Shown: one piece after another, positions 1 to 64,000 of the stretch | Position numbering within the stretch: position 1 is the stretch's first letter | How the letters are laid out: each line of letters opens with the position of its first letter | Origin: an uncultured Alphaproteobacteria bacterium | Lineage (GTDB): Bacteria; Pseudomonadota; Alphaproteobacteria; Rhizobiales; Xanthobacteraceae | Assembly: GCA_963724735.1 (NCBI GenBank) | Contig: CAVRVX010000015.1 | Location: 10,081 to 74,080 of the forward strand | Direction: 5' to 3' | Length of the DNA stretch: 64,000 bases | Made by a program: the position numbers and the translations under genes | Notes under the pieces: generated by a model | What the model saw: the letters and a program-made list of their open reading frames with translations, nothing else | Told to the model about the DNA's origin: nothing | Database searches by the model: none

Positions 1-1
1 C

Positions 2-928
2 ATCTTCCTGCACGACCCCGACAGGAAGGCGCCGTTCCGGATCGCCAACGAAGCCACCGACAAGCGCTATCTCACCGGGGCGGATTTCGACACCGAGAGT
101 TTTCAGCCGATCGGGGAGAAGATCTGGATCGGCGACGAATTCGGGCCGTATCTGCTTCGCGTCGACCGCAACGGCAAGGTCGAAGCCGTGTTCGAGACGA
201 CGGTCGACGGCAAGCCCGCGCGCTCCCCCGACCATTACGTGGTGACCTCGCCGGCGACCCCGAGCGCGACCGGCTCCTTCAACGTTCGTCGTTCCAAGGG
301 CTATGAGGGCATGGCCGCCTCGCCCGACGGCAAGTTTCTCTATGCGCTGCTCGAAGGGCCGCTGTGGGACGCCGAGAAGAAAGATTGGGAAAAGACTGCG
401 GACGGCAAGGAATATCTGCGCATTCTCGAGTTCGACGTCGGCGGCGAGAAGTGGACCGGCCGCCAATGGAAATACGTGCTCGCGCAGAACGGCCACGCGA
501 TCGGCGACTTCAACATGATCGATGCGACGAGCGGCCTCGTCATCGAGCGTGACGATGGCGAAGGCACGGCCGACAAGGCCTGCCCGGCCGGCGAGAAGCG
601 CCCCGACTGCTTCCACAACCCGGCGAAGTTCAAGCGCATCTACAAGATCGAGATGAACGACGCCAACGCGAACGGCCCGGTGCGCAAGATCGGCTATATC
701 GACCTGATGAAGATCGCCGACCCGAACAAGAAGTCGCGCAAGCCGCTGACCGACGGCGCCCTCGCCTTCCCGTTCTGGACGATCGAGGATGTCGACGTGG
801 TCGATCCCCAGCACATCATCGTCGGCAACGACAACAATCTGCCGTTCTCGTCGAGCCGCGAACCGAACAAGGCCGACGACAACGAGTTCGTGCTGCTGCG
901 CGTCGAAGAGTTCCTGAAAGCGCGTTGA
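2..928 (+). CDS. Esterase-like activity of phytase family protein (5' end outside the window)
   Basis: The frame is open from base 2 (IFLHDPDRKAPF...). It contains ADFDTES, GDEFGP, GYEGMA, IERD and IEDV...NDNN motifs typical of this beta-propeller family. Confidence 0.75.
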   Translation: MFLHDPDRKAPFRIANEATDKRYLTGADFDTESFQPIGEKIWIGDEFGPYLLRVDRNGKVEAVFETTVDGKPARSPDHYVVTSPATPSATGSFNVRRSKGYEGMAASPDGKFLYALLEGPLWDAEKKDWEKTADGKEYLRILEFDVGGEKWTGRQWKYVLAQNGHAIGDFNMIDATSGLVIERDDGEGTADKACPAGEKRPDCFHNPAKFKRIYKIEMNDANANGPVRKIGYIDLMKIADPNKKSRKPLTDGALAFPFWTIEDVDVVDPQHIIVGNDNNLPFSSSREPNKADDNEFVLLRVEEFLKAR

Positions 929-945
929 AAACGAGGCCTCGCCCG

Positions 946-1413
946 CTACCAGTTCCGATAGGGACGCTTGGCGAGGTCGGCGTTGTAGAAGCGCTTGTCG
1001 TGGGTGATTTCTTCGCCGAGCCATTCCGGCCGGCAGAATTCCTGGTCGCCGCTCGCAAGCTCGACCTCGGCGATCACGAGCCCGGAATTGTCGCCCGCAA
1101 AGACATCGACCTCCCACACGATGTCGCCGACCGGGACTTCGTGCCGCGTCTTTTCGATGACGGCGCCGTAGCGCAATTCGAGCAACTCCTCGGCATCCGC
1201 GACCGGTATGTCGTACTCGTACTCCTGGCGGCTGACCGAAGGCTGCGCCGTTTTGATGGTCAAGGTCGCCCGGTGCTCGTCTTCGATGCGGATGCGGATG
1301 GCGACGCGGCCGTTCTTGGTCAGATAGGCTTGGCGGATGCGGCGCTTGCGCGACACCGACGCCATCCACATGAGGTCGATGACGTGAAATTTCCGTTCGA
1401 TTTCAACGGCCAT
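946..1413 (-). CDS. CYTH (triphosphate tunnel) domain protein
   Basis: N-terminal EIERKF (ExExK) motif, RIRQAYL, EYEY and EVDVF...AEVEL. Start placed at the ATG at 1413. Confidence 0.85.
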   Translation of the reverse strand: MAVEIERKFHVIDLMWMASVSRKRRIRQAYLTKNGRVAIRIRIEDEHRATLTIKTAQPSVSRQEYEYDIPVADAEELLELRYGAVIEKTRHEVPVGDIVWEVDVFAGDNSGLVIAEVELASGDQEFCRPEWLGEEITHDKRFYNADLAKRPYRNW

Positions 1414-1560
1414 GGCTGTTTGCGCTCGCGGGATGGCGGTGGGATAGCCCAGCCCCGGGCCGTTTGCAATCCTCGCGGCGGCTCTGATCCGTTGGGCGGT
1501 CATAGAATGGCCGCCGGCGTCCCTTGCTTCCGCAGACCCGGTTTCGTCGGTGTGAGGCGA

Positions 1561-2916
1561 TCAGGTTGTAGATGTGCGAACCCGCGACAACAGCGTCGGC
1601 TGAGGCATTTCGACCGCGCTTCCGACGCTCGAGTAGACGAAACCATGGCGGATCATGTCCTCGGCGCGGTAAATCTTGCGGAGATCGACCACCACCGGGC
1701 TCGCCATCAGCCGGCGCAGACGGTCGAGATCAAGCGCGCGGAACTGCTCCCATTCGGTGACGATCACGAGGGCGTCGGCGCCCTCAGCGCATGCGTAGGC
1801 GCCGTCGACGTAATCGACGTCGGGCAGCACAAGCTTCGCTTGCTCCATGCCCGCGGGATCATAAGCGCGCACCTTCGCGCCCATATCCTGGAGCGCAGTG
1901 ATCAGCGCAATCGATGGCGCTTCGCGCATGTCATCGGTGTTCGGCTTGAAGGTAAGGCCGAGAACGCCGATCAACTTGCTGCGCACGGAACCGCCGAGCG
2001 CCGCCGCGACTTTGCGCGCCATCGCCCGCTTCCGCACCTCGTTGACCGCAACCACGGTCTCGACGATCCGCAATGGCGACTCATGATCCTGCGCGGTCTT
2101 GATGAGCGCCACCGCGTCCTTGGGAAAGCACGAGCCGCCGAAGCCGGGTCCGGGATGCAGGAACTTGGGGCCGATGCGATTGTCGAGACCGATGCCGCGC
2201 GCCACCTCCTTGATATCGGCGCCGACCTTCTCGCACAGATCGGCGATCTCGTTGATGAAGGTGATCTTGGTGGCGAGGAACGCGTTGGCCGCGTATTTGA
2301 TCAGCTCAGCCCCGCGCCGGCTGGTGTACAGGATCGGCGGCGTATTGAGGTAGAGCGGGCGATAGACCTCAGCCATGACCTCCTGGGCGCGGGCGTCGTC
2401 GCTGCCGACGACGATCCGGTCCGGATGCTTGAAATCCTGGATGGCGGCGCCCTCGCGCAGGAACTCGGGGTTTGAAACGACGAGGACATCGGCATTCGGT
2501 CGCATCTGCCGGATAATTCGCTCGACCTCGTCGCCGGTGCCGACCGGGACCGTCGATTTGGTGGCGACCACGGTAAACCCCGTAAGCGCGCTCGCGATCT
2601 CGCGGGCCGCCGCAAACACGTAATTTAGGTCCGCATGGCCGTCGCCACGACGCGACGGCGTGCCGACGGCGATCATTACGACATCCGCCCCCTCGACGCT
2701 CGCCGCGACCTCGCTGGTGAAGTCGAGCCGGCCATCGCGCATATTCGCTTCGACCATATCGGCCAGGCCGGGCTCATAGACGGGCATGACGCGACGCCGC
2801 AGCGCGGCCACCTTGTCCGCGTCCTTGTCGACGCATGTGACGGAATGCCCGAATTCGGCGAAGCACGCTGCCGAGACGAGGCCGACATACCCTGCGCCGA
2901 TCATCACAACACGCAT
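1561..2916 (-). CDS. ugd: UDP-glucose 6-dehydrogenase
   Basis: GAGYVG Rossmann motif, SNPEFLREG, GFGGSCFPKD with the catalytic Cys, and FKPNTDDMRE. Confidence 0.95.
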   Translation of the reverse strand: MRVVMIGAGYVGLVSAACFAEFGHSVTCVDKDADKVAALRRRVMPVYEPGLADMVEANMRDGRLDFTSEVAASVEGADVVMIAVGTPSRRGDGHADLNYVFAAAREIASALTGFTVVATKSTVPVGTGDEVERIIRQMRPNADVLVVSNPEFLREGAAIQDFKHPDRIVVGSDDARAQEVMAEVYRPLYLNTPPILYTSRRGAELIKYAANAFLATKITFINEIADLCEKVGADIKEVARGIGLDNRIGPKFLHPGPGFGGSCFPKDAVALIKTAQDHESPLRIVETVVAVNEVRKRAMARKVAAALGGSVRSKLIGVLGLTFKPNTDDMREAPSIALITALQDMGAKVRAYDPAGMEQAKLVLPDVDYVDGAYACAEGADALVIVTEWEQFRALDLDRLRRLMASPVVVDLRKIYRAEDMIRHGFVYSSVGSAVEMPQPTLLSRVRTSTT

Positions 2917-3395
2917 GACGTCACACTCCGCTGTCGCAACGCCGGCGACTAAGACGGCAATAGTGGGAAGCGAGCCGGTCCACAACGGTATTGCTGGAAA
3001 ATAAGCCCGTAGCCATGGATAAATCCCGCGCAGGCCTCAGGCGCCCGACACCCGCTTCGCTAGGTCTATTGTACCCGGCTTCGCGCAATCGCATGCGCCT
3101 GCGGCGCGCCATCCGGTGCGGCGTTTTCGCCGGTCGCCAGCGCCATAGCGCCATACCGGCGGGTTGCATCGAGCCGCGATTTCACGCCGTTCAACAAAAT
3201 GTGAGGAACGTTCAAAGGCTATAGGAGCTAAGAGCAAATTGCTGGATTGGGGAGTGCCATGTCGGACGGGCAGCGACGTGGGAACGAGAACGGTTCCCCG
3301 TGGCTGCGAATGTAATTGCCAAACAATTTTGACAAGCAAGCGCCGGCGACCTGGCATTCGCGTCCCAGCCAAGAGAAGGTAGGGGTGACTAAACC

Positions 3396-4226
3396 ATGGG
3401 TGTGGCGCTGGTTTTTATTCTGGTCGCAGTCGGTTCAGTCTTATTTCACGTTTTCAGCCCGTGGTGGTGGACGCCGATCGCCTCGAATTGGAAATCGATC
3501 GACGACACGATCATCATCACCTTCTGGATCACCGGCATCGCTTTCACCGCCGTTGTCGGTTTTCTCGGCTATTGCGTGTTCCGCTTTCGCCACCGCGAAT
3601 CCGGACGGGCCCACTACGAGCCTGAAAACAAGAAACTCGAGGGATGGCTGACAATCGGGACGGGACTTGGCGTCGCCGCCATGCTCGCGCCCGGTCTGTA
3701 TGTCTGGCACCAATATATCGCGGTGCCGAAAGATGCGACCGACGTCGAGGTCATCGGCCGGCAATGGCAGTGGGCCTACCGCCTGCCGGGCAAGGACGGG
3801 AAACTGGGCAAGGCCGACGTCCAGAACATCAGCGCCGATAATCCTTTGGGCTTGGACGCCGACGATCCCGCCGGGCAGGACGACGTCATCGTCGAGGCCG
3901 ACGACTTGCATCTGCCGATCGGCAAGCCGGTCAAGATTTTGCTTCGCTCGATCGATGTCCTGCACGACTTCTACGTGCCCGAGTTCCGGGCGAAGATGGA
4001 CATGATTCCCGGCGTCGTCACCTATTACTGGCTCACGCCGACGCGGACCGGGACCTTCGAAGTCCTTTGCGCCGAGCTGTGCGGGGTCGGACACTCGCAG
4101 ATGCGGAGCAAGGTCGTCGTCGAAGAACAGGCGAAGAATCAAGCCTGGTTGGACGCGCAACCGACCTTCGCGCAGATTTCGGCGCGGTCACGGACGGCGG
4201 CGGCGGACCGCCGCGACCGTGACTGA
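3396..4226 (+). CDS. coxM: Cytochrome c oxidase subunit II (CoxM-type alternative oxidase)
   Basis: CuA motif DVLHDF...CAELCGVGHSQM, two N-terminal TM helices and QWQWAY. Confidence 0.9.
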   Translation: MGVALVFILVAVGSVLFHVFSPWWWTPIASNWKSIDDTIIITFWITGIAFTAVVGFLGYCVFRFRHRESGRAHYEPENKKLEGWLTIGTGLGVAAMLAPGLYVWHQYIAVPKDATDVEVIGRQWQWAYRLPGKDGKLGKADVQNISADNPLGLDADDPAGQDDVIVEADDLHLPIGKPVKILLRSIDVLHDFYVPEFRAKMDMIPGVVTYYWLTPTRTGTFEVLCAELCGVGHSQMRSKVVVEEQAKNQAWLDAQPTFAQISARSRTAAADRRDRD

Positions 4227-4318
4227 TCGAGCTGGCTCGTTTTACGCAGGCGGCACGCGCGGACGGAGCCCTGCTCTCCCCGGCCGTCGTCAGAAATAGA
4301 GTTTAGGAGGAATCCCCG

Positions 4319-6085
4319 ATGGCCGATGTCGTCCTAGGCAAAGAGGAATATGTCCCACCGCCTGCCGAAGTGGAAGACGTAGAGCTTGCCCACGCGCATA
4401 GTTGGATAACCCGCTACGTCTTCTGTCAGGACGCCAAGGTCATCGCCATTCAATACGCGATGACGGCGATCGCCATCGGCCTCGTCGCTCTGGTGCTGTC
4501 CTGGCTGATGCGGCTCCAGCTCGGGTTCCCCGGCGTCTTCTCCTTCATCGATCCGAGCCAGTACCTCCAATACATCACCATGCACGGCATGATCATGGTG
4601 ATCTACCTGTTGACGGCGCTGTTCCTGGGCGGGTTCGGAAACTACCTGATTCCGCTGATGCTCGGCGCGCGCGACATGGTGTTTCCCTATGTCAACATGC
4701 TGAGCTACTGGATTTATCTGCTGGCGGTGCTCGTGTTGGTCGCGAGTTTCTTCCTCCCGGAAGGGCCGACCGGCGGCGGTTGGACGCTCTATCCGCCGCA
4801 AGTCATCCTGACAGGCACGCCCGGTGAGAGCGGCGGCATCATTCTGATGCTGGCGTCGCTCGCGCTGTTCATCATCGGCTTCACGATGGGCGGGCTGAAC
4901 TACGTGGTGACGGTGCTGCAAGGCCGTTGCCGCGGCATGACGCTCATGCGGATGCCCCTCACCGTCTGGGGCATCTTCACCGCCACGGTGCTCGCGCTGC
5001 TCGCCTTCCCCGCGCTGTTCGTCGGCGCCGTCATGCTGCTGTTCGATAGGCTGCTGGGAACCAGCTTCTTCATGCCGACGCTGATCTCCATGGGAGAGAA
5101 GCTGAGCTACGGCGGCGGCAGCCCGATCCTCTTCCAGCACCTCTTCTGGTTCTTCGGCCATCCGGAAGTCTACATCGTCGCACTGCCGGCGTTCGGCATC
5201 GTCTCCGACCTGATCGCCACGCATGCGCGCAAGAACATTTTCGGCTATCGGATGATGGTCTGGGCGATCGTGATCATCGGCGCGCTCAGCTTCATCGTGT
5301 GGGCGCACCACATGTATGTGAGCGGAATGAACCCCTATTTCGGGTACTTCTTCGCCACCACGACGCTCATCATCGCCATTCCGACGGCCATCAAGGTGTA
5401 CAACTGGGTGCTGACGCTGTGGCGCGGCAACATCCATTTGACCGTGCCGATGCTGTTCGCGCTCGGCTTCATCGTCACCTTTGTCAATGGCGGGCTCACC
5501 GGCCTGTTTCTCGGCAATGTCAGCGTAGACGTGCCGCTCTCCGACACCATGTTCGTCGTCGCCCATTTCCACATGGTGATGGGAGTCGCGCCGATCATGG
5601 TGATCTTCGGAGCGATATACCACTGGTATCCAAAGATTACCGGCCGCATGCTGAACGCAGGACTCGGCAAGATCCATTTCTGGATCACTTTCCTCGGGGC
5701 CTATTTGATCTTCTTCCCCATGCACTATGTCGGCCTGATGGGGATTCCGCGCCGCTATCACGACATCGGCGACCTCGCTTTCGTGCCGGCCTCGGCCCAC
5801 TCGCTCAACGAGTTCATCTCCATCATGGCGCTGATCGTCGGCGTCGCGCAGATCATCTTTCTGTTCAACCTGTTCTGGAGCCTGCGCCACGGCAAGGAGG
5901 CCGGCGGCAATCCCTGGCGGGCGACCACGCTCGAGTGGCAGACCCCGGAAACGCCGCCTGAACACGGCAACTGGGGCAAGAACCTGCCGGTCGTCTACCG
6001 CTGGGCCTACGACTACAGCGTTCCAGGGGCGAAGGAGGACTTCATCCCGCAGAACCAACCGCCGGCGGCGGTGCGGGCGGCCTGA
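4319..6085 (+). CDS. coxN: Cytochrome c oxidase subunit I
   Basis: ITMHGMIM, FWFFGHPEVY, WAHHM and AHFH heme-copper ligands. Confidence 0.95.
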   Translation: MADVVLGKEEYVPPPAEVEDVELAHAHSWITRYVFCQDAKVIAIQYAMTAIAIGLVALVLSWLMRLQLGFPGVFSFIDPSQYLQYITMHGMIMVIYLLTALFLGGFGNYLIPLMLGARDMVFPYVNMLSYWIYLLAVLVLVASFFLPEGPTGGGWTLYPPQVILTGTPGESGGIILMLASLALFIIGFTMGGLNYVVTVLQGRCRGMTLMRMPLTVWGIFTATVLALLAFPALFVGAVMLLFDRLLGTSFFMPTLISMGEKLSYGGGSPILFQHLFWFFGHPEVYIVALPAFGIVSDLIATHARKNIFGYRMMVWAIVIIGALSFIVWAHHMYVSGMNPYFGYFFATTTLIIAIPTAIKVYNWVLTLWRGNIHLTVPMLFALGFIVTFVNGGLTGLFLGNVSVDVPLSDTMFVVAHFHMVMGVAPIMVIFGAIYHWYPKITGRMLNAGLGKIHFWITFLGAYLIFFPMHYVGLMGIPRRYHDIGDLAFVPASAHSLNEFISIMALIVGVAQIIFLFNLFWSLRHGKEAGGNPWRATTLEWQTPETPPEHGNWGKNLPVVYRWAYDYSVPGAKEDFIPQNQPPAAVRAA

Positions 6086-6094
6086 GGTTGCGCC

Positions 6095-6820
6095 GTGGTC
6101 TTCATCCTCCTCTTCATGACGATCATTGCAGCCATCGCGGTGTGGTGGCTGTCGCGGCAGCGGCTGTTCGCCAAGCCGTGGCTGGAGGAGGGCTTGGCCG
6201 GCGAGTTTCCCGGCACCGGCGCGTCGCGATTGCCCGCGGCGAAGATCGGCCTCGGCGTGTTTCTCGCAGTCGTCGGGTCGCTGTTCGCGCTGTTTCTGTC
6301 GGCCTATCTCATGCGCATGGAAATGGCGGACTGGCGGCCGTTGCCGGCGCCGACCGTTCTATGGCTCAATACGGGCCTGCTCATCCTGAGCAGCGTGGCG
6401 CTGCAATGGGCGCAGACCAACGCCCGGCGCGGCGATGTCGAAGCCGTACAGACCGGCCTGCTCGCCGCGGGAGTTCTCGCCCTTGGCTTCCTCGCCGGTC
6501 AGTTGATCGCCTGGCGACAGCTCGACGCGGCCGGCTATTACCTCGCGAGCAACCCCGCCAACACGTTCTTCTACGTGCTCACGGCGCTGCACGGGCTGCA
6601 CTTGTTGGGGGGCATCGTGGCCTTGGGCCGGACAACCGCGAGGGCATGGCGCGGGATTGCGGTCGAGAAACTGCGCATGAGCGTCGAGCTCTGCGCGATC
6701 TATTGGCATTTCCTGCTGCTGATCTGGCTGATTCTGTTCGGCCTGGTCCTGCTGGGGGCGGACGCGTCGCTCGCCAATTTCATCGAACTCTGCACATCGG
6801 TGATCCGAGGCACAAGATAG
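6095..6820 (+). CDS. coxO: Cytochrome c oxidase subunit III-like protein
   Basis: LTALHGLHLLGG and YWHFL motifs; position in the operon. Confidence 0.85.
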   Translation: MVFILLFMTIIAAIAVWWLSRQRLFAKPWLEEGLAGEFPGTGASRLPAAKIGLGVFLAVVGSLFALFLSAYLMRMEMADWRPLPAPTVLWLNTGLLILSSVALQWAQTNARRGDVEAVQTGLLAAGVLALGFLAGQLIAWRQLDAAGYYLASNPANTFFYVLTALHGLHLLGGIVALGRTTARAWRGIAVEKLRMSVELCAIYWHFLLLIWLILFGLVLLGADASLANFIELCTSVIRGTR

Positions 6821-6831
6821 GTTGAGAAGCG

Positions 6832-7554
6832 ATGGCTGAGACTGCGGTAGCGAATACGGGACAAGCACCCAAGCTGCTTCCGGGCATGGAGGGCTTCGTC
6901 GCGGACTGGTCGTCGGACCAGCGCGCATTCAAGAAGGTGTCCTGGGGGAAGGCCATGATGTGGATCTTCCTCCTCAGCGACACCTTCATTTTCAGCTGTT
7001 TCCTCATCTCCTACATGACGGTGCGGATGTCGACCACGGTGCCGTGGCCGAATCCGAGCAAGGTGTTCGCCCTGCATATCGGCGGCGAGGAAATCCCCCT
7101 CATCCTTATCGCCATCATGACGTTCGTGTTGATTTCGTCGAGCGGCACGATGGCGATGGCGGTCAATTTCGGTTATCGCCACGACCGCGTGAAGACCGCG
7201 ATCCTCATGCTCGTGACCGCGGCCTTCGGCGCGACCTTCGTCGGCATGCAGGCCTTCGAGTGGACCAAGCTGATCTCGGAAGGGGTCAGGCCGTGGGGCA
7301 ATCCCTGGGGCGCCCCGCAATTCGGCTCCTCCTTCTTCATGATTACCGGGTTCCACGGCACCCACGTGACCATCGGCGTGATCTTCCTCCTGATCATCGC
7401 GCGCAAAGTCTGGCGCGGCGACTTCGACACCGGGCGGCCCGGCTTCATGACCGGCCGGAAGGGACGCTACGAGAATGTCGAGATCATGGGCCTGTACTGG
7501 CACTTCGTCGATCTCGTGTGGGTGTTCATCTTCGCGTTTTTCTATCTCTGGTGA
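6832..7554 (+). CDS. coxP: Heme-copper oxidase subunit III family protein
   Basis: MWIFLLSD, ITGFHGTHV and GLYWHFVDLVW motifs. Confidence 0.9.
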   Translation: MAETAVANTGQAPKLLPGMEGFVADWSSDQRAFKKVSWGKAMMWIFLLSDTFIFSCFLISYMTVRMSTTVPWPNPSKVFALHIGGEEIPLILIAIMTFVLISSSGTMAMAVNFGYRHDRVKTAILMLVTAAFGATFVGMQAFEWTKLISEGVRPWGNPWGAPQFGSSFFMITGFHGTHVTIGVIFLLIIARKVWRGDFDTGRPGFMTGRKGRYENVEIMGLYWHFVDLVWVFIFAFFYLW

Positions 7555-7562
7555 GGAACGAC

Positions 7563-7934
7563 ATGGCGCAGGCAATGGCTCACGCATCGGCGCAACCCGT
7601 GGCGCAGGCGAAAGCGCACGCCGAGGGGCAGCAGCACCCGATCAAGCTCTATCTCGTCGTATGGGGCTGGCTGTTCATCCTTAGCACGTTTTCCTACCTC
7701 GTCGACTATTTCCACGTTCAGGGCATTCTGCGCTGGTCGCTGATCTGCCTGTTCATGATGCTCAAGGCGGGGCTGATCGTCGCCGTCTTCATGCACATGG
7801 CATGGGAGCGGCTGACCCTGATCTACGCGATCCTCACCCCGCCGGTGTTGCTATTGATCTTCATCGCGATCATGGCGACCGAATCGGACTATACGCACTG
7901 GCTGCGCGAGCTGTTTTTCCGCACAGGGATGTAG
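7563..7934 (+). CDS. coxQ: Cytochrome c oxidase subunit IV family protein
   Basis: Three TM segments with KAGLIVAVFMHM. ATG at 7563 with a GAGG RBS, inside the longer track ORF 6960..7934. Confidence 0.8.
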   Translation: MAQAMAHASAQPVAQAKAHAEGQQHPIKLYLVVWGWLFILSTFSYLVDYFHVQGILRWSLICLFMMLKAGLIVAVFMHMAWERLTLIYAILTPPVLLLIFIAIMATESDYTHWLRELFFRTGM

Positions 7935-8022
7935 CGGCGCGAGGACGCATCCCGCGCGCGTTCCTAGAGCAGGATGAGTTGACATGGCATCGACAAATCT
8001 CCTGCCGTCATCGCCCGCGTTT

Positions 8023-9290
8023 TGTTCAGCCCGGACACATGACTGACGGGTGTTCGGGGACATCGCTGACACGTCATCATTGCATGGAATCAGCCGCGAT
8101 GGAGGCGATCCATGCCATGGCAAGAGGTGTCGGTTATGGAGCAGCGTCGCGAGTTTGTGAGATTGGCGATGCAGGAAGGGATCAACCGACGGGAACTGTG
8201 CCGGCGGTTCGGGATCAGTCCTGATGTGGGCTACAAGTGGTTGCGGCGCTGGGTTGCGGGCGATCGGGAATTGGCTGACCGCTCGCGCCGCCCGCTTGTG
8301 AGCCCGGCCCGCAGCGAGCCCGCGATCGAGGCGGCGGTGCTGGCGGTGCGCGATGCGCATCCGGCCTGGGGCGCGCGCAAGATCGCTCGCTGTCTGGAGC
8401 GGGATGGACTTGCCCCGCCTGCGCGCTCGACGACGCATGCGATTTTACGCCGCCATGGCCGCGTCGAACCGCCGGCCGGGACGCCCGGCCAGCCTTATCG
8501 GCGGTTCGAGCGGGAGGCGCCCAACCTGCTGTGGCAGATGGACTTCAAGGGCCGCGTGGCTCTCATCGGCGACGGGGCCTGCCATCCGCTGACCATCGTG
8601 GACGATCACTCGCGCTATGCGCTGTGCCTTGCGGCCTGCGGCGATGAGCAAGGCCGCACCGTGCAAGGCCATCTGGAGCAGACGTTCCGCCGCTATGGGC
8701 TGCCCGAGAGCTTCTTCGTCGATAACGGCTCGCCTTGGGGCGATGCCTCGGGCGAGCACTTCACGCGGCTCGGAGTCTGGCTGCTCAAGCTCGGCATCAA
8801 GCTCATCCACAGCCGGCCGTATCATCCGCAGAGCCGCGGCAAGAACGAGCGCTTCCACCGCACCCTCAAGGCCGAGGTGTTCGCGATGCGCGCGTTCCGC
8901 AGGCTCATCGACGTCCAACGCGCCTTCGATCAATGGCGCGGGGTTTACAATCTCGAACGGCCGCACCAGGCGCTGAGCCAAGAGCCGCCGGCAAGCCGCT
9001 ATCGGCCGAGCGACCGCGCGATGCCGGATCGTCTTCCCCAGATCGAATATGATGAGCATGAGATCGTGCGCACGGTCCCTGCCACCAAGAACTACGTCAG
9101 CTTCAAGGGACGGCTGTGGCCGGTTCCACAAGCCTTCCGCGGCGAGCGCGTCGCCATCCGGCCTCTCTCCACGGACGGCCAATACGGCATCTTCTTCGCC
9201 GCCCACCAGATCGCAGCCATCGACTTGACCAATCGGAAAAGTGTCAGTCATCTCCCCGAACAGGTGTCAGCTATCTCCCCGGACTGAACA
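8023..9290 (+). mobile_element. IS481-family insertion sequence
   Basis: TGT...ACA ends. About 50-bp imperfect terminal inverted repeats (tgttcagcccggacacatgactgac... vs reverse complement tgttcagtccggggagatagctgac...) with repeated CTGAC sub-motifs. Confidence 0.92.
8112..9287 (+). CDS. IS481-family transposase
   Basis: MPWQEVSVMEQRREFV HTH start; WQMDFKG, VDDHSRY, DNG and GKNERFHRTLK form the rve DDE core. Confidence 0.93.
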   Translation: MPWQEVSVMEQRREFVRLAMQEGINRRELCRRFGISPDVGYKWLRRWVAGDRELADRSRRPLVSPARSEPAIEAAVLAVRDAHPAWGARKIARCLERDGLAPPARSTTHAILRRHGRVEPPAGTPGQPYRRFEREAPNLLWQMDFKGRVALIGDGACHPLTIVDDHSRYALCLAACGDEQGRTVQGHLEQTFRRYGLPESFFVDNGSPWGDASGEHFTRLGVWLLKLGIKLIHSRPYHPQSRGKNERFHRTLKAEVFAMRAFRRLIDVQRAFDQWRGVYNLERPHQALSQEPPASRYRPSDRAMPDRLPQIEYDEHEIVRTVPATKNYVSFKGRLWPVPQAFRGERVAIRPLSTDGQYGIFFAAHQIAAIDLTNRKSVSHLPEQVSAISPD

Positions 9291-9468
9291 AAAAGCGGGC
9301 GATCCAGTAAACACAAACGCTCTCCGTGATTACTGGATGCCCCGCTTCCGCGCGCCTCCGCGGGGCATGACCACTGGGGATGAAAGTGGAACGATCCAAG
9401 CCGAAATCATCACGCGCTAACGGACCGCTAGACCGACCCCGATTTAATCTGAACGGAATTCACGGTGG

Positions 9469-10887
9469 TCAGCGCGGGAGCGCCGAGCTTCCCATCAGGA
9501 AGGTGTCGACCGCTTGCGCGGCCTGACGACCTTCGCGGATGGCCCACACGACGAGCGACTGGCCTCGCCGCATATCGCCGGCGGCGAACACCTTATCGAT
9601 CGAGCTGCGATAATCCGTGACGTCGGCGCGCACGTTGCCGCGCTGGTCGAGCTCTACGCCGAGCGCCTGCAGAAGACCCTCGTGCACGGGATGAACGAAC
9701 CCCATCGCGAGCAGCACGAGGTCAGCCTCCAGCACGAATTCCGAGCCGGGAAGCGGGGCGAAGTTCGCGTCGACATACACACAGTGCAGCCGCTTGACCC
9801 GTCCGTCCTCGCCGGAGAATTTTTGCGTCACGACCGAGAAGTCGCGCGTCACGCCCTCTTGCTGGCTCGACGACGTGCGGAGTTTCAGCGGCCAGTTCGG
9901 CCAGGTGAGAAGCTTGTTTTCCTTGTCGGGCGGCCGCGGCAGGATCTCGAGCTGCGTGATGGAGCGCGCGCCCTGCCGCGCCGACGTGCCGATGCAGTCC
10001 GAACCGGTATCGCCGCCGCCGATCACGATCACATGCTTGTCGGTTGCAAGAATGGGCGCGACGCCGTCCTGCGGCTCGTTGCTGACGCGGCGGTTCTGCT
10101 GCGGCAAGAAATCCATGGCGAAATGGACGCCGTCGAGTTCACGACCGGGAATAGGCAGGTCGCGCGCCTTTTCCGCGCCGCCCGCGAGCACGATCGCGTC
10201 ATAGTCGCGCAGCAGGTCCTCCGCCGCGACATTGACGCCGACATGCGCTCGGTAGTGAAAGGTTACGCCTTCCGCTTCCATCTGGGCGATGCGGCGGTCG
10301 ACCAGATGTTTCTCCATCTTGAAGTCGGGAATGCCGTAGCGCAGCAGTCCCCCGGCCTTGGCGTGCTTCTCGAAGACATGCACGTTGTGCCCCGCGCGTC
10401 CGAGTTGCTGGGCGCAGGCCAAGCCGGCCGGGCCTGAGCCGACAACGGCGACGCGCTTGCCGGTCTTGTGCGTCGGCGGCTCGGGCTTGATCCAGCCCTG
10501 CTCGAACGCCTTGTCGGCGATCGCGCATTCGATCGTCTTGATGGTGACGGGATTGTCTTCGAGGTTGAGCGTGCAGGCTTCCTCGCAGGGTGCGGGGCAC
10601 ACCCGGCCGGTGACTTCAGGAAAATTGTTGGTCGAGTGCAGATTGCGCGCCGCCGTCTCCCAATCGTCGAGATAGACGAGGTCGTTCCAGTCGGGGATCT
10701 GATTGTTCACCGGGCAGCCGGTGTGACAATAGGGGATGCCGCAATTCATGCAGCGCGCGGCCTGCTGCCGGAGTTCCGCCTCCGGCAGCGGGATGAGGAA
10801 TTCGCGGAAATGACGCACGCGCTCCTCGACCGGCGCATATTTGCGGTCGGTCCGTTCGTACTCAAGAAACCCTGTGACCTTTCCCAT
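9469..10887 (-). CDS. gltD: Glutamate synthase small subunit
   Basis: [10 protein letters not shown] and GRVCPAPCE Fe-S motifs, GSGPAG and GGGDTG nucleotide-binding motifs. Confidence 0.96.
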
Positions 10888-10976
10888 GGCTCACGCCGAC
10901 TGCTGACTAAGGGGACCAACGAAACTCGCCGGATCACGACCCGGCCGACACGCCTCCCGCGGCGGCGCGAGAGACG

Positions 10977-11009
10977 CATGATGCCCGCGACCGGCGCGGG
11001 CATCATGCT
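10977..11009. terminator. GC-rich hairpin between gltB and gltD
   Basis: gcatgatgcccgcg-accgg-cgcgggcatcatgc, a 14-bp stem. No U tract, so it may be an mRNA-stability or REP-like hairpin. Confidence 0.45.
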
Positions 11010-11044
11010 TGGCATTAATTGCAGACGATAGAGAAGTCCATTGC

Positions 11045-15799
<4,755 letters not shown>

Positions 15800-16004
15800 G
15801 TCCTCGCCTGCTTGTCCAATACCCCAGGATGCCGGCGCACCCGCCTCGTTCGCAGCACCGGCCAGCGCCGCGACCCGACGGGTTCTTTATCGTGACGGGC
15901 AGCCTTCGCGCCGGTCCCCATCCGGCCGTGGCCGCTCCAATTGGGCGCTCGCGTACGGCAAGCGCCGACACCCCTTCCCCGGCTCAGGGGGCGCATCCGC
16001 AAAC

Positions 16005-16023
16005 AGGACAGCATTGCTGTCCT
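16005..16023. promoter_or_regulatory. Perfect palindrome upstream of gltBD; putative transcription-factor operator
   Basis: AGGACAGCA-T-TGCTGTCCT with 9-bp perfect arms in the gltB upstream region. Confidence 0.5.
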
Positions 16024-16272
16024 AAATGAGAATGCCAAAGTCTGACCCCGCGTTCAAGCTTCGAAAGCTTCAAAACTTCGCTGTTCCCGCTTTCCTTCCT
16101 TATTCAAATCCTAGGCCAGCAAGACGCCAACGCAAGTCCGGCTCGCCTCGCCCCCGAGCACCGGCCGCCCGGCCAACCGAGCGTCGCGCGCGATCGCAAT
16201 CGGGCGGGGCTCAAATCGCCCCAGCGCCGCCCCATTCGCAAAACATTGTTAACCGTCATCGACGGGGAGGCA

Positions 16273-16578
16273 ATGATGACGTGGGGGCGCATTCTCGTGG
16301 CGGCAACGGCGCTGCTCACTTTCGCGCCACCGGGACCGGCAATTGGGCGGCCGGGCACGATCTTCGACACTTCGCCCAGGGTCGTCAGCCCGCCCGCTGC
16401 CCGCGCCTACGCGCAATGGCCGTTCCGTCGCTTCCGCGAGAGCCGGCCCATCCCGCCGCGCGGGATACCCGGAGGCCGCTCGGCGGAGCTTGATAAACGC
16501 AAGGCGCCGCTGCCCCGCCCGCGGCCCGATGACATAACCGGCTCGATCAAAATCGTGCCCGTCGCACCGTTTGAATAA
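16273..16578 (+). CDS. Small secreted Pro/Arg-rich hypothetical protein
   Basis: GGGGAGG RBS, signal-peptide-like N terminus (RILVAATALLTFA) and a C-terminal DDITGSI motif. Confidence 0.6.
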   Translation: MMTWGRILVAATALLTFAPPGPAIGRPGTIFDTSPRVVSPPAARAYAQWPFRRFRESRPIPPRGIPGGRSAELDKRKAPLPRPRPDDITGSIKIVPVAPFE

Positions 16579-16686
16579 TATTCGGAGAGCGAACAAAAAT
16601 CCGCGTCGGCGCCGGCGCGCCGCGCTGTGTTTGGCGTACGTCCCGTGACCGATCCGCTGCCTGGATGCGCTCGGCTCGAACAAAAG

Positions 16687-16710
16687 AAGCGCTCCCTCGC
16701 GGGAGCGCTT
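16687..16710 (-). terminator. Rho-independent terminator of ibpA
   Basis: aagcgctccc-tcgc-gggagcgctt, followed on the minus strand by CTTTTGTT, 24 bp after the ibpA stop. Confidence 0.75.
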
Positions 16711-16733
16711 TAGGAAGCAAGGCAGATTCCTGG

Positions 16734-17204
16734 TCAGGCGGCCTTCGTCTCGATCACCTTGCCTTCGGCAGGCGAAGCGATCCTGATCTGGCGCGGCTTC
16801 ATCTTTTCCGGAAGCTCGCGGGCAAGATCGACATGCAGGAGGCCGTTCTCCAGCGTCGCGCCCTTGACCTCGACGAAGTCGGCGAGCTGGAAGACGCGCT
16901 CGAACGCGCGCGCGGCGATGCCCTGGTAGAGCACCTCGCCCTTCTTCTCCTCGGCATTTGCCGGCGGCTTCTCGCCGCGAATGGTCAGGGTGTTTTCCTT
17001 GGCCTCGATCGAGAGTTCCGGCTCGGCGAAGCCTGCGACCGCGAGCGTGATGCGATAGCTGTTTTCGCCGGTGCGCTCGATATTGTAGGGCGGGTAGGAC
17101 GAACCTTGGCCCTCAAAACCCGCCATCTGGTCGAGCAGAGAGACCAAACGGTCGAAGCCAACGGTTGAACGATATAGGGGAGTCAGATCAAAAGTCGTGC
17201 GCAT
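16734..17204 (-). CDS. ibpA: Small heat shock protein (Hsp20, IbpA-like)
   Basis: MRTTFDLTPLYRSTVGFDRL, YPPYNIE, AVAGF, LYQGIAARAFERVF and NGLLHVDL; GGAGG RBS. Confidence 0.93.
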   Translation of the reverse strand: MRTTFDLTPLYRSTVGFDRLVSLLDQMAGFEGQGSSYPPYNIERTGENSYRITLAVAGFAEPELSIEAKENTLTIRGEKPPANAEEKKGEVLYQGIAARAFERVFQLADFVEVKGATLENGLLHVDLARELPEKMKPRQIRIASPAEGKVIETKAA

Positions 17205-17287
17205 GGCATATCCTCCTAGAGTTGAGCGACATGCGGAACGGTCCGCGCGATGGCCGGACCACCGTGCGCCGCCCTTGGGCCGGCGCA
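17202..17287 (-). ncRNA. ROSE-type RNA thermometer in the ibpA 5' UTR
   Basis: The minus strand folds into three hairpins. The last, GCAUGUC-G-CUC...GAG-GAUAUGC, sequesters the SD sequence and has the U(U/C)GCU motif with a bulged G. Confidence 0.8.
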
Positions 17288-17293
17288 TCCGTG

Positions 17294-17322
17294 ATATGGG
17301 CAGGCAGGGAGGCTGCTTCAAG
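17294..17322 (-). promoter_or_regulatory. RpoH (sigma32) promoter of ibpA
   Basis: CTTGAA-N16-CCCATAT on the minus strand, just upstream of the ROSE element. Confidence 0.8.
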
Positions 17323-17420
17323 GCTGCGGGGCCCCGGCCCGACCGAACGCCTTTCCCCGACCGGGTTGAGCGGGCCCTCCCGACTGGTATAAGCGGCCTC
17401 CTGCCCGCGCGGACTCTTTC

Positions 17421-18368
17421 ATGAATCTCGTCTCCGTCCCTGCGAACCCCGTTCCCGACGACGCGGTCGCTGGCGTTCTCAAAACGCCCGACGGTCTCGC
17501 CCTGCGCTTCGCCCGCTGGCCGCCGCCGCCCGGCCGCAAGGGCACCGTCTGCCTGTTTCAGGGCCGCGGCGATTTCATCGAGAAATATTTCGAAGTGGCC
17601 CGCGACCTGCGTGCCCGCGGCTTCGCGGTCGCCGCCTTGGATTGGCGGGGACAGGGGCTGTCGCAGCGCTTGCTGCGCGATCCGTACAAGGGACATGTCC
17701 GCCGGTTCGCCGATTACCTCACCGACCTCGAGACATTCATGAAGGATGTCGTGCTGCCCGACTGTCCGCCGCCCTATTTCGCCCTCGGGCAGGACATGGG
17801 CGCGACGGTGTTGATCCAGTCGGCGGCGCGCGGTCATCGCTGGTTCGAGCGCCTCGTGCTGAGCGCGCCGATGATCGCCCTTGCGCAAAGTTCGCTCTGG
17901 GGCGCAGGGCCGGCGATTGCGCGCGCGCTGCGGCTGACGGGCTTCGGTCGGCTCTATGTGCCTGGCGGCGGCGCGACGCCGATGGCCATGGCCCCCTTCC
18001 CCGGCAATGTGATGACATCCGATCCGGTGCGGTATGCGCGCACGGCCGCGATTCTCGAAGCAGAGCCCGCGCTCGGCATCGGCGCCCCGACGATCGGATG
18101 GGTGAGCGCGGCGTTCCGCACCATGGCGGCCTTACGGAAGCCGTCCTATTCCGGCCGCCTGCACCAGCCGATGCTGCTGCTCGCCGCCGGATACGACCAG
18201 TTCGTGTCGCTCGCCGCAATCGAGGACTTCGCCCTGAACCTGCGCGCCGGTTCGCACCTCATCGTCCCCGGCGCGATGCACGATCTACTGATGGAGCAGG
18301 ACCACTATCGGCAACTGTTCTGGGCCGCCTTCGACGCCTTCGTCCCCGGCACCCCGCTCTACGGGTGA
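17421..18368 (+). CDS. Alpha/beta hydrolase, lysophospholipase (PldB-like)
   Basis: FQGRGDFIEKY, DWRGQGLSQR and GAMHDLLME. The nucleophile elbow reads GQDMG, with Asp instead of the usual Ser. Confidence 0.8.
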   Translation: MNLVSVPANPVPDDAVAGVLKTPDGLALRFARWPPPPGRKGTVCLFQGRGDFIEKYFEVARDLRARGFAVAALDWRGQGLSQRLLRDPYKGHVRRFADYLTDLETFMKDVVLPDCPPPYFALGQDMGATVLIQSAARGHRWFERLVLSAPMIALAQSSLWGAGPAIARALRLTGFGRLYVPGGGATPMAMAPFPGNVMTSDPVRYARTAAILEAEPALGIGAPTIGWVSAAFRTMAALRKPSYSGRLHQPMLLLAAGYDQFVSLAAIEDFALNLRAGSHLIVPGAMHDLLMEQDHYRQLFWAAFDAFVPGTPLYG

Positions 18369-18408
18369 TCCGGCAACCTGGTGCGAGACCCTGTCGCGCC
18401 GTAAGCGG

Positions 18409-19104
18409 TTATTCCTCCCCCGGCTTGCCGCCGCCGATTTTCTTGAGCCTGGCGAACACCGCCTCGACGTCGAGCTCCTCGGACGGCTTCTTTTCCTCTT
18501 CGTCCGGGGCTTCCAACTCGGCCGCCGTGGTGACGTCGGCCGGCAGCAAGGTGACCGCCTGCTCGGCGGCGACCGGCTTCTCCTTGGCGGCGCGGCTGAC
18601 TTCCATATCGAGGTCGATCTGCGAGCACAAACCGAGCGTCACCGGGTCAAGCGGGGTCAGGTTGGGCGCGTTCCAATGGGTGCGGTCGCGGATCGCCGCA
18701 ATGGTCGATTTGGTCGTGCCGACCAGCCGCATGATCTGGCTGTCCTTCAACTCCGGATGGTTGCGCACGAGCCATAGGATCGCGTTCGGCCGATCCTGGC
18801 GTCGCGACACCGGCGTGTAGCGCGGGCCGCGCTTGCCCTTGGCCTCGGGAACGCGCAGCTTGGAACTGGCGAGGCGCAGCCGCGCGTTCTGGTCGCCTTC
18901 GACCCGTTCGATCTCATCGCGAGAAAGCTGGCCGGTCAGGATCGGATCGAGCCCCTTGATGCCCTGAGCGGCATCGCCGTCGGCGATCGCCTTCACCTCG
19001 AGCGGGTGCAACTTGCAAAAATCAGCGATCTGATCGAACGACAAAGCCGTATTCTCGACCAACCATACGGCGGTCGCCTTGGGCATCAGCGGCTGGTCCG
19101 ACAT
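18409..19104 (-). CDS. trcR: DUF1013 cell-cycle transcriptional regulator TrcR
   Basis: PLMPKATAVWLVENTALSFDQIADFC and RYTPVSRRQDRPNAILWL; adjacent to ispH as in other alphaproteobacteria. Confidence 0.85.
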   Translation of the reverse strand: MSDQPLMPKATAVWLVENTALSFDQIADFCKLHPLEVKAIADGDAAQGIKGLDPILTGQLSRDEIERVEGDQNARLRLASSKLRVPEAKGKRGPRYTPVSRRQDRPNAILWLVRNHPELKDSQIMRLVGTTKSTIAAIRDRTHWNAPNLTPLDPVTLGLCSQIDLDMEVSRAAKEKPVAAEQAVTLLPADVTTAAELEAPDEEEKKPSEELDVEAVFARLKKIGGGKPGEE

Positions 19105-19295
19105 GAGAAAATCTCCTGGGCGCCCCGCCCGCTTTTCGGATGGCGAAGCCTCTTTTTATGCCAGAAATGGCGGAAGTTGCACCCTATATAGGCGATGAAC
19201 CCATTAGGAGGCAACCCTTTGGCCAAGCTTGACAGCCGCTGGGCCAAAGCTCAAGACCGACCACGACAGACCGTCAGAAGCACTCAAGGCCCGTC

Positions 19296-20294
19296 ATGAC
19301 CGTGCAATCCGTTTCCGGCAGCAAGCCGCCTCTCAAAGTGCTCCTGTGCTCGCCGCGCGGATTCTGCGCGGGGGTGGTCCGAGCAGTCGAGACGGTCGAG
19401 CGCGCGCTCGCCCTTTACGGCGCGCCGGTCTATGTGCGGCACGAGATCGTGCACAACCGCTACGTGGTCGAGAGTCTCAAAGCCAAGGGCGCGATCTTCG
19501 TCGAAGAGCTGGATGAAATTCCCGACACCCAGGCGCCGGTGGTGTTCTCGGCGCATGGCGTGCCGAAATCGGTCCCGGAGGAGGCAGGCAAGCGCAACTT
19601 CTTCGCTCTCGACGCGACCTGCCCCCTGGTCACCAAGGTGCACCGCGAGGCCGAGATTCACTTCCGTCGCGGGCGCGAGATCGTGCTGATCGGTCATGCC
19701 GGCCACCCGGAGGTCGCCGGAACAATCGGCCAATTGCCCGCCGGCGCGATCACGTTGATCGAGACCGTGGCGGAGGCGGCCCGTTTCGCGCCCAAGGACC
19801 CGAACAATCTTGCTTACGTCACCCAGACGACGCTTTCGGTCGATGACTGCGCCGAAATCGTCGCCATCCTGACGGAGCGGTTTCCGCCGATCGTCGGACC
19901 GCAGAAAGAAGACATCTGCTACGCCACGACTAATCGTCAGGAGGCGGTCAAGCGGGTCGCGCCGATCGTGGACGCGCTGATCGTGGTCGGCGCGCCAAAT
20001 TCTTCGAACTCCCAACGCCTCAAGGAAGTGGCGGAACGCAACGGCTGTCCGCGGGCGCAACTGGTGCAGCGTGCGCACGAGATCGACTGGCAACGCCTTG
20101 CAGGCATTGAGCGCCTCGGCATCACCGCGGGCGCATCGGCGCCGGAGGTGATCGTGGAGGAAATCATCGACGCCTTCGCGGCGCGCTACGAGATCAGCGT
20201 GGAAACCGTCTCGGCGGTCGAAGAAAGCATGTTCTTTCCGTTGCCGCGGCATCTGCGGGAGCTGGACAAGGCGGCGGGAACGGCGGCCGAATAA
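19296..20294 (+). CDS. ispH: 4-hydroxy-3-methylbut-2-enyl diphosphate reductase
   Basis: [24 protein letters not shown] and SSNS motifs. Confidence 0.96.
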
Positions 20295-20312
20295 AAGCCG
20301 TCCGGGGGCGGG

Positions 20313-21275
20313 ATGGCGGTCTATACGGATATCGCCGCCGACGAATTGCAGGCCTATCTCGGCGATTACAATCTGGGCGATCTCCTCGCCTACAAAGGAA
20401 TCGCGGAGGGGGTGGAGAACTCCAACTACCTGCTGCATGCGTCGCGCGGCTATTTCATTCTGACGCTGTACGAGAAGCGCGTCGCGGCGCGCGATCTGCC
20501 GTTTTTCATCGAGCTGTTGGAGCATCTCGCCGCGCGCGGGCTCACCTGCCCGCAGCCGGTCAAGACGCGCGACGGCAAGGCGCTCGGCGCGCTGGCCGGC
20601 CGGCCGGCGGCGATCTTCACCTTTCTCGACGGAATGTGGATCAGGCGGCCGAGCGTCGCCCATTGCCAGGGCGTGGGCGAGGCGCTGGCGCGGCTGCATC
20701 TCGCCGGACTCGATTTTCCGCTGCGGCGACGCAACACGCTATCGGTCGACGGATGGCGGGCGCTCTACGAAAGCGCCCAAGGCCATGCCGACACGGTGAT
20801 CGTCGGACTCGGGCCAATGATCGACGCCGAACTGCTGCATCTTGAGCGCCATTGGCCGCACGACCTGCCCGATGGCGTGATCCACGGCGATCTGTTTCCG
20901 GATAACGTTTTTTTTCTCGACACGCGAATCTCCGGCCTGATTGATTTCTATTTCGCTTGCACCGACATGCTCGCCTATGACGTGGCGATCTGCCTAAACG
21001 CCTGGTGCTTCGAGCCGGATCATTCGTTCAACGTCACCAAGGGACGCGCGCTGTTGCTCAGTTACATTCGCACACGGCCCTTGTCCGACCGCGAAGTCGC
21101 GACGCTGCCTCTGCTCTGCCGCGGCGCGGCATTGCGTTTCCTGCTGACCAGATTGGTCGATTGGTTCGCCACGCCCCCCGGCGCGCTTGTGCGGCCGAAA
21201 GACCCGCTCGAATATTACCGCAAGCTCCGTTTTCATCAGATGGTCGCCGACGCGCGCGATTACGGTATCGACTGA
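20313..21275 (+). CDS. thrB: Homoserine kinase, type II
   Basis: [24 protein letters not shown] and IDFYFAC motifs. Confidence 0.94.
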
Positions 21276-21285
21276 GCGGAGAGCC

Positions 21286-21756
21286 GTGGCGGACCGTCAT
21301 GTCATCATCCACACCGACGGCGCCTGCTCCGGCAATCCCGGACCTGGCGGCTGGGGCGCGATTCTCGAGTGGAACGGGCACCGCAAGGAGATCAGAGGCG
21401 GCGAACCGCACACGACCAATAACCGCATGGAGCTGACCGCGGCGATCATGGCGCTGGAAGCGCTCAAGCGGCCTTGCACGGTCGAGATACACACCGACAG
21501 TCAGTATCTCAGGCAGGGCATCACCGCCTGGATCCTGGCGTGGAAACGCAATGGCTGGCGAACGGCCGACAAGAAGCCGGTGAAGAACGTCGATCTCTGG
21601 CAGCGCCTCGACGCCGCGCTCGCGCATCACCAGGTGCGATGGCACTGGGTGCGCGGCCACGCCGGGCACGATCTCAACGAACGCGCCGACGAACTCGCCC
21701 GCGAGGCGATCGGCGAGCTTCGATCGGCCACGAGGGCAAAGCCCGACAAGTCGTGA
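21286..21756 (+). CDS. rnhA: Ribonuclease HI
   Basis: [30 protein letters not shown] and NERADELA; GTG start after GGAGAG. Confidence 0.96.
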
Positions 21757-21811
21757 GCCTCGGCCCTGTTTCGATTGCCGCGAAGCAAGACCAACGGCGC
21801 AGCGACGCTCC

Positions 21812-22297
21812 CTACATCTGCTTCAGCAGATTCTCCGCGCTGGAAATCTCGGCCTTGCCCGGCTCATCTTCGATGCTGAGCTTCTTCACCACGCCGTCCT
21901 CGACCAGCATGGCGTAGCGGCGCGAGCGCAGCCCAAGGCCGCCGCCGCTCGCGTCAAGCGCAAGGTCGATCGCCTTGGCGAAATCGCCGTTGCCGTCAGC
22001 GAGGAAGTCGATCTTTCCTTCCGCGCCGGTCGCCTTCTTCCAGGCGTCCATGACGAACACGTCGTTCACGCCGGTCACGGCGATCGTATCGACTCCCTTG
22101 CCCTTGATCGTGTCGGCGTTCTTGAGAAAGCCCGGCAAGTGATTGTTGTGGCAGGTCGGCGTGAAGGCGCCGGGAACAGCGAACAGCACGACCTTCTTGC
22201 CTTTGAAGACTTCGTCGGTCGTCTTCCACGCCGGTCCACTCGCGCTCATGACTCGGAATTTGGCTTCAGGGATGCGGTCGCCGACCTTGATGGGCAT
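21812..22297 (-). CDS. Peroxiredoxin (Prx5 family)
   Basis: VPGAFTPTCH, VNDVFVM, LADGNG and RSRRYAM; ATG at 22297 with a GAGG RBS. Confidence 0.92.
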   Translation of the reverse strand: MPIKVGDRIPEAKFRVMSASGPAWKTTDEVFKGKKVVLFAVPGAFTPTCHNNHLPGFLKNADTIKGKGVDTIAVTGVNDVFVMDAWKKATGAEGKIDFLADGNGDFAKAIDLALDASGGGLGLRSRRYAMLVEDGVVKKLSIEDEPGKAEISSAENLLKQM

Positions 22298-22398
22298 GTG
22301 TGGTCCTCGTTCGATTCGGATATGCGCGCAACTTCGTGCCGTGAGCTCGCCTGCGCAACGGGGCCTGCGTCGTCTCAACCTAGCGCGCGCGTGGCACG

Positions 22399-23256
22399 CT
22401 AGTCGAGACGGTACGGCGTCTCGATCGCTTCCGCTCCGGCGACGGCTGTGAACATGAGCGTCGCTCCCTTGGGGTCGACGCCCGGCGGCACACCGTCGAG
22501 CACAAAGGCAAAGCGATGGACGCCGTCCGGTCCTGTTCCCGCCGGCTCGGGCACTGGCAAGGCCCAATCTGCGGTCGGTCCTTCGGCGAACAGCTCGACG
22601 GTCGCCCCGGCCGGCGCCGCGACGTCGACCAGGATGCGCGGCCGCGGCCAATCACCGACGCGTTCGACCGCACGGACCGCAAGTTTCGTATCCGCGCCAA
22701 GCGCGCTCTTATGCGGCGCGCGCGCCGCCGCGGCCGCCACCGCGTCGTCTTCGCCCGGCGCAACGGCGGGAATTTGCAGGTCGACCGTGCCCGATTTAGG
22801 GACACAAACACGTTCGCAGATCGCGTAATCGAAAGCGAGCACAAGCCCGACCGGTTGTCCCGGATTTTCCGCGACGACGCGAAGCGGGAAAATGACCTTA
22901 TCTTTGTAGCCGATCGAGACGCCGCCGGCGTCGCGCCAGGCGTGCGGCGCAGGCCAGTCGACCTCGACCGAGCGGGCATTGGTGGAGTGGGTAAAATCGA
23001 ACCGCGGCGCGACGCCCGAGTCCCCGGGATATCGCCAGTAGGTCTTCCAGCCCGGCGCAAGTTTTATTTCTACCCCGGCGGGCAAGAAACCCTGGCGGCC
23101 TTCGGACGTACCCGCAATCAGACGCAACGCCGAGCGCGTATCCCCGTCCCAAGCGGACAACTCGGCTGCGCACGACCCGGCGATGAAGACAATCTGCACA
23201 ACCAGCGCCGCGACCATCAAAATGGGCAGGGCGCGTCGCAATCCTGGTGCAATCAT
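22399..23256 (-). CDS. DsbD N-terminal (DsbC-like) domain protein
   Basis: Signal peptide, GWKTYWRYPGDSG, WP.P and ICERVCVP (CxxxC). Only the 3' part of track ORF 22399..24246 is coding. Confidence 0.8.
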   Translation of the reverse strand: MIAPGLRRALPILMVAALVVQIVFIAGSCAAELSAWDGDTRSALRLIAGTSEGRQGFLPAGVEIKLAPGWKTYWRYPGDSGVAPRFDFTHSTNARSVEVDWPAPHAWRDAGGVSIGYKDKVIFPLRVVAENPGQPVGLVLAFDYAICERVCVPKSGTVDLQIPAVAPGEDDAVAAAAARAPHKSALGADTKLAVRAVERVGDWPRPRILVDVAAPAGATVELFAEGPTADWALPVPEPAGTGPDGVHRFAFVLDGVPPGVDPKGATLMFTAVAGAEAIETPYRLD

Positions 23257-23370
23257 GCGCCAACGTATCGAACACGCCAGCCCGGCCGCTACTGAAATGG
23301 TCGTGAGGAAGGCGACGCGCCCGGCAACATACATTGCCCAAGGCAACCGGATCAGGGTAACCTTGCGCCG

Positions 23371-23991
23371 ATGAAAATAAGCAGGAAAAGTCCAGGAGAC
23401 AGTCCGCCCAAGCGCGGCTACCTGGACGGACAGATGCTGATCGCCATGCCGAGCATGCGCGACGAGCGCTTTGCCCGCAGTTTGATCTATGTCTGCGCGC
23501 ATTCTTCCGAGGGCGCGATGGGAATTGTCGTCAACCACCCAGCGTCCAACGTCAATTTCGCCGATCTCCTGGTGCAACTCGAGGTCATCCCTGCGGCCGA
23601 CCTGATTATGCTGCCGCAACGAGCGGGGTCGGTTCCGGTCCTGCGCGGCGGCCCGGTCGAGACCGGGCGCGGCTTCGTGCTGCACTCGAGCGATTTCTTC
23701 ATCGAGAACTCGACCCTTCCGATCGACGACGGAATCTGCCTCACGGCCACGCTCGACATTCTCAAGGCGATCGCGCGCGGGGACGGCCCGCTCAGCGCGG
23801 TGTTGGCGCTCGGCTATGCCGGGTGGGCGCCGGGCCAGCTCGAAAGCGAGATCCAGGCGAACGGCTGGTTGCACTGCACCGCCGATCTCGAACTCATCTT
23901 CGGGGCCGATATCGACGGCAAATACGAAAGGGCCCTCAAGAAGATCGGCATCGATCTGGGGATGCTGTCGAGCGAAGCCGGTCATGCTTGA
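23371..23991 (+). CDS. YqgE/AlgH family protein
   Basis: [27 protein letters not shown] and [12 protein letters not shown]. Confidence 0.92.
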
Positions 23992-24084
23992 CGGCGCGCC
24001 TGAGCGCGGATGATCCTCCCATATTAAGATGGCCTGCCGCACGCGATCGAGCGGGCGCAAGGAACGAATGGAACGAGCGAAGCG

Positions 24085-24978
24085 ATGAACTGGATCGCCA
24101 ATGTCGTGCGGCCGAAAATCCGCAGCTTCCTCAATCGGCGCGACGTACCAGAGCACCTCTGGATCAAGTGTCCGGAGACCGGGCAGCTCGTCTTTTACAA
24201 GGACGTGGAAGCGAACCTGTTCGTCATCCCCGGCTCCAATTACCACATGCGGATGGGCGCCACGGCCCGTCTGAAATCGGTGTTCGACGGGGCGACCTGG
24301 CTCGATATCGGCGTTCCCTCCGTGGCCCTCGATCCGCTCAAGTTTCGCGATGAGCGGCGCTACTCCGACCGGCTGAGGGATGCCCGCGCGAAGACCGGGC
24401 TTTCCGACGCGATCAAGCTCGGGCTAGGCAAGCTCGAAGGTCAGCCGGTGGTGATCGGCGTCCAGGACTTCAACTTCATGGGCGGATCGCTCGGCATGGC
24501 GGCGGGCGAGGCGGTGATCAAAGGTTCGGAGACCGCAATCGAAAAAGGCACGCCCTTCATCTTGTTCGTCGCCTCGGGCGGAGCGCGCATGCAGGAAGGC
24601 ATCTTCGCCTTGATGCAGATGCCGCGGACGACGGTCGCGATCGAGCGCCTGCGCGAGCATCGGAGGCCCTATATCGTCGTGCTCACCAATCCCACGACCG
24701 GCGGCGTGACGGCCTCCTATGCGATGCTGGGGGACATCCACATCGCCGAGCCCGGCGCGCTGATCGGTTTTGCCGGCCCGCGCGTGATCGAGCAGACCAT
24801 CCGCGAGCGGCTGCCGGACGGATTTCAAAAAGCGGAATATCTCAAGGCGCACGGCATGATCGACATGGTCGTGCAGAGGCAGGAGATGCGCGCGACGCTC
24901 GCGCGGCTGTGCCGCCTGCTCACCAAGACGCCGCCGCCGCCGTCGCGCAACACGCTGCCGGCCTTGGCCGAAGCGTGA
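24085..24978 (+). CDS. accD: Acetyl-CoA carboxylase carboxyltransferase beta subunit
   Basis: [24 protein letters not shown] and [12 protein letters not shown]. Confidence 0.96.
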
Positions 24979-25011
24979 GGCGTCCGCCGCGGAGGACACG
25001 CAAGTGAGATT

Positions 25012-26346
25012 GTGGAGATGACTGCGCTGCCCGCGGCGCCTGTCGGATCGATCCTCGCCCGGCTTCTCGCGCTCCATCCCAGACGCATCGACCTGTCGCT
25101 CGATCGCATGCGTCGCATTCTCGCCGCGCTCGATCACCCGCAAGAGCAACTGCCGCCGGTGATCCATGTCGCCGGCACCAATGGCAAAGGCTCGACCATC
25201 GCCTTCATGCGCGCGATTCTCGAGGCCGCGGGCCGGCGCGTGCATGCCTACACCTCGCCCAATCTCGTGCGCATCAACGAGCGCTTCCGTCTCGGCCGTC
25301 CTGGCGGCGGCGTGCTCGTCAGCGACGGCGAACTTGCCGAGGCGCTCGAATATTGCGAGCGCAAGAACGGCGAAGCGCCGATCACCGTGTTCGAAATCGA
25401 GACCGCCGCCGCTTTTCTTCTATTTGCCCGCCATCCTGCCGACGTGTTGCTCCTGGAAGTGGGGCTCGGCGGCCGGCTCGATGCGACCAATGTGGTCGAG
25501 CGGCCGCTTGCGAGCGTGATCACATCGGTCTCGATGGACCACATCGACTATCTCGGCGAGACGATCGAGATGATCGCGGCCGAAAAGGCGGGGATCATCA
25601 GACGTGACGTCCCGACCATCATCGGCCGGCAGAGCGAGCATGCGCTCGCTCCGCTTCTTTCGCGCGCAGAAGACGTCGGCGCTTTGCTGCACGTGGCCGG
25701 ACAGGACTGGGTGGCCGGAGAGGAACGCGGACGCCTCGTCTATCAGGATGCCGCGGGCCTGCTCGATCTGCCCGCGCCGCGCTTGTTCGGCCGCCACCAA
25801 TTCGACAATGCCGGCACGGCGATCGCGACGCTGCGCGCCGCCGGCGTCAACCTGCCGATCAAGGCCTATGAAGAAGGCTTGCTCAAAGCCGATTGGCCCG
25901 CGCGCATGCAGCGACTGGCGACGGGCCGGCTCGTCGCGCTCGCGCCGGAGGGTGGCGAACTGTGGCTTGACGGCGGGCACAATGCCGACGCCGGCCGGAT
26001 CGTGGCCGCCGCGCTCGCCGATCTGGAAGAGCGGGTGTCGCGTCCGCTCGTGCTGGTGGTCGGCATGCTCGCGACCAAGGATGCCGAGGGATTCCTGCGC
26101 AATTTCGTCGGCCTCGCGCGCCGGCTGATCGCGGTGCCGATTCATCAGGACAAGACGGCGCCCGCCGAATCGCTCGCCGCGGTCGCGCGCGCGATCGGCA
26201 TTCCGGCGGACGCGAGCGATGGCCTTGCGCCGGCGATCGCCGGCATCCGCACGTTCGGTCTTGCGCCCGCCCCGCGCGTTCTGATCACCGGCTCGCTCTA
26301 TCTTGCGGGCGAAGCGCTCGCCGCCAACGGCACGTTGCCGGAGTGA
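25012..26346 (+). CDS. folC: Folylpolyglutamate synthase/dihydrofolate synthase
   Basis: HVAGTNGKGS, YTSP, LEVGLGGRLDATNV and LDGGHN. Confidence 0.95.
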   Translation: MEMTALPAAPVGSILARLLALHPRRIDLSLDRMRRILAALDHPQEQLPPVIHVAGTNGKGSTIAFMRAILEAAGRRVHAYTSPNLVRINERFRLGRPGGGVLVSDGELAEALEYCERKNGEAPITVFEIETAAAFLLFARHPADVLLLEVGLGGRLDATNVVERPLASVITSVSMDHIDYLGETIEMIAAEKAGIIRRDVPTIIGRQSEHALAPLLSRAEDVGALLHVAGQDWVAGEERGRLVYQDAAGLLDLPAPRLFGRHQFDNAGTAIATLRAAGVNLPIKAYEEGLLKADWPARMQRLATGRLVALAPEGGELWLDGGHNADAGRIVAAALADLEERVSRPLVLVVGMLATKDAEGFLRNFVGLARRLIAVPIHQDKTAPAESLAAVARAIGIPADASDGLAPAIAGIRTFGLAPAPRVLITGSLYLAGEALAANGTLPE

Positions 26347-26438
26347 TCGCGTTGCGGCGAACGGCGTGTTGCCGCGTACGATCCTGCCAAGCGCTGCCCG
26401 GCGCCGGCATGGCGCCGATCGATATTGCGGACAGAACC

Positions 26439-26467
26439 TTGACGAACTGTCTCTCATAAGAGACAAT
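26439..26467 (+). promoter_or_regulatory. Sigma70 promoter and operator of the TA operon
   Basis: TTGACG-N17-GACAAT, overlapped by the inverted repeat TGTCTCT-cata-AGAGACA (26448-26465). Confidence 0.7.
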
Positions 26468-26472
26468 GCGCG

Positions 26473-26763
26473 ATGATCGAAGTCCGGCAAACCGACGTTT
26501 TTGCCGATTGGTTTGCAGGGCTGCGAGATCGCGAGGCGCGCGCCCGCATCACGGTTCGCATCCGCCGCCTCTCGCTCGGCAATCCCGGCGACGTGAAGCC
26601 GGTGGGCGGCGGCGTCTTAGAGATGCGGATCGATTACGGTCCCGGCTACCGGGTGTATTTCGTCCGCCGCGGCGACACGGTCGTCGTGCTGCTGTGCGGC
26701 GGCGACAAGCGGAACCAGGATCGCGACATCGCGCGCGCCCGCGAACTGGCGCAGGAAGTCTAG
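26473..26763 (+). CDS. Type II toxin, RelE/ParE superfamily (HigB/HI1419-like)
   Basis: RIRRLSLGNPGDVKPVGGGVLEMRIDYGPGYRVYF and LLCGGDK. Confidence 0.92.
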   Translation: MIEVRQTDVFADWFAGLRDREARARITVRIRRLSLGNPGDVKPVGGGVLEMRIDYGPGYRVYFVRRGDTVVVLLCGGDKRNQDRDIARARELAQEV

Positions 26764-26773
26764 AGAGAGGCGC

Positions 26774-27055
26774 ATGGCTCGCAAAACGCGGCTCTGGGAT
26801 GCGGCTGACACCCTGGAAACCAAGGAGGACATTGCCGCCTATCTCGATGCCGTGCTTGAGGATGGTGATCCCGATCTGCTGAAGGCGGCGCTCGGCGACA
26901 TCGCCCGCGCCAAGGGCATGACTGAGATCGCGCAGGCCGCCGGCCTTGGCCGCGCCAATCTTTACAAGGCGCTCTCGCCCGACGGCAACCCGGAGTTCGC
27001 GACCGTCGTCAAGGTTCTTAAGGCTCTCGGGCTTCGGCTCTCGGTCGCCGCCTGA
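26774..27055 (+). CDS. Antitoxin, HTH (HI1420/HigA-like addiction module antidote)
   Basis: WDAADTL, ALGDIARAKGMTEIA, LYKALSPDGNPEFATV; directly downstream of the toxin. Confidence 0.9.
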   Translation: MARKTRLWDAADTLETKEDIAAYLDAVLEDGDPDLLKAALGDIARAKGMTEIAQAAGLGRANLYKALSPDGNPEFATVVKVLKALGLRLSVAA

Positions 27056-27070
27056 CAGGCGACCGAGAGC
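27037..27070 (+). terminator. Hairpin at the antitoxin stop codon
   Basis: 13-bp stem gctctcggtcgcc/ggcgaccgagagc with an 8-nt loop containing the TGA. Confidence 0.55.
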
Positions 27071-27087
27071 TTAAGTCTCGGGAGGAT

Positions 27088-27348
27088 TTGGCCGCGCCTG
27101 GACGACAGGTCATGTCGGGTGCCAGGGCGGCAGCGGAAGGCGAGAGCGTCGAGATTGCGACCATCGGGGTCTACAAGATGCCGAAGCTCGTCAGCGCTGT
27201 CATCGCCGCCGGTGATCGCGTGGCCTGGGACGATACCGCCAAACAGGTCGTTCTGCCCAGCACGGGCATGGTGCCGACCCTCTCCACAGGAAATGGCATC
27301 GCCACCGTGCGCGTGCGGCTCGACGGCATTGCGACGGCGGCGGCCTAG
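27088..27348 (+). pseudogene. Truncated DUF2190 (phage capsid cement-type) gene
   Basis: GESVEIATIGVYKMPK...GDRVAWDDTAK...VRVRLDG resembles the C-terminal part of DUF2190. The N-terminal segment is missing. Confidence 0.65.
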
Positions 27349-27439
27349 CCCGCGGACCCGCCTAAACCTAGAAAAGGCTCAGGACATCCGAGCGATAGAG
27401 GAGTCTGTTCAAACCGCTGTACCTGGTGCACTCTACAGG

Positions 27440-28136
27440 CGTGCCATTGCGCTTGTAGTCGTGCGTCATCGTTTGAGCACGGCCCTTCTTCATCGGCAGG
27501 CCCGGTTGCGTACGATCGAGCGCTTGAATCTGGCTTTTCTCGTCGACGCAGAGCACGACTGCCTTGTCGGGTGGATTGAGGTAGAGCCCGACGATGTCGA
27601 CTACTTTCTCAGCGAATTTTGGATCGTTCGATAGCTTGAATGGGCGTGTCAGATGCGGCTTGAGGCCATGCTCCTTCCAGATGCGTTGCATGGTCGTGTG
27701 GCCGACGCCGATCTCCTCGGCCAACATGCGTGCGCTCCAGTGCGTTGCGTGCTTGGGCTTCTCCTGGGCTGTACGCTTCACGATCGCGAGCCGCACCTCG
27801 GCACTGATCGGCTTCTTGCCGGCGCGCGCGCCCTTGCCCCTGTCCTTGAGCAAGCGCTCGACGCCACCATCCATGTAGGCTTTCTGCCAGCGCCAAACCG
27901 TCGGCTTCGATACCCGAGCCTCGCGCTGGATGCTATTCGTGCCGAACCCGCGACCCGACAGCAGCACAATGCGTGCGCGTGCAACGATTTTCTGCGGCGT
28001 CTTGCCATCAGCGATGAGCCGCTCCAGTGTCGTCCGGTCACTGGGCCTGACGTACAGGCATGCATCGATGTTTCGCATGTCCGCCGTTCAATCTGATTTG
28101 CAGGCCCTTGGGAATCCTATAAATGGGTCAGAGCAC
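27440..28136 (-). mobile_element. IS630-family fragment (transposase truncated before the end of the DDE core)
   Basis: HTH region, HWSARMLA, VDIVGLYLNPP, LCVDEKSQIQAL and HDYKRNGT, after which similarity stops. Left end (TA)GTGCTCTGACCCA with the TA at 28137-28138. Confidence 0.85.
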
Positions 28137-28182
28137 TAGCGAATGGGGGTCGCCGAGCACCCGCCGTATTCCGGAAAACTCG

Positions 28183-30037
28183 ATGAGCTACAAACCGAGG
28201 ACGTTTTTCCGTCTAATTGAGGAAGTCAACAAGGGCCTGTTTCTGCCCCACATTCAGAGGCCATTTGTGTGGGAGGAAGAACAAATGCTCAGGCTGTTCG
28301 ACAGCCTGATGCGTAATTATCCCATTCAGAACTCTGTTGTTTTGGCGGACCAAGAACGAGATCAAGGCGCGACGTTTCATGGACCAGGTGTCGTGGGACG
28401 TCGACCTTAGTGACTATTACGACCCGAATGTTAGCAAGGAAGGCGTTGAGAAGGTTTTCGTCCTAGACGGACAGCAGAGGATTCAGACGCTCTACGCCAT
28501 CTTCGCGGGCGCGATTACGTCACCAGACAACAAACGAGCAGAGGCATATTTCGACGCGACCAGCGGGACCGCCCCTGACGAACTTGGCCTCTTGCATCGG
28601 CTCAAGTTCTCGACCGAGGAGCTACCCCTGCCGTGGTACCGCATCGCGAACGTCATTGGAAAGGATGGACAGAAGAACGCGGAGGAGCTCGCCGACGAAA
28701 TAAATGAAGCCCTGAGCCAAATGCAAGAAGCCCTTCCCGAGGAGCAACGAGAAACGCCTCAGGACTCCAAAGCGCGTGAGAAGCGGGTGCGCCGAAACAT
28801 GGCTCAACTCGTCTCCTTGCTACGCGAGGAAAAGCATTTTTGGGTTCAGGAACTGGACGGGGTCGCCAATGACTACCCGTACCGTCGCGTTCTAGACATC
28901 TTCGTGCGTGTGAACTCCGGCGGCACAAAGCTCAATTCCTCCGACCTGATGTTTGCCGCGATGAAAGAGGGCTGGGACGAAATTGAGGAGGTTATCGAGG
29001 AGACCACCGAGCTTCTTAACGGTGCCAACCTTCAATTCGATAAGACTTTCCCTCTCAAATGCCTCCTGGTTGCGCACGGCCGCGGCGCGGAGACATCGCC
29101 CGAGAAATTCACCGGCCCGGATGGCGATCAGTTGCTGCAAGAGATGAACGCTGGCTGGGATGAAGCCGAAAGGGCGTTTCACCAGCTTCGCGATTTCATG
29201 CAGCATGATCTAAAGGTGTATGCGGACAAGGTTATTCGCAGCTACAACAGCTTCATCCCGCTGTTCGATTATCTATTCCACAATCCCAAACCCAACGAGG
29301 TCTCGCGCGCTCTTATGCGGGCCTATCATTACAAGGCACAGCTGTTTGGATGGTACTCCCAGAGCACCGACACCGTCGTGAACACGTTACATTCGATCGT
29401 TGGGAAGGGTTGTCCGACCGGGTTTCCCATTGAGGAGGTAAAGGACTACTTTCGCAAGCGGGGCAATCAAACTGAACTGTCAAAGGCGCACTTAACGGAG
29501 AGCCGACTTCGCCACATCTTGCTCAATCTGATATACGTCGACCAGTTTGGCTCCTCACCGTTCGACGTGAAGTTCAAGGGAAACGAACCGCACATCGATC
29601 ATATCTATTCACAGTACGCTCTGCGCAGCAAATTGGGTTTGTTGAGCGCCGACATCAATCACCTCGGCAATTTTCGATTCGTCGGCCAAACCGACAACAT
29701 CCGGAAGCGTGCTGAGCTGCCTGGGGCCTATTTCGCGAGATTGAAGGCGGCTGGGATCGACATCGGAAAGCACCTGTTGCTCTCCGACTATTCTGCCAAC
29801 CCATCGCTGATGCTTCTTGATGTCGACACGTACAAGGACTTCCGCGATAAGCGCTTCGCTCGAATTTGGGAGATTGTTTCGGCTATCGTGAACGCCGAGA
29901 TTAAGCCCAAACCGGCGCAGCCGGCATCCACGATCGCGGTGCCAGCTATCAGCGTGCCCGCAGCGGCGGCCGCGTCATTAGCCGCCGGCGTGGTGGACGG
30001 CCAGCAGCCACCGCAGTCCGTTGCGCCTGAGACTTAA
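28183..30037 (+). pseudogene. DUF262 + HNH-like (GmrSD-type) modification-dependent restriction protein with a +1 frameshift at 28330
   Basis: LPHIQRPFVW, VLDGQQR, FVRVNSGG and HIDHIY...INHLGNF. Removing one A from cagaact restores YPIQTLLFWRT. Confidence 0.75.
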
Positions 30038-30580
30038 GGCGCACAGCGCACTCGATTTCCTGGTCACCGAACTCGAAGAAAACATCTTCGCCGTCGATGG
30101 CAGAACACGAAGCGAACACCCGCCCATTCCGTGTCGCATCCGTGTCGCACGAAATTGCCGGCAATGCTCGTAAGCCTTTGACATATTTCGGTTTCGCCTT
30201 GCGTTCCTTTGCAACACGGACCGGATTGGCGGCAGGGGCCGGAAATGCAAACGACGCTGGACTAGGCATAGAAGCACAGCGAGAGCCGATACCGGCACGA
30301 CGAAGTAGCCTGAGGGCTGGAGTGGAAAACCGATAATCAAGCCGTAGCAGGACAAGTTGGCGAACTGAGCCGATTGGTGTCCACTCTCGCACCCACCTCG
30401 TCAGCTCGACGCTGTGCACGAGGCGTCCGTAGCTGAGGGCAAATCTTCAGCGTGATTTATCTTCTCAGTGAGGCGAAGCGGCCATTTTCCTCGACCCGAA
30501 GATTGAGACGCAACCCCGATGTGCCCTTCGCGGGGTCTCGCCATCTCGCGCTTCAGCACGTCATGAGATTCTTTCGCTGA

Positions 30581-31204
30581 TCACGCATCAGGACGGAAAG
30601 GTTTCCGCCCTGACTGAATCGCGTCCTCGAGGAGATCGAGTCGATCTTGACCCCAAAAGACCTCGCCATTGAGTACATAACTTGGTGAACCAATGACTTC
30701 GATCGCGATCGCGTCTCCGGTATTCTTATCGTACATCGCCTCAGATCCGGGACCTTTAGCATCGGCTAGCAACCTCTCGCCAGGTAGCTGCCTAGCGTGT
30801 GCAAGCGCGATCAAGGTCGCAGCGTCAGCGAGGTTTTGGTCTTGCTCCCATAGCGCGGCGAAGGCTTGGCGCAAGAAAGGGTCGGGATCATGTCCCGCAA
30901 GTAGCAACGCAACAACGAACCGATCGGCAAGGTTGGCTTCGAAAGGAAAGAATTTTGGATGCAATTTGAAATTCAACCGCCGCTTCTCACGCCAGCGCTG
31001 TAGCTCAAGAATTCGATATCGCAGGCGGGCCGGATGGCGCTTGGTGACCGGGACTCCCCCTGTCTCGGAAAAGACCTCGGGAAGGGATACGGGCCTGTAT
31101 GTGACCGTTACATTATGCCGGCGCGCCATTTCAACAAACGGAACATGTCCGATATAGGCCCAGGGCGAATGCATCGAAAAGTAGTAATCCACAGTTCGTG
31201 ACAT
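30581..31204 (-). CDS. 2-hydroxychromene-2-carboxylate isomerase / GST-kappa (DsbA-like) protein
   Basis: VDYYFSMHSPWAYIG and GSPSYVLNGEVFWGQDRLD. Confidence 0.88.
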   Translation of the reverse strand: MSRTVDYYFSMHSPWAYIGHVPFVEMARRHNVTVTYRPVSLPEVFSETGGVPVTKRHPARLRYRILELQRWREKRRLNFKLHPKFFPFEANLADRFVVALLLAGHDPDPFLRQAFAALWEQDQNLADAATLIALAHARQLPGERLLADAKGPGSEAMYDKNTGDAIAIEVIGSPSYVLNGEVFWGQDRLDLLEDAIQSGRKPFRPDA

Positions 31205-31498
31205 GAGCGTTCTCCCTGCACCGTGTGTTGCGGGCCAGCGACTGGCCATATCCTGCCCGCGGACGACGCCGACGACAATTAGCGCAACGTTGCAACTTCT
31301 TCCGACTGGGGCACCCGATCCCGCCGCTTGGCTTTCCCGACCGACGCCCTTCGGCTGGGCAACGAAATCCGTCTCGCCCTTACTCGCTAACTCGTGCGAT
31401 TACGCACCTTCTTGCTTCCACAGTGCTTCCAGAATTTGGGTCGAGATCTCAGCCGAAAAGCAAAACGCCGCCAAGTCTTTGACCTGACGGCGTTTATT

Positions 31499-31575
<77 letters not shown>

Positions 31576-31633
31576 CCAATTCCGATTGCAGGCAACCGCC
31601 TGCATGGCGATTATGTAACAACTGCTCCTCCGG

Positions 31634-32587
31634 ATGGGAAGCCCGCCTTTGGACAAACTGCTTTCGCCTCCCGGCTTGGCCTCGGAGACGCCTGGTCCGC
31701 CCAAGCGTCTCGGTCTGCACCCCGACGCCGCGGTGCCGGACACGCTGCGCACCGTCGCCCATGACATCCTGGCGGAAGGGCGAGCGGCGATCGGCAATCC
31801 CGACGGCGCCATCGCGGTGCACGATTTTCGCAAGGCGATGAAGCGCTGGCGCGCCTTCCTGCGGCTGCTGCAACCCTATCTGGGCGACGAAGGGCGGCGG
31901 ATGCGGGTCGAGGCGGCCGAGCTCGCGCGCAGTCTCTCCGGCGCGCGCGACGCCCGCACCGCGCTCGACGCGCTGGCCGATTTCGGCAAGGGCGAGCAAG
32001 CGCTCTCGCCCCGGTCGTTCGCCACCATCACCGCCCGCCTCGAAATGCTGCGCCTCGAGGCGGAAGGAAGCACGCTTACTCCCGAAGCGCGCGCGCAGAT
32101 CGACGCCATCCTCGTGGCGGCGGACGAATCGGTGAAGTTCTGGCCGCTGGCGACGTTGAGCTACAAGAACGTCACCACCGAACTTGCCGAGGGCTATCGG
32201 CGCGCCCGCGACGCCATTCCGCACGACTGGAAATCCGCCGATCCCGAGACTTTGCACGATCTGCGCAAGCGCGTGGTCGTGCACCGGTATCAGATGGAGA
32301 TCATCGAGCCGCTGTGGCCGCGTTTCGGCCAGTTCTGGGTCGGCGAGGTCCAGCGATTGCGCGAGCGGCTCGGACACCACCAGGACCTGATCATTTTCAC
32401 TCAGCTCACCGCAGCTCATCAACCGCTCGCGCGCTGGCGGTCGCGACTGGCCCCGCTGATCGCCGGCCGTCGGGCGGCGCATGTGCACACGGCTGCGCGC
32501 ATCGCTGCCCGGCTGTTCGCCGATTCGCCGAAGGCGTTTCGCCGCCGCCTGCTCGCGTTGTGGGACGAAGAGGCGCGCCCGGCCTGA
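31634..32587 (+). CDS. CHAD domain protein (polyphosphate-binding)
   Basis: VHDFRKAMKRWRA and LHDLRKRVVVHRYQME...LGHHQDL repeat motifs. Confidence 0.85.
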   Translation: MGSPPLDKLLSPPGLASETPGPPKRLGLHPDAAVPDTLRTVAHDILAEGRAAIGNPDGAIAVHDFRKAMKRWRAFLRLLQPYLGDEGRRMRVEAAELARSLSGARDARTALDALADFGKGEQALSPRSFATITARLEMLRLEAEGSTLTPEARAQIDAILVAADESVKFWPLATLSYKNVTTELAEGYRRARDAIPHDWKSADPETLHDLRKRVVVHRYQMEIIEPLWPRFGQFWVGEVQRLRERLGHHQDLIIFTQLTAAHQPLARWRSRLAPLIAGRRAAHVHTAARIAARLFADSPKAFRRRLLALWDEEARPA

Positions 32588-32712
32588 CGGACGGCGCGGA
32601 CGACCATGTCGGGTTGCCGGCGGCCGCTGCGCCGTACCCAACCGGGTTGTGCCTTGCGCCCAGATACTGCGCTGCCGAACTGCGACCTTCGGCAGGAGGG
32701 GACCACCCGCCG

Positions 32713-33165
32713 ATGACGCTCGATACCGAAACCCTGCTGTTCCGCCTGGGCGCGGCCGCGCTCGCCGGTGGGCTGATCGGGCTCAATCGCGACCTGACCA
32801 ACAAGCCGATCGGCGTGCGGACGCTCGGCCTCGTCGCGCTCGGCAGCGCCGTCGTGGTGGTTTCGACCATCCAATTCCCCGGCATCGCGGATGACGCGAA
32901 TGCGGCGAGCCGCGTCATCCAGGGGATCATTCAGGGCCTGATGACCGGCATCAGCTTCATCGGCGCCGGCGTCATCCTGCGCGACTCGAGCACGCGAAGA
33001 GTACGGGGACTGACGACGGCCGCAACGGTCTGGGTGACCGCCGCGCTCGGCATCGCCTGCGGTCTGGGGGCGTGGCGGACGGTCGTAATTGCGATGATTC
33101 TGGCCTTCGTCCTGCTGATCGGGGTGCGCTGGGTGGAGCGCGTCGTGCTTTCCGAAGAGCCGTGA
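32713..33165 (+). CDS. MgtC/SapB family membrane protein
   Basis: GVRTLGLV, SRVIQGII.GISFIGAGVIL and GLTTAATVW. Confidence 0.88.
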   Translation: MTLDTETLLFRLGAAALAGGLIGLNRDLTNKPIGVRTLGLVALGSAVVVVSTIQFPGIADDANAASRVIQGIIQGLMTGISFIGAGVILRDSSTRRVRGLTTAATVWVTAALGIACGLGAWRTVVIAMILAFVLLIGVRWVERVVLSEEP

Positions 33166-33261
33166 CGCCGCGGATGCGTCGCGCTGGCTTTGCGGTGCGC
33201 CCCAATGGAAGCATCACGGGGTCCAGGCGGTGCGATCACCCGCAAGGCGGACGGCAAGCGC

Positions 33262-33606
33262 TTACTTCGGCAGAGTCGGGACCATGAGATGGAACAGCTT
33301 CATCTCGGCGCCCCGATCGGCCGCGATCGTCGCCGTTTCGGCCGGTCCAAGATAGACGCCGGCGCCCTTGGCGACGTCGTAGATCTTGCCTTCCAGCTTG
33401 ATCGTGCCTTTGCCCTCCATCAGATAGACGAGCTGATGACGGTCGGAGGCATCGGGCGAAAACCGTTCGCCGGGCTTAAGCCAACGCAGCACGCCGCGCC
33501 CGTTCTTGGCTCCGCACAGGGCCTCGCTCAGGATATCGGTCACTTCGCCCTGCCCGGTCGAGGGCTGACGCGGCAGCTTCGCCGTTTCGATGAAAGTCAG
33601 CGACAT
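33262..33606 (-). CDS. Cupin-fold protein
   Basis: HQLVYLMEGKG...GAGVYLGP cupin barrel pattern with a degenerate metal site. Confidence 0.65.
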   Translation of the reverse strand: MSLTFIETAKLPRQPSTGQGEVTDILSEALCGAKNGRGVLRWLKPGERFSPDASDRHQLVYLMEGKGTIKLEGKIYDVAKGAGVYLGPAETATIAADRGAEMKLFHLMVPTLPK

Positions 33607-33632
33607 CGTCTCGCGCCCGTTCCCGGCATTGG

Positions 33633-34046
33633 TCAGGTCTGGACCCAGACGCGCCCGTCTCGCCGCTCCCAGCGCAGATCGTCGGGCGTGCCATCCAGGA
33701 TGGTCGTCTTGAACCGGTTCGGCGCCTGCCATTCGAAATAGAACAGGGGCTCGGTCGCGCGCAGGCGATGCCTCTCTTCCGCTGGAATGAACACGAGATC
33801 GCCCGGTCCGACTGCGCGCGCCCCCTCCTCCAATTCCACCGTCGCCTTGCCGTCGATGATGAAATAGAAGTGCTCGCAATTGGCGTGATAATGATAGGGC
33901 GACGACGCGCCCGCCTTGTAGTGCATCACGCCCGCCAGCATGTCGTCGATATGCGCGAGTTCCTTGTTGACGAAAAAGGTGCGTTCGCGCCCGGGCACGA
34001 CCGACACCAGCGTCGGCAGCTCGTCCTCCTTGAAGATATAGGCCAT
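33633..34046 (-). CDS. Cupin domain protein (intact metal site)
   Basis: PYHYHANCEHFYFIIDG and GDLVFIPAEERH. Confidence 0.85.
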   Translation of the reverse strand: MAYIFKEDELPTLVSVVPGRERTFFVNKELAHIDDMLAGVMHYKAGASSPYHYHANCEHFYFIIDGKATVELEEGARAVGPGDLVFIPAEERHRLRATEPLFYFEWQAPNRFKTTILDGTPDDLRWERRDGRVWVQT

Positions 34047-34093
34047 GGATTCCCTGCTCCCTTGAACGGTTCGTCTTGCCCGGCGAGACATCG

Positions 34094-35278
34094 TCAATCC
34101 GCCGGCATATTGCACTCTTTGTAATAGGCGTCCTTGTGGTCCTTGGTGATCACGCCGCGATTAGCCATGATCGGGCGGCCTTTCTCGTCCTTGACGATTT
34201 CAGTCAGGTAGTAGTTCTGGATCGGATAATGGTTGGTGTTGAAATGGAAGCCGGGCCGCACCGTATCGAACTTTACCGTTTCCAACGCCTTGCGAAACGC
34301 CTTTTTGTCTTCAACCTTGCCGCCGATCGAATCAAGCGCGGCGGCGATCAGGCGCGCGCCGTCGTAGGCCTGGGCTGCGTTTTCCGATGGCAGGCGGCCA
34401 TATTCGGCCTCGAAGTCGGCAATGAACTTCTTGCTTGCAGGATCGGTTAGCGTCTCGGCCCAGTAGACTGAGGCAAACGCGCCGAGCGCCGCATCGCCGA
34501 TCCCAGGGAGCACCGTCTGGTCGAGCGACGGCCCGGGGCCATAAAGCGGAATCTCCTCCTTCAGCCCCGCCTGCGCGTATTGGCGCACGAAATTGATGCC
34601 CATTCCGCCCGGATAGAAGAAGAAAACGCCGTCCGGTTTCTTCGCGCGCAGCTGTGCGATCTCGGCGGCATAGTCGAGCTGGCCGAAGCTCGTGTAGATC
34701 TCGTCGACGATCTCGCCTTTGTAGTAGCGCTTGAAGCCGCCGATGAAGTCCTTCCCCGCCGGATAGTTTGGCGCCATCAGATACATGCGCTTGACGCCCT
34801 TGTCCTGCACATGAATGCCCATCGCCTCCGCGGTGGAATCGTTCTGGTGCGACGTGGAGAAGAAGTGCGGATGGCATTGCCGTCCCGCCAACAGCGACGG
34901 CCCCGCATTCACATTGATGAGGAAGGCGCCGGAATCGAGCACCGGCTTGGCGAGCGCGAGCAGCACATTGGAGAAATTGATCCCGGTGACGATGTGCACG
35001 CGGTCGCGCTCCACCATCTTGTCTGCAAGCTGGCGGCCGACATCGGGCTTGGCCTGATCGTCGCCTTGAATCAATTCGACCGGGCGTCCGCCGAGCTTAT
35101 TGCCGACGCTCTTGAGGCCGAGTTTGAATCCGTCGAACAGTTCCTGTCCGAGACCGCCGGTGGGACCGGAAAAGGTCGAAATGAATCCGATCTTGACCGG
35201 TTGCTGCGCTCCAGCCGGCGCTGTAAGCGCCGCAACCAGTGCAACCGCGGAAATGGACGCGAAGATTTTGGCTTTCAA
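34094..35278 (-). CDS. ABC transporter substrate-binding protein, LIV/type I periplasmic class (aromatic-acid-binding-like)
   Basis: TTG start after GAGGAG, signal peptide, KIGFISTFSGP, DDQAKPD, GQLDYAAE and AQAYD. Confidence 0.88.
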   Translation of the reverse strand: MKAKIFASISAVALVAALTAPAGAQQPVKIGFISTFSGPTGGLGQELFDGFKLGLKSVGNKLGGRPVELIQGDDQAKPDVGRQLADKMVERDRVHIVTGINFSNVLLALAKPVLDSGAFLINVNAGPSLLAGRQCHPHFFSTSHQNDSTAEAMGIHVQDKGVKRMYLMAPNYPAGKDFIGGFKRYYKGEIVDEIYTSFGQLDYAAEIAQLRAKKPDGVFFFYPGGMGINFVRQYAQAGLKEEIPLYGPGPSLDQTVLPGIGDAALGAFASVYWAETLTDPASKKFIADFEAEYGRLPSENAAQAYDGARLIAAALDSIGGKVEDKKAFRKALETVKFDTVRPGFHFNTNHYPIQNYYLTEIVKDEKGRPIMANRGVITKDHKDAYYKECNMPAD

Positions 35279-35579
35279 TGTTTTCTCCTCATGCGTCGCC
35301 CTGGCCATTGCGCCGGCGATCCCGATCGACGGAACGCCGTGCGGCGCCAATCCATTCGCGCGCCCGCTCCCGAACCCGCTGCATTGGCTTTGAAAAAAAT
35401 GCTGCAACGAGTCTGATTGTCAATCGCGCCTTGACGATACGCGCTCGGACCGAACCATCCTTCGCAGCCGCGAGCAGACGCAATTCATCGCGGATTGGGA
35501 AAACGCGCGCATGAAGGCTGCGTGAATTCTCAGACTGCACCGTTGTCGGGGCCTGCCGACGCGGCAGGCGACCGCGACT

Positions 35580-36086
35580 TCAAATCGCATCGATCGAATT
35601 CGCCGCTTCGACTTGGCCCTGCAGCCGGATGAGGAATGCGAGCAGCGCCTTGCGTTCACTCGCCGAAAACCCCTCCAGCAGCTTCTTTTCGCGCGCGATT
35701 GCGAGCTTCACGATCTGGTCGTGGAGAGCGACGCCCCGGCGCGTCAGAGCGATGACCTGCCTACGCTGGTCGGCCGCGTCGGGCCTCACCTCGACCAGCC
35801 CGGCCTTTGCGAGGTCATGCACGCTGCGGCTGACCGCCGCCTTGTCCAATCCGGTCGCCGCGCAGATTCGCGCGGCGGAAATCCATGGCTCGGCCGCGAC
35901 CAGCGCCATGATGCGCCAATCGGTGATGCCGACGCCGAAACGCGGGCGATAGATCGCGGACGCGCTCGCGGAGATCTTGCCGGCGAGATAGGTGAGATAG
36001 GCCGGGATGTATTTGTCGAGATCCAGCGCATGCGGCGAGGCGCGCGCGTCGTCGGAGCCTCGGGGCGTGGCAGGTCGTTCGTTCAT
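35580..36086 (-). CDS. MarR family transcriptional regulator
   Basis: TDWRIMA, LDKAAVSRSV and DQRRQVIALT winged HTH; ATGA overlap with the amidohydrolase. Confidence 0.9.
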   Translation of the reverse strand: MNERPATPRGSDDARASPHALDLDKYIPAYLTYLAGKISASASAIYRPRFGVGITDWRIMALVAAEPWISAARICAATGLDKAAVSRSVHDLAKAGLVEVRPDAADQRRQVIALTRRGVALHDQIVKLAIAREKKLLEGFSASERKALLAFLIRLQGQVEAANSIDAI

Positions 36087-37366
36087 TGCTCAGACCCGCT
36101 CGGCGATAAGGGCGAATGAGAAATGTCGGGTTCGCCGGCTACACCGTCGGGCACGGACGCGAGTGCGAAGCCGGCGCGTTCATCCGCGTTCACCGCGACC
36201 CAGCATTCGCCGCGGAGCACGAAGCGGACCCTGCGCAGGGCGGCGGGATCGTCGAACGGCGAGGCGTCAAGCAGGATCAGATCGGCATCGTGGCCCGGCG
36301 CGATCCGCGCCGAGGCCATGCCCCACAACGCGCGCGGCCGGAGGGTGGCCGCCTGTAACACGGCGGCCATCGGGAGGCCGGCCCGCAGCAGGTGCAGGAG
36401 TTCGTCGACCAGCCCTGCCCCGTGCTCGACGCCCGGACTGCCGGCATCGGAGCCCGCAAGCACCGGAACGCCGAGATCATGCGCAAGCGCAAGATGTTTC
36501 GCATGGTCGTCGAGAATGCGGGAAAGATTTGCGACGATCGCCTCGCCCCAGCCGGCATGCCAGGGTTCGGTTCTCTGGAAATGCACGGGTGCGAAGGTCG
36601 GTACCCAGGCGATCTCCTTGTCCGCCATCTGCGCGAGGATATCCCGCGTCATGAAGTAGCCGTGCTCGATCGAGTCGACGCCCGCGGCGACCGCAACCGC
36701 AAGTCCGGCCGTTCCGCTGCAATGGGCGAAGGTCTTGCGACCGTGCGCTCGCGCTTCGGCGACGATCAGGCCCAGCTCGTCGACATCGAATTGCGGCGCG
36801 CCCTTGACGCAGGCTTCGGCGAAATCGACGATCCCGGTCAGGATGATCTTGATATCGTCGCTCCCGCGGCACAGTTCGGCGATGGCTGAACGAATGTCGG
36901 CAGCGCCGGCCACATCCTTGCCGATGAACGCGCCGTACCGCTTCGCCCGTTTGAGCGCCGCCCCGGGGGAGCGCAGCGCGATCGGAGCATCCGTCCGCTC
37001 GGCCAGTTCGTCGCGCAGGGCGTGGTTGACGCCATAGCTGTCGCCGGCGTCGCGCACCACCGTCACGCCCGCGCGCGTGCATTTGGCAAGATTGTCGCGC
37101 GCCGTCGCGAGCATGTCGGCGGGGGTAGCCGCGAGGCGGGCATTGCGTGCGCCCGCATCGCGCAGCGCCCCGTCAAGAAACATATGCGCATGCGCCTCGG
37201 CGAAACCCGGCATGAGAAAGCCGCCCGATATATTCGCGGTCGTCCGAGGCGCTGCGGCTTCGACCCGCGCGATCACGCCGTTGTCGATCGTAACCAGAAC
37301 GGGGCCGCGCCCGAGCGTCGTCTCGCCGTCGAAACACGCACCTGCCAGAATGCGCCGGATCGCCAT
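36083..37366 (-). CDS. Metal-dependent amidohydrolase
   Basis: MPGFAEAHAH, GVTVVRDAG, IKI, AHC, SIEHG and AGSDAG. Confidence 0.88.
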   Translation of the reverse strand: MAIRRILAGACFDGETTLGRGPVLVTIDNGVIARVEAAAPRTTANISGGFLMPGFAEAHAHMFLDGALRDAGARNARLAATPADMLATARDNLAKCTRAGVTVVRDAGDSYGVNHALRDELAERTDAPIALRSPGAALKRAKRYGAFIGKDVAGAADIRSAIAELCRGSDDIKIILTGIVDFAEACVKGAPQFDVDELGLIVAEARAHGRKTFAHCSGTAGLAVAVAAGVDSIEHGYFMTRDILAQMADKEIAWVPTFAPVHFQRTEPWHAGWGEAIVANLSRILDDHAKHLALAHDLGVPVLAGSDAGSPGVEHGAGLVDELLHLLRAGLPMAAVLQAATLRPRALWGMASARIAPGHDADLILLDASPFDDPAALRRVRFVLRGECWVAVNADERAGFALASVPDGVAGEPDISHSPLSPSGSEQ

Positions 37367-37454
37367 TGCCGGGTCCGCTCCGGAGTAGGCTCAACCGCAC
37401 GACCGAGCGTGTCTGTTCGCGGGACGCGCGGCGTCAGGGTCACGACATGGGTCG

Positions 37455-37507
37455 AGGATGCGACGGCTTCGTTGACATGTCAACGATTTTGATTTATGCT
37501 TGAACTA
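37455..37507. promoter_or_regulatory. Overlapping divergent sigma70 promoters built on the palindrome GTTGACATGTCAAC, plus a putative operator
   Basis: Plus strand TTGACA(37472)-N17-TATGCT; minus strand TTGACA(37483)-N17-CATCCT; TTGAACTA half-site at 37500-37507. Confidence 0.65.
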
Positions 37508-37547
37508 ATTCCTGTAAAGTCGCGGCTGTGCGGGGACAGAACGCGTT

Positions 37548-38960
37548 ATGGAAGCGCTGCGCCATTGGAGTGTGCGGCATGCGCGCGGACTGAAGCGCCT
37601 CTACGACGCCTTTTCCCGCCTCGCTCCCGTGCTTGCTCCCTTGATGCGACTGATCGGATCGGCGCAGACCGAACGCCTGCTCAAGCCGGTTGAGCGCGCC
37701 GCCAAGGGATTCTTGTTCGATTGCCGAATGTGCGGCCAGTGCGTGCTCTCGCTCACAGGCATGGCGTGCCCGATGAACTGCGCCAAGAACATGCGGAACG
37801 GGCCGTGCGGCGGCGTGCGGCCCGACGGCGGCTGCGAAGTCATTCCCACGATGCGCTGCGTGTGGGTGGAGGCGACCGACGGACTGCACCGTATCGCCAA
37901 CGGGGAAGGCGAGCGCTCGATGCTGGCGCCGGTCGACCATCGCCAGCAGAGTCGTTCGAGTTGGGTCAAGGTCATCGCCGGCGGGCTGCCGCCGCCGGCG
38001 ATGGAGCAAGCGCCGCCGCGCGCCGGCGCCGTGCATGGCTTCGAGCGCGCCTGCCGCTCCGGCCGCTTCGTCGTCACCGTGGAAGTCGCCCCGCCCGATT
38101 CCGCCGATCCGGCCGTGCTGGTCGCGCGCGCATCCCGGTTCCGCGACCGCGTCGACGCCATCAACATCACCGACGGCGCCGGCGGCAACTGTCACATGTC
38201 GAGCGTCGCGGCCTCGGCCGTGCTCGCCGCCAACGGGTTGACCCCGATCTGGCAGCTCGCCTGCCGCGACCGCAATCGGATTGCAATTCAAGGCGAGTTG
38301 CTCGGCGCGGCGGCGCTCGGCATCCGCAACGTGCTGTGTCTCACCGGCGACGATGTCAGCCAGGGCGACCAACCGGAAGCCAAGCCGGTGTTCGACCTCG
38401 ACGCGGTTTCCCTCCTGCGGGTCGCCCGCAACATGCGCGACCGCGGCGCCTTCGCCTCCGGCCGCAAGCTCGAGGCGCCGCCCGATCTGTTCCTCGGCGC
38501 GACGGTCAATCCGTTCGCGCCGCCGCAACGGGACCGCGTCGCCAATCTGGCGATGAAGATCGCGGCGGGCGCCCAGTTCATCCAGACGCAGTTCTGCTTC
38601 GACATCGACGCCTTTGCCGCGTTCATGCGCGAGGTGCGCGCACGCGAACTGCACAAGCGATGCTTCATCATCGCCGGCGTGGGCATTCTCTCGACCGCCA
38701 AGGCGCTGCGCTGGATGGCCGAGCATGTGCCGGGCGTCCATGTCCCGGAGCCGCTGCTCGCCCGCATCGGAGCCGCCGCCGATCAGCGGGCCGAAGGCAA
38801 GCGAGCGCTGATCGAGATCATGCGCCGTCTTGCCGAGATTGAGGGCGTTGCCGGCGTGCATGTGATGGGTCACAAGAACGAACAGGTGCTGGCCCAGGCT
38901 ATAGTCGAATCGGGATTGCGTCCCTCAACGGAGGTCCAGCCGCTTCGCGCGGAGGCTTGA
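37548..38960 (+). CDS. metF: Methylene-THF reductase with a fused N-terminal MetV-like Cys-rich domain (MetV-MetF fusion)
   Basis: N-terminal DCRMCGQC...CPMNCAK.MRNGPCGG...C...C. C-terminal MTHFR motifs EVAPP, NITD, CRDRN, LTGD and AQFIQTQ. Confidence 0.88.
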   Translation: MEALRHWSVRHARGLKRLYDAFSRLAPVLAPLMRLIGSAQTERLLKPVERAAKGFLFDCRMCGQCVLSLTGMACPMNCAKNMRNGPCGGVRPDGGCEVIPTMRCVWVEATDGLHRIANGEGERSMLAPVDHRQQSRSSWVKVIAGGLPPPAMEQAPPRAGAVHGFERACRSGRFVVTVEVAPPDSADPAVLVARASRFRDRVDAINITDGAGGNCHMSSVAASAVLAANGLTPIWQLACRDRNRIAIQGELLGAAALGIRNVLCLTGDDVSQGDQPEAKPVFDLDAVSLLRVARNMRDRGAFASGRKLEAPPDLFLGATVNPFAPPQRDRVANLAMKIAAGAQFIQTQFCFDIDAFAAFMREVRARELHKRCFIIAGVGILSTAKALRWMAEHVPGVHVPEPLLARIGAAADQRAEGKRALIEIMRRLAEIEGVAGVHVMGHKNEQVLAQAIVESGLRPSTEVQPLRAEA

Positions 38961-38988
38961 TCACAGTAGAAAAGATAAAGGGGGAAAC

Positions 38989-39651
38989 ATGAGCGAGATG
39001 ACAGCCCAGGAGAAGCAGCTCGTCGAGTGGCTCGCCGACATGAACGAGGATGAAGGCGTCGCGCTCGCCAAGCGCATGCTGCTCGAAGAGGGCGCCGACC
39101 CGATGCGCGTGCTCGATCTTTGCCGCACCGCCATGGACATGGTCGGCAAGCGCTTTGCGGAGGGCGAGTATTTTCTTCCTGAGCTGGTGCTCGCGGGCGA
39201 GATGCTGGACACCATTGGCGCGGTCGCCAAACCGTTAATCAAGCAGAGCGCAGGCGGCGAGCCGCAGCGGCTGGCCCGCGTGCTGATCGGCACTGTGCAC
39301 GGCGACCTGCACGATATCGGCAAGAACATCGTCACCTTCATGCTCGACATCAACGGCTTCGAGGTAAGGGACATCGGCGTCGACGTGCCGGCGGCGACCT
39401 TTATCGACGAAATCAACGATTTCAAGCCGCAGGTGGTCGGACTCTCCGGCTTCCTGACGCTCGCCTTCGATTCGATGAAGGAGACGATTGACGCGATCGC
39501 GAGCGCCGGCCTGCGCAACAACATGAAGATCATGATCGGCGGCGGCCAGATCGACGAAACGGTGCGCGCCTACACCGGCGCCGACGCGTTCGGGACGAAC
39601 GCGGTCGACGCCGTGACCCTGTGCAAGGGTTGGGCGGGGGTCGCCGCATGA
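38989..39651 (+). CDS. Standalone corrinoid (cobalamin-binding) protein
   Basis: B12 cap domain plus GTVHGDLHDIGKN (DxHxxG), VGLSG and IGGG. Confidence 0.93.
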   Translation: MSEMTAQEKQLVEWLADMNEDEGVALAKRMLLEEGADPMRVLDLCRTAMDMVGKRFAEGEYFLPELVLAGEMLDTIGAVAKPLIKQSAGGEPQRLARVLIGTVHGDLHDIGKNIVTFMLDINGFEVRDIGVDVPAATFIDEINDFKPQVVGLSGFLTLAFDSMKETIDAIASAGLRNNMKIMIGGGQIDETVRAYTGADAFGTNAVDAVTLCKGWAGVAA

Positions 39652-40919
39652 ACGCGCCCGCGACCTATACGCAAACCGCGGCGGCGAAAGCAGCCTATGA
39701 CGCGCGTTGGCAACGCGTCATGGATTGCGTCGCGCTCAAGCAGCCGGACCGCATGCCCACCGCAATGGTCGCGACCTTCTGGCTCGCGCGCTATGGCGGC
39801 ATCAGCTATCGCCAGCTGATGTACGACTACGAGAAGACCAAGGAGATCATCGAGCGGGCGATCCTCGAATTCGAGCCCGATGCGCCGGGACCGATGGTGC
39901 TCGGAATCGTCAGCGGCCCGTCGCTCGAAGCGGTCGGCTATAAGCAGTTGCAATGGCCTGGTCACGGCGTGCGCGATGATCAGCCCTATCAGTACCTCGA
40001 CCGCGAATACATGATGGCGGACGAGTACGAGGAGTTCCTGTTCGACCCGACCGGCTTCTATCTGCAGAAATATCTGCCGCGCGTCGGCGAAGCTTTCGAA
40101 GGCGTCGAGGAACTCGCCTATCTCCCCGGCCTCCAATACTTTCGACTGATCGGCGCTGTCCGCACCTTCTCGCGCCCGCGCGTGCGCAAGGCGCTGGAAG
40201 CGCTGATGAGGGCCGGCGAGGAGGTCGAGCGATGGGGTCGGCACCATCAGGATTTCGTCGAGCGCATGGCCGCGCACGGCTTCCCCATGGGTTATATCAG
40301 CACCTCGATTTCGCCCTATGACTTGATCGCCGATTACTTCCGCGGCGCCACCGGCATGATGAAGGACCTGTTCCGCAACAAGGACAAGCTACTGGCGCTG
40401 CTCGACAAGGCGGCGACCTTCCTCATCCGCCAAGCAAGCCAAGCGTTCAGGGCTTCCGGCAATCCGGTCGTGTTCATCCCGATCCATTGGGCGCCGGACG
40501 CTTTCATGTCGCAGAAGCAGTTCGAGACCTTCTGGTGGCCGTCGTTCCGCAAGATGCTGCTCGGCCTGATCGAAAGCGGCATCATTCCGATGCCGCTGTG
40601 GGAGGCCGATTGCACCAAGCGGCTGGAGACGATCCGCGACATCCCGCCCGGCAAGTGCATCTACTGGTTCGAGCGCACCGACATGGTCCGCGCCTTCGAA
40701 GTGCTGGGCGACGTGGTGGCGCTGCGCGGCAACGTCTCGCCGTCGCTACTCACTACGGGAACGCCCGATGAGGTCGATGCCGCGGTGCGCCATCTTGCCG
40801 AGAACGTGTTCCACAAGGGCGGCAAGCTGATACTCGACGGCGCGTTCGGCATTCCCGACGAGACGCCGGTGGAGAACGTCCGCGCGATGTTCGCCGCTGC
40901 GCGCAAGTACGCAAGTTGA
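39648..40919 (+). CDS. UroD-fold substrate:corrinoid methyltransferase (MT1, aryl-methyl-ether type)
   Basis: KQPDRMP, WPG.G, EYMMADEY, PYD.IAD.FRG, FIPIH, FMSQKQFE.FWWP, GNV and GG.LILD; ATGA-coupled to the corrinoid protein gene. Confidence 0.75.
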   Translation: MNAPATYTQTAAAKAAYDARWQRVMDCVALKQPDRMPTAMVATFWLARYGGISYRQLMYDYEKTKEIIERAILEFEPDAPGPMVLGIVSGPSLEAVGYKQLQWPGHGVRDDQPYQYLDREYMMADEYEEFLFDPTGFYLQKYLPRVGEAFEGVEELAYLPGLQYFRLIGAVRTFSRPRVRKALEALMRAGEEVERWGRHHQDFVERMAAHGFPMGYISTSISPYDLIADYFRGATGMMKDLFRNKDKLLALLDKAATFLIRQASQAFRASGNPVVFIPIHWAPDAFMSQKQFETFWWPSFRKMLLGLIESGIIPMPLWEADCTKRLETIRDIPPGKCIYWFERTDMVRAFEVLGDVVALRGNVSPSLLTTGTPDEVDAAVRHLAENVFHKGGKLILDGAFGIPDETPVENVRAMFAAARKYAS

Positions 40920-40929
40920 GAGCAAGACC

Positions 40930-41613
40930 ATGCGAAGCGCGGCCGTAAGGGCATTGCTGCGCGAGGCCGCCGAAGCGGAGGAACGCGACGTGCGACCGCG
41001 GCGGCCCAGCCGCTTCCTCCGCGCGGCGCATGACATGGCGGAGCACGACGCTCTACTCGCACCCGCTCTCCGCTTCGCGATCGTCGATCTCGAACGGCCG
41101 GCCGCGGAGACCCTCTACGCGGGCGGCCTCGAGCTTTACGCGCCGCGCCTTCTGCCGGCCGCCGGCGAGTTGACCGCGCTCGCCTGCGGGGTCGCGACCA
41201 TCGGCGCCCGCCTGGAGCAGCGGGTCACCGTCCTGTTCGCGGAGCGCCGCGCGTCCCTCGCCCTCGCCCTCGACGCTCTCGGCAATCGCTGCCTCCATAT
41301 CTTGTCGCGCTGCCTCCAGGACCGCATGCTCGTCAGCACTCGCGATCGCGGGCTCGTTCTTTCTGGGGAGCTGCGCCCGGGCGACCCCGGACTTGCGCTC
41401 GATGCGCAGACGACCGTGCTGCGCCTCGCCGACGCCGCCGCGATCGGCGTGCAGGCGACGCACGGGCTTGCGCTGCATCCGCTCAAATCGATCTCGATGA
41501 TGCTGGGCGCAGGCCGCGGCCTGCCCCCCGCCCGTTGGTCGCGCTGCGACGATTGCCGCTCCCGCCCGCGCTGCAAGCTCGTCGCGCACCACCCGGAGAT
41601 GGCGAGCGCCTGA
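40930..41613 (+). CDS. Standalone methionine-synthase reactivation-domain-like protein
   Basis: VATIGARLEQ, ALDALG, PG...L..Q, PLKSIS...G and a C-terminal CDDC...C pattern. Confidence 0.65.
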   Translation: MRSAAVRALLREAAEAEERDVRPRRPSRFLRAAHDMAEHDALLAPALRFAIVDLERPAAETLYAGGLELYAPRLLPAAGELTALACGVATIGARLEQRVTVLFAERRASLALALDALGNRCLHILSRCLQDRMLVSTRDRGLVLSGELRPGDPGLALDAQTTVLRLADAAAIGVQATHGLALHPLKSISMMLGAGRGLPPARWSRCDDCRSRPRCKLVAHHPEMASA

Positions 41614-41633
41614 CCGCAGGCTGAAGGAGCCGC

Positions 41634-43475
41634 ATGCCGCATCGCCCGCCCGCCTCGTCGACCGCCACGCATGCGCTGCGCTTTCCGCAATTCGAGCGGC
41701 AGATCGTCGCCCATGCCGAGGAGACCGTTTTTCACTCCGCGCGGCGCAGCGGTGTGCGCATCATTGGGGCCTGCGGCGGGCGCGGCGTCTGCGGGACCTG
41801 CAAGGTTCTGGTCGCCGAAGGTCTCGTGGAGCCCATCGAGCGCCGCCCGTTGCGGCCGTCCGACCCCAGGGATGACCCGCGTGCGCGCTGGGTGCGCGCA
41901 TGCCAAGTCGTCCCGCGTTCCGACTGCACCCTTGAGGTCGATCGGCGTTCGCTCGCGCCGATCGTGCGCGCGGATATCGATTCCGATGAGACCGGCGAGA
42001 CGCTGCCGCTCGACCCTGTGGTGATCAGCATCGATGTTTCGGTCCCGCCCCCCTCTCTCACCGACCCCCGTTCCGACGCGGACCACGTCGCACGCGCATC
42101 GCCCCTGCTGCTGACCGGCATCGATCTCGGCGCCGCGCGCGAACTGCCAAGCCTGTTGCGCGCTGGAGATTGGTCGGTCCGCCTGCATGCGCGCGACGGC
42201 GAAGCGATCGCCTTCGCACCGACCGGGCGGCCGACGCTCGGTCTTGCCGTCGATTTCGGCACCACCAATGTCGCTGGTTTTCTCATCGATCTTGCGATGG
42301 GAACGCGCCTTGCAAGCCTCGGGATCGAGAACCCCCAGGTCGGCTGGGGCGCCGACGTGATCAGCCGTATCAATCATGCCATTCGCGACGAGGCCGCCGC
42401 CGACGAGCTGCGCGCAGCCGCAGTCGCCGCCATCAACGCGCTCGCGCATGACCTCTCCCAGGCGGCGGGAGCGCGGCCAGCGGACATCGTCGATCTGGCT
42501 GTATGCGGCAACACGGCGATGCATCATCTGCTGCTCGGCTTGCCGGTGCGCCAGCTCGGCCGCGCGCCCTTCGTCGCTGCGCTCAGCGAGGCGATCGACG
42601 CGAAGGCGCGCGACCTGGGCATTGCGGCCGCGGCCGGCGCCTATCTCCATGTTGCAGCGAATATTGGCGGCTTTGTCGGCGGCGACCACGTCGCGGCGCT
42701 GCTCGCGACCGAGCCGTCATGGGCGAACGCAGCAGCAACGCTCGTGATGGATATCGGCACCAACACCGAGATCTCCCTCATTCATCGCGATGAGATCGTC
42801 ACCGCGTCGTGTCCGTCAGGACCAGCGCTCGAGGGCGGCCATTTATCTTGCGGCATGCGCGCGGCGGACGGCGCGATCGAACGCGTCGCAATTGCGCCGG
42901 ACGGAATCGACATAGAGGTGATCGGCGGAAAGAAACCGGTCGGCCTGTGCGGCTCCGGCGTGCTCGACGTGGTTGCGGGCCTGCGTTGCGCTGGCCTGCT
43001 CGACAGCGGCGGCCGGCTTCAGGCTGCTCACCCGAATATCTCCGCGATCAAGGGCAAGCGCGTATTCGCGCTCGCGCCCGAGGTCCATGTCACGCAGGCG
43101 GATATCCGGGCCGTGCAGCTCGCCAAGGCCGCGATCCGCACCGGGATCGACCTCTTGCTGCGCATGGCAAGCCTCGACGAAAACGCGATCGAGCGCGTCG
43201 TCATCGCCGGCGCATTCGGAAGCTATATCGATGTGCGCAGCGCCGTCGCGGTCGGGTTGCTTCCCGACCTGCCGGCGGAGCGCTTTTCCCAGGTCGGCAA
43301 CGCGGCGGGTCTCGGCGTGCGCCAGATGCTGACCTCGCGGCAGGCGCGGGCGCGCGCGCGCGCGCTTGCCGGCCGCTGCCGTTATGTCGAACTCAGCACC
43401 CGCACCGATTTCCAAAAAACCTTCATGCACAATATCGGCTTCAGGAAACCCGTCGAGGCGCGGAGAGCATCGTGA
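41634..43475 (+). CDS. RACE/RamA-type ATP-dependent reductive activator of corrinoid enzymes (2Fe-2S + ASKHA)
   Basis: ACGGRGVCGTC...RACQ ferredoxin motif; VDFGTT, GADVISRI, CGNTAM, DIGTNTE, GPALEG, CGSG, AGAFG and GNAA. Confidence 0.92.
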   Translation: MPHRPPASSTATHALRFPQFERQIVAHAEETVFHSARRSGVRIIGACGGRGVCGTCKVLVAEGLVEPIERRPLRPSDPRDDPRARWVRACQVVPRSDCTLEVDRRSLAPIVRADIDSDETGETLPLDPVVISIDVSVPPPSLTDPRSDADHVARASPLLLTGIDLGAARELPSLLRAGDWSVRLHARDGEAIAFAPTGRPTLGLAVDFGTTNVAGFLIDLAMGTRLASLGIENPQVGWGADVISRINHAIRDEAAADELRAAAVAAINALAHDLSQAAGARPADIVDLAVCGNTAMHHLLLGLPVRQLGRAPFVAALSEAIDAKARDLGIAAAAGAYLHVAANIGGFVGGDHVAALLATEPSWANAAATLVMDIGTNTEISLIHRDEIVTASCPSGPALEGGHLSCGMRAADGAIERVAIAPDGIDIEVIGGKKPVGLCGSGVLDVVAGLRCAGLLDSGGRLQAAHPNISAIKGKRVFALAPEVHVTQADIRAVQLAKAAIRTGIDLLLRMASLDENAIERVVIAGAFGSYIDVRSAVAVGLLPDLPAERFSQVGNAAGLGVRQMLTSRQARARARALAGRCRYVELSTRTDFQKTFMHNIGFRKPVEARRAS

Positions 43476-44362
43476 CGCAATCGGACAAATTCGACCTCAT
43501 CGTCGTCGGTGACCGCATCAATCCCGGCTTCAAGAGCGTGCGGACGCTGGTCGACAACAATGACATTCCCGGCATTCAGGCGCTCGCCATCAAGCAGGTC
43601 GAGGCGGGCGCGCGCTATCTCGACGTCACCATCGGACCGCGCGCGATCGACGACTCCGCGTTCTTGACGGAGGTGATCCGCGCCATCCAGGGAGTCGTCA
43701 AGGCGCCGCTCTGCTTCGATTTCCCGACCGCGGCGGTGCAGGCCGTATGCCTCGGCGCCTATGACCGCGCCCGCGCGGACGGCGCGCTTCCGCTCGTCAA
43801 CTCGATCACCGAGCATCGCTGGGATCTGATGGACCTGTACCGTCCGCTCGGGCCCTTCAAGGTCATCGTCATGGCTTCCGAGCGCGTCGATGACGAGGTC
43901 GCCAAGCCGAACAAGACCGCCGCGGAGATTTTCACCACCGCGCGCCGCGCGGCGCTCCGGCTCAAGTCGGATTACGGGATGACGATGGACGATATCTTCA
44001 TCGACATCTCCATCAGCGCGGTGGTGGCCGACACGACCGGACTGCACCGCGCCACCCTCGCCGCAATCCGCGACATCCGCGCCGACCCCGAGCTCGCGGG
44101 CATCCACATCATGGGCGGGCTCACCAATATCGGCGGGCAACTTCCGGCCAAGGCGGCCAACGGCTCCGACCTGAAGCTCGGGCTCGAATGCGCTTTCCTC
44201 ACGCTTGCCGTGCCGCTCGGCTTCGATACGGTCCTGGCGACGCCCTGGCGCGCCTACCGGCCGCTGCCGGACGACGATTACATCCTCTGCGCGTACAAAA
44301 ACTTCCTCGAGCACACGGGCAGCAACGCGCTGCGCGCCGTGCGCAAGTTCTACAAGGCGTGA
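43472..44362 (+). CDS. Pterin-binding corrinoid:tetrahydrofolate methyltransferase (MT2, AcsE/MtvA/CmuB-like)
   Basis: VGDRINP, GARYLDV, LVNS, IFID and GGLTNI form a DHPS-like TIM barrel; GTGA overlap with the RACE gene. Confidence 0.8.
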   Translation: MTQSDKFDLIVVGDRINPGFKSVRTLVDNNDIPGIQALAIKQVEAGARYLDVTIGPRAIDDSAFLTEVIRAIQGVVKAPLCFDFPTAAVQAVCLGAYDRARADGALPLVNSITEHRWDLMDLYRPLGPFKVIVMASERVDDEVAKPNKTAAEIFTTARRAALRLKSDYGMTMDDIFIDISISAVVADTTGLHRATLAAIRDIRADPELAGIHIMGGLTNIGGQLPAKAANGSDLKLGLECAFLTLAVPLGFDTVLATPWRAYRPLPDDDYILCAYKNFLEHTGSNALRAVRKFYKA

Positions 44363-44390
44363 CCGCGAGCGCAAATGGGCCGTGCGGCGG

Positions 44391-44441
44391 CGCGCAACCC
44401 CCTCCCCAACCCTCCCCGCTTGCGGGGGAGGGAGTTGCGCG
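44391..44441. repeat. REP-like extragenic palindrome at the end of the methyltransferase operon
   Basis: cgcgcaac...ccctccccgc-tt-gcgggggaggg...gttgcgcg, a nested hairpin of the CCCTCCCC/GGGGAGGG type. Confidence 0.65.
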
Positions 44442-44545
44442 TGAGCGCGACGGGTGGGGGCAAAGCTGTGTGCACTTTTCAACCGCTCTGGTATCGCGCG
44501 AGCGGACGCCCCAGATCGAAAACGCGCCAGGGCCGCGCGCGGTAT

Positions 44546-44559
44546 TTGACATCGATCAA
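44546..44559. promoter_or_regulatory. FNR/FixK-like box upstream of the ABC transporter operon
   Basis: TTGAC-ATCG-ATCAA, one mismatch to TTGAT-N4-ATCAA. Confidence 0.55.
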
Positions 44560-44586
44560 CGACGTTCGTTCTCGCGCTCGTGAAAA

Positions 44587-44604
44587 TAGTTTAAATTTGA
44601 ACTA
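44587..44604. promoter_or_regulatory. AT-rich near-palindrome; putative MarR operator
   Basis: TAGTTTAAATTTGAACTA; shares TTGAACTA with 37500-37507. Confidence 0.55.
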
Positions 44605-44817
44605 GTCTCGTCTCTAGGTCGGCGGCCGGGGTGCAATCGATCGGGAGCGTCATGACGCCGCGTACCGGCATGGCATCACCCGCGAGCCGCCGGCATCGAA
44701 ACATCTTGGAGAGCCCTATTGATTTCACTCGCGGGCGGCGCGACTGAATCGTCCCGACAACGGCGCCGGACGCGAGCGCGACGTCGTCAACCGGAAAGCC
44801 GAAGCAGGGAGGAAGGC

Positions 44818-45990
44818 ATGGCAAGGCTGCTACTCGCCGCGGCGTTCGCGGCAGTTCTGATAGCGTCGGCGGCGGCTCAGGAGCCCATCAAGATCGGATT
44901 CATCTCGACCTTCTCGGGCCCCAGCGGCGGGCTGGGCCAGGAGCTTCTCGACGGCTTCAAGCTGGGCCTGAAGAAACTCGACAACAAGCTGGGCGGGCGG
45001 CCGGTCGAATTGATCCAGGGCGACGACCAGGCGAAGCCCGATGTCGGACGCCAGGTCGCCGACAAGATGATCGAGCGCGACCGCGTGCCGATTCTCACCG
45101 GCATCAACTTCTCGAACGTGATGCTGGCGGTGGCCAAGCCCGCACTCGACGCCGGCGTGTTCGTGATCAGCCTCAATGCCGGGCCCTCGCAATATGCCGG
45201 CGCGCAATGCCATCCGCACTACTTCACCGCCTCGTTCCAGAACGACACGGCGCCCGAGGCGATGGGAATTTACATGCAGAGCAAGGGCATCAAGCGCGTC
45301 TACCTGATGGCGCCGAATTATCCGGCGGGAAAAGACTTCCTCGCCGGCTTCAAACGCTACTTCAAGGGCGACATCGTCGACGAGGTCTATACCGGCTTCG
45401 GCCAGCTCGACTACGCCGCCGAGATCGCCCAGTTGCGCGACAAGAAGCCGGACGCGGTGTTCTTCTTCTATCCCGGCGGAATGGGCATCAACTTCGTTAA
45501 GCAATATTCGCAGGCCGGGTTGAAGAAAGACATCCCGCTCTACGGACCGTCGTTCTCGCTCGACCAGACCGTCCTGCCGGCGATGGGCGATGCGGCGGTC
45601 GGCGCCTTCGCCTCGACATTCTGGACCGAAGGCTTCGACAACCCCGCAAGCAAGACCTTCGCCGCCGATTTCGAGACCGAGTACGGCCGCATTCCCTCGC
45701 CGAACGCGGCGCAGGCCTACGACACGGCCTTCATCATCGATGCCGCGCTCAGGGCGATCGGCGGCAAGATCGAGGACAAGGCGGCGTTCCAGAAGGCGTT
45801 GGAGAACGTCAAATTCGACTCGGTGCGCGGCAACTTCAAATTCAACAAGAACCATTATCCCATCCAGGATTTCTACCTGGCCGAAATCGAAAAGGATCAA
45901 AAGGGCCGGCCGGTGATGGTGAAGCGCAGCCTGATCGTGCGCGACCACGCGGACGCCTACGCCAAAGACTGCAAGATGCCGGCGGGTTGA
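44818..45990 (+). CDS. ABC transporter substrate-binding protein, paralog of 34094..35278
   Basis: GGGAGGA RBS and signal peptide; KIGFISTFSGP, DDQAKPDVGRQ, GINFSNV and GQLDYAAEIAQLR shared with the paralog. Confidence 0.9.
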   Translation: MARLLLAAAFAAVLIASAAAQEPIKIGFISTFSGPSGGLGQELLDGFKLGLKKLDNKLGGRPVELIQGDDQAKPDVGRQVADKMIERDRVPILTGINFSNVMLAVAKPALDAGVFVISLNAGPSQYAGAQCHPHYFTASFQNDTAPEAMGIYMQSKGIKRVYLMAPNYPAGKDFLAGFKRYFKGDIVDEVYTGFGQLDYAAEIAQLRDKKPDAVFFFYPGGMGINFVKQYSQAGLKKDIPLYGPSFSLDQTVLPAMGDAAVGAFASTFWTEGFDNPASKTFAADFETEYGRIPSPNAAQAYDTAFIIDAALRAIGGKIEDKAAFQKALENVKFDSVRGNFKFNKNHYPIQDFYLAEIEKDQKGRPVMVKRSLIVRDHADAYAKDCKMPAG

Positions 45991-46193
45991 GCGACGAGAA
46001 TTCCCGAGGCGAGAGAAACGCGACGCGCAGGAGCGGCGGCGAGCAAGACGATGGTGAGCGTTCCGCAACGCCTGCGCAGTCCGCGCGTCGCCTTGAGCCG
46101 ATCGCATTGCCTGCGGCATAACGAGCTGCGTGAAGGGGCGTCGCGCGCCGCTCGAAGAAACGGCGCTCCCAGATCGAAGCCGCGGAGCGGGGA

Positions 46194-47066
46194 ATGTCCT
46201 TCCCATTGATCGTCGAGCAATTGCTCAACGGCATTCAGTTCGGCGTCATGCTGTTCCTGATGGCGGCAGGCCTGACGCTCGTGTTCGGCATCATGAACAT
46301 GATCAATCTCGCGCACGGCTCGCTGTATATGGCGGGCGCGTTCATTGCTGCGGCGCTGATCCCGTGGACGGGCAGCTTCCTTCTCGCCGTATTGATCGCG
46401 CTGCCGCTGACCGGCCTGCTCGGCGCTCTGCTGGAGATCGGGCTCCTGCGCCGCTTCTATACGCGCACGCATCTCGACCAGGTGCTGGTCACGTTCGGCC
46501 TGATCCTCGTGTTCAACGAGATCACGCGGCTGATCTGGGGCCCGGTCCCGGTGCCGATGCCGCTGCCTGACTGGCTCTCCGGATCGGTCGAATTGTTTGA
46601 GGGCGTGCGCTATCCGACCTTTCGGCTCACGATCCTCGCGGTCGGCGCGATCGTCGCGATCGGGCTTTATCTCGTCGTCGTGCACACGCGCGCCGGCATG
46701 TGGGTGCGCGCGGGCGCGAGCAATCGCCCGATGGCGTCCGCCTTGGGCGTCGACGTGCAACTTGTCTTCTCCATGGTCTTTGCCATCGGCGCCGCGCTCG
46801 CCGGGCTCGCCGGCATCATGGCGGGGCCGGTGTTCGCCGTGCAGATCGGCATGGGGGAGCCGATCCTTATCCTCGCCTTCGTCGTCACCACCATCGGCGG
46901 CATCGGCTCGATCCGCGGCGCTTTTCTTGCCGCCCTCGTAATCGGGATCGTCGACACGTTTGGCCGTGTGCTGTTGCCGCCTGCTCTCGGCAGCATGGTG
47001 ATCTTCATCCTGATGGCGGCCATCCTCGCGCTTCGGCCGCAGGGCCTGTTTCCGGTGAACAATTGA
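46194..47066 (+). CDS. Branched-chain amino acid-type ABC permease (LivH-like)
   Basis: GLTLVFGIMNMINLAHG and IGGIGSIRGA. Confidence 0.9.
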   Translation: MSFPLIVEQLLNGIQFGVMLFLMAAGLTLVFGIMNMINLAHGSLYMAGAFIAAALIPWTGSFLLAVLIALPLTGLLGALLEIGLLRRFYTRTHLDQVLVTFGLILVFNEITRLIWGPVPVPMPLPDWLSGSVELFEGVRYPTFRLTILAVGAIVAIGLYLVVVHTRAGMWVRAGASNRPMASALGVDVQLVFSMVFAIGAALAGLAGIMAGPVFAVQIGMGEPILILAFVVTTIGGIGSIRGAFLAALVIGIVDTFGRVLLPPALGSMVIFILMAAILALRPQGLFPVNN

Positions 47067-47068
47067 CC

Positions 47069-48106
47069 ATGCGCGACATCGCCACACCGACCAAGACGGA
47101 AAGCGGCCAGCGGCTCGCGCGCCTTCTCCCGATCGCGATCCTGATCGGCTTGCTTGCTTTGGTGCCGCCGATCGCCACCGCGATCGACGATCCGTTTCTG
47201 ATCAAGATATTCGCGCGCGTGATCGTGTTCGCCATCGCCGCGGTGGCGCTCAACTTCATTCTCGGCTTCGGCGATCTGGTCAGCCTGCTGCAGGCCGGCT
47301 TTATCGGCGTCGGCGGCTACACCGTCGCCATTCTCGCCTCGCACGAGTTCAATGCCGAACCGATCGCACTCTGGCCGTTCACGCTTGACGGCACGACCAA
47401 TCTCGCCATCTCGCTCCCGCTCGGAGCGCTCGCCGCGGCAGTGGTCGCGGTCTTGACCGGGCTCGTCTCGCTGCGCACCAGCGGCGCCTATTTCATCATG
47501 ATCACGCTCGCCTTCAATCAGATGCTCTACTACTTCTTCGTCGCCCTGCAGCGATATGGCGGCGAGGACGGTTTGCAGATTCTCGGCAATCTGCATCTCG
47601 CTGGCGTCGACGTCGCAAGACGCGTTCCGTTCTATTATCTGTGCCTCGTCACGCTGGCGCTGACGCTGCTGTTTCTCGATCGCCTGGTCGCAAGCCGCTT
47701 CGGCATGGTGATCCGCGCGCTGGCGCAAAACGAGCGCCGCGTGGTCGCGCTCGGGATTCCGCCGCTGCGTTACAAGCTGCTCGCCTTCGTCATCACCGGC
47801 ACGCTCGGCGGACTCGCCGGCGGGCTGCTCGCGGCCGGGCAGCAATTCATCAGCCCCGCCGATATGGCTTGGGCGCGTTCCGGCGAAATCGTGGTGATGG
47901 CGGTGCTGGGCGGGCTTTCGACCGTGTGGGGGCCGGTCGTCGGCGCCGCCGTGTTCCTTGTGCTCGAGCTCGTGCTTTCCTCCTTCACGATCAGCTGGCA
48001 GCTCCCTTTCGGCATTCTGATCATCGTGATGATCACCTTCCTGCGCGGCGGCCTGGCGGACCTGTGGGGCGTCGTCACGCGGCGGAAATGGCCGGGGGCG
48101 GGCTGA
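47069..48106 (+). CDS. Branched-chain amino acid-type ABC permease (LivM-like)
   Basis: GAYFIMITLAFNQM, GGEDG, NERR and VLGG...GPVVGA. Confidence 0.88.
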   Translation: MRDIATPTKTESGQRLARLLPIAILIGLLALVPPIATAIDDPFLIKIFARVIVFAIAAVALNFILGFGDLVSLLQAGFIGVGGYTVAILASHEFNAEPIALWPFTLDGTTNLAISLPLGALAAAVVAVLTGLVSLRTSGAYFIMITLAFNQMLYYFFVALQRYGGEDGLQILGNLHLAGVDVARRVPFYYLCLVTLALTLLFLDRLVASRFGMVIRALAQNERRVVALGIPPLRYKLLAFVITGTLGGLAGGLLAAGQQFISPADMAWARSGEIVVMAVLGGLSTVWGPVVGAAVFLVLELVLSSFTISWQLPFGILIIVMITFLRGGLADLWGVVTRRKWPGAG

Positions 48107-48855
48107 TGGGCGATATTCTGTTGGAAGTGTCCGGGCTGACCAAGCGGTTCGGGGGCCTCATTGCCACCAACGATCTCAATCTCGCGGTCCAGCGCGGCGA
48201 GACGCACGCGATCATCGGGCCGAACGGCGCGGGCAAGACCACGCTGATCGCGCAGCTGCAAGGCGAGCTGCGGTCCGACGAAGGGTCGATCCGGTTCAAC
48301 GGGCGGGACATTGCGCGCGAGCCCGCCTATCGGCGCGCCGGGCTCGGCATCGCCCGCTCGTTCCAGATCACCTCGATCTTTCCGAAATTTTCCGCCCTCG
48401 CCAATGTCGCGCTCGCTGTCCAGGCGCAGGCCGGCCACAGCTTCCGATTTTTTCGCCGCGCGGGCGGCGATCCGGCGCTGATCGAGCCGGCGCGGCGGGC
48501 CATCGCGACCGTCGGCCTCGCGGATCGTGCGGATACCGAGGCCGAGAATTTATCGCACGGCGAACGCCGACAGTTGGAAATCGCGATGGCGCTCGCCATG
48601 CGGCCGAGCCTGCTCCTGCTCGACGAGCCGATGGCGGGGATGAGCCGGCGCGACGGCGCCCGCATGACGCGGCTGCTCGCCGAGCTCAAGCGCGCCTACA
48701 CCATCGTGCTGGTGGAGCACGACATGGACACCGTGTTCTCGCTCGCCGACCGGATCAGCGTGCTGGTGGCCGGCCGCACCATCGCGACCGGCCCGCCCGA
48801 CGAGATCCGCGCCAATGCGGACGTCAAAGCCGCCTATCTCGGGCATCGCACGTAG
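48106..48855 (+). CDS. ABC ATP-binding protein (LivG-like)
   Basis: GPNGAGKT, LSHGE and LLDEPMAG. Confidence 0.92.
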   Translation: MGDILLEVSGLTKRFGGLIATNDLNLAVQRGETHAIIGPNGAGKTTLIAQLQGELRSDEGSIRFNGRDIAREPAYRRAGLGIARSFQITSIFPKFSALANVALAVQAQAGHSFRFFRRAGGDPALIEPARRAIATVGLADRADTEAENLSHGERRQLEIAMALAMRPSLLLLDEPMAGMSRRDGARMTRLLAELKRAYTIVLVEHDMDTVFSLADRISVLVAGRTIATGPPDEIRANADVKAAYLGHRT

Positions 48856-48875
48856 ATCGCACACAGGAAGCGCGC

Positions 48876-49577
48876 ATGCTGCTCGACGTCCGCGATATCG
48901 CGAGCTCCTACGGTTTGAGTCAGGTGCTGTTCGACGTCTCCTTCGTCGTCGGCGACGGCGAGGTCGTGACGCTGATGGGGCGCAACGGAATGGGCAAGAC
49001 GACCACCGTGCGTTCGCTGATGGGATTGGTGCGCCCGCATGCCGGCGAAATCCGTTTCCGCGGCGAACGGGTGGACGGATCGCCGCCGCACCGCATCGCG
49101 CGGCTCGGCATCGGGCTCGTCCCGGAAGGCCGGCATATTTTCCCCAATCTCACCGTGCGCGAGAATCTCGTCATGGCTGAGCGACGGCGCGGCGGCGCCG
49201 ACGCGTGGACGGTCGAGCGCGTGTTCGAGATGTTTCCCCGCCTCGCCGAGCGCGTCGCCAACCGCGGCAACCATCTCTCCGGCGGCGAGCAGCAGATGTT
49301 GGCGATCGGCCGCGCGTTGATGACCAACCCCTCGCTGCTCGTGCTCGACGAGGCGACCGAGGGCCTTGCCCCGAAAATCCGCGAGGAAATCTGGGCCAAG
49401 CTGCAGGACCTGAAGAGCACGGGGCTTGCGATCATCGTGATCGACAAGGACATAGACGCGTTGTGCGCGTTCGCCGACCGCCATTACATCCTGGAAAAGG
49501 GCGAGGTGATCTGGACCGGCTCGACCGCCGAGCTGGTCGCCAATAAGGAGCTGCAAGACCGCTATCTCGGCGTCTGA
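48876..49577 (+). CDS. ABC ATP-binding protein (LivF-like)
   Basis: GRNGMGKT, LSGGEQQM and LDEATEGL. Confidence 0.92.
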   Translation: MLLDVRDIASSYGLSQVLFDVSFVVGDGEVVTLMGRNGMGKTTTVRSLMGLVRPHAGEIRFRGERVDGSPPHRIARLGIGLVPEGRHIFPNLTVRENLVMAERRRGGADAWTVERVFEMFPRLAERVANRGNHLSGGEQQMLAIGRALMTNPSLLVLDEATEGLAPKIREEIWAKLQDLKSTGLAIIVIDKDIDALCAFADRHYILEKGEVIWTGSTAELVANKELQDRYLGV

Positions 49578-49632
49578 CGCAGGCGCAGCCCTTTTCAGGA
49601 AAGCCCGCGCCTGCCGCGCCGCGGCCAGTTAT

Positions 49633-49986
49633 CTAACTCACCGCTGGCGACGGTGCGCAGGAAAGACTGCGACCCGCCAGGTGAGTCAGAATGATCTTCG
49701 CTTCCGGCGAGAAGAGCTTCAGCGCGCCCTCGTCATCCACCGACGCCTTGATCGTGTCCCGCGCCACCGCGGCTGCGAGGAAAACCTCCAGCAAGTTCCG
49801 CGCCGCCACCGGCATGGCGAGAAGCGCGCGGACGCATTCGACAATGCCTGGCTCCTGGCTCCAGTAATAACATTCGAGAAGCCGGGCCGGATCGCGCATA
49901 TGCGAGACCAGATTTTGCACCAGCTCGGCCGTATCGAGATCTGGATCCCAATCGCCTGTGATCATGACCGAGTCGTTGCCGCTCAT
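49633..49986 (-). CDS. Hypothetical protein
   Basis: Non-shadow ORF in an intergenic gap with a protein-like helical composition (LLECYYWSQEPG); family not recognised. Confidence 0.55.
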   Translation of the reverse strand: MSGNDSVMITGDWDPDLDTAELVQNLVSHMRDPARLLECYYWSQEPGIVECVRALLAMPVAARNLLEVFLAAAVARDTIKASVDDEGALKLFSPEAKIILTHLAGRSLSCAPSPAVS

Positions 49987-50062
49987 ATCGGGCTCCCTGC
50001 TCGCTCAGGAAGAAAAACGCACTGTGCGCGTCCAAACGTTACCCGCCGCCTCACCTACAGGG

Positions 50063-50078
50063 TGTGAAAATGTTCACA
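50063..50078. promoter_or_regulatory. Perfect CRP-family box
   Basis: TGTGA-aaatgt-TCACA upstream of the 49633..49986 ORF. Confidence 0.55.
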
Positions 50079-50153
50079 GCAACCCAGAAATTGCCGGCCG
50101 ATTAATTTCGCCGCCGCGCTGGCGGCCGAAATCACGAACGCTGCAATCAGGCG

Positions 50154-51020
50154 TTATGGACCATTCATCGCGAGGGCCGGCGCGGCCCGCCCTGCGAGGT
50201 CGTCGGCGATTCGGCGACCCAAATCCTCGGGCGCGACGGGCGCTGGCCAGGTCTCCTGAAACCCCCAGCATTGCGTGCATGTCACGTCCTGTCTGATTGG
50301 AAAGATCGACGGCAGCCACCGTCCGCTGCCGATCCACAGAGCGGCAGGCACAGCGCCAGTGACATCCGCGCCATTCATGCCGTCCGCTTGCGGGTCGGCC
50401 AGTCCCGCAGCCAAGTCTGAGCCGTCGTTCTTCTCCATCTGAATCAGCTCCTGCAATTCCTCCAGCACGCTTCTGACCACGCGCGGATCGATATCCATCA
50501 GCAAATGGGTATTGTAGACGTAATTGATTTCATCGAATCCGTTCTTCAGCCCACCATTCGACAGGAAATCGGGTCCGTACCAGAGGACCGAGCGCCTGGT
50601 GTTTCCCTTTTTGATATGGTGGTTGCGTCCGAGGGACGACTGAGCGATCGCGAGCAGCAGATCGACTTCCATATGCTTCTGAAGATAAGTCGCGGTGGTG
50701 TTCCCCAGCGAATAGCCAACAAGTCCTATCTTGTATCCGTCCGCCTTCTTGTCGCTGATCTTCTTCCAGGCTGATCTGAACTCGGTGTATCGGAAAATAT
50801 CGGTTTCAATTCCGAGCCTTTGCGCCTGCGCGGCGAGATAGGGGATGCCCCACGAAAAGAAATACCCGCCCTGGCCCAGAAAAAAGGCCACGTAGGTCTT
50901 ATCCGGCGTTGGCGTCGTCGCCGCCTGCATGCGCACCGGCGAAACAAGCGCGCCAGCGGCGAGCGCAAGGATGACGACCAGTCTCCCGATGCGCGAGCCG
51001 AATTGCACGCCACTCTCCAC
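50154..51020 (-). CDS. Secreted alpha/beta-hydrolase-fold protein
   Basis: Signal peptide and a GYSLG (GxSxG) nucleophile elbow; more AT-rich codons than neighbouring genes. Confidence 0.65.
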   Translation of the reverse strand: MESGVQFGSRIGRLVVILALAAGALVSPVRMQAATTPTPDKTYVAFFLGQGGYFFSWGIPYLAAQAQRLGIETDIFRYTEFRSAWKKISDKKADGYKIGLVGYSLGNTTATYLQKHMEVDLLLAIAQSSLGRNHHIKKGNTRRSVLWYGPDFLSNGGLKNGFDEINYVYNTHLLMDIDPRVVRSVLEELQELIQMEKNDGSDLAAGLADPQADGMNGADVTGAVPAALWIGSGRWLPSIFPIRQDVTCTQCWGFQETWPAPVAPEDLGRRIADDLAGRAAPALAMNGP

Positions 51021-51156
51021 CCGTCCTTGACTCTCCGGGCGCCCGCACAGCCACCTGTGGGCGGCACGCGCGGCGCCGCTCTGCGCCCGGCGCGGTCGTC
51101 GCGGCGAACCGTGCCAGCGGTCCCGGACACCGAGTTGCCATTACGGGCTCGCCCGG

Positions 51157-51171
51157 TTAACGCGCGGTTAA
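51157..51171 (-). promoter_or_regulatory. CtrA-binding box
   Basis: Minus strand reads TTAA-ccgcgcg-TTAAC, matching the consensus, about 140 bp upstream of the hydrolase gene. Confidence 0.6.
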
Positions 51172-51247
51172 GGGTGGGGCCATGCGCGGCGGTTCGCTCT
51201 GCATTTCTCGGACTGAGAAATCGGTCGCCGCCCGCGAACACGCCGGA

Positions 51248-51904
51248 TCATCCGCCGGCAGGCAGCGGCGGAAAACGCGCGAGCGCGGCGATCACCTCGC
51301 TGTCGCTCGTCTGGCGGAAATCCGAATAGAAGAATCCAATTGCGCCGAAGTCGTCGTAGTCTTCCAGGCAGACCACCTCGTCCGCTTCGTCGCGCATTGC
51401 GACGAGCGTCTCGGTCGGCGCGACCGGCACGGCAAGGATGAGCTTCTTCGGCCCGCGCAGCCGCAAGGCGCGCAAGGCGGCGCGAGTCGTGGCGCCGGTC
51501 GCAATGCCGTCGTCGATCACGATGGCGACACGGCCGGCGACGTCGACGCGCGGGCGCGTCCCGAGATAGCGCTCGCGCCGCCGTTCGATCTCGACAAGCT
51601 CCTCGGCGCAGACGGCCTGGAGCTTCGCTTCGCTCACGCCGGTGAGCCGGATCACGTCTTCGTTGCGCACGATGATCGGCGCGGCGCCGTCGACCACGGC
51701 GCCCATCGCGAGTTCGGGTTGGAACGGAACGCCGAGCTTGCGCACGAGCACGAGGTCGAGCGGCGCGCCGAGCGCGGCGGCGACCTCGGCCGCGACCGGC
51801 ACCCCGCCGCGCGGCAGCGCCAGCACGACCGGCCGTTCGTTCTTGTAGGCGGCGAGCGCGGCCGCTAGCTGGCGTCCGGCGTCCGCACGATTCCTGAACG
51901 GCAT
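51248..51904 (-). CDS. Type I phosphoribosyltransferase (Rv2030c N-terminal-like)
   Basis: FRNRADAGRQLA, ALPRGGVPVA, VRKLGVP and VIDDGIATGAT PRPP loop. Confidence 0.88.
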   Translation of the reverse strand: MPFRNRADAGRQLAAALAAYKNERPVVLALPRGGVPVAAEVAAALGAPLDLVLVRKLGVPFQPELAMGAVVDGAAPIIVRNEDVIRLTGVSEAKLQAVCAEELVEIERRRERYLGTRPRVDVAGRVAIVIDDGIATGATTRAALRALRLRGPKKLILAVPVAPTETLVAMRDEADEVVCLEDYDDFGAIGFFYSDFRQTSDSEVIAALARFPPLPAGG

Positions 51905-51950
51905 GGCATGCCTCCCCCCGCTTCCGGCGCGCTGCGGTTCGCCCTCTTGT

Positions 51951-52580
51951 TCACACTGCGTCGACCAGCAGCACGTCGAGCTTCTTAAGCGACGACCGTG
52001 TGTCCGCCACCGAATTATCGACGTCGATGCCGCGGCACGCCCCCTCGATCACGACCACGTCGAAGCCGATGCGGCGCGCATCCTCGGCCGAGTAGCGCAC
52101 GCAGAAATCGAAGGCGAGCCCGGCGATGAAGACCTGCGAGAACCCGCGTTCACGCAAATAACCCGCAAGTCCGGTCGGCGTCTTGTGGTCATTCTCATAG
52201 AAAGCGGAATAGGAATCGATCTCGCGCCGGAACCCCTTGCGAAGGATCAGCTCGGCATGCGGGATCAAGAGCTCGGAATGAAAGGCCGCCCCGAACGTGG
52301 CCTGCACGCAATGGTCGGGCCACAAGATCTGCGGCCCGTATGCGACGGTGATCGCCTGATAGGGCGCATGGCCCGGATGGGCCGAAGCGAACGAATGATG
52401 GCCAGGCGGATGCCAATCCTGGGTCAGCACGACATGGCGGAACCGCGAGGCGTGGCGGTTGACCGCCGGGACCACTTCGTGACCGCGGGTCACCGGCAGC
52501 GCGCCGCCGGGGCAGAAATCGTTCTGGACATCAACGACGATGAGGACGTCATTGTCGGTAATCGATATCGGCCCGCTCAT
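51951..52580 (-). CDS. pncA: Nicotinamidase/pyrazinamidase
   Basis: VDVQNDF, QDWHP.GH, WPDHC, RKG...DSYSAF and GLAFDFCV. Confidence 0.92.
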   Translation of the reverse strand: MSGPISITDNDVLIVVDVQNDFCPGGALPVTRGHEVVPAVNRHASRFRHVVLTQDWHPPGHHSFASAHPGHAPYQAITVAYGPQILWPDHCVQATFGAAFHSELLIPHAELILRKGFRREIDSYSAFYENDHKTPTGLAGYLRERGFSQVFIAGLAFDFCVRYSAEDARRIGFDVVVIEGACRGIDVDNSVADTRSSLKKLDVLLVDAV

Positions 52581-52634
52581 GGTCGGCGCTCCGCTCACGC
52601 ACAGCCTATTCAATTCTCCGCGCCCGCGGGAGCC

Positions 52635-52648
52635 TTGAGCCAGATCAA
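52635..52648. promoter_or_regulatory. FixK/FNR box between divergent pncA and prs
   Basis: TTGAG-CCAG-ATCAA. Confidence 0.7.
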
Positions 52649-52744
52649 CGTTTCCGGCGGGCCGTTGAGCGAGCATCCTAACGGATTTCTGAGCCCCGAT
52701 CGATCCACGCGCGGCGGCCGCGTTGACGTATGGACGGTTCCGTC

Positions 52745-53723
52745 GTGACCTCCCTTGCTCTGTTCGCCCTCAATGCGACGGCCGACCTCGGCCGCGCGAT
52801 CGCGCAGGAACTATGGGTCACGCTCGCGCCCCACGAGGAACGCGAATTCGAGGACGGCGAGCACAAAGCGCGCCCGCTCGAACTCGGTCGAGGGCGCGGA
52901 CGCCTATGTGATCCAAAGCCTGCACAGCGGCCCCTCCCAGAGCGCCGCCGACAAGCTCGTCCGCCTGTTGTTTTTTATCGGCGCGCTCAAAGATGCCGGC
53001 GCGGCGCGGGTGACGGCGGTGACGCCCTATCTCTGCTATGCGCGCAAGGACCGGCGTACCAAGGCGCGCGATCCGGTGACCACCCGGTATCTTGCAACGC
53101 TGTTCGAAAGCGTCGGGACCGACACGATCGTCGCGCTCGACGTGCACAATCCCGCGGCGTTCGAGAACGCCTTCCGTGGCCGCACGATCGCGGCGACGGC
53201 GGCGCCACTGTTCGTTGATTACGCCAAGCGGCTGGCCGACCGGCCGCTCGCCGTCATCTCGCCCGATGCGGGCGGCGCCAAGCGGGCGGAGATTTTCCGC
53301 GAGGCGCTGGAGAAAGCGCGCAACGAACCGATCGGCAAGGGTTTCGCGGAAAAGCACCGCAGCTCCGGCGTCGTCTCCGGCGACCTGTTCGTCGGCGACG
53401 TGGCGGGCGCGACGGCGCTCGTCATCGACGATCTCATCAGCACCGGCACAACGCTCGTGCGCGCCGCAAAGGCGGCGCGTCAGGCCGGCGCGCGCCGGGT
53501 GATCGCGATGGTGACGCACGGCCTGTTCATGCCCGGCGCCGAAAAGGCGATCGCCGATCCGGCGCTCGACCAGTTGGCGGTCACCGACGCGGTTCCTGCC
53601 TTCCGGCTTGTCTCCGACGCCGCGCGCGAGAAAGTCGAAGTGCTGCCGGTTGCGCCGTTGCTCGCCGAGATCATCCGCCGATTGCACGCAAGGCGAAGCC
53701 TCGCCGACCTGCAGATCCTCTGA
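52745..53723 (+). pseudogene. prs: Ribose-phosphate pyrophosphokinase with a +1 frameshift near 52881
   Basis: EFEDGEHKARPL continues in a shifted frame as SVEGADAYV; YLCYARKDRR, DVHN, SPDAGG and DDLISTGTT. Confidence 0.8.
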
Positions 53724-54795
53724 GCATCGCATCGAGCCGCCATGCGTCGGCCGCGACAAGATGCAAGTAATCGCGCGCCTGCGCCGGCCATTTCTCCGGC
53801 GTTCGCACGTCTTTCTCGAACAGGTGCGCAACGGCAAGTCGCGCGCGCAGCGTCGCCCGGTGGCACCGATAGAAGGCGAACAGTGCGGCCGGAGGCGCAT
53901 CGCGGACGGCCCGCACCAGCCGGCGGCGCAGATACCGCGCGACCCATGCCGCGCCCAGCCGCTCGCATTCCAGCGTCAGGAAGGCGATTTCGTCGAACGG
54001 GTCGTTGGCGCGCAGCTTGTCGTTGAATTCGAGGCAATCGATGATACGCGGCTCGCAGCCGAGCCAGATGTGCTCGGGCCGCAGGTCGCCATGCGCGTCG
54101 ACGATATGGCCGGAGGCGGCGCGCGCGGCGAGCAGCGAGCCGAAGCGTGCGACAAACCGCTCCTGGACGCCATCGATGAAGCTGGCGAGCCCCGCCGGCA
54201 CTTGTGCGCGCGGATCGGACAGACCGCGCCGATTGTCGGCAATGCTCTTCCGCCAGTCGGCGAGATGAGCCGCCCCGGTCATGCGGATGGGCGCCGCGTG
54301 GCGATAGAAGTGCGCAAGCAACGTCACCAGCCGATCGAGGGCGCGCTCGTCGACCCGATGCGCGGCGATCGCGTGGTCCAGCATGCAGCGCTCATCCAAG
54401 CGGCGCATCACGACCAGCCAGTCGACCACAACGCCGCTGCCGGCAAGCGCCAGCCCATGCCGCGCAGCAGTCAGGGGCAGCACGTCGACATAGACATCGC
54501 CGGCGAGGCGCCGGTTCAGCCGGAGCTCCGCGCGGCAGGCGGTCGCGCGGCGCGCCAGCGTCGAAAAGTCGAGATAGGGAAAGCGCACCGGCTTCTTCAG
54601 CTTGTAGACGCGCGGCCCGGCGAGAAAGACCCATGACATGTGCGTTTCGCGCACGACCACGGCGTCGACGCGATGCGGATATGCATCCGGACGGCTGAGG
54701 AAGGCGACCTTTTCCGCCAGGCTCGCGGCCAACGACGGGCAGACGAAATCCCCCCCAGCCTTGGCGAGGGCTCCAGCCGCGCGCCCCAATGTCAT
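53671..54795 (-). CDS. Aminoglycoside-phosphotransferase-like kinase (Rv2004c N-terminal domain) without the AAA domain
   Basis: ETHMSWVFL, YKLKKPV.FPYLDFST, ELRLNRRLA, HGDLRPEH and IDCLEFN. Confidence 0.8.
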   Translation of the reverse strand: MTLGRAAGALAKAGGDFVCPSLAASLAEKVAFLSRPDAYPHRVDAVVVRETHMSWVFLAGPRVYKLKKPVRFPYLDFSTLARRATACRAELRLNRRLAGDVYVDVLPLTAARHGLALAGSGVVVDWLVVMRRLDERCMLDHAIAAHRVDERALDRLVTLLAHFYRHAAPIRMTGAAHLADWRKSIADNRRGLSDPRAQVPAGLASFIDGVQERFVARFGSLLAARAASGHIVDAHGDLRPEHIWLGCEPRIIDCLEFNDKLRANDPFDEIAFLTLECERLGAAWVARYLRRRLVRAVRDAPPAALFAFYRCHRATLRARLAVAHLFEKDVRTPEKWPAQARDYLHLVAADAWRLDAMLRGSAGRRGFALRAIGG

Positions 54796-55016
54796 TCTCG
54801 CTTGAACGAAAGCAGCGCGCCGTCGAGCTGATCGAACGCCGCCTCGTTCAGGCGGTCCATGAATTCCCCCACGCTCGTCGCCCGATCGAGTTCGCGCCGC
54901 TCGAGGTATTTCCAGATGTCGCCGCAGGCCGCCGCGAAAGACTCGGCATCTCCGATTTCGCAAACCTGCCGACAGATCGTTTCGCCTTTCTTGGTCAGGG
55001 TGAGGGTGACCTTCAT
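54792..55016 (-). CDS. Small hypothetical protein (74 aa)
   Basis: ATG at 55016 after GAGG; its stop overlaps the kinase start (ATGA). Confidence 0.65.
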   Translation of the reverse strand: MKVTLTLTKKGETICRQVCEIGDAESFAAACGDIWKYLERRELDRATSVGEFMDRLNEAAFDQLDGALLSFKRE

Positions 55017-55114
55017 GCCCAAGCCTCGCGGGTCGCGGGGGAACAGACGAACCGCGCGCGACAAGCCCCGCTCGCCTCCCCCGGGCGCGAGCGGAGCCGA
55101 ATAGCCTAGCGGGC

Positions 55115-55657
55115 CTATTTCGCGTCGATGGCGATCTTCTTTTCCGGCTTCTGCGCCTCGGTCCCTTTGGGGAGCCTGATCGTCAGCACGCCCTTCTCGA
55201 AGCTTGCTTGAATCTTGTCCTCGTCGATCCCTTCCGGCAATTCGAACGAGCGCTGGAACGAGCCGAACCGCCGCTCGGAAATATAATAGTCCTTTTCCTT
55301 CTCCTCTTTCTCTTCCTTCTTCTCACCCTTGATCGTGAGCATGCCGTTGGCAAGCTTCACGTCGATATTGCTGGAGTCCATGCCCGGCAATTCCGCGGTG
55401 ATCTCGAATTCCTTGTCGCGCTCGCAGACGTCCACCGCCGGCGCCTTTCCCCAACCTTCCGGGAGCGGCCACGACGGCCGGAAGTCCAGCAACGACCGAC
55501 CGAATGGGCGGCCCAGGCCGAACCCGCGGCCGAAATCCTCGAACATCCGATCGACCTGGCGGCGGAGCGATTCGAACGGCTCCCATTCCACCGGCGCTCT
55601 GCGTTCCGGCGCCTGATCCTCTTTTTTCACTGCGATGTTGCCCTTTGCTTCAGCCAT
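55115..55657 (-). CDS. Hsp20/alpha-crystallin family protein
   Basis: PAVDV, AELPGM, ERRFGSFQRSF and GVLTIRLPK; GGAGAA RBS. Confidence 0.93.
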   Translation of the reverse strand: MAEAKGNIAVKKEDQAPERRAPVEWEPFESLRRQVDRMFEDFGRGFGLGRPFGRSLLDFRPSWPLPEGWGKAPAVDVCERDKEFEITAELPGMDSSNIDVKLANGMLTIKGEKKEEKEEKEKDYYISERRFGSFQRSFELPEGIDEDKIQASFEKGVLTIRLPKGTEAQKPEKKIAIDAK

Positions 55658-55731
55658 AGCACTTCTCCTATTCGCCTCCCCCGCCGCTTGTTTGATATTT
55701 TCTTACGTAAGACCGGTGTGACCGCCGACCT

Positions 55732-55745
55732 TTGAGAACGATCAA
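55732..55745 (-). promoter_or_regulatory. FixK/FNR box upstream of hsp20
   Basis: Minus strand TTGAT-cgtt-CTCAA, 75 bp upstream of the ATG. Confidence 0.7.
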
Positions 55746-55807
55746 AAACACGCCGCGCTGAAAATGGTTCCTCCAAGAAAGAGCGCTGCAAGCGCTCGCA
55801 AGCCGCG

Positions 55808-57238
55808 TCATCCCTTAATGCAAATCACCGGCCTGACCCGCGCCACGCGGCGGGCAAGGCCGGCCTGTTCAGCCGCCTCGCAAACTGCCCCCACGTCCTT
55901 GTAGGCCCCCGGCGCCTCTTCGGCGACCCCGCGGCTCGATGGACTGCGGATCAGGATGCCCTCCCGCGCGAGATCATCGACGACCTTGCGTCCGCTCCAT
56001 CGCTTCAGCGCCGCGTGCCGCGACATGGCCCGCCCGGCTCCATGGCAGGCGGAGGAAAACGCCTTCTCCTCGCCGGTCGCGGTTCCCACCAGCACATAGG
56101 AGGCGGTGCCCATGCTGCCGCCGATCAGGACCGGCTGGCCGATCGAACGAAGCGGCACGGGCAGACTGGGGTGGCCGGGACCGAAGGCGCGGGTGGCCCC
56201 TTTCCGATGGACGAACACATCCCGCCTGCGACCGTCGATCTCGTGGACTTCCTCCTTGCAGGTGTTGTGCGAGACGTCGAACAGGAGATCGAGCGGCGCC
56301 TGCGGAAAGAAGCGCCGCACCGCCTGGCGAGCGAAGTGGCCAAGAATCTCGCGGTTGGCCAGCGCACAATTGATGGCCGCGCGCATGGCCCCGAGATAAC
56401 GCTCGCCGAGTTCCGACCGGATCGGCGCGCAGGCGAGATCGCGGTCGGGCAGTTCGATGCCGAGTCCGGCCGCCGCGACGGCCATCTCCTTGAGGTATTC
56501 GCTGCCGATCTGATGGCCCAGGCCGCGCGACCCGCAGTGGATCGTCACCAGCACGTCATCTGTCGCAAGCCCGAAGGCATCGGCTGCCGCGGCGTCGAAG
56601 ATCTCAGCCACCACCTGCACTTCGAGATAGTGATTGCCGGAGCCGAGCGTGCCCATTTCGCGGTGCTGCCGGTGCTTGGCCTTGCTCGAGACGCACTCGG
56701 GACGGGCGCCGGCCGTCGTGCCGCCCTCCTCGATGCGGGCGAGGTCGGCCGCCTCGCCCAATCCGCGCTCGATAGCCCAGGCGGCGCCGCCCGCCAGCAT
56801 GTGATCCATTTCGATTGGATCGAGGCTGATCGCGCCCTCGCTGCCGACGCCAGCCGGAATGTCGCGAAAGAGCTGGTCTGCCAAAGCCTTCTGCACGGGC
56901 GCAAGCTCGCGCGCGGTGAGCCCCGTGAGCATCGTCCGCACGCCGCAGGATATGTCGAAGCCAACCCCGCCCGCTGAAACCACGCCCCCGGCGGCGGGGT
57001 CGAAGGCGGCGACGCCGCCGATGGGGAAGCCATAGCCCCAATGGGCGTCCGGCATGGCATAGGAGGCCTTCACGATGCCGGGCAGCCGGGCGACATTGGC
57101 GGCCTGTTCGTAGACCTTGTCGTCCATATCGCGGATGAGCGCCTCATCCGCAAAAATAATGGCCGGCACGTACATGCCGGCCACCGGCTCGATTCGCCAT
57201 GCGGTTTCGTCAATCCGTGTGAGCCGCGCCGGATCCAT
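55808..57238 (-). CDS. rtcB: RtcB family RNA ligase (long form)
   Basis: PDAHWGYGFPIGG, GFDISCG, GTLGSGNHY, HCGSRG, HN, HRKGATRA, GSMG and HGAGR. Confidence 0.93.
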   Translation of the reverse strand: MDPARLTRIDETAWRIEPVAGMYVPAIIFADEALIRDMDDKVYEQAANVARLPGIVKASYAMPDAHWGYGFPIGGVAAFDPAAGGVVSAGGVGFDISCGVRTMLTGLTARELAPVQKALADQLFRDIPAGVGSEGAISLDPIEMDHMLAGGAAWAIERGLGEAADLARIEEGGTTAGARPECVSSKAKHRQHREMGTLGSGNHYLEVQVVAEIFDAAAADAFGLATDDVLVTIHCGSRGLGHQIGSEYLKEMAVAAAGLGIELPDRDLACAPIRSELGERYLGAMRAAINCALANREILGHFARQAVRRFFPQAPLDLLFDVSHNTCKEEVHEIDGRRRDVFVHRKGATRAFGPGHPSLPVPLRSIGQPVLIGGSMGTASYVLVGTATGEEKAFSSACHGAGRAMSRHAALKRWSGRKVVDDLAREGILIRSPSSRGVAEEAPGAYKDVGAVCEAAEQAGLARRVARVRPVICIKG

Positions 57239-57244
57239 GGCCCG

Positions 57245-57712
57245 TTAAACGTCGACGATGCATCCGGCCGACCACATCCCCGTCGAGTCGCGCGCCACCC
57301 GGAGCTCAGTCAGCGTCGCCGCCTTCGGCTCGCAGGCTGGAGCGTGGCGCGGCTGGACGCTTTCGCCCCAAGCCGTCCCGTAAAGTCGCCGCCCCCTGAT
57401 GGAGACGGAGAAACGGCCGAACAGCATGCGGCGCGCGGCCATCTCGTAAATGATCGCATCGAGCCATTCGACGAGCAGCAACTCGTCGTCAGGCGCCTCG
57501 CAGACCACCGTGACCGCGATTTTCGGGGTGACAGGCACGTCCGTCACGACCGCCGCCAGCGCGAGCGCCGCCTGCTCGAAAGCCTCTTCGAGGCTCAGTC
57601 CATAGCCTCGCACGCCGATATCGGCGCCATGCGCGAAGTGCTCCCACCCCACCCCGCTGACGCCGTTCTTGCGCACAAGGTCTTCAGTTCGAACGCTTGC
57701 CGGGCTTTCCAT
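57245..57712 (-). CDS. Archease (RtcB activator)
   Basis: WEHFAHGADIG, EAFEQAA, LLVEWLDAIIY, KAATL and C-terminal IVDV; immediately upstream of rtcB. Confidence 0.85.
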   Translation of the reverse strand: MESPASVRTEDLVRKNGVSGVGWEHFAHGADIGVRGYGLSLEEAFEQAALALAAVVTDVPVTPKIAVTVVCEAPDDELLLVEWLDAIIYEMAARRMLFGRFSVSIRGRRLYGTAWGESVQPRHAPACEPKAATLTELRVARDSTGMWSAGCIVDV

Positions 57713-57830
57713 TGTCGTTCTCCATCACCACAATGGCCCTACGCCGAGAGGCCTCTTCGCCCGGCGCGGCCCCGTCATTCGCGCAGTTCGCCGCAAGCCC
57801 ATTCGCCTGAGTTTGCGGAACTCGTTCGCC

Positions 57831-58298
57831 TCAGGAGGAGGCCGCCCGATCGATGCCCTGCGACAATCCTGAAACGACTGGTTTCGCGGTGTTGGCCATC
57901 ATCTTCTGAGTGAACGCCCAGAAATCCTTCCATTGCGCAGCGAATGCCCCGAACTGTCTGCGCGCAAACCCCGTCGACAGACCAACCATGTCGGACGGCG
58001 ATCTCGCCGCCGCCAATTCGCCCGTAAAGTCGAGAATGGCCGACACATTCGTCTGACAGGTCTCGAGGATTTTGCTGTGCAGCCCCGCCGTATCCTTGAC
58101 CGCTACGAAATAGCTCTTCTCCATGGCATCCATGATGGCGTCGACATTGGTGCTCATCCTGCCAAAGCCATCCCGGATCTGCGCGAAACCAGACGCCGCC
58201 GCCAGTTTCACCCCATCGGGGATATCGATGTGCGGGGATCGGCCCGCTGAAAAAGCTGCCTCAGAATCGATTCGCTGTCCTTCCACGAACACCTCCAT
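57831..58298 (-). CDS. Phasin family protein
   Basis: Helical Ala-rich protein with IP..V...A, N....DF...LA.A.SPS and RRQF..F..Q, as in rhizobial phasins. Confidence 0.65.
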   Translation of the reverse strand: MEVFVEGQRIDSEAAFSAGRSPHIDIPDGVKLAAASGFAQIRDGFGRMSTNVDAIMDAMEKSYFVAVKDTAGLHSKILETCQTNVSAILDFTGELAAARSPSDMVGLSTGFARRQFGAFAAQWKDFWAFTQKMMANTAKPVVSGLSQGIDRAASS

Positions 58299-58329
58299 GC
58301 GCCTGCGCGCCTGTGGGGTGGCGCTACTC

Positions 58330-59020
58330 TCAAGCGTGCAGCCGTTTCAGAGCTTTGCGATTGACCAATACTATACGCCGGCAAGTTGGCACTGAGATGG
58401 CAGCTGACGTCTCGAGCTGCGTCAACGTGCGCGAAATCGTTTCAATGGTGAGGCCGAGATAGTCGGCGATGTCCTGCCGCGACATAGGCAGGTCGATGAC
58501 ATCGGCCTCGGCCATCCGCTCGGCCATTTCAAGGAGGAAACAGGCCACCCGTTCTTGCGCGCTGCGAATCAAGAGGAGCATGTGCTCCTGCACACGGCGC
58601 AATTCCTGGGCGGTCAGCGTCCACAACAGGTGCGCAACCTTGTGGTCGGTATCGGCGAGCGTAATCAGCGCGTTGCGCTTGATCACCAGCATCGTCGACT
58701 TGCCGATGGCTTCCGCCGAGCAGTTGTGAACGTCGCCGACGCCAAGGCCGAAGACCGCGCCGGGCAAATAGAAGGCGCTGATCTGACGCCGGCCGTCGTT
58801 CAGAACCTTGTAAGTGCGGGCGGCTCCCGATACGACCTGATAGACGTAATCGGCCGGCTCCCCCTCACCGAAGATTTCCTCGTTGCGGGCGTAGGAAACC
58901 GGCACGCCCATCGATTTCGAGCGACGGCACGCTCGTCCGGTTTGCGTCCGAAGCGGTCCATCGGCGCAAGGGATTGACCGGACGGCTCAGGCTGATGGTT
59001 TGTGAATTTTGCATCAGCAT
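58330..59020 (-). CDS. fixK: Crp/Fnr regulator FixK, with an apparent +1 frameshift at 58915-58917
   Basis: EIFGEGEPADY, DGRRQI.AFYLPG and LPMSRQDIADYLGLTIETISR, with no Fe-S Cys cluster. The ATG at 59020 is 109 nt upstream of the in-frame ATG at 58911; deleting one A joins them. Confidence 0.85.
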
Positions 59021-59128
59021 GGCTTAGGCTCCGCCACAAGGACCAATCATAAAGACAAGTTATGGACGCCGAGCCGCTGCGAAAACTCGTGTCGTGTCCC
59101 TAAGTAAACCCCCGGAGGAGGAAACGTC

Positions 59129-60679
59129 TTGGCGGACAAGTCAAAGGCGCCTTCGATATCAGAAATCGAGCTCCCTTCGCGGACGAGCGTTGCCCGGCTG
59201 CCAAGCCTCGCAACGACCCCGCAGCGGGCTGTCTGGTATGTCGGCGCTGCCGTGCTCGCGGGCGCCGCATTTGTCGTCCATGTGCTCGTGTCCTCGCTCA
59301 CCATCCCGGAAGCCGACCTGCTCTTCATGGTTCCCGCCATCCTGGTGGCGGGCGCGCTGGGCGGGCTCGGGCCGGGACTTCTGGCGACGACCCTCTGCGT
59401 CGGCCTGCACCTGCTGTCGCCCGGCGGCTCCTTGGCCTTATCCAGCGCCAATCTCCTCACGGTAGGGGGGTTCACCGTCATCGGGGTCGGGATGGCCCTG
59501 TTCGGCGAACGGCTGCGCCTCGCCCGTCTGCAGGCCGCGACGCGAACGAACGACCTGCTGGCGCGGGAGGCCTATCTACAATCGCTGCTCGCCTCGGTTC
59601 CCGACGCCGTCATCATTATCGATGCGCATGGCATCATCCGTTCCTTCAGCAGCGCTGCGGAGCGGCTGTTCGGCTATTCCGCAAGCGAGGCAATCGGCCA
59701 GAACGTGCGGATGCTGATGCCGGTGCCCGACCGAACGGCGCACGACGGCTATATCCGCCGTTATCTGCAGACCGGGGAGCCGCGCATTATCGGGATCGGA
59801 CGCGTCGTGGTGGGCGAACGCAAGGACGGCTCGACCTTTCCGATCGCGCTGTCGGTCGCCGAAATGAAATCCGACGGCCGCCGACTGTTCACCGGCTATA
59901 TCCGCGACCTGACCGAACGGCAGGAGACCCAGGCACGTCTCGAGCAACTGCAATCCGAAGTCGTCCATATTTCGCGTCTGACCGCCATGGGCGAGATGGC
60001 CTCGGCGCTTGCCCACGAACTCAATCAGCCGCTTTCGGCGATCGCCAATTACCTGACCGGATCGCGGCGACTGCTGGCCGATCCCTCCGAGGAGAATCTC
60101 CAACTCGTGCGCGCGGCGATTGACACAGCGGTGGAGCAGTCGCTGCGCGCGGGCCAGATCATCGGCCGATTGCGCGACTTTGTGGCCCATCGCGAGCCCG
60201 AAAAACGGATCGAGAGCTTGAGGAAGCTGATCGAGGAGGCGAGCGCGCTCGCGCTCGTCGGCGCAAAAGTGCTCGGAATTCGCGTGCGGCTGCGCTTCGA
60301 CCCGGCGATCGACCGGGTCATCGTCGACAAGGTGCAAATCCAACAAGTCTTGCTCAATCTGATGCGCAATGCGATCGAGGCGATGGAAAACGCCGACAGG
60401 CGCGAGCTGACCGTCAGCACGGCGACCGGTCCGGACGGCGCCGCCCTGGTCGAGGTCGCCGACACCGGCTGCGGGATTTCGCGAGAAATAGCCAACCAGC
60501 TGTTTGTGCCCTTCGCCACAACCAAGCCACACGGAATGGGCGTCGGGCTTTCGATATCGAGGGCGATCATCGAGAGCCATGAAGGGCGCATCTGGGCGGA
60601 AGCCAACCCTGGCGGGGGCACGGCGTTTCGGTTTACATTGCAAGCGCTGGTGGACGAGGAGCTTGGCGATGTCGGCTGA
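59129..60679 (+). CDS. fixL: Membrane-anchored heme-PAS oxygen sensor kinase FixL
   Basis: TM domain; PAS with HDGYIRRY and [14 protein letters not shown]; AHELNQP H-box; GMGVGL. Confidence 0.9.
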
Positions 60680-61313
60680 CCCTGTCGTTCATGTCATTGA
60701 CGACGATGAAGCGGTCCGGCGGTCGCTCGACTTCCTGCTGCGGAGCGCGCGGTTCAAGACACGCACCTACGAGAACGCGCTCGCCTTCCTTAACGCGCTG
60801 CCCGACATCCCTTCCGGCTGCATCGTGACCGACGTAAAAATGCCGGAGATGAGCGGGGTCGAGCTGTTGCGTCACTTGCGCCAGAAGAAGCTGCGCCTGC
60901 CGGTCATCCTCATCACCGGGCATGCCGACGTCCCGATGGCCGTTGAGGCGATGAAGAACGGCGCTGTCGATTTCCTCGAAAAGCCCTTCGACGACGAGGT
61001 GCTGCTCAACGCCGTGCGCTCGGCGCTCGCCGCACTCGAGAACGCCTCGCAGCGCGACCTCGAGCGCGTCGAGTTGCAGCAACGCTTCGCCAGCCTCTCC
61101 CGACGCGAACGCGAAGTGCTGGAAGGGCTGGTCGCAGGGAAACCGAACAAGACCATTGCGTTCGATCTCGGCATCAGCCCGCGCACGGTCGAGATTTACC
61201 GCGCCAATGTCATGACCAAGATGCGCGCGGTCAGTCTTTCCGAGTTGGTGCGAATGACCCTGATCGCAGGCTTCCCATCCGATCAGGAGTTGGCGCGACG
61301 CTCGCTCGGCTAG
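60669..61313 (+). CDS. fixJ: Response regulator FixJ
   Basis: [32 protein letters not shown] and Lux[21 protein letters not shown]. Confidence 0.93.
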
Positions 61314-61330
61314 GGGTGCGGCGCATCTTT

Positions 61331-61344
61331 TTGAGCAGCGTCAA
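61331..61344. promoter_or_regulatory. FixK/FNR-like box downstream of fixJ with no intact target gene
   Basis: TTGAG-CAGC-GTCAA. Confidence 0.45.
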
Positions 61345-61400
61345 AGCTTTTCTGCAGGCTTGGCGTTTCCTCCCCTTAACAGCTTGGCGTACGACCGCAG

Positions 61401-61631
61401 GTGCGACGCGAGACGACGATCGGATGCTCGTCCGCGCGCAGTCGGCGGGTCGCGCTTGTCCAGGCCCGACCCACGGCCATATCCGCGACTCTGATTAGAG
61501 CTGAAGCGCGCGGTGTATTGACGCCGATCCGGCTCCATCCCTCCGACAACGGCAGAGTGTTTTATCGGCGCGACCAGGTCGGCGGCGTAGCGGGAGGCGG
61601 CGATGTCGCCCCAGGCGGGAGGGCGACATGA
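61401..61631 (+). pseudogene. Degenerate MerR/excisionase-like HTH
   Basis: SATLIRAEARGVLTPIRL...GRVFYRRDQV resembles the Xis-type wing. The N terminus is disrupted and the stop overlaps the next ATG. Confidence 0.4.
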
Positions 61632-62649
61632 AAATTTGGGTCAAGCTCAATAAGAATTTTGCCAACTTTCCCCTCGCGCGCGATCCTCGGCGGGGACAGG
61701 CCGGCGAGTGGCGGAGAGGACACAAGCGCGAAGACGGCTGCTTGAAACAGTGGTGGTGGAGGACTTTGCCGGGCGAGCGGAAAATCGTATTGCGCTTGCC
61801 TCACTCCTTCGAGGGGAAGCGGCGCTGTCCAACCGCGTTCGACATGAACGTGCTGTTCCTCGTCCTAAGCAAGGCGCAAGCAACCAATTCGAACAAGGTC
61901 GAGTTCGCCTCGCATGCCGCAATGCTGGCCGCGCTCGGGGTTGGCCGACGCCAGAGCCGCAACCGCCAGCGACTCACCGAGTCGCTGCAGCTCTGGAACG
62001 CTTGTCCCTCATATTTCGCGAGTGCTGGTACCGGCCCAAGCAGCACCCCACGCTGTACTGCGGGCAAGTCACACCCGGCCGTCCTGCCGAGAAGGGCCAA
62101 TCGATCGGCTTGCCGCCGCCGTTCAAAGAATGCGACATTTCGCCTTCGGGCAAGATCTCCATCACGCTGAGCAAAGCCTGGTTCCCTCACCTGGGCGGCG
62201 ACGCCGGCTTTATCTGCCGCCTCAACCTGCCGCTGCCGGCCAGCGCAGCCGCGCAGAATGTCGCGCTGTGCGAAAGCGCATGGTCGAATGACGGCGTGGG
62301 GAAAATCCGAGGCAGTGAGCCGAAGCTGAAGAACAACGCGGCGAACTACGCGCGCAAAATCGGCACACGCCGATCGCGGCTCCCTGCCGCGATTGCTGCG
62401 GCCTGCGCATATTTCAAAGAACAGGGTGAAAAGGCCGTGCCGTTTTGGATCGGCCGCAGCCGCAGCGAATTTGTGATTTTGCGAACGAAGGCCAAAAAAT
62501 CCGAACTCGCCGGGCAATCGGAGCTGGACGAGCCGAAGCCCAGGCCCAGGCCGCCATTGAAGCCGAGGCCCGTCTCGAACCGGCCGGTGTTCGAGGAGGA
62601 CTGCTCGGCCGAGGCGGAGGGGGGCGAAATCGATCTTGACTACCCATGA
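61628..62649 (+). pseudogene. Putative replication initiator (Rep/TrfA-like winged helix) with a -1 frameshift at about 61996
   Basis: PTAFDMNVLFLVL...FASHAAMLAALG...NRQRL..SL.LW joins ERLSLIFRECWY in the next frame, giving about 340 aa. An iteron-like array follows directly. Confidence 0.5.
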
Positions 62650-62668
62650 TTTTGACACGTCAGGCGCG

Positions 62669-62824
62669 CCTCTCGGCTCCGCAAACGGTTGGGTACCTCT
62701 CGGCTCCGGCAGTGAGGTACCTTTCGGCAAATAGTGAGGTACCTCTTGGCTCGGCGGTGAGGTACCTTTCGGCTCGACGGTGAGGTACCTTTCGGCTCCG
62801 CATGAGGTACCTTTCGGCTCCGCA
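62669..62824. repeat. Iteron-like array: six 22-23 bp direct repeats plus one partial copy
   Basis: Units start at 62690, 62713, 62735, 62758, 62781 and 62803; consensus TGAGGTACCTTTCGGCTC(n)4-5. An AT-richer stretch follows. Confidence 0.85.
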
Positions 62825-63070
62825 ATCCACTCCAAGTTTGCTATAACATATTGTGGTTGCTCAAGAATTCGCGGCGACCGGATTTGCCTACGATAGATAT
62901 ACGAGAGATTGTACGAGAGAAAGGCTTACGAACGAAAAAACGAAAGAATGGAAAAATCGAGCGCCGCCGGCTTCGCTCCCTTGGAGCCCAAGGAAAGGAT
63001 CACTCTAACGAAGAACCACTCCAACACAAGAACCCACCCCAACAAAAAAGGGGACATGCCCCCTTGAAAT

Positions 63071-63150
63071 GAGAGAGAGAGAGAGAGAGAGCGAGGAGTT
63101 CGCAGCGGCTTCACTCCCTCGCTCCGCTCCGCTCCGCTTCGCTCCGCTCG
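63071..63150. repeat. Simple repeats (GA)10 and (GCTCC)6-like
   Basis: gagagagagagagagagaga at 63071-63090; gctcc gctcc gctcc gcttc gctcc gctcg at 63121-63150. Confidence 0.9.
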
Positions 63151-63192
63151 TTTGTGTCTCGCTTTTTTCCTTCATCTCCGAGAGAGGAATTA

Positions 63193-63318
63193 CCACCCCA
63201 ATGAAAAGGAGAAGTGGCTTTCCACCCCAATGAAAAGAGAAGTGAGCTTACATTTCGCGCTTGGTTCGCCGGCCAGGCATAGTAGTTTTGTTCCGCCCGG
63301 CCGGGCATAGTAGTTTTG
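63193..63318. repeat. Two pairs of direct repeats
   Basis: CCACCCCAATGAAAAG at 63193 and 63222; CCGGCC(A/G)GGCATAGTAGTTTTG at 63269 and 63297. Confidence 0.85.
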
Positions 63319-63401
63319 GCCAAACCTAAAGAGAATTTGCCTGCTTGCCCGTCTTAAGCTAACGTCGCAGCATTGCCCAAAAAGAACAGAGTGAAACCTA
63401 A

Positions 63402-64000
63402 GGGGACTTCGAATAATTGGCTGCGGTCGTGTGCTGTGCGAATCTCGTTGGCGCGAGTTGATTCCGCGGAGCGAGACGATGGGACAATTGGGGTTTTTTG
63501 ACGCTGAGCGGCGGTTGGCGGCGTTGTTGGAGAAGGGCGATCCGCTGGAGACGATCGGAGGGCTGGTTCCGTGGGAGAGTTTCCGCGCCGACATCGAGGC
63601 GGTCGTGCTGACGCCGGAGGAGGCGAAGAAGAGCAAGGCCGGTCGCAAGCCGCTCGACGCGCTTGTTGTGTTCCGCATGCTAGTCCTGCAGGCGTTGTAC
63701 AATCTGTCGGATGAGCAGATCGAGTATCAGGTGCGCGACCGGCTGTCGTTCACGCGGTTTCTCGGGCTTGGCTTTGAGGATGGCATCCCGGACGGCACGA
63801 CCCTATGGCTATTCCGCGAGAAACTGGCGCAGGCCGGGCTGATCGACAAGCTGTTTGACCAGTTTGACCGACAGCTCAACGCCAAGGGCTACATTGCACG
63901 CGGCGGGCAGATGGTAGACGCGAGCATTGTGCCGGCGCCGAAGCCGCGCAACACGCGTGAGGAGAACGAGGTGCTCAAGCGCGGCGAGACGCCTCCGGCG
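63402..64000 (+). mobile_element. IS5-family element, left end (runs off the window)
   Basis: CTAA target-like sequence at 63398-63401 followed by GGGGACTTCGAATAA, then the transposase. Confidence 0.8.
63479..64000 (+). CDS. IS5-family transposase (3' end outside the window)
   Basis: MGQLGFFD...GRKP...LQALYNLSDEQIEYQVRDRLSF.RFLGL...PDGTT...VDASIV. Confidence 0.92.
   Translation, partial: MGQLGFFDAERRLAALLEKGDPLETIGGLVPWESFRADIEAVVLTPEEAKKSKAGRKPLDALVVFRMLVLQALYNLSDEQIEYQVRDRLSFTRFLGLGFEDGIPDGTTLWLFREKLAQAGLIDKLFDQFDRQLNAKGYIARGGQMVDASIVPAPKPRNTREENEVLKRGETPPA

Follow-up and report, generated by a model that had tools for sequence, protein, structure and literature searches.

The window, by which we mean the whole 64,000-nucleotide stretch of DNA analysed here, carries a gene set that we read, with a probability of about 0.55, as encoding a demethylase that works with cobalamin and without O2 on a methoxylated, benzoate-type aromatic acid taken up from outside. 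Matches to Pfam and NCBIfam models for four components and for a MetV-MetF fusion support its assignment as a four-component corrinoid methyltransferase system (methyltransferase I, MT1; corrinoid protein; methyltransferase II, MT2; ATP-dependent activase) joined to a methylene-tetrahydrofolate (THF) reductase. We found no published description of this cassette in the literature and, if the reading is true, it may account for the ability of facultatively anaerobic soil bacteria to attack lignin-derived compounds without oxygen.

Organization of the locus

Domain searches recovered every gene that a preliminary description of this DNA had named, in the place given for it, the MetH-reactivation-like protein being recognized by its predicted structure instead. 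The plus strand begins with the MetV-MetF fusion (37548..38960; DUF5981 83 bits, MTHFR 130 bits), a methylene-THF reductase whose Cys-rich N-terminal domain has nine Cys within residues 57-104. It is followed by a corrinoid (B12-binding) carrier protein (38989..39651; B12-binding_2, PF02607, and B12-binding, PF02310) with the DxHxxG motif intact as GDLHDIGKN, a UroD-fold MT1 predicted to be a substrate:corrinoid protein methyltransferase (39648..40919; URO-D 78 bits), a 227-aa protein resembling the MetH activation domain (40930..41613), a RACo/RACE-type ATP-dependent reductive activase (41634..43475) and a pterin-binding MT2, the predicted methyl-corrinoid:THF methyltransferase (43472..44362). 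The activase, the only RACo copy in the genome, matches Fer2, RACo_linker, Raco_middle and RACo_C_ter (251 bits), with 2Fe-2S, linker, middle and ASKHA domains all present. MT2 scores 26 bits against the 25.5-bit cut-off of Pterin_bind and 103 bits with PRK07535, and its best PDB matches are MeTr (2yci) and 4o0q/4o1e/4o1f, which we take to be the Desulfitobacterium hafniense O-demethylase MT2. Genes of this operon overlap by 4 bases at the tightest and are 28 bp apart at the widest; the MT1 ATG overlaps the corrinoid-protein stop as ATGA, and the GTG start of MT2, read from the coordinates, overlaps the RACo stop.

Further along the plus strand lies a LIV-type ABC transporter consisting of a first periplasmic binding protein (44719..45990; Peripla_BP_6 279 bits), two permeases (46194-47066 and 47066-48106; BPD_transp_2 119 and 116 bits) and two ATPases (48103-48855, ABC_tran with BCA_ABC_TP_C; 48876-49577, ABC_tran). 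The preliminary description of an operon followed by this transporter holds for the gene order, but the transporter, which lies 356 bp beyond MT2, is probably a transcription unit separate from the methyltransferase operon. The divergent arm, on the minus strand, holds an amidohydrolase (36083..37366; Amidohydro_1 77 bits), a MarR-family regulator (35580..36086; MarR_2 49 bits), a second LIV-type periplasmic binding protein (34094..35407; Peripla_BP_6 269 bits) and two small cupins. One of these, of up to 160 aa (33633..34115; Cupin_2 53 bits vs a 27-bit cut-off), is kept only in the closest relatives, and the other (33262..33606; AraC_binding 28 bits and a weak Cupin_2 match) only in L006 and L085, again the nearest relatives; the latter cupin comprises 114 aa, as the 205-codon open-reading frame at 33262-33879 is real in its last 114 codons only.

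Between the two arms, a 14-bp palindrome, GTTGACATGTCAAC (37471..37484), is a candidate MarR operator and overlaps a sigma-70-like promoter (TTGACA-17-TATGCT, 37472-37500), the single one detected across 33000-50200. In 10 related loci its core, TTGACATGTCAA, is again present upstream of MetVF, and in most of these a MarR gene adjoins MetVF. MarR, probably acting on this palindrome, would govern both arms.

The 227-aa protein has no Pfam match even at E<=10. For its AlphaFold model (pLDDT 87), the top 19 Foldseek matches were all MetH activation domains (best 1j6r, E=4.7e-10, TM 0.63/0.71), while a sequence-profile comparison with that domain was marginal (E=0.1). The model thus indicates the AdoMet-binding activation-domain fold of MetH, in agreement with the earlier assignment. 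The MetH activation domain binds AdoMet through an RxxxGY motif; the aligned segment here reads R-P-G-D-P-G, with Asp in place of the MetH Tyr. A C-terminal WSRCxxCx5C motif is invariant in 20 homologues.

Conservation of the cassette and its host background

A synteny survey of 81 related loci, proposed along with the preliminary description, established that the cassette is widely conserved and not a local oddity. The core order (MetVF, corrinoid protein, MT1, MetH-activation-like protein, RACo, MT2) recurs in most of these loci, an arrangement far beyond chance, with MetV-MetF present in 45, the corrinoid protein in 66 and the activation-like protein in 65. Usually accompanied by the amidohydrolase, the cassette is found across Alpha-, Beta- and Gammaproteobacteria, and its carriers include Aromatoleum, Thauera, Sterolibacterium, Azospirillum, Rhodoplanes and Sulfuritalea. 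The amidohydrolase, previously treated as a peripheral neighbour, is instead a conserved member of the cassette (43 of 81 loci), mostly directly 3′ of the pterin methyltransferase. The transporter, regulator and cupins differ from locus to locus; MarR occurs in 23 of the 81, with LysR or GntR in others instead.

The locus had been presented as an anaerobe-type system out of place in an aerobic lineage, and this framing did not survive. The host encodes a complete class I (Thauera-type) benzoyl-CoA reductase pathway (BcrCBAD, Dch, Had and Oah, each scoring over its curated cut-off), and its gene content indicates that it is not a plain aerobe. Furthermore, the cassette is frequent among aromatic degraders with a facultatively anaerobic lifestyle, such as Aromatoleum, Thauera, Sterolibacterium and Sulfuritalea. 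B12-dependent demethylation in Proteobacteria is in any case already known for glycine betaine, with MtgBCD and MetF2 demonstrated experimentally in aerobic Alphaproteobacteria (PMC12478193). The host genome also contains a PcaGH-type intradiol dioxygenase pair, CbiC and, outside the locus, FolD, Fhs and formate dehydrogenases; searches of this genome for VanA and for a NarG, NirS or NapA equivalog returned none. Elsewhere the genome contains a full-length B12-binding frame the size of MetH, and the cassette is therefore probably dispensable for methionine synthesis.

The UroD-fold methyltransferase and its probable substrate

The AlphaFold model of MT1 (pLDDT 85) has a UroD/MtaA fold. It is not a true HemE, as the HemE equivalog TIGR01464 gave 32 bits against a 303-bit cut-off, a separate HemE-type gene is present elsewhere in the genome (C35:34068-35077; 226 and 133 bits), and MT1 is distant from HemE in a tree of 115 MT1-like rows. 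An identity with MtaA/CmuA was likewise rejected at 44 bits against a 235-bit cut-off (TIGR01463) and with the HxC...C zinc site missing. Its closest solved relative is CdmB (9rui, E=1.3e-37, compared with 3.7e-6 for HemE), an enzyme grouped with the O-demethylase MT1s MtoB, MtvB, OdmB and VdmB (PMC13222342). The MT1 family of the window forms its own clade, with 99-100% support, in a radiation of donor-side MT1s of roughly 420-450 aa. The Cdm references fall in a different clade at a distance of ~3 substitutions per site, which has 100% support and also includes Asgard and Bathyarchaeia representatives, and we therefore rejected MT1 as an orthologue of the chloromethane enzyme CdmB; the tree and supplements of the Cdm paper contain zero proteobacterial sequences (PMC13222342). 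C322 is the sole invariant Cys in the barrel part of the family and, like the invariant H280 and E319, is missing from CdmB in the alignment.

The two binding proteins, 74% identical to each other, have the same best PDB match, 4evq (1.4e-54 for the first, 3e-52 for the second), followed by 4zpj, 4ey3, 4evs and 4f06, a group that presumably represents the Rhodopseudomonas palustris benzoate-derivative binding proteins. The ligands of RPA0668 and RPA0985 are benzoate and 4-hydroxybenzoate. The LIV transporter is kept in about 10-13 of the 81 loci, and the argument from binding proteins is therefore limited to those loci. The transporter is replaced in the loci of Aromatoleum anaerobium and Azoarcus sp. 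PA01 by a gene for a TRAP (DctP) binding protein, which likewise implies a carboxylate substrate. In 15 loci, VanA-like Rieske oxygenases and VanB-like reductases lie next to the cassette or to MT1 paralogues that stand alone, the oxygenases being closest to the dicamba O-demethylase DdmC (1.5e-48); aryl-acid CoA ligases are present in 7 loci, FolD in 6. Because of the benzoate-type binding proteins and the VanA/DdmC-type neighbours, a methoxy-aromatic acid (methoxybenzoate) is the best-supported guess for the substrate that these sequence comparisons suggest.

The same machinery could run in the same direction on a halomethane, a methylthio compound (methylmercaptopropionate, methanethiol) or a carboxylate-bearing N-methyl compound, which we consider possible but unlikely. 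The kinship with CdmB, the only characterised relative compared and an enzyme that uses chloromethane and not methoxy-aromatics, points this way. UroD-fold MT1s that act on halomethanes and on methylthiols have been described (PMC10418091, PMC13222342). Most cassette loci have no transporter within 10 kb, as a diffusible substrate would predict, and the amidohydrolase would fit a substrate that is an amide or contains N. These points are countered by the well-supported separation of the MT1 family from the Cdm clade and by the many charged residues invariant across the family, where CdmB has a hydrophobic channel. For thiols in particular, the MtaA-type HxC zinc motif is missing, residues 280-282 of the family reading H-W-A. 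Moreover, the transporters, where present, are of carboxylate or benzoate-binding type, and O-demethylases of the VanA/DdmC type recur beside the cassette together with aryl-CoA ligases.

To our knowledge, the known O-demethylase systems have no role for an amidohydrolase. The metal site of this one (HxH/K/H/H/D: H59, H61, K173, H215, H235 and D307) is invariant in 20 homologues and fits the binuclear subtype (cog1228-like), with a Lys of the carboxylated-Lys type. Among solved structures, those nearest to the enzyme are amide hydrolases of the ochratoxin type and Xaa-Pro or Arg carboxypeptidases. It is conceivable, if doubtful, that the true substrate is a conjugate in which a methoxylated aromatic acid is amide-linked, for instance an N-aroyl amino acid resembling hippurate or vanilloyl-glycine, and that the amidohydrolase would release the acid or the amino acid either ahead of demethylation or after it. 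An intact binuclear site in an enzyme so often part of the operon, and relatives that cleave aroyl-amino-acid amides (the ochratoxin A hydrolases) or C-terminal amino acids, are consistent with this, as is the fit of LIV-type transporters to amino-acid-containing compounds. However, the gene is missing from many complete Xanthobacteraceae-type loci (L011-L013, L017, L023, L027), the binding proteins resemble binders of free benzoate, and where the amidohydrolase adjoins FolD (L051, L054, L079) a folate-side role, such as 10-formyl-THF hydrolysis, fits equally well.

From the gene content and its context we infer which way the methyl group flows, what class the substrate belongs to and what the amidohydrolase, the cupins and the activation-like protein do. 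For demethylation of a methoxylated aromatic acid, the LIV-type transporter with its two binding proteins would take up the acid, MT1 would shift the O-methyl group to Co(I) of the corrinoid protein, and MT2 would hand it on to THF. The MetV-MetF fusion would then oxidise methyl-THF to methylene-THF, which FolD, Fhs and formate dehydrogenase could take to CO2 or biosynthesis. RACo would re-reduce oxidised Co(II) at the expense of ATP, and the activation-like Cys protein may help in this cobalt repair. The hydroxybenzoate product could enter the benzoyl-CoA pathway without O2 or, with O2, protocatechuate ring cleavage.

Flow in reverse, as a split system resembling methionine synthase in which MetVF makes methyl-THF, the corrinoid protein receives the methyl group from MT2 and the UroD-fold enzyme passes it to a thiol or phenol acceptor, could draw on the MetH activation-like domain in the cassette and on the thiol methylation carried out by UroD-fold MtaA enzymes and by MetE. 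The Ruegeria MtgC/MtgD module does run both ways (PMC12478193), but reversal is very improbable here given the MetH-sized frame in the genome, an MT1 that belongs to the donor-side radiation and not to MtaA and is without the zinc-thiolate motif, and regulators, transporters, FolD, VanA-type neighbours and aryl-CoA ligases that all indicate catabolism.

Comparison with known methyltransferase systems

Two known systems were considered as identities for the cassette and rejected. Type 1 mlp clusters (Kountz and Balskus, PMC10418091) similarly combine UroD-superfamily methyltransferases with a corrinoid protein and a RACE activase; they occur in obligate anaerobes only, with two or three SCMT-like Mlps and without a THF methyltransferase, whereas the cassette has one UroD-fold gene, a pterin MT2 and MetVF in place of the Mlp2/Mlp3 and missing THF methyltransferase required. 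MtgBCD with RamA, DUF1638 and MetF2, a glycine betaine demethylase/split methionine synthase of aerobic Alphaproteobacteria (PMC12478193), is also a proteobacterial B12-dependent methyl-substrate:THF system, in which the activase is of the RamA/RACo type and a MetF paralogue is dedicated to oxidising methyl-THF. Its MT1 is of the MttB family, unlike the UroD-fold MT1, MetV-fused MetF and MetH-activation-fold protein of the cassette, and neither the PF06253 MT1 nor the DUF1638 (PF07796) partner was found in the host genome. Because the host has its separate MetH-sized frame, no dual role in methionine synthesis is implied, unlike for MtgBCD.

CmuAB with metF2, folD and purU (Methylobacterium, Hyphomicrobium) provides a further alphaproteobacterial case of corrinoid methyl transfer to THF with linked folate C1-oxidation genes. 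In CmuA, however, MtaA-like and corrinoid domains are fused, while the parts of the cassette are separate, a RACo activase is present and the MtaA/CmuA model failed. The job proposed here, vanillate-type O-demethylation, is that of LigM/DesA with MetF and LigH (Sphingobium lignivorans SYK-6) and of Rieske VanAB, and the LigM route likewise oxidises methyl-THF with a dedicated MTHFR. LigM nevertheless has a B12-independent GcvT fold and VanAB needs O2, and neither works with a corrinoid protein or activase. CdmBCA of Acetobacterium dehalogenans (PMC13222342) resembles the cassette in MT1 length and N-terminal extension and has the same MT1/corrinoid protein/MT2 logic; its substrate is a gas, whereas the cassette, with its MT1 in a separate clade, is set among transporters and aromatic-acid genes.

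The aryl O-demethylases of strict anaerobes (Moorella MtvABC, Acetobacterium dehalogenans Odm/Vdm, those of Desulfitobacterium hafniense, and Methermicoccus MtoABCD) have in common with the cassette a UroD-superfamily MT1, a small corrinoid protein and an ATP-dependent RACE/RACo activase, and the bacterial ones also a pterin-type MT2, the methyl group ending on a reduced pterin. In contrast to these, the hosts of the cassette are facultatively anaerobic Proteobacteria, its MT1 forms a separate clade, and a MetV-MetF fusion, the MetH-activation-like Cys protein and usually the amidohydrolase are fixed components. The cassette is also often paired with an O2-dependent VanA-type demethylase, and its methyl group would be oxidised and not sent to acetyl-CoA synthase.

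Gene content of the locus and its recurrence across genomes

Because the G+C content of the region is 61-68%, raw ORF lists were full of antisense frames, and the real genes in the window were therefore picked by domain searches, which bore out in full the genes named in the preliminary description and their arrangement. On the forward strand, a MetV-MetF fusion of 470 aa (MetVF; 37548-38960; DUF5981 83 bits, MTHFR 130 bits), with nine cysteines in its MetV part, is followed by a 220-aa corrinoid protein (38989-39651) whose DxHxxG motif is intact (GDLHDIGKN), a 423-aa UroD-fold protein (MT1; 39648-40919), a 227-aa MetH-activation-like protein that matches no Pfam or NCBIfam model (40930-41613), a 613-aa RACo activase (41634-43475), and a 296-aa pterin-binding methyltransferase (MT2; 43472-44362). 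Adjacent genes among these six overlap by up to 4 bases or are separated by at most 28 bp, with an ATGA overlap at 39648 at the junction of the corrinoid protein and UroD-fold genes. A five-gene LIV-type ABC transporter (44719-49577, same strand) starts 356 bp after MT2. The divergent arm on the reverse strand holds an amidohydrolase (36083-37366), MarR (35580-36086), a second binding protein (34094-35407), and two small cupins with corrected limits of 33262-33606 and 33633-34115; the latter is the real second cupin, and the ORF at 32931-33257 considered for that place is a junk frame. Just left of the cluster, window positions 28000-32000 have a lower G+C content (55-60% versus ~65%) and contain a GmrSD-like gene (28337-30037), a DsbA-like gene (30581-31249), and tRNA-Met(CAT) (31499-31575); an island may have its boundary here. 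A CHAD-domain protein (317 aa, 93 bits; 31634-32587), with no evident link to the cassette, lies between the tRNA and the cupins.

A single sigma-70-like promoter was found within 33-50 kb (TTGACA-17-TATGCT, 37472-37500), and it overlaps a 14-bp palindrome, GTTGACATGTCAAC (37471-37484), located between the amidohydrolase and MetVF. In 10 related loci the core of this palindrome also precedes MetVF, and MarR control would act through it as a candidate operator. A similar AT-rich word is present in both promoter regions, GCTTGAACTAATTCC before MetVF (37490-37505) and ATTTGAACTAGTCTC before the transporter (~44590-44605), and the region upstream of the transporter contains a looser palindrome, TTGACATCGATCAA. 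No cobalamin riboswitch was found in the window.

Relatives of MT1 number more than 1,200 in a 5.8-billion-protein collection, the best 120 all being at least 69% identical and including proteins from Aromatoleum anaerobium, A. bremense, Azoarcus sp. PA01, Xanthobacteraceae, and Ramlibacter. Scanning a single genome for each species gave 236 encoding stretches, from which 80 loci were retained; their hosts include Rhodoplanes, Pseudolabrys, Azospirillum, Sterolibacterium, Sulfuritalea, Thauera phenylacetica, and Ramlibacter, as well as Candidatus Thiodiazotropha, Steroidobacteraceae, and one Terriglobia MAG. Using tblastn of the window proteins against 81 loci, many of them on truncated contigs, the corrinoid protein was detected in 66, the activation-like protein and RACo in 65 each, the pterin MT2 in 61, MetVF in 45, the amidohydrolase in 43, and MarR in 23, while the binding proteins were detected in 12-13, the permeases and ATPases in 4-11, and the cupins in 1-2. 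Gene calls in the related loci were our own GC3-minus-GC2-filtered ORFs, which contain some antisense errors; the tblastn tallies are independent of these calls. In most Betaproteobacteria, MetVF, the corrinoid protein, MT1, the activation-like protein, RACo, MT2, and the amidohydrolase lie on one strand, and in Azoarcus sp. PA01 and Aromatoleum anaerobium, LysR and TRAP (DctP) binding-protein genes are found instead of MarR and the ABC system. Together, the presence counts and gene order define a core cassette of six or seven genes; the transporter, regulator, and cupins are extras that depend on the host. The preliminary description had proposed a synteny survey, and in this one the core recurs as a unit across related loci. 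Four loci from Candidatus Thiodiazotropha and Sedimenticolaceae (L051, L054, L058, L079), which are sulfur-oxidising symbionts or sediment bacteria and unexpected hosts, carry the cassette with FolD and a second type of MarR, and L054 and L058 also have a GntR-family gene.

The UroD-fold methyltransferase and the activation-like protein

An AlphaFold model of MT1 (pLDDT 85) has the UroD/MtaA barrel, and the closest solved structure by sequence is CdmB, the chloromethane MT1 of Acetobacterium dehalogenans (9rui, E=1.3e-37), with HemE entries reaching just 3.7e-6. CdmB has been placed among the O-demethylase MT1s MtoB, MtvB, OdmB, and VdmB, does not act on methoxy-aromatics, and comes from a study whose tree data are without proteobacterial members (PMC13222342). 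HMMER was run exhaustively against 1.84 billion representatives and returned 252 clusters at E<=1e-30, those listed being mostly full-length (410-450 aa) and 28-45% identical. A maximum-likelihood tree was built from 116 rows, comprising 26 family members, 86 representatives, three Cdm-clade sequences from Supplementary Data 2 of the Cdm paper, and the host HemE. The family to which the window MT1 belongs is a single tight clade (SH-aLRT 99-100). Another clade unites the Cdm sequences with Asgard and Bathyarchaeia representatives, and HemE is a very distant outgroup. The tree thus rules out a chloromethane Cdm orthologue, though no solved structure is closer than CdmB. Outside the family, the named neighbours include a Xanthomonadales MAG (45%) and a cluster holding a Desulfomonile tiedjei protein (39%). 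Membership in the MtaA/CmuA family is rejected by its model (44 bits against a 235-bit cut-off), and a true HemE by the equivalog model (32 bits against 303), a HemE-type gene being located elsewhere, on contig C35 of the host genome. Scores, structure, and tree therefore indicate an MT1-type enzyme, neither a decarboxylase nor a Cdm orthologue.

The HemE-type gene on contig C35 (34068-35077) matches in two pieces in different frames, 34068-34376 and 34388-35077, which looks like a frameshift or assembly error. In some genomes (loci L021, at 5960-7576 and 8567-10567, L065, L028, L030, and L083), pairs of MT1 and activation-like genes are duplicated, or stand-alone MT1 paralogues lie beside a VanA-like gene and a binding protein, the latter in Sterolibacterium loci L028 and L030 and in locus L083; this recalls, by analogy, the acetogen MT1s of different substrates that share one carrier.

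For the 227-aa protein, the earlier label of MetH-reactivation-like proved right, as its predicted structure matches MetH activation domains. A profile search of the PDB gave marginal matches alone, to TM0269 (1j6r, E=0.1) and a MetH; with the AlphaFold model (pLDDT 87, pTM 0.82), Foldseek returned 19 significant matches, all of them MetH activation domains (1j6r, E=4.7e-10, TM 0.63/0.71). GELRxGDPGL, PLKSxS, and a C-terminal WSRCxxCx5C are invariant in a 20-sequence alignment, the three invariant cysteines suggesting a putative metal site, and RPGDPG occupies the position of the MetH AdoMet-site motif, which we take to be RxxxGY.

Aromatic context and host pathways

The two binding proteins of the window are 74% identical to each other, and both match one PDB group best (4evq, 1e-52 to 1e-54; 4zpj, 4ey3, 4evs, 4f06), whose members except 4zpj are presumably the R. 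palustris benzoate-derivative binding proteins RPA0668, RPB2270, RPA0985, and RPD1586. Benzoate, 4-hydroxybenzoate, and salicylate are ligands of both RPA0668 and RPA0985 (PMC3223731). Neighbouring genes were surveyed by clustering the GC3-filtered ORFs of all loci and scanning representatives. A Rieske oxygenase with a VanA_C domain is present in 15 loci, its best solved relative being the dicamba O-demethylase DdmC (1.5e-48), and the usual position of the gene is immediately upstream of MetVF or next to the stand-alone MT1 paralogues. An O2-dependent methoxybenzoate demethylase adjoining a corrinoid MT1 suggests that the two serve one task, with and without oxygen. Other neighbours are a VanB-like reductase (7 loci), aryl-acid adenylate/CoA ligases (7 loci; 577 bits with the DHB-AMP ligase model, less than its cut-off), FolD (6 loci), and recurring LysR, GntR, or MarR regulators. 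Directly beside the cassette, several Xanthobacteraceae loci (L017, L027, L070; ~2.4-7.0 kb) carry a 2-oxoacid:ferredoxin oxidoreductase and a GltD-like Fe-S flavoprotein, and two betaproteobacterial loci (L053, L067; ~4.4-7.9 kb) carry a fused IOR-like enzyme; any of these might serve RACo or MetVF as a low-potential electron partner. The binuclear metal site of the amidohydrolase is invariant in an alignment of homologues, relatives of known structure are hydrolases of aroyl-amino-acid amides and C-terminal residues, and the gene adjoins FolD in three loci. Its substrate could be an amide-linked conjugate, which the enzyme would open, or a folate intermediate, for instance 10-formyl-THF.

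The host genome (4.67 Mb, 43 contigs, 92% complete), whose closest cassette relatives are labelled Rhodoplanes (88-89%), has pathways that could consume both products of the proposed demethylation. One block encodes BcrC/B/A/D, dienoyl-CoA hydratase, Had, Oah, a ferredoxin, and a 2-oxoacid:acceptor oxidoreductase, all above curated cut-offs, and a PcaGH-type intradiol dioxygenase pair is also present; no VanA_C protein was found in this genome. FolD and Fhs were confirmed by HMM, and on contig C37 (294742-301100) the formate-THF ligase Fhs (897 bits) lies ~2 kb from the alpha subunit of an NAD-type formate dehydrogenase (712 bits), the two forming a compact formyl-THF to CO2 module. As predicted from these genes, the methyl-oxidation path of MetVF, FolD, Fhs, and formate dehydrogenase is complete. 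RACo is encoded in one copy only, and B12 synthesis is plausible because CbiC is present. A role of the cassette in methionine synthesis is unlikely, since the host has a full-length MetH-sized B12-binding frame. Labels of phototroph (Rhodoplanes-like) and denitrifier were dropped for this host, as neither photosynthetic reaction-centre genes nor NarG, NirS, or a NapA equivalog were found in its genome. Overall, the gene content indicates that oxygen-sensitive aromatic chemistry is used and that the host is more than a plain aerobe. Two paralogous molybdopterin oxidoreductases of the DMSO-reductase superfamily (~913 aa; contigs C18, 70134-72875, and C13, 33039-35780) reach no equivalog model, and one of them lies ~15 kb from the benzoyl-CoA reductase block.

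Proposed function and comparison with known systems

The analysis shows what the parts are and how they fold, that they are conserved together, that their context is one of aromatic acids, and which host pathways could take up both products. To a catabolic methyl-substrate:THF corrinoid system we assign a probability of about 0.85. Both the direction of methyl flow and the substrate are what we infer from this evidence, and for the substrate we lean slightly towards a methoxylated benzoate-type acid. The removal of methoxy groups without oxygen is the entry step for lignin-derived monomers, and to our knowledge its enzymes have been assigned only in strict anaerobes, namely acetogens, Desulfitobacterium, and some archaea. 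Facultatively anaerobic Proteobacteria, including nitrate-reducing ones, grow anoxically on vanillate-type acids, and we know of no enzyme for this step in them. In R. palustris, anaerobic use of syringate puzzlingly requires the oxygenase genes vanAB (PMC6974649).

A wider reading is tentative, and we consider it rather doubtful as a whole: the cassette would be the long-missing O2-independent aryl O-demethylase of facultatively anaerobic Proteobacteria, with two fixed accessories that are new relative to the anaerobe systems and a pairing with VanA. The MetH-activation-fold protein, whose role we infer, would help keep the corrinoid protein active under traces of O2 by means of its CxxCx5C metal site; the amidohydrolase would open amide-linked aromatic conjugates or replace PurU in the folate C1 branch; and in many hosts the cassette and a VanA-type oxygenase would form an O2-switchable pair. 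As the cassette is conserved and widespread and some of its carriers are in culture (among them Aromatoleum anaerobium, A. bremense, Azoarcus sp. PA01, Azospirillum spp., and Thauera phenylacetica), the question of anoxic demethylation is directly testable. Such a function would add a sink for methoxyl carbon in soil and groundwater, supply lignin valorisation with demethylases that need no oxygen and come from genetically tractable hosts, and indicate a new accessory factor in corrinoid reactivation.

No published description of the cassette was found in full-text literature searches directed at it. A proteobacterial B12-dependent demethylase feeding a dedicated MetF is already established in the glycine betaine system MtgBCD, with RamA, DUF1638, and MetF2 (PMC12478193). 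The MT1 of that system is an MttB-family protein, and a system of this type is rejected here, as the host genome has neither an MttB-family MT1 nor DUF1638. The cassette is not of the Cmu kind, and a type 1 mlp cluster is ruled out by the presence of a THF methyltransferase. Its architecture is the same as that of the O-demethylases of acetogens, Desulfitobacterium, and archaea. Its MT1 belongs to a distinct clade, three accessory genes are fixed in it, and its hosts are facultative anaerobes.

Follow-up and report, generated by a model that had tools for sequence, protein, structure and literature searches.

A probable FixL-FixJ-FixK low-oxygen cascade with FixK-box genes packed alongside it in an uncultured Rhodoplanes-like alphaproteobacterium

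The window, by which we mean the whole 64,000-nucleotide stretch of DNA that was analysed, contains a fixL-fixJ pair diverging from fixK-phasin-archease-rtcB-hsp20-small ORF-kinase, followed by prs and pncA-PRTase; this gene order, as read in a preliminary description of the sequence, was confirmed by family matches. FixL (59129–60679, plus strand) combines a membrane (DUF4118-like) N-terminus with heme-PAS, HisKA and HATPase domains, and matches B. japonicum FixL with 178 bits over the heme domain (1dp6) and 345 bits over the kinase part. The stretch matched to 1dp6 carries H205 in the sequence HDGYIRRY, plus an IIGIGR motif. The response regulator gene fixJ (60669–61313, plus strand), whose ATG at 60669 is preceded by GAGGAG, scores 310.8 bits with the NF006900 equivalog model (cut-off 255). 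On the minus strand, fixK (58330–59020) encodes a protein with Pfam cNMP_binding and HTH_Crp_2 domains, no N-terminal Cys cluster, and FixK2 as its best PDB match (4i2o, 206 bits). FixL and FixK score below their NCBIfam equivalog cut-offs (569 vs 850 and 245 vs 300, respectively). With a threshold of E <= 1e-30, 90 of 121 family genomes have a FixK orthologue, and the fixK-fixLJ block is orthologous to that of Bradyrhizobium, with 55–76% identity across the family.

Behind fixK on the minus strand lie genes for a phasin, a PHA granule protein (57831–58298; Pfam Phasin_2, 45 bits vs a cut-off of 24.9; TIGR01985, 83 bits, under its cut-off of 99.7), for archease, the RtcB activator (57245–57712; Pfam Archease, 116 bits), and for the RNA 3'-phosphate ligase RtcB (55808–57238; Pfam RtcB, 553.6 bits), which is single-copy in this genome. 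Among eight archease-rtcB loci of family relatives, four have a FixK box (TTGA-N6-TCAA) about 90–130 bp upstream and three more have one further upstream. The window archease-rtcB pair has no box of its own and is predicted, from this arrangement, to have been appended to a fixK-phasin operon; co-transcription with fixK is suggested only by the 118-bp gap, which contains neither box nor terminator. A terminator-like hairpin (55781–55797, minus strand; 7-pair stem, T-rich tail) directly follows the rtcB stop. Position is all that backs it, since terminator-like sites are not enriched in the region (6 vs 8.2 expected from shuffles). Our literature search found no paper naming FixK and RtcB together.

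The remaining genes of the region are two putative short operons and a second prs. A small heat-shock protein gene, hsp20 (55115–55657, minus strand; Pfam HSP20, 97 bits), has a paralogue, 85% identical, on contig C19. It is followed by a conserved 74-aa ORF (54792–55016, minus strand) with no family match, whose stop overlaps the kinase start (ATGA), which suggests translational coupling of the two. The kinase (53671–54795, minus strand; JGI name 'aminoglycoside phosphotransferase family enzyme') has no Pfam or NCBIfam match, but its AF2 model (pLDDT 88) gave a Foldseek probability of 1.0 to APH, choline, maltose, MTR and GlcNAc kinases, indicating an APH/choline-kinase fold. Its homologues number more than 7,000, with an invariant or nearly invariant HGDLRPEH loop. 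One paralogue, on contig C3, has an APH+AAA_33 architecture, and its APH domain is 34% identical to the kinase. The 3' end of the kinase gene overlaps by 53 bp that of a prs paralogue, a second ribose-phosphate diphosphokinase gene (52730–53723, plus strand; TIGR01251, 215 bits vs a cut-off of 113); another prs on contig C27, 35% identical, is presumed to be the housekeeping copy. The nicotinamidase/pyrazinamidase gene pncA (51951–52580, minus strand; NF008623, 188.3 bits vs a cut-off of 174) was given the in-frame ATG at 52580 as its start in place of 52676. The second gene of its operon encodes a TT1426-like type I phosphoribosyltransferase (PRTase; 51248–51904, minus strand; Pfam Pribosyltran, 63.7 bits), which matches Thermus TT1426 (PDB 1wd5) at E 4.5e-40.

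Three FixK-type boxes had been described here, and a sequence scan of the window found all three to be perfect and to lie at exactly 52635, 55732 and 61331. The window holds five boxes against 0.47 expected, a number reached in 0 of 100 shuffles; genome-wide there are 69, against ~17 expected from base composition. Box 1 (TTGAGCCAGATCAA, 52635–52648) lies between the divergent pncA-PRTase and prs; the distance from its centre to the start codon is 61 bp on the pncA side and 88 bp on the prs side. Its sequence is the same in two related loci, L011 and L012. Box 2 (TTGAGAACGATCAA, 55732–55745), centred 81 bp upstream of the hsp20 ATG, is the putative promoter element of hsp20-orf74-kinase; L012 and L092 also have a perfect box upstream of hsp20. 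Box 3 (TTGAGCAGCGTCAA, 61331–61344) follows fixJ, with no gene downstream, and is best read as an orphaned fixT promoter.

We compared the cargo genes across 80 kinase loci from diverse Alphaproteobacteria, in 79 of which the kinase itself was re-found. The prs gene stands alongside the kinase in 77 of these 79, and the 80 loci further contain the PRTase (58), the small ORF (25, several directly after a box), pncA (24), hsp20 (11) and rtcB (9). Boxes occur at 0.209 per kb in the kinase loci compared with 0.0148 per kb genome-wide, a 14-fold enrichment, and in 49 of 79 loci one is found no more than 400 bp upstream of the kinase, in most cases at 84–105 bp. As judged from sequence, the cargo is a conserved FixK/FNR-box gene set of Alphaproteobacteria and not private to this locus: its core is a tail-to-tail pair of kinase and prs genes, generally accompanied by the PRTase, and pncA, the small ORF, hsp20 and archease-rtcB are frequent additions.

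The boxes might nevertheless be chance occurrences or generic sites of another CRP/FNR-family member, with the cargo answering a non-oxygen signal. FNR, FixK, DNR and related regulators do share the TTGA-N6-TCAA motif (PMC2908626), and FixK has at least four CRP/FNR-type homologues in this genome. Against this stand the 14-fold enrichment across the 80 loci and the narrow range of distances at which boxes precede the kinase, the placement of boxes beside fixLJ-fixK and upstream of fixT, and published work in B. japonicum, where both hsp20 (blr4637) and a 'putative kinase' (blr6071) depend on FixK2 and belong to the predicted core FixK regulon (PMC2908626); we consider such an explanation very improbable. 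The window genes are instead, on the combined gene and box evidence, very probably a FixK-controlled low-oxygen set. To this extent the hypoxia module of the preliminary description stands, but it is not self-contained, since FixK boxes are scattered over the whole genome, before hemN, hemA, ccoN and ccoG as well as before CBS-BON, DUF892 and NDH-2-like genes.

The absence of cbb3 oxidase and nif genes from this region was borne out for ccoN, which lies on contig C13 (255454–257106), and for nifH, on contig C31. A search for other fixLJ copies, which the preliminary description had advised, uncovered on C13 a second, divergent FixL-FixJ-receiver-FixK set beside ccoNOQP (cbb3 oxidase) and hemA. 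Two full sets would fit the rival reading of a DosR-like dormancy island, self-contained and perhaps mobile, that has an additional O2 sensor to itself, or, in a weaker form, of a division in which the window FixLJ-FixK serves survival and the C13 set respiration. Sensor, regulator and cargo do lie within 10 kb of each other, and in the three sampled genomes examined that have the second set (G043, G095, G025) there is no ccoN within about 10 kb of the canonical fixK (L091–L093). However, it is the window set that is canonical: the C13 copies reach only 116 bits (heme domain) and 198 bits (kinase part) with B. japonicum FixL and 103 bits with FixK2 (4i2o), so that, by these scores, the window FixL, FixJ and FixK stand closest to the canonical FixL and FixK2 of Bradyrhizobium and are not an extra sensor system. 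Insulation between the two FixK proteins is also unlikely, because both share the E-T-x-S-R recognition helix and the box type. The synteny survey likewise speaks against an island, with fixLJ-fixK beside the kinase-prs core in only 2 of the 80 kinase loci (L011 and L012) and the kinase-prs-PRTase core without them elsewhere. A gene set common to many related bacteria is not a private, mobile dormancy island, and we regard the island reading as distinctly unlikely.

The right border of the cluster, where foreign DNA had invited the idea of mobility, tells a similar story. In eleven related loci (L011, L012, L092, L093, L097, L099, L101, L105–L107 and L110) a box at the position of box 3, perfect in the first four, precedes the single-domain receiver gene fixT, which is absent from the window and from the assembly. 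Homology to L011 ends at 61424 and to L012 at 61410; from 61425 to 64000 the window carries lineage-specific DNA in the place of fixT, with unknown ORFs, an iteron-like array (62692–62824; 23-bp x 5.8 repeats) and an IS5-family transposase gene (63431 onward; DUF772 domain). The ancestral right flank is now found at C5:18573–21502, near an IS copy and adjoining an ORF classed as integrase-like solely on its N-terminal sequence. The 'replicon remnant' said to border the cluster is made up of these unknown ORFs and the repeat array, and it gave no match to a Rep family or to a plasmid. Two related MAGs (L011, L012) align collinearly with the cluster and with the DNA on its left, and foreign DNA starts only at 61425; by this comparison, the cluster itself is in conserved synteny, not mobile. 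Box 3 is orphaned because foreign DNA took the place of fixT, a replacement that predicts a missing negative feedback on FixL.

The loss of fixT could be part of a wider decay of the cascade, in which case the boxes would depend on the intact FixK-like regulator encoded on C13 or would have no regulator. In fixK, one extra base at 58912, specific to the window, puts a 36-codon N-terminal extension (58913–59020; MLMQN..., conserved in L011, L091 and L092) out of frame with the 193-aa body (58330–58911), so that the gene may be crippled. The prs gene is split by another window-specific +1 base, at about 52877–52883 and absent from L011 and L012, which leaves its N-terminus in the frame of the ATG at 52730 and the remainder in the frame of 52755. 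In 4.8 kb of adjacent ABC-transporter genes there is no frameshifting indel relative to L011. On C13 the matched frames of the FixL-, FixJ- and FixK-like genes are free of internal stop codons, and a single-domain receiver ORF is in place between fixJ2 and the FixK-like gene, whose product could be what binds the window boxes. On the other hand, the +1 bases could be consensus errors of the MAG (92% complete, 4.5% contaminated); fixL, fixJ, the body of fixK and the rest of the cargo are intact and 80–90% identical to L011; and an ATG, with no obvious ribosome-binding site, lies exactly at the fixK frameshift site. Decay of this kind is, in our view, unlikely, with some chance of being right.

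We thus favour, as the probable reading of the sequence, a Rhodoplanes-like orthologue of the classical FixL-FixJ-FixK(-FixT) low-oxygen cascade with FixK-box cargo packed alongside, its oxygen dependence and promoters being inferred from homology and anatomy. A footprint common to 15 orthologous fixK-fixL intergenic regions consists of a FixJ-box-like palindrome (CCCTAAGTAAACCCCCGGAGG, 59097–59118) and a AAAATTCAGATAAT-like element, the latter forming a putative fixK promoter element (59080–59096); the palindrome resembles the published FixJ site of S. meliloti, TAAGTAATTTCCCTTA (given in PMC4999443). Many family members have the orthologous genes next to ccoNOQP: in six relatives (L097, L099, L105–L107 and L109) the fixK-fixLJ-[box]-fixT block adjoins ccoN-ccoG, and in L092, of the same genus, it adjoins [box]-hsp20-pncA-PRTase. 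At low oxygen, the heme-PAS kinase FixL would phosphorylate FixJ, and FixJ~P at the palindrome would drive fixK-phasin-archease-rtcB as one transcript ending at the hairpin. Since FixK lacks an Fe-S cysteine cluster, its control would lie in its expression. FixK, as a class-II-type activator, would then act at box 2 on hsp20-orf74-kinase and at box 1 on two divergent targets, pncA-PRTase and the prs paralogue; ancestrally, box 3 would have served fixT, a feedback inhibitor of FixL. We infer that the cargo contributes protein protection, RNA end-repair, PRPP/pyridine salvage and PHA granule handling under limited respiration. A protein/transcript comparison table for microoxic B. diazoefficiens lists a Prs paralogue and a phasin (PMC6515984).

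The closest known counterpart is the FixLJ-FixK2 cascade of Bradyrhizobium diazoefficiens/japonicum, which shares the heme-PAS FixL, FixJ, a FixK free of the Cys cluster, the E-T-x-S-R helix and the TTGA-N6-TCAA boxes. The window differs in that its FixL has a membrane N-terminus in place of the first PAS domain, its fixK is followed by phasin-archease-rtcB and is not near fixNOQP, and the cbb3 genes of this genome sit with the second FixLJK-like set. FixK-dependent feedback through fixT operates in Sinorhizobium meliloti and Caulobacter, and the box between fixJ and the single-domain receiver gene of the relatives fits this scheme, whereas the window keeps the box and has lost fixT. In E. coli, the rtcBA operon is controlled by RtcR and sigma-54, and RtcB is a stress-induced repair enzyme, a role we envisage here as well; unlike E. 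coli, this genome has no RtcR and no adjacent rtcA, RtcB is paired with archease, and oxygen, acting through FixJ and FixK, is the predicted signal.

The parallel with the Mycobacterium tuberculosis DosR regulon, already drawn in the preliminary description, holds at the level of gene families, matched by family description only, and is wider than first noted. Among the DosR genes is Rv2630, which we take to be an archease. The hypoxia regulon comprises Hsp20 (hspX block, Rv2028c–Rv2032), Rv2630, the RtcB Rv2631 and Rv2004c, together with the PRTase Rv0571c and Rv0573c for nicotinamide recycling (PMC5309233). In contrast to DosR, a NarL-type regulator under DosS/DosT, the window regulator is an unrelated protein, a CRP/FNR-type FixK under FixLJ, and its cluster is without universal stress protein (USP), nitroreductase and tgs genes. 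The lxa locus of Burkholderia cenocepacia, at ~50 genes, is rich in universal stress proteins, and the part of its description used here mentions no phosphoribosyl enzymes or phasin; the FixLJ homologues lie outside that locus (BCAM0275–0323), given their different locus tags, BCAL2210/2211 (PMC6127331). The lxa locus resembles the window in clustering hypoxia-induced stress genes, including one for alpha-crystallin, under a regulator thought to be of the FNR/FixK type, and for lxa, too, an explicit comparison with the DosR regulon has been drawn (PMC6127331).

HMM scans bore out the gene order of the preliminary description. A PRTase gene on the reverse strand (51248–51904) is followed by pncA, whose real ATG lies at 52580, by a forward-strand prs paralogue and by a reverse-strand APH-like kinase gene (53671–54795), the start of which overlaps the stop of a 74-aa ORF (54792–55016). 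Next come hsp20 and, running consecutively on the reverse strand, rtcB, archease, phasin and fixK genes. Divergent from fixK lie fixL (59129–60679) and, immediately downstream with its start overlapping the fixL end, fixJ (60669–61313). RtcB covers 426 of 426 Pfam profile positions (553.6 bits), and archease (116 bits) is encoded directly upstream of this full-length RtcB, the two forming an RtcB–archease pair. The region was also correctly described as holding no cbb3 oxidase or nif gene: ccoN is found on contig C13 and nifH on contig C31 of the same genome.

Perfect TTGA-N6-TCAA boxes occur, as had been reported, at 52635 (box 1, between pncA and prs), 55732 (box 2, before hsp20) and 61331 (box 3, after fixJ). 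The window contains five such boxes against 0.47 expected, a number reached in no shuffle, and the 4.67-Mb genome contains 69 against ~17 expected from base composition. In promoters of the FixK regulon, TTGA-N6-TCAA is centred ~41.5 bp upstream of the transcription start; the boxes here are perfect in sequence and lie 61–88 bp upstream of start codons, the centre of box 1 being separated from the start codons of its divergent neighbours pncA and prs by 61 and 88 bp, respectively, and that of box 2 lying 81 bp ahead of hsp20. Between the rtcB stop and box 2 there is a hairpin with a T-tail; the terminator scan gave no enrichment over shuffles, and this hairpin is informative by its position alone. 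A sigma-70 promoter scan returned no sites, as would be expected of activator-dependent promoters. Elsewhere in the genome, boxes precede hemN, hemA, ccoN, ccoG and CBS-BON, DUF892, PEBP, Kup and NDH-2-like genes, a set of targets typical of a FixK/FNR regulon. A fourth perfect FixK-type box in the window, TTGACATCGATCAA at 44546–44559, lies 166 bp upstream of an ORF at 44719–45990, and the stretch containing it (33262–49577) may also be under low-oxygen control.

No intergenic box was found before fixK, phasin or archease, even with one mismatch allowed, and the phasin–archease gap contains neither box nor hairpin; the simplest view is therefore that fixK, phasin, archease and rtcB would form one FixJ-driven transcript. 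The fixK–fixL spacer carries a palindrome, CCCTAAGTAAACCCCCGGAGG at 59097–59118, with a neighbouring A/T-rich element, an arrangement common to 15 orthologous loci and resembling the published FixJ site of S. meliloti, TAAGTAATTTCCCTTA (PMC4999443). This conserved palindrome is a predicted FixJ-binding site upstream of fixK.

The regulators themselves are recognisable by their domains. FixL combines a heme-PAS domain, in which H205 sits within an HDGYIRRY motif and an IIGIGR motif is also present, with HisKA and HATPase_c transmitter domains. We take H205 to be the proximal His, and the Arg of IIGIGR the distal-pocket Arg, of the heme pocket. FixL falls below the NCBIfam equivalog NF041777 (569 bits against a cut-off of 850), and in place of the rhizobial N-terminus it has a membrane domain, which makes up its N-terminal third. 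This N-terminus (59129–59560) is DUF4118-like and multi-pass, and orthologues in the family align from residue 115 onward only, suggesting that the N-terminal sensor module has been swapped in the window's lineage. FixJ, with a receiver and a LuxR/GerE HTH (Pfam Response_reg and GerE), scores above its equivalog cut-off (NF006900, 310.8 bits against 255). FixK has a cNMP-binding-like domain and a Crp HTH, is closest to FixK2 and lacks an N-terminal FNR cysteine cluster, its Cys residues being at 64, 124 and 177 only. It scores below the NCBIfam FixK model NF050806 (245 bits against 300), a model that is Caulobacter-specific, and the N-terminal extension of the protein is out of frame here.

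A survey for other fixLJ copies found two more in the genome. One belongs to a second set on contig C13 (C13:247000–262000, locus L010), in which genes for a FixL-like kinase and for FixJ-like and FixK-like regulators are joined by one for a single-domain receiver; the set is followed by ccoNOQP, ccoG, a copper ATPase gene and hemA, three of them with FixK boxes. The C13 FixL-like protein reads HDGYIGNY where the window FixL has HDGYIRRY, one motif Arg being replaced by Asn. The other is a FixL-like/FixJ-like pair with a single-domain receiver at C41:19277–21259, whose kinase is probably a pseudogene, since its frame contains two in-frame TGA codons. The preliminary description had given the locus an oxygen sensor of its own, serving a private module. 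We scored both FixL and FixK copies against solved structures, and the window copies came out ahead in the FixL heme-PAS domain (178 bits to the B. japonicum FixL heme domain 1dp6, against 116 for the C13 copy), in the FixL kinase part (345 against 198 bits to B. japonicum FixL) and in FixK (206 against 103 bits to FixK2, 4i2o). Orthologues are also widespread: the window FixK has matches at E ≤ 1e-30 in 90 of 121 family genomes, and a block of fixK divergent from fixL-fixJ-[box]-fixT lies directly beside ccoN-ccoG in 6 of the 20 contexts fetched. In a same-genus genome this block stands beside [box]-hsp20-pncA-PRTase. FixK of the C13 type is restricted to 10 of 121 family genomes, the same genus included. 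Given these scores and the orthologues beside ccoN-ccoG, the window FixLJ-FixK is the canonical cascade with lineage-specific neighbours, and not an additional sensor. The window and C13 FixK proteins share the same E-T-x-S-R recognition helix, so that two FixL-FixJ-FixK sets with one box specificity in a single lineage offer a natural case for studies of cross-talk or partition.

To place the cargo of the locus (PRTase, pncA, prs paralogue, kinase, 74-aa ORF, hsp20 and archease-rtcB), we surveyed the kinase in one genome per species, obtaining 589 relatives, and used the best 80 loci (49–82% identity), which came from Rhodoplanes, Pseudolabrys, Bradyrhizobium, Hyphomicrobiaceae, Caulobacter, Stella, Gluconacetobacter, Reyranella and a few non-alphaproteobacterial MAGs. 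Among these best 80 of 589, prs is tail to tail with the kinase in 77 of 79 loci, and the kinase is accompanied by the PRTase in 58, the small ORF in 25, pncA in 24, hsp20 in 11 and rtcB in 9; fixLJ-fixK is adjacent in two, both from the closest MAGs. The best 80 kinase loci have boxes at a density of 0.209 per kb, compared with 0.0148 per kb for the genome of the window, and in 49 of 79 the kinase has one no more than 400 bp upstream, mostly at 84–105 bp. RtcB is patchy, being present in 10 of 121 family genomes and missing from both same-genus genomes; among eight orthologous archease-rtcB loci, a box lies 90–130 bp upstream of archease in four and further upstream, behind another gene, in three more. 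These comparisons show the cargo to be a conserved box-associated gene set. It also occurs with its boxes mostly away from fixLJ-fixK, and boxes are spread genome-wide, hemN, hemA, ccoN and ccoG included, so the claim that the locus is self-contained does not hold. Control of rtcB by RtcR was considered and rejected, there being no RtcR in the genome.

The kinase and prs genes of the window converge, with 3′ ends overlapping by 53 bp (53671–53723), and in many related loci boxes are listed on both flanks of the pair; the strikingly conserved tail-to-tail layout could allow antisense interplay. A second hsp20, 85% identical to the cluster copy, is found at C19:28971–29492, with a FixK box ~1.5 kb upstream (C19:27477).

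The kinase has no match in Pfam, NCBIfam or PDB sequences, and none to Pfam APH (PF01636) even at E ≤ 5; its family numbers more than 7,000 proteins and bears the JGI name 'aminoglycoside phosphotransferase family enzyme'. Its catalytic H-x-D loop, HGDLRPEH, is conserved, with His in place of the APH Asn. Foldseek with its AlphaFold (AF2) model (pLDDT 88) gave probability 1.0 to APH, choline, maltose, N-acetylhexosamine and methylthioribose (MTR) kinases, with TM 0.4–0.55 against APH, choline, maltose and MTR kinases; the model thus points to a bilobal APH/eukaryotic-like small-molecule kinase fold. The protein also shares 34% identity with the APH domain of a paralogue encoded on contig C3, which has an APH+AAA_33 layout, an architecture that we take to be that of Rv2004c. 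For the PRTase, Thermus TT1426 (1wd5) was the sole PDB relative found. We considered whether this enzyme substitutes for a missing PncB and rejected the idea, because a NAPRTase-family gene is present on contig C43.

Alignment with the loci of two related MAGs, L011 and L012, revealed exactly two private single-base insertions in coding sequence, one in prs and one in fixK. The prs paralogue has one extra base at 52877–52883, leaving its first ~49 codons in another frame than the rest; this points either to a true pseudogene or to a mistake in the assembly. In fixK the extra base, at 58912, falls between the body and a conserved 36-codon N-terminal extension (58913–59020) that starts MLMQN (MLMQNSQTISLS...) and is in frame in the relatives but out of frame here. 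The window's assembly is not generally indel-prone, since the neighbouring 4.8 kb of transporter genes contain no frameshifting indel; L012 clearly is. Within L012, ~930 bp are deleted inside rtcB (L012:9131–9133) and many single-base indels are scattered across the record, and in L011 the hsp20 promoter is masked by a run of N (~9072–9171).

The gene that follows the post-fixJ box in L011, L012 and many family members is fixT, which encodes a 135-aa single-domain receiver. Homology of the window to L011 ends at 61424, 53 bp short of the fixT start; ~514 bp are missing relative to L011, all of fixT included, and no fixT orthologue was found in the assembly. The ancestral right flank (deaminase, methyltransferase and SURF1-like genes) is now at C5:18573–21502, where it adjoins an ORF classed as integrase-like on its N-terminal sequence and lies near a 99%-identical copy of the IS at the window end. 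From 61425 onward the window carries unassigned ORFs, an iteron-like array and an IS5-type (DUF772) transposase gene. The array, 5.8 copies of the 23-bp direct repeat GGTACCTTTCGGCTCGGCAGTGA at 62692–62824, lies downstream of ORFs matching no Rep family or plasmid, and the IS5-family element is present in at least four copies at least 99% identical (window 63391–64000, C5:15002–15612, C14:34252–34851 and C13:122934–123532). The border had been called a replicon remnant. Iteron-like repeats and a transposase are indeed there, but the ORFs at 61628–62170 and 61708–62649 have no Pfam match at all, Rep families included, at E ≤ 5 and blastn/tblastn found no match to the border among 72,556 plasmids, and we reject the replicon reading. 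A mobile element is suggested by the iteron-like array, the IS and, on C5, the integrase-like ORF, all of which lie beyond the hypoxia cluster. The cluster itself is collinear with L011 and L012 over its full length, left flank included, and thus, contrary to the earlier suggestion, is not what is mobile here. A mobile insertion or rearrangement beside it removed the feedback gene fixT. The cascade of this genome is naturally fixT-less, and possibly fixK-impaired as well.

Taken together, these results identify the locus as a FixLJ-FixK system whose neighbourhood and regulon content are unusual, and not as a self-contained or mobile dormancy island. A broader joint reading, which we put forward only tentatively and consider rather unlikely as a whole, is a conserved alphaproteobacterial FixK/FNR-box 'hypoxic maintenance' toolkit. 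Its core would consist of the TT1426-type PRTase and the APH-fold kinase, the latter tail to tail with a Prs paralogue dedicated to the set, often joined by PncA, the 74-aa partner ORF, Hsp20 and archease-RtcB. The set has at least five gene families in common with the DosR regulon of mycobacteria; in this view, the same functions for survival were taken up by oxygen regulators that are unrelated and belong to distant phyla. The kinase, Prs and PRTase would together produce or recycle a ribosylated metabolite that is required once respiration stalls, and the task of RtcB would be RNA repair in cells arrested by hypoxia.

Parts of this picture are already known, namely the textbook FixLJ-FixK cascade and FixK control of hsp20 and a 'putative kinase' in Bradyrhizobium, where FixK2 dependence of hsp20 (blr4637) and the kinase (blr6071) has been published and both are in the predicted core FixK regulon (PMC2908626). 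A table comparing proteins and transcripts of B. diazoefficiens in microoxia lists a Prs paralogue and a phasin (PMC6515984), and for the Burkholderia lxa locus a comparison with the DosR regulon was made earlier (PMC6127331). In the literature searched, no paper treated FixK and RtcB together. Three findings add to this: in many soil Alphaproteobacteria, conserved FixK boxes point to low-oxygen control of both archease-RtcB and the kinase-Prs-PRTase trio; the window's lineage has two FixL-FixJ-FixK sets of one box specificity; and the cascade in this genome is without fixT, with fixK possibly impaired.

The DosR regulon includes Rv2630, Rv2631 (RtcB), Rv0571c (PRTase), Rv0573c (nicotinamide recycling), Rv2004c and the hspX block (PMC5309233). 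The likeness first drawn to it stands for the cargo families, compared by family description, where the overlap is wider than had been noted. It fails for control: DosR acts under DosS/DosT, whereas the regulators adjacent to the window cargo are FixL, FixJ and FixK, not DosR, DosS or DosT, and both regulator and mechanism are unrelated. Since the archease-RtcB and kinase-Prs-PRTase families are also in the M. tuberculosis DosR regulon, tractable Bradyrhizobium, Caulobacter and Rhodoplanes could reveal their roles in hypoxic survival. The most interesting residue of the analysis is this conserved low-oxygen association of archease-RtcB and the kinase-Prs-PRTase trio, which parallels the DosR regulon.

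Follow-up and report, generated by a model that had tools for sequence, protein, structure and literature searches.

An archease–RtcB RNA ligase operon in a FixL–FixJ–FixK low-oxygen island of an alphaproteobacterium

The locus analysed here lies in a 64,000-nucleotide stretch of DNA (the window) from an uncultured alphaproteobacterium of the Xanthobacteraceae, and its core consists of two intact, co-oriented genes on the minus strand that encode an archease and an RtcB-type RNA ligase. The rtcB gene (55808..57238) specifies a 476-amino-acid protein that matches the entire PF01139 profile (E 5e-166, profile 1–426 of 426) and aligns end to end with Pyrococcus horikoshii RtcB (1uc2/4dwq; E 4e-152). 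In this alignment the motifs GFDISCGVR, GSGNHYLEV, HCGSRGLGHQ, VSHNTCK and ACHGAGR are all retained, and these presumably supply the metal ligands Asp95/Cys98, Asn202/His203, His234 and His329 as well as the nucleophile His404 (P. horikoshii numbering). Among NCBIfam subtype models, the protein scores 589 bits against the archaeal-type model, and is unlike E. coli-type RtcB in reaching only 171 bits against that model (cut-off 407). An identity as a PrfH-associated RtcB2 was rejected at 135 bits against the release_rtcB model (cut-off 271.8). The rtcB product is thus predicted to be an archaeal-type ligase that joins RNA 3′-phosphate or 2′,3′-cyclic-phosphate ends to 5′-OH ends.

The archease gene (57245..57712) encodes 155 amino acids, matches PF01951 over its full length (E 1.5e-33, profile 1–136) and aligns with P. 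horikoshii archease 4n2p (E 8e-20). The N-terminal H-x-A-D-I-G of the acidic metal-binding tip is retained, reading H-G-A-D-I-G here and H-T-A-D-I-G in 4n2p. A GGAG ribosome-binding signal lies 9 nt ahead of the archease ATG, and 6 nt separate its stop codon from the rtcB ATG. This arrangement bears out the original prediction of an archease directly upstream of a full-motif RtcB, and the two products appear catalytically complete, as judged by motif, and closely coupled in translation. The predicted role of the archease is that of an activator giving RtcB multiple turnover. The whole genome assembly holds one RtcB and one archease. The notion that such a pairing is unusual for bacteria does not stand, since an archease–RtcB operon and its biochemistry have been published for archaea and diverse bacteria (Desai et al. 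2014, PMC3973293; 2015, PMC4604427).

Searches of the 4.67-Mb assembly (92% complete) yielded no match to the RTC cyclase rtcA (PF01137) or to RtcR (PF06956), with controls matched, and none to a TROVE/Ro protein. The absence of rtcA, rtcR and Ro described at the locus thus extends to the assembly, and Y RNA is absent from the 64-kb window by Rfam. The earlier statement that the tRNA in the window lacks an intron agrees with Rfam, which reports one ordinary tRNA only, and with the 38 tRNA genes called across the genome, all intron-less. Candidate tRNA introns from aragorn -i (48 calls, with introns of 16–2668 nt in this GC-rich genome) are regarded as spurious.

Archease and rtcB lie within a 10.2-kb module (51241–61424) that is kept in two close relatives, L003 and L004, at about 80% nucleotide identity; the flanks differ in L003. 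Rep-like, iteron and transposase sequences adjoin the module, and profile searches of its gene content found no nuclease, toxin–antitoxin or defence gene. As originally described, the pair is co-oriented behind a phasin-family gene (57831..58298) and a Crp/FNR-family regulator gene, fixK (58330..58911), both on the minus strand. The gene order is fixK, phasin, archease, rtcB, a terminator-like hairpin, a FixK box and hsp20, with fixLJ divergent from fixK. The 155-amino-acid phasin-family product matches Phasin_2 (E 1e-11) and NCBIfam phasin_2 (E 1.7e-23, below the cut-off), and only a remnant of its gene is present in L003. The order fixK–(phasin)–archease–rtcB is common to three genomes, even where the phasin has decayed. 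The GC hairpin with its T-rich tail (55781..55797, minus strand) is located 10 nt past the rtcB stop, and the alpha-crystallin family gene hsp20 (55115..55657, minus strand; PF00011, E 8e-28) lies beyond it.

The rest of this side of the module is made up largely of metabolic genes. These include an orphan phosphoribosyltransferase (PRTase; 51248..51904, minus strand; PF00156, E 1.6e-17) that is a recurrent neighbour in 13 loci, a pncA nicotinamidase gene (51951..52580, minus strand) with an Isochorismatase domain and 188 bits to the NCBIfam nicotinamidase/pyrazinamidase model (cut-off 174), and a paralogue of prs, encoding ribose-phosphate diphosphokinase (52755..53723, plus strand), assigned by Pfam/NCBIfam-type profile calls. 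A protein of about 358 amino acids (53671..54747, minus strand) has no Pfam, NCBIfam or PDB sequence match. Its AlphaFold model (pLDDT 91) has 3dxq as the top Foldseek match (E 2e-6), followed by APH, ChoK and MTR kinases, and the predicted structure is that of a small-molecule kinase fold of the APH/choline-kinase type. A conserved ORF of 74 amino acids (54792..55016, minus strand), whose function is unassigned, has homologues beside the kinase-like gene in five other loci; plus-strand ORFs overlapping it have no Pfam match.

On the other side of the pair, fixL (59129..60679, plus strand) encodes a sensor histidine kinase with PAS, HisKA and HATPase_c domains (NCBIfam sens_FixL_Rhizob, E 6e-171), and fixJ (60666..61313, plus strand) encodes a response regulator with REC and LuxR/GerE HTH domains, whose probable start (MSADPVV...) overlaps the end of fixL. 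The 193-amino-acid fixK ORF carries cNMP_binding and HTH_Crp_2 domains (NCBIfam Caulobacter-type FixK, E 4e-73), and its product has no N-terminal Cys cluster and is 91–92% identical to those of L003 and L004. The best NCBIfam matches of all three regulators are Fix models, each below its equivalog cut-off, and by domain content the three are predicted to constitute a FixL–FixJ–FixK cascade of a PAS kinase, a REC–LuxR regulator and a Crp/FNR regulator without the Fe–S Cys cluster.

In relatives, fixK begins at a conserved ATG (59020) with GGAG ahead of it and yields a 229-amino-acid product. Comparison with these relatives places the corresponding N-terminal extension (58912..59022, minus strand) out of frame here, where a +1 frameshift, one extra base near 58915–58925, breaks its reading frame. 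The frameshift is either an artefact of MAG assembly or genuine, and the regulator may be impaired. Alignment of three genomes also reveals an invariant block upstream of fixK (59056..59118, minus strand). Within this block, GGGGGTTTACTTAGGGAC (59096–59113) matches the Sinorhizobium meliloti FixJ site, quoted as TAAGTAATTTCCCTTA (PMC4999443), at 10 of 13 positions and includes an exact TAAGTAA core.

The module contains three exact matches to the FixK/FNR box, defined as TTGA-N6-TCAA, compared with about one per 68 kb genome-wide. The box TTGATCGTTCTCAA (55732..55745) is centred 81 nt ahead of the hsp20 ATG, another (52635..52648) lies where pncA and prs diverge, and the third (61331..61344) lies at the module edge, 18 nt past the fixJ stop, with a box at the matching position in both L003 and L004. 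Elsewhere in the genome a box stands ahead of hemN, an ALA-synthase-like gene, fixG and a COX1/ccoN-like oxidase gene, and we therefore take TTGA-N6-TCAA to be the FixK/FNR operator of this organism. The description of the region as an oxygen-sensing locus is upheld in the form of a FixLJ–FixK low-oxygen island.

Within this island, hsp20 and pncA/prs have FixK boxes directly ahead of them. The archease–rtcB pair was rejected as a direct FixK target, as no box with up to one mismatch is present upstream of archease, phasin or fixK. The 118-nt spacer between phasin and archease (57713..57830, minus strand) contains no FixK box, sigma-70-like promoter or terminator, and shows patchy conservation with L003 and L004 only. 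Its RNA fold z-score is −0.01, and a leader RNA or attenuator is therefore unsupported here. The spacer could conceal an unrecognised promoter. The intergenic gaps from fixK to rtcB measure 31, 118 and 6 nt, and no terminator-like site occurs between fixK and rtcB, the first one being that after rtcB. From this layout, the likeliest route to expression of the pair would be read-through from the fixK promoter. With no FixK box ahead of the pair itself, oxygen control here would rest on this putative co-transcription with fixK.

Homologous pairs were surveyed in 80 related loci (1.18 Mb) by position-based counts; crude ORF calls are unreliable in GC-rich loci owing to shadow ORFs. In about 73 of the 80, the gene immediately ahead of rtcB encodes archease. 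These loci hold 109 exact boxes, compared with 6.3 expected from composition and with 1–16 matches for each of eleven permuted control palindromes, and the 15- to 20-fold enrichment around homologous pairs spans alpha-, beta- and gammaproteobacteria. Of 72 loci, 18 have a box immediately ahead of the operon (permuted control palindromes, 0–2), and the other 54 homologous operons lack an exact one there. In about 10 related loci the box centre is 42–98 nt from the archease start, a class II geometry, and at least 13 related loci have a box at class II distance ahead of archease. Box-bearing loci are scattered on the RtcB tree, with 15 state changes. The original prediction had named a lack of any link between homologous pairs and fix genes as a point to check; this is not what is seen, the boxes being strongly over-represented around the pairs. 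A Crp/FNR gene is nearby in only 3 of the 80 loci (L003–L005, the three closest). Conserved adjacency to such genes was rejected, being confined to L003–L005 also with two further own-genome paralogues as queries.

Recurrent neighbours of the homologous pairs are an HPF–cold-shock fusion, Hsp20, NAPRTase, PncA, PRPP synthetase, PRTase, class II RNR, CapA and PolX. A PolX-PHP gene adjoins the pair in 10 of the 80 loci, and ribosome-hibernation genes do so no less often. The pair is accessory: among 151 genomes of the family 17 carry it, three other genomes of the genus lack it, and in several genomes it has decayed. RtcB and archease are absent from the published FixK/FNR regulon predictions in the supplements of PMC4999443 and PMC2908626, and a literature search found no paper mentioning RtcB together with FixK, or archease together with mycobacterial dormancy.

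Several known systems resemble this locus in part. The ‘tRNA splicing operon’ of P. horikoshii and T. thermophilus has the same two families, the archease-then-rtcB order, tight coupling and the motifs, and a predicted GTP/Mn-dependent ligation with multiple turnover through archease would be shared. Unlike that operon, the pair described here resides in an aerobic/microaerobic alphaproteobacterium with no evident tRNA introns, and sits in an oxygen-response island behind a regulator gene. In E. coli and Salmonella, rtcBA (rsr-yrlBA-rtcBA) is controlled by RtcR and sigma-54. The likeness to rtcBA is a putative use of RtcB for stress-linked RNA repair instead of splicing, whereas the present genome has no rtcA, RtcR or Ro and does have an archease.

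A further parallel involves Rv2630 of Mycobacterium tuberculosis, a putative archease by database annotation. Rv2630 and Rv2631 (RtcB) belong to the DosR regulon, along with Rv0570, Rv0571c, Rv0573c, Rv0574c, Rv2031c and Rv0079, and the hypoxia-induced Rv2631 is listed there as uncharacterised (PMC5309233). In the DosR block Rv2623–Rv2631, where Rv2630 and Rv2631 lie beside the hibernation factor Rv2629/Balon (PMC5309233, PMC10901736), an RtcB gene is likewise part of a hypoxia/dormancy regulon, and PMC10901736 includes RtcB, as a ‘ribosome repair’ gene, among the neighbours of hibernation factors. Companion families held in common with the DosR regulon are alpha-crystallin/Hsp20, the orphan PRTase and NAD salvage, to which relatives add class II RNR, CapA and HPF. 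Unlike the mycobacterial system, the regulator here is FixLJ–FixK with Crp/FNR boxes, not DosRST, and the module has no Balon or HPF gene. The likeness is at the level of families only: the module would work like the DosR regulon, and membership is not claimed. The Burkholderia cenocepacia lxa locus, which its authors compared with the DosR regulon (Sass et al. 2013, PMC3721108), is similarly an anoxic-persistence island that combines an FNR-type regulator and alpha-crystallin with PHA-related and nucleotide-metabolism genes. That paper mentions neither RtcB nor any other ligase for lxa. At 10 kb the present island is far smaller, and it lacks USP genes.

We propose, with a probability of roughly 55%, that an archease-dependent RtcB operon has been recruited into the low-oxygen FixL–FixJ–FixK regulon of this alphaproteobacterium for RNA rejoining. 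Specifically, FixL would phosphorylate FixJ at low oxygen, and FixJ would activate the fixK promoter through the FixJ-site-like element. The fixK transcript would then continue through phasin into archease–rtcB and stop at the hairpin past rtcB, while FixK would switch on hsp20 and the NAD/PRPP genes through their own boxes. Archease would load GMP onto the RtcB histidine and permit multiple turnover, such that RtcB could rejoin tRNA or rRNA broken to 2′,3′-cyclic-phosphate (or 3′-phosphate) and 5′-OH ends. Rejoining would keep the translation machinery intact while cells are short of energy and not growing, and would support regrowth after re-aeration. A compatible second reason for low-oxygen wiring may be the oxidation-sensitive Cys–metal active site of RtcB enzymes; the cysteine of RTCB is oxidation-sensitive (PMC12263435). 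Low-oxygen sites near the pair in many bacteria suggest that RNA repair is part of anoxic survival, an idea to which the dormancy genes of M. tuberculosis had pointed before.

The hypoxia-triggered repair envisaged originally is therefore supported in part, because the oxygen link extends past the window through the boxes and the DosR-like neighbours. The island, the homologue boxes and the M. tuberculosis DosR precedent (PMC5309233) favour it, whereas the pair lacks a FixK box and adjacency to fixLJ/fixK is seen in the three closest loci only. More tentatively, archease–RtcB might be a core member of a widespread anoxia-survival kit that came under DosR in actinobacteria and, independently, under FNR/FixK in proteobacteria, with the ligase riding the fixK transcript here and re-ligating nicked rRNA or tRNA of hibernating ribosomes. 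Its other parts could be ribosome-hibernation factors, Hsp20, NAD/PRPP salvage, class II RNR, PolX and the kinase-fold enzyme. If such a kit exists, growth would resume after re-aeration without the rebuilding of ribosomes, and low-oxygen expression would also suit the oxidation-sensitive active site.

The proposed recruitment into the FixK regulon must be weighed against an incidental adjacency, whereby an independent or constitutive accessory RNA-repair operon landed by fixK in a mosaic transferable island and has no oxygen control here. The missing FixK box before the pair, the 118-nt spacer after phasin, the confinement of regulator-gene proximity to the closest relatives, the Rep-like, iteron and transposase sequences beside the module with differing flanks in L003, and the accessory distribution (17/151 and 0/3 genomes) are all consistent with such an event. 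We nonetheless consider it unlikely, given the 15- to 20-fold box enrichment at homologous pairs, with boxes directly upstream in 18 of 72, a terminator past rtcB and none from fixK to rtcB, and a gene order preserved in three genomes even with a decayed phasin. Patchy accessory distribution would also suit repair of conflict damage inflicted by anticodon nucleases, ribotoxins or MazF-type toxins, with the island as a parking place or, as originally suggested, hypoxia-activated toxins as the trigger, and in E. coli RtcB reportedly undoes the cleavage of rRNA by MazF (Temmel 2017, cited in PMC10901736). However, no tie to a toxin or to a reversal of toxin-induced dormancy emerged at the locus: the module has no nuclease, toxin–antitoxin or defence gene, and the genes that recur beside homologous pairs serve metabolism and hibernation instead of conflict, which makes this role quite improbable.

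Two other activities have been weighed for the ligase. RtcB is said, from work of the Shuman laboratory, to join DNA 3′-phosphate ends in vitro, and with PolX-PHP genes near the pair in 10 of 80 loci, it could be imagined to work alongside PolX-type enzymes in sealing 3′-phosphate/5′-OH DNA breaks when cells are not replicating. This appears very improbable for a module without polX, and ribosome-hibernation neighbours are at least as frequent as PolX; moreover, the characterised reactions and in vivo roles of archease–RtcB all concern RNA (PMC3973293, PMC4604427). A housekeeping role in tRNA splicing, like that known from archaea and eukaryotes, would fit an archaeal-type enzyme near the upper end of bacterial similarity to Pyrococcus RtcB, but it is hardly credible for a genome with 38 ordinary intron-less tRNA genes, in which the aragorn -i intron calls look spurious, and for a pair that is missing from about 89% of family genomes and decayed in several.

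Even for E. coli rtcBA, the best-studied RtcB system, the natural trigger is to our knowledge unclear. DosR and FNR/FixK, oxygen-sensing circuits unrelated to each other, both lead to archease–rtcB, and this convergence offers a concrete physiological setting for bacterial RtcB, whose role is still open: RNA integrity in anoxic non-growth and resuscitation. The archease–RtcB operon and hypoxic RtcB induction were already known, and what would differ here is the regulatory wiring through FixLJ–FixK. Non-pathogenic soil bacteria could serve as a test system for the low-oxygen role of RtcB. Likely partners flagged by the analysis are the HPF–cold-shock fusion and the kinase-fold protein, whose gene is the commonest neighbour of the archease–rtcB pair (18 of 80 loci).

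The archease gene (57245–57712, minus strand; 155 amino acids) and the rtcB gene (55808–57238, minus strand; 476 amino acids) are separated by a gap of 6 nucleotides and match the whole archease model (E = 1.5e-33) and the whole RtcB model (E = 5e-166), respectively. The RtcB protein of Pyrococcus horikoshii aligns end to end with the window RtcB (E = 4e-152) with all catalytic motifs kept, and the archeases of the two organisms also align (E = 8e-20), with the H-x-A-D-I-G motif of the N-terminal tip conserved. The archease and full-motif RtcB that were originally noted are thus real, full-length genes. Among NCBIfam models, the archaeal-type one describes this RtcB (589 bits), whereas its scores for the E. 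coli-type (171 bits) and PrfH-linked (135 bits) models fall below their cut-offs of 407 and 272. The genome assembly of the organism (4.67 Mb, 92% complete) encodes a single RtcB and a single archease, and the lack of rtcA, rtcR and Ro/TROVE genes that had been remarked on for the window holds across this assembly.

The pair resides in a cluster of genes at 51241–61424 that shares synteny and about 80% nucleotide identity with L003 and L004, which are homologous loci from close relatives. Because the synteny covers this segment and the flanks of L003 differ, the segment behaves as a 10.2-kb module. In minus-strand order, fixK (58330–58911) is followed by a phasin gene (57831–58298), archease and rtcB, which agrees with the co-orientation noted originally. 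Next come a terminator-like hairpin (55797–55781), an exact FixK/FNR palindrome (TTGA-N6-TCAA; 55745–55732), hsp20 (55115–55657), a conserved 74-amino-acid open reading frame (54792–55016) and the gene for a protein of about 358 amino acids (53671–54747). A plus-strand prs gene lies after these, a second exact box (52635–52648) separates it from pncA, and an orphan phosphoribosyltransferase gene follows pncA. The fixL and fixJ genes are divergent from fixK, with a third exact box (61331–61344) after fixJ. Synteny ends just past this box: the remaining 61345–64000 holds a DUF772 transposase fragment (63431–64000) and open reading frames that match nothing in Pfam, and on the matching side L003 and L004 carry a second FixJ-like response regulator. 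Of the phasin gene of L003, only N- and C-terminal codons survive as a short remnant (L003:9196–9400), with fixK, archease and rtcB intact.

No FixK/FNR box, even with one mismatch, is present in the window upstream of archease, phasin or fixK, which is evidence against direct control by FixK. The 118-nucleotide spacer between phasin and archease contains neither a sigma-70-like promoter nor a terminator; its RNA shows no unusual folding (z = -0.01) and its conservation is only patchy. The first terminator-like element after fixK is the one immediately 3′ of rtcB. A 60-nucleotide block upstream of fixK that does not vary among the window, L003 and L004 holds GGGGGTTTACTTAGGGAC, which matches 10 of the 13 positions of the experimentally defined Sinorhizobium meliloti FixJ site TAAGTAATTTCCCTTA (as quoted in PMC4999443), including the exact TAAGTAA core. 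The uninterrupted spacer, the hairpin after rtcB and the FixJ-site-like block suggest, as the best reading, that fixK, phasin, archease and rtcB would form one FixJ-dependent transcript.

The reading frame of fixK itself differs from that of its relatives, whose FixK proteins are 229 amino acids long and begin at a conserved ATG preceded by GGAG. One extra base at 58912–59022 (minus strand; GAAATCG versus GCCTCC in L003 and L004) shifts the conserved 36-codon N-terminal extension and its Shine–Dalgarno-preceded ATG (59020) out of the reading frame. The 193-amino-acid frame that is left intact is 91–92% identical to the relatives. The extra base may be a homopolymer-type assembly error, as the sequence is a metagenome-assembled genome, or a recent mutation.

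The link to oxygen was also assessed in 80 homologous loci (1.18 Mb) whose RtcB proteins are 64–88% identical to that of the window; archease lies directly upstream of rtcB in about 73 of them. Adjacency to fixLJ/fixK occurs only in L003 and L004, and one further locus (L005) has an adjacent FixK-like gene. These loci contain 109 exact boxes versus 6.3 expected from composition, and eleven control palindromes, permuted without a change in composition, occur 1–16 times each. A box lies just upstream of the operon in 18 of 72 regions, versus 0–2 for the control palindromes, and in about ten loci its centre is roughly 42–98 nucleotides before the archease start, as in class II geometry. In three loci (L037, L040 and L080) this distance to the ATG is 41.5–42.5 nucleotides, which suggests leaderless mRNAs from class II promoters. 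The exact box is absent from most loci, so the association is not universal. The window clusters with L003 and L004 in the RtcB tree (support 100), within an 18-row clade (support 99) made up mostly of Xanthobacteraceae, Nitrobacteraceae and unclassified Alphaproteobacteria. Loci with a box occur at scattered positions in the tree (15 state changes), and the association is therefore recurrent rather than one inherited event. The RtcB of a gammaproteobacterium, Billgrantia campisalis (Halomonadaceae; L020), nests in this alphaproteobacterial clade with support of 99, which suggests horizontal transfer of the pair.

The absence of any link to fix genes among homologous pairs, which had been put forward as grounds for refutation, is thus not borne out by the boxes. 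The proposed hypoxic role is supported in part, by the low-oxygen island and the cross-lineage box enrichment, both of which are solid; control of the window copy would come through read-through from fixK.

Across the genome, 69 exact sites are found versus 17 expected, three of them inside the module. Boxes also precede hemN, an ALA-synthase-like gene, fixG and a heme-copper oxidase subunit I (ccoN/fixN-like) gene, which are classical targets of the FixK/FnrN regulon. The last three cluster with three boxes on another contig (C13:245000–259100), adjoining another Crp/FNR paralogue that is 36% identical to FixK. A second hsp20 copy (85% identical; C19:28971–29492) lies about 1.5 kb from an exact box. 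Within the window, an exact box at 44546–44559, about 160 nucleotides upstream of a periplasmic binding-protein gene (44719–45990), hints that the neighbouring ABC transporter may also be regulated by oxygen.

A housekeeping role for the pair, such as tRNA splicing, is argued against by its accessory distribution: a match occurs in 17 of 151 genomes of the family and in none of the three other genomes of the genus, and several copies are broken. Also arguing against this role, the genome carries 38 ordinary, intron-less tRNA genes. In the window, Rfam finds one ordinary tRNA and no other RNA. Archease–rtcB operons have been described in diverse bacteria and archaea (PMC3973293), so the pairing itself is already known. 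Hypoxic control of an RtcB gene likewise has precedent in the Mycobacterium tuberculosis DosR regulon, block 8 of which is Rv2623–Rv2631 (PMC5309233). Relative to this literature, the proposed FixLJ–FixK/FNR wiring, with the pair physically fused to the fixK unit, is a regulatory variant of an established type of system, an archease–RtcB operon within a hypoxia/dormancy regulon; we found no paper that connects either protein of the pair with FixK or FNR. The metazoan RTCB active-site cysteine has been shown to be susceptible to inactivation by oxidation (PMC12263435), which would offer a second rationale for expression restricted to low oxygen.

Clustering of the genes around the pair reveals recurrent neighbours. 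The most frequent is an unknown protein of about 360 amino acids (18 of 80 loci), followed by a PRPP synthetase paralogue (15), NAPRTase (14), an orphan PRTase (13), an AMP-binding/acyltransferase fusion (13), nicotinamidase (11), an HPF(S30AE)–cold-shock fusion (11), PolX-PHP (10), an alpha/beta hydrolase (8), CapA (7), DUF72 (7), class II ribonucleotide reductase (6) and Hsp20 (6). Most copies of the HPF fusion are co-oriented directly upstream of archease, and in L005, L007, L012, L014, L016, L052 and L075 the fusion is in operon with the pair; it is absent from the window's module. At the family level, these neighbours strikingly parallel the DosR regulon, which includes a class II ribonucleotide reductase (Rv0570), a PRTase (Rv0571c), a nicotinamide-recycling enzyme (Rv0573c), a CapA-like protein (Rv0574c), alpha-crystallin (Rv2031c) and an HPF-like factor (Rv0079) (PMC5309233). 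Genes for the hibernation factor Balon commonly have RtcB ('ribosome repair') and Hsp20 as neighbours, and Rv2629, which hypoxia induces, has been shown to be a homologue of Balon (Helena-Bueno et al., PMC10901736).

The protein of about 360 amino acids (53671–54747, minus strand; L003:12438–13514) has no sequence match in Pfam, NCBIfam or PDB. Its structure, predicted with high confidence (pLDDT 91), adopts the small-molecule kinase fold seen in APH and in choline and MTR kinases. Invariant residues of the family include E48, T49, H50, K63, K65 and K66, as well as H233, G234, D235, L236 and D251 (L003 numbering). The 74-amino-acid frame (MKVTLTLTKKGE...DAESF...C.D.W), which matches no known family, adjoins this kinase-fold gene in at least six loci.
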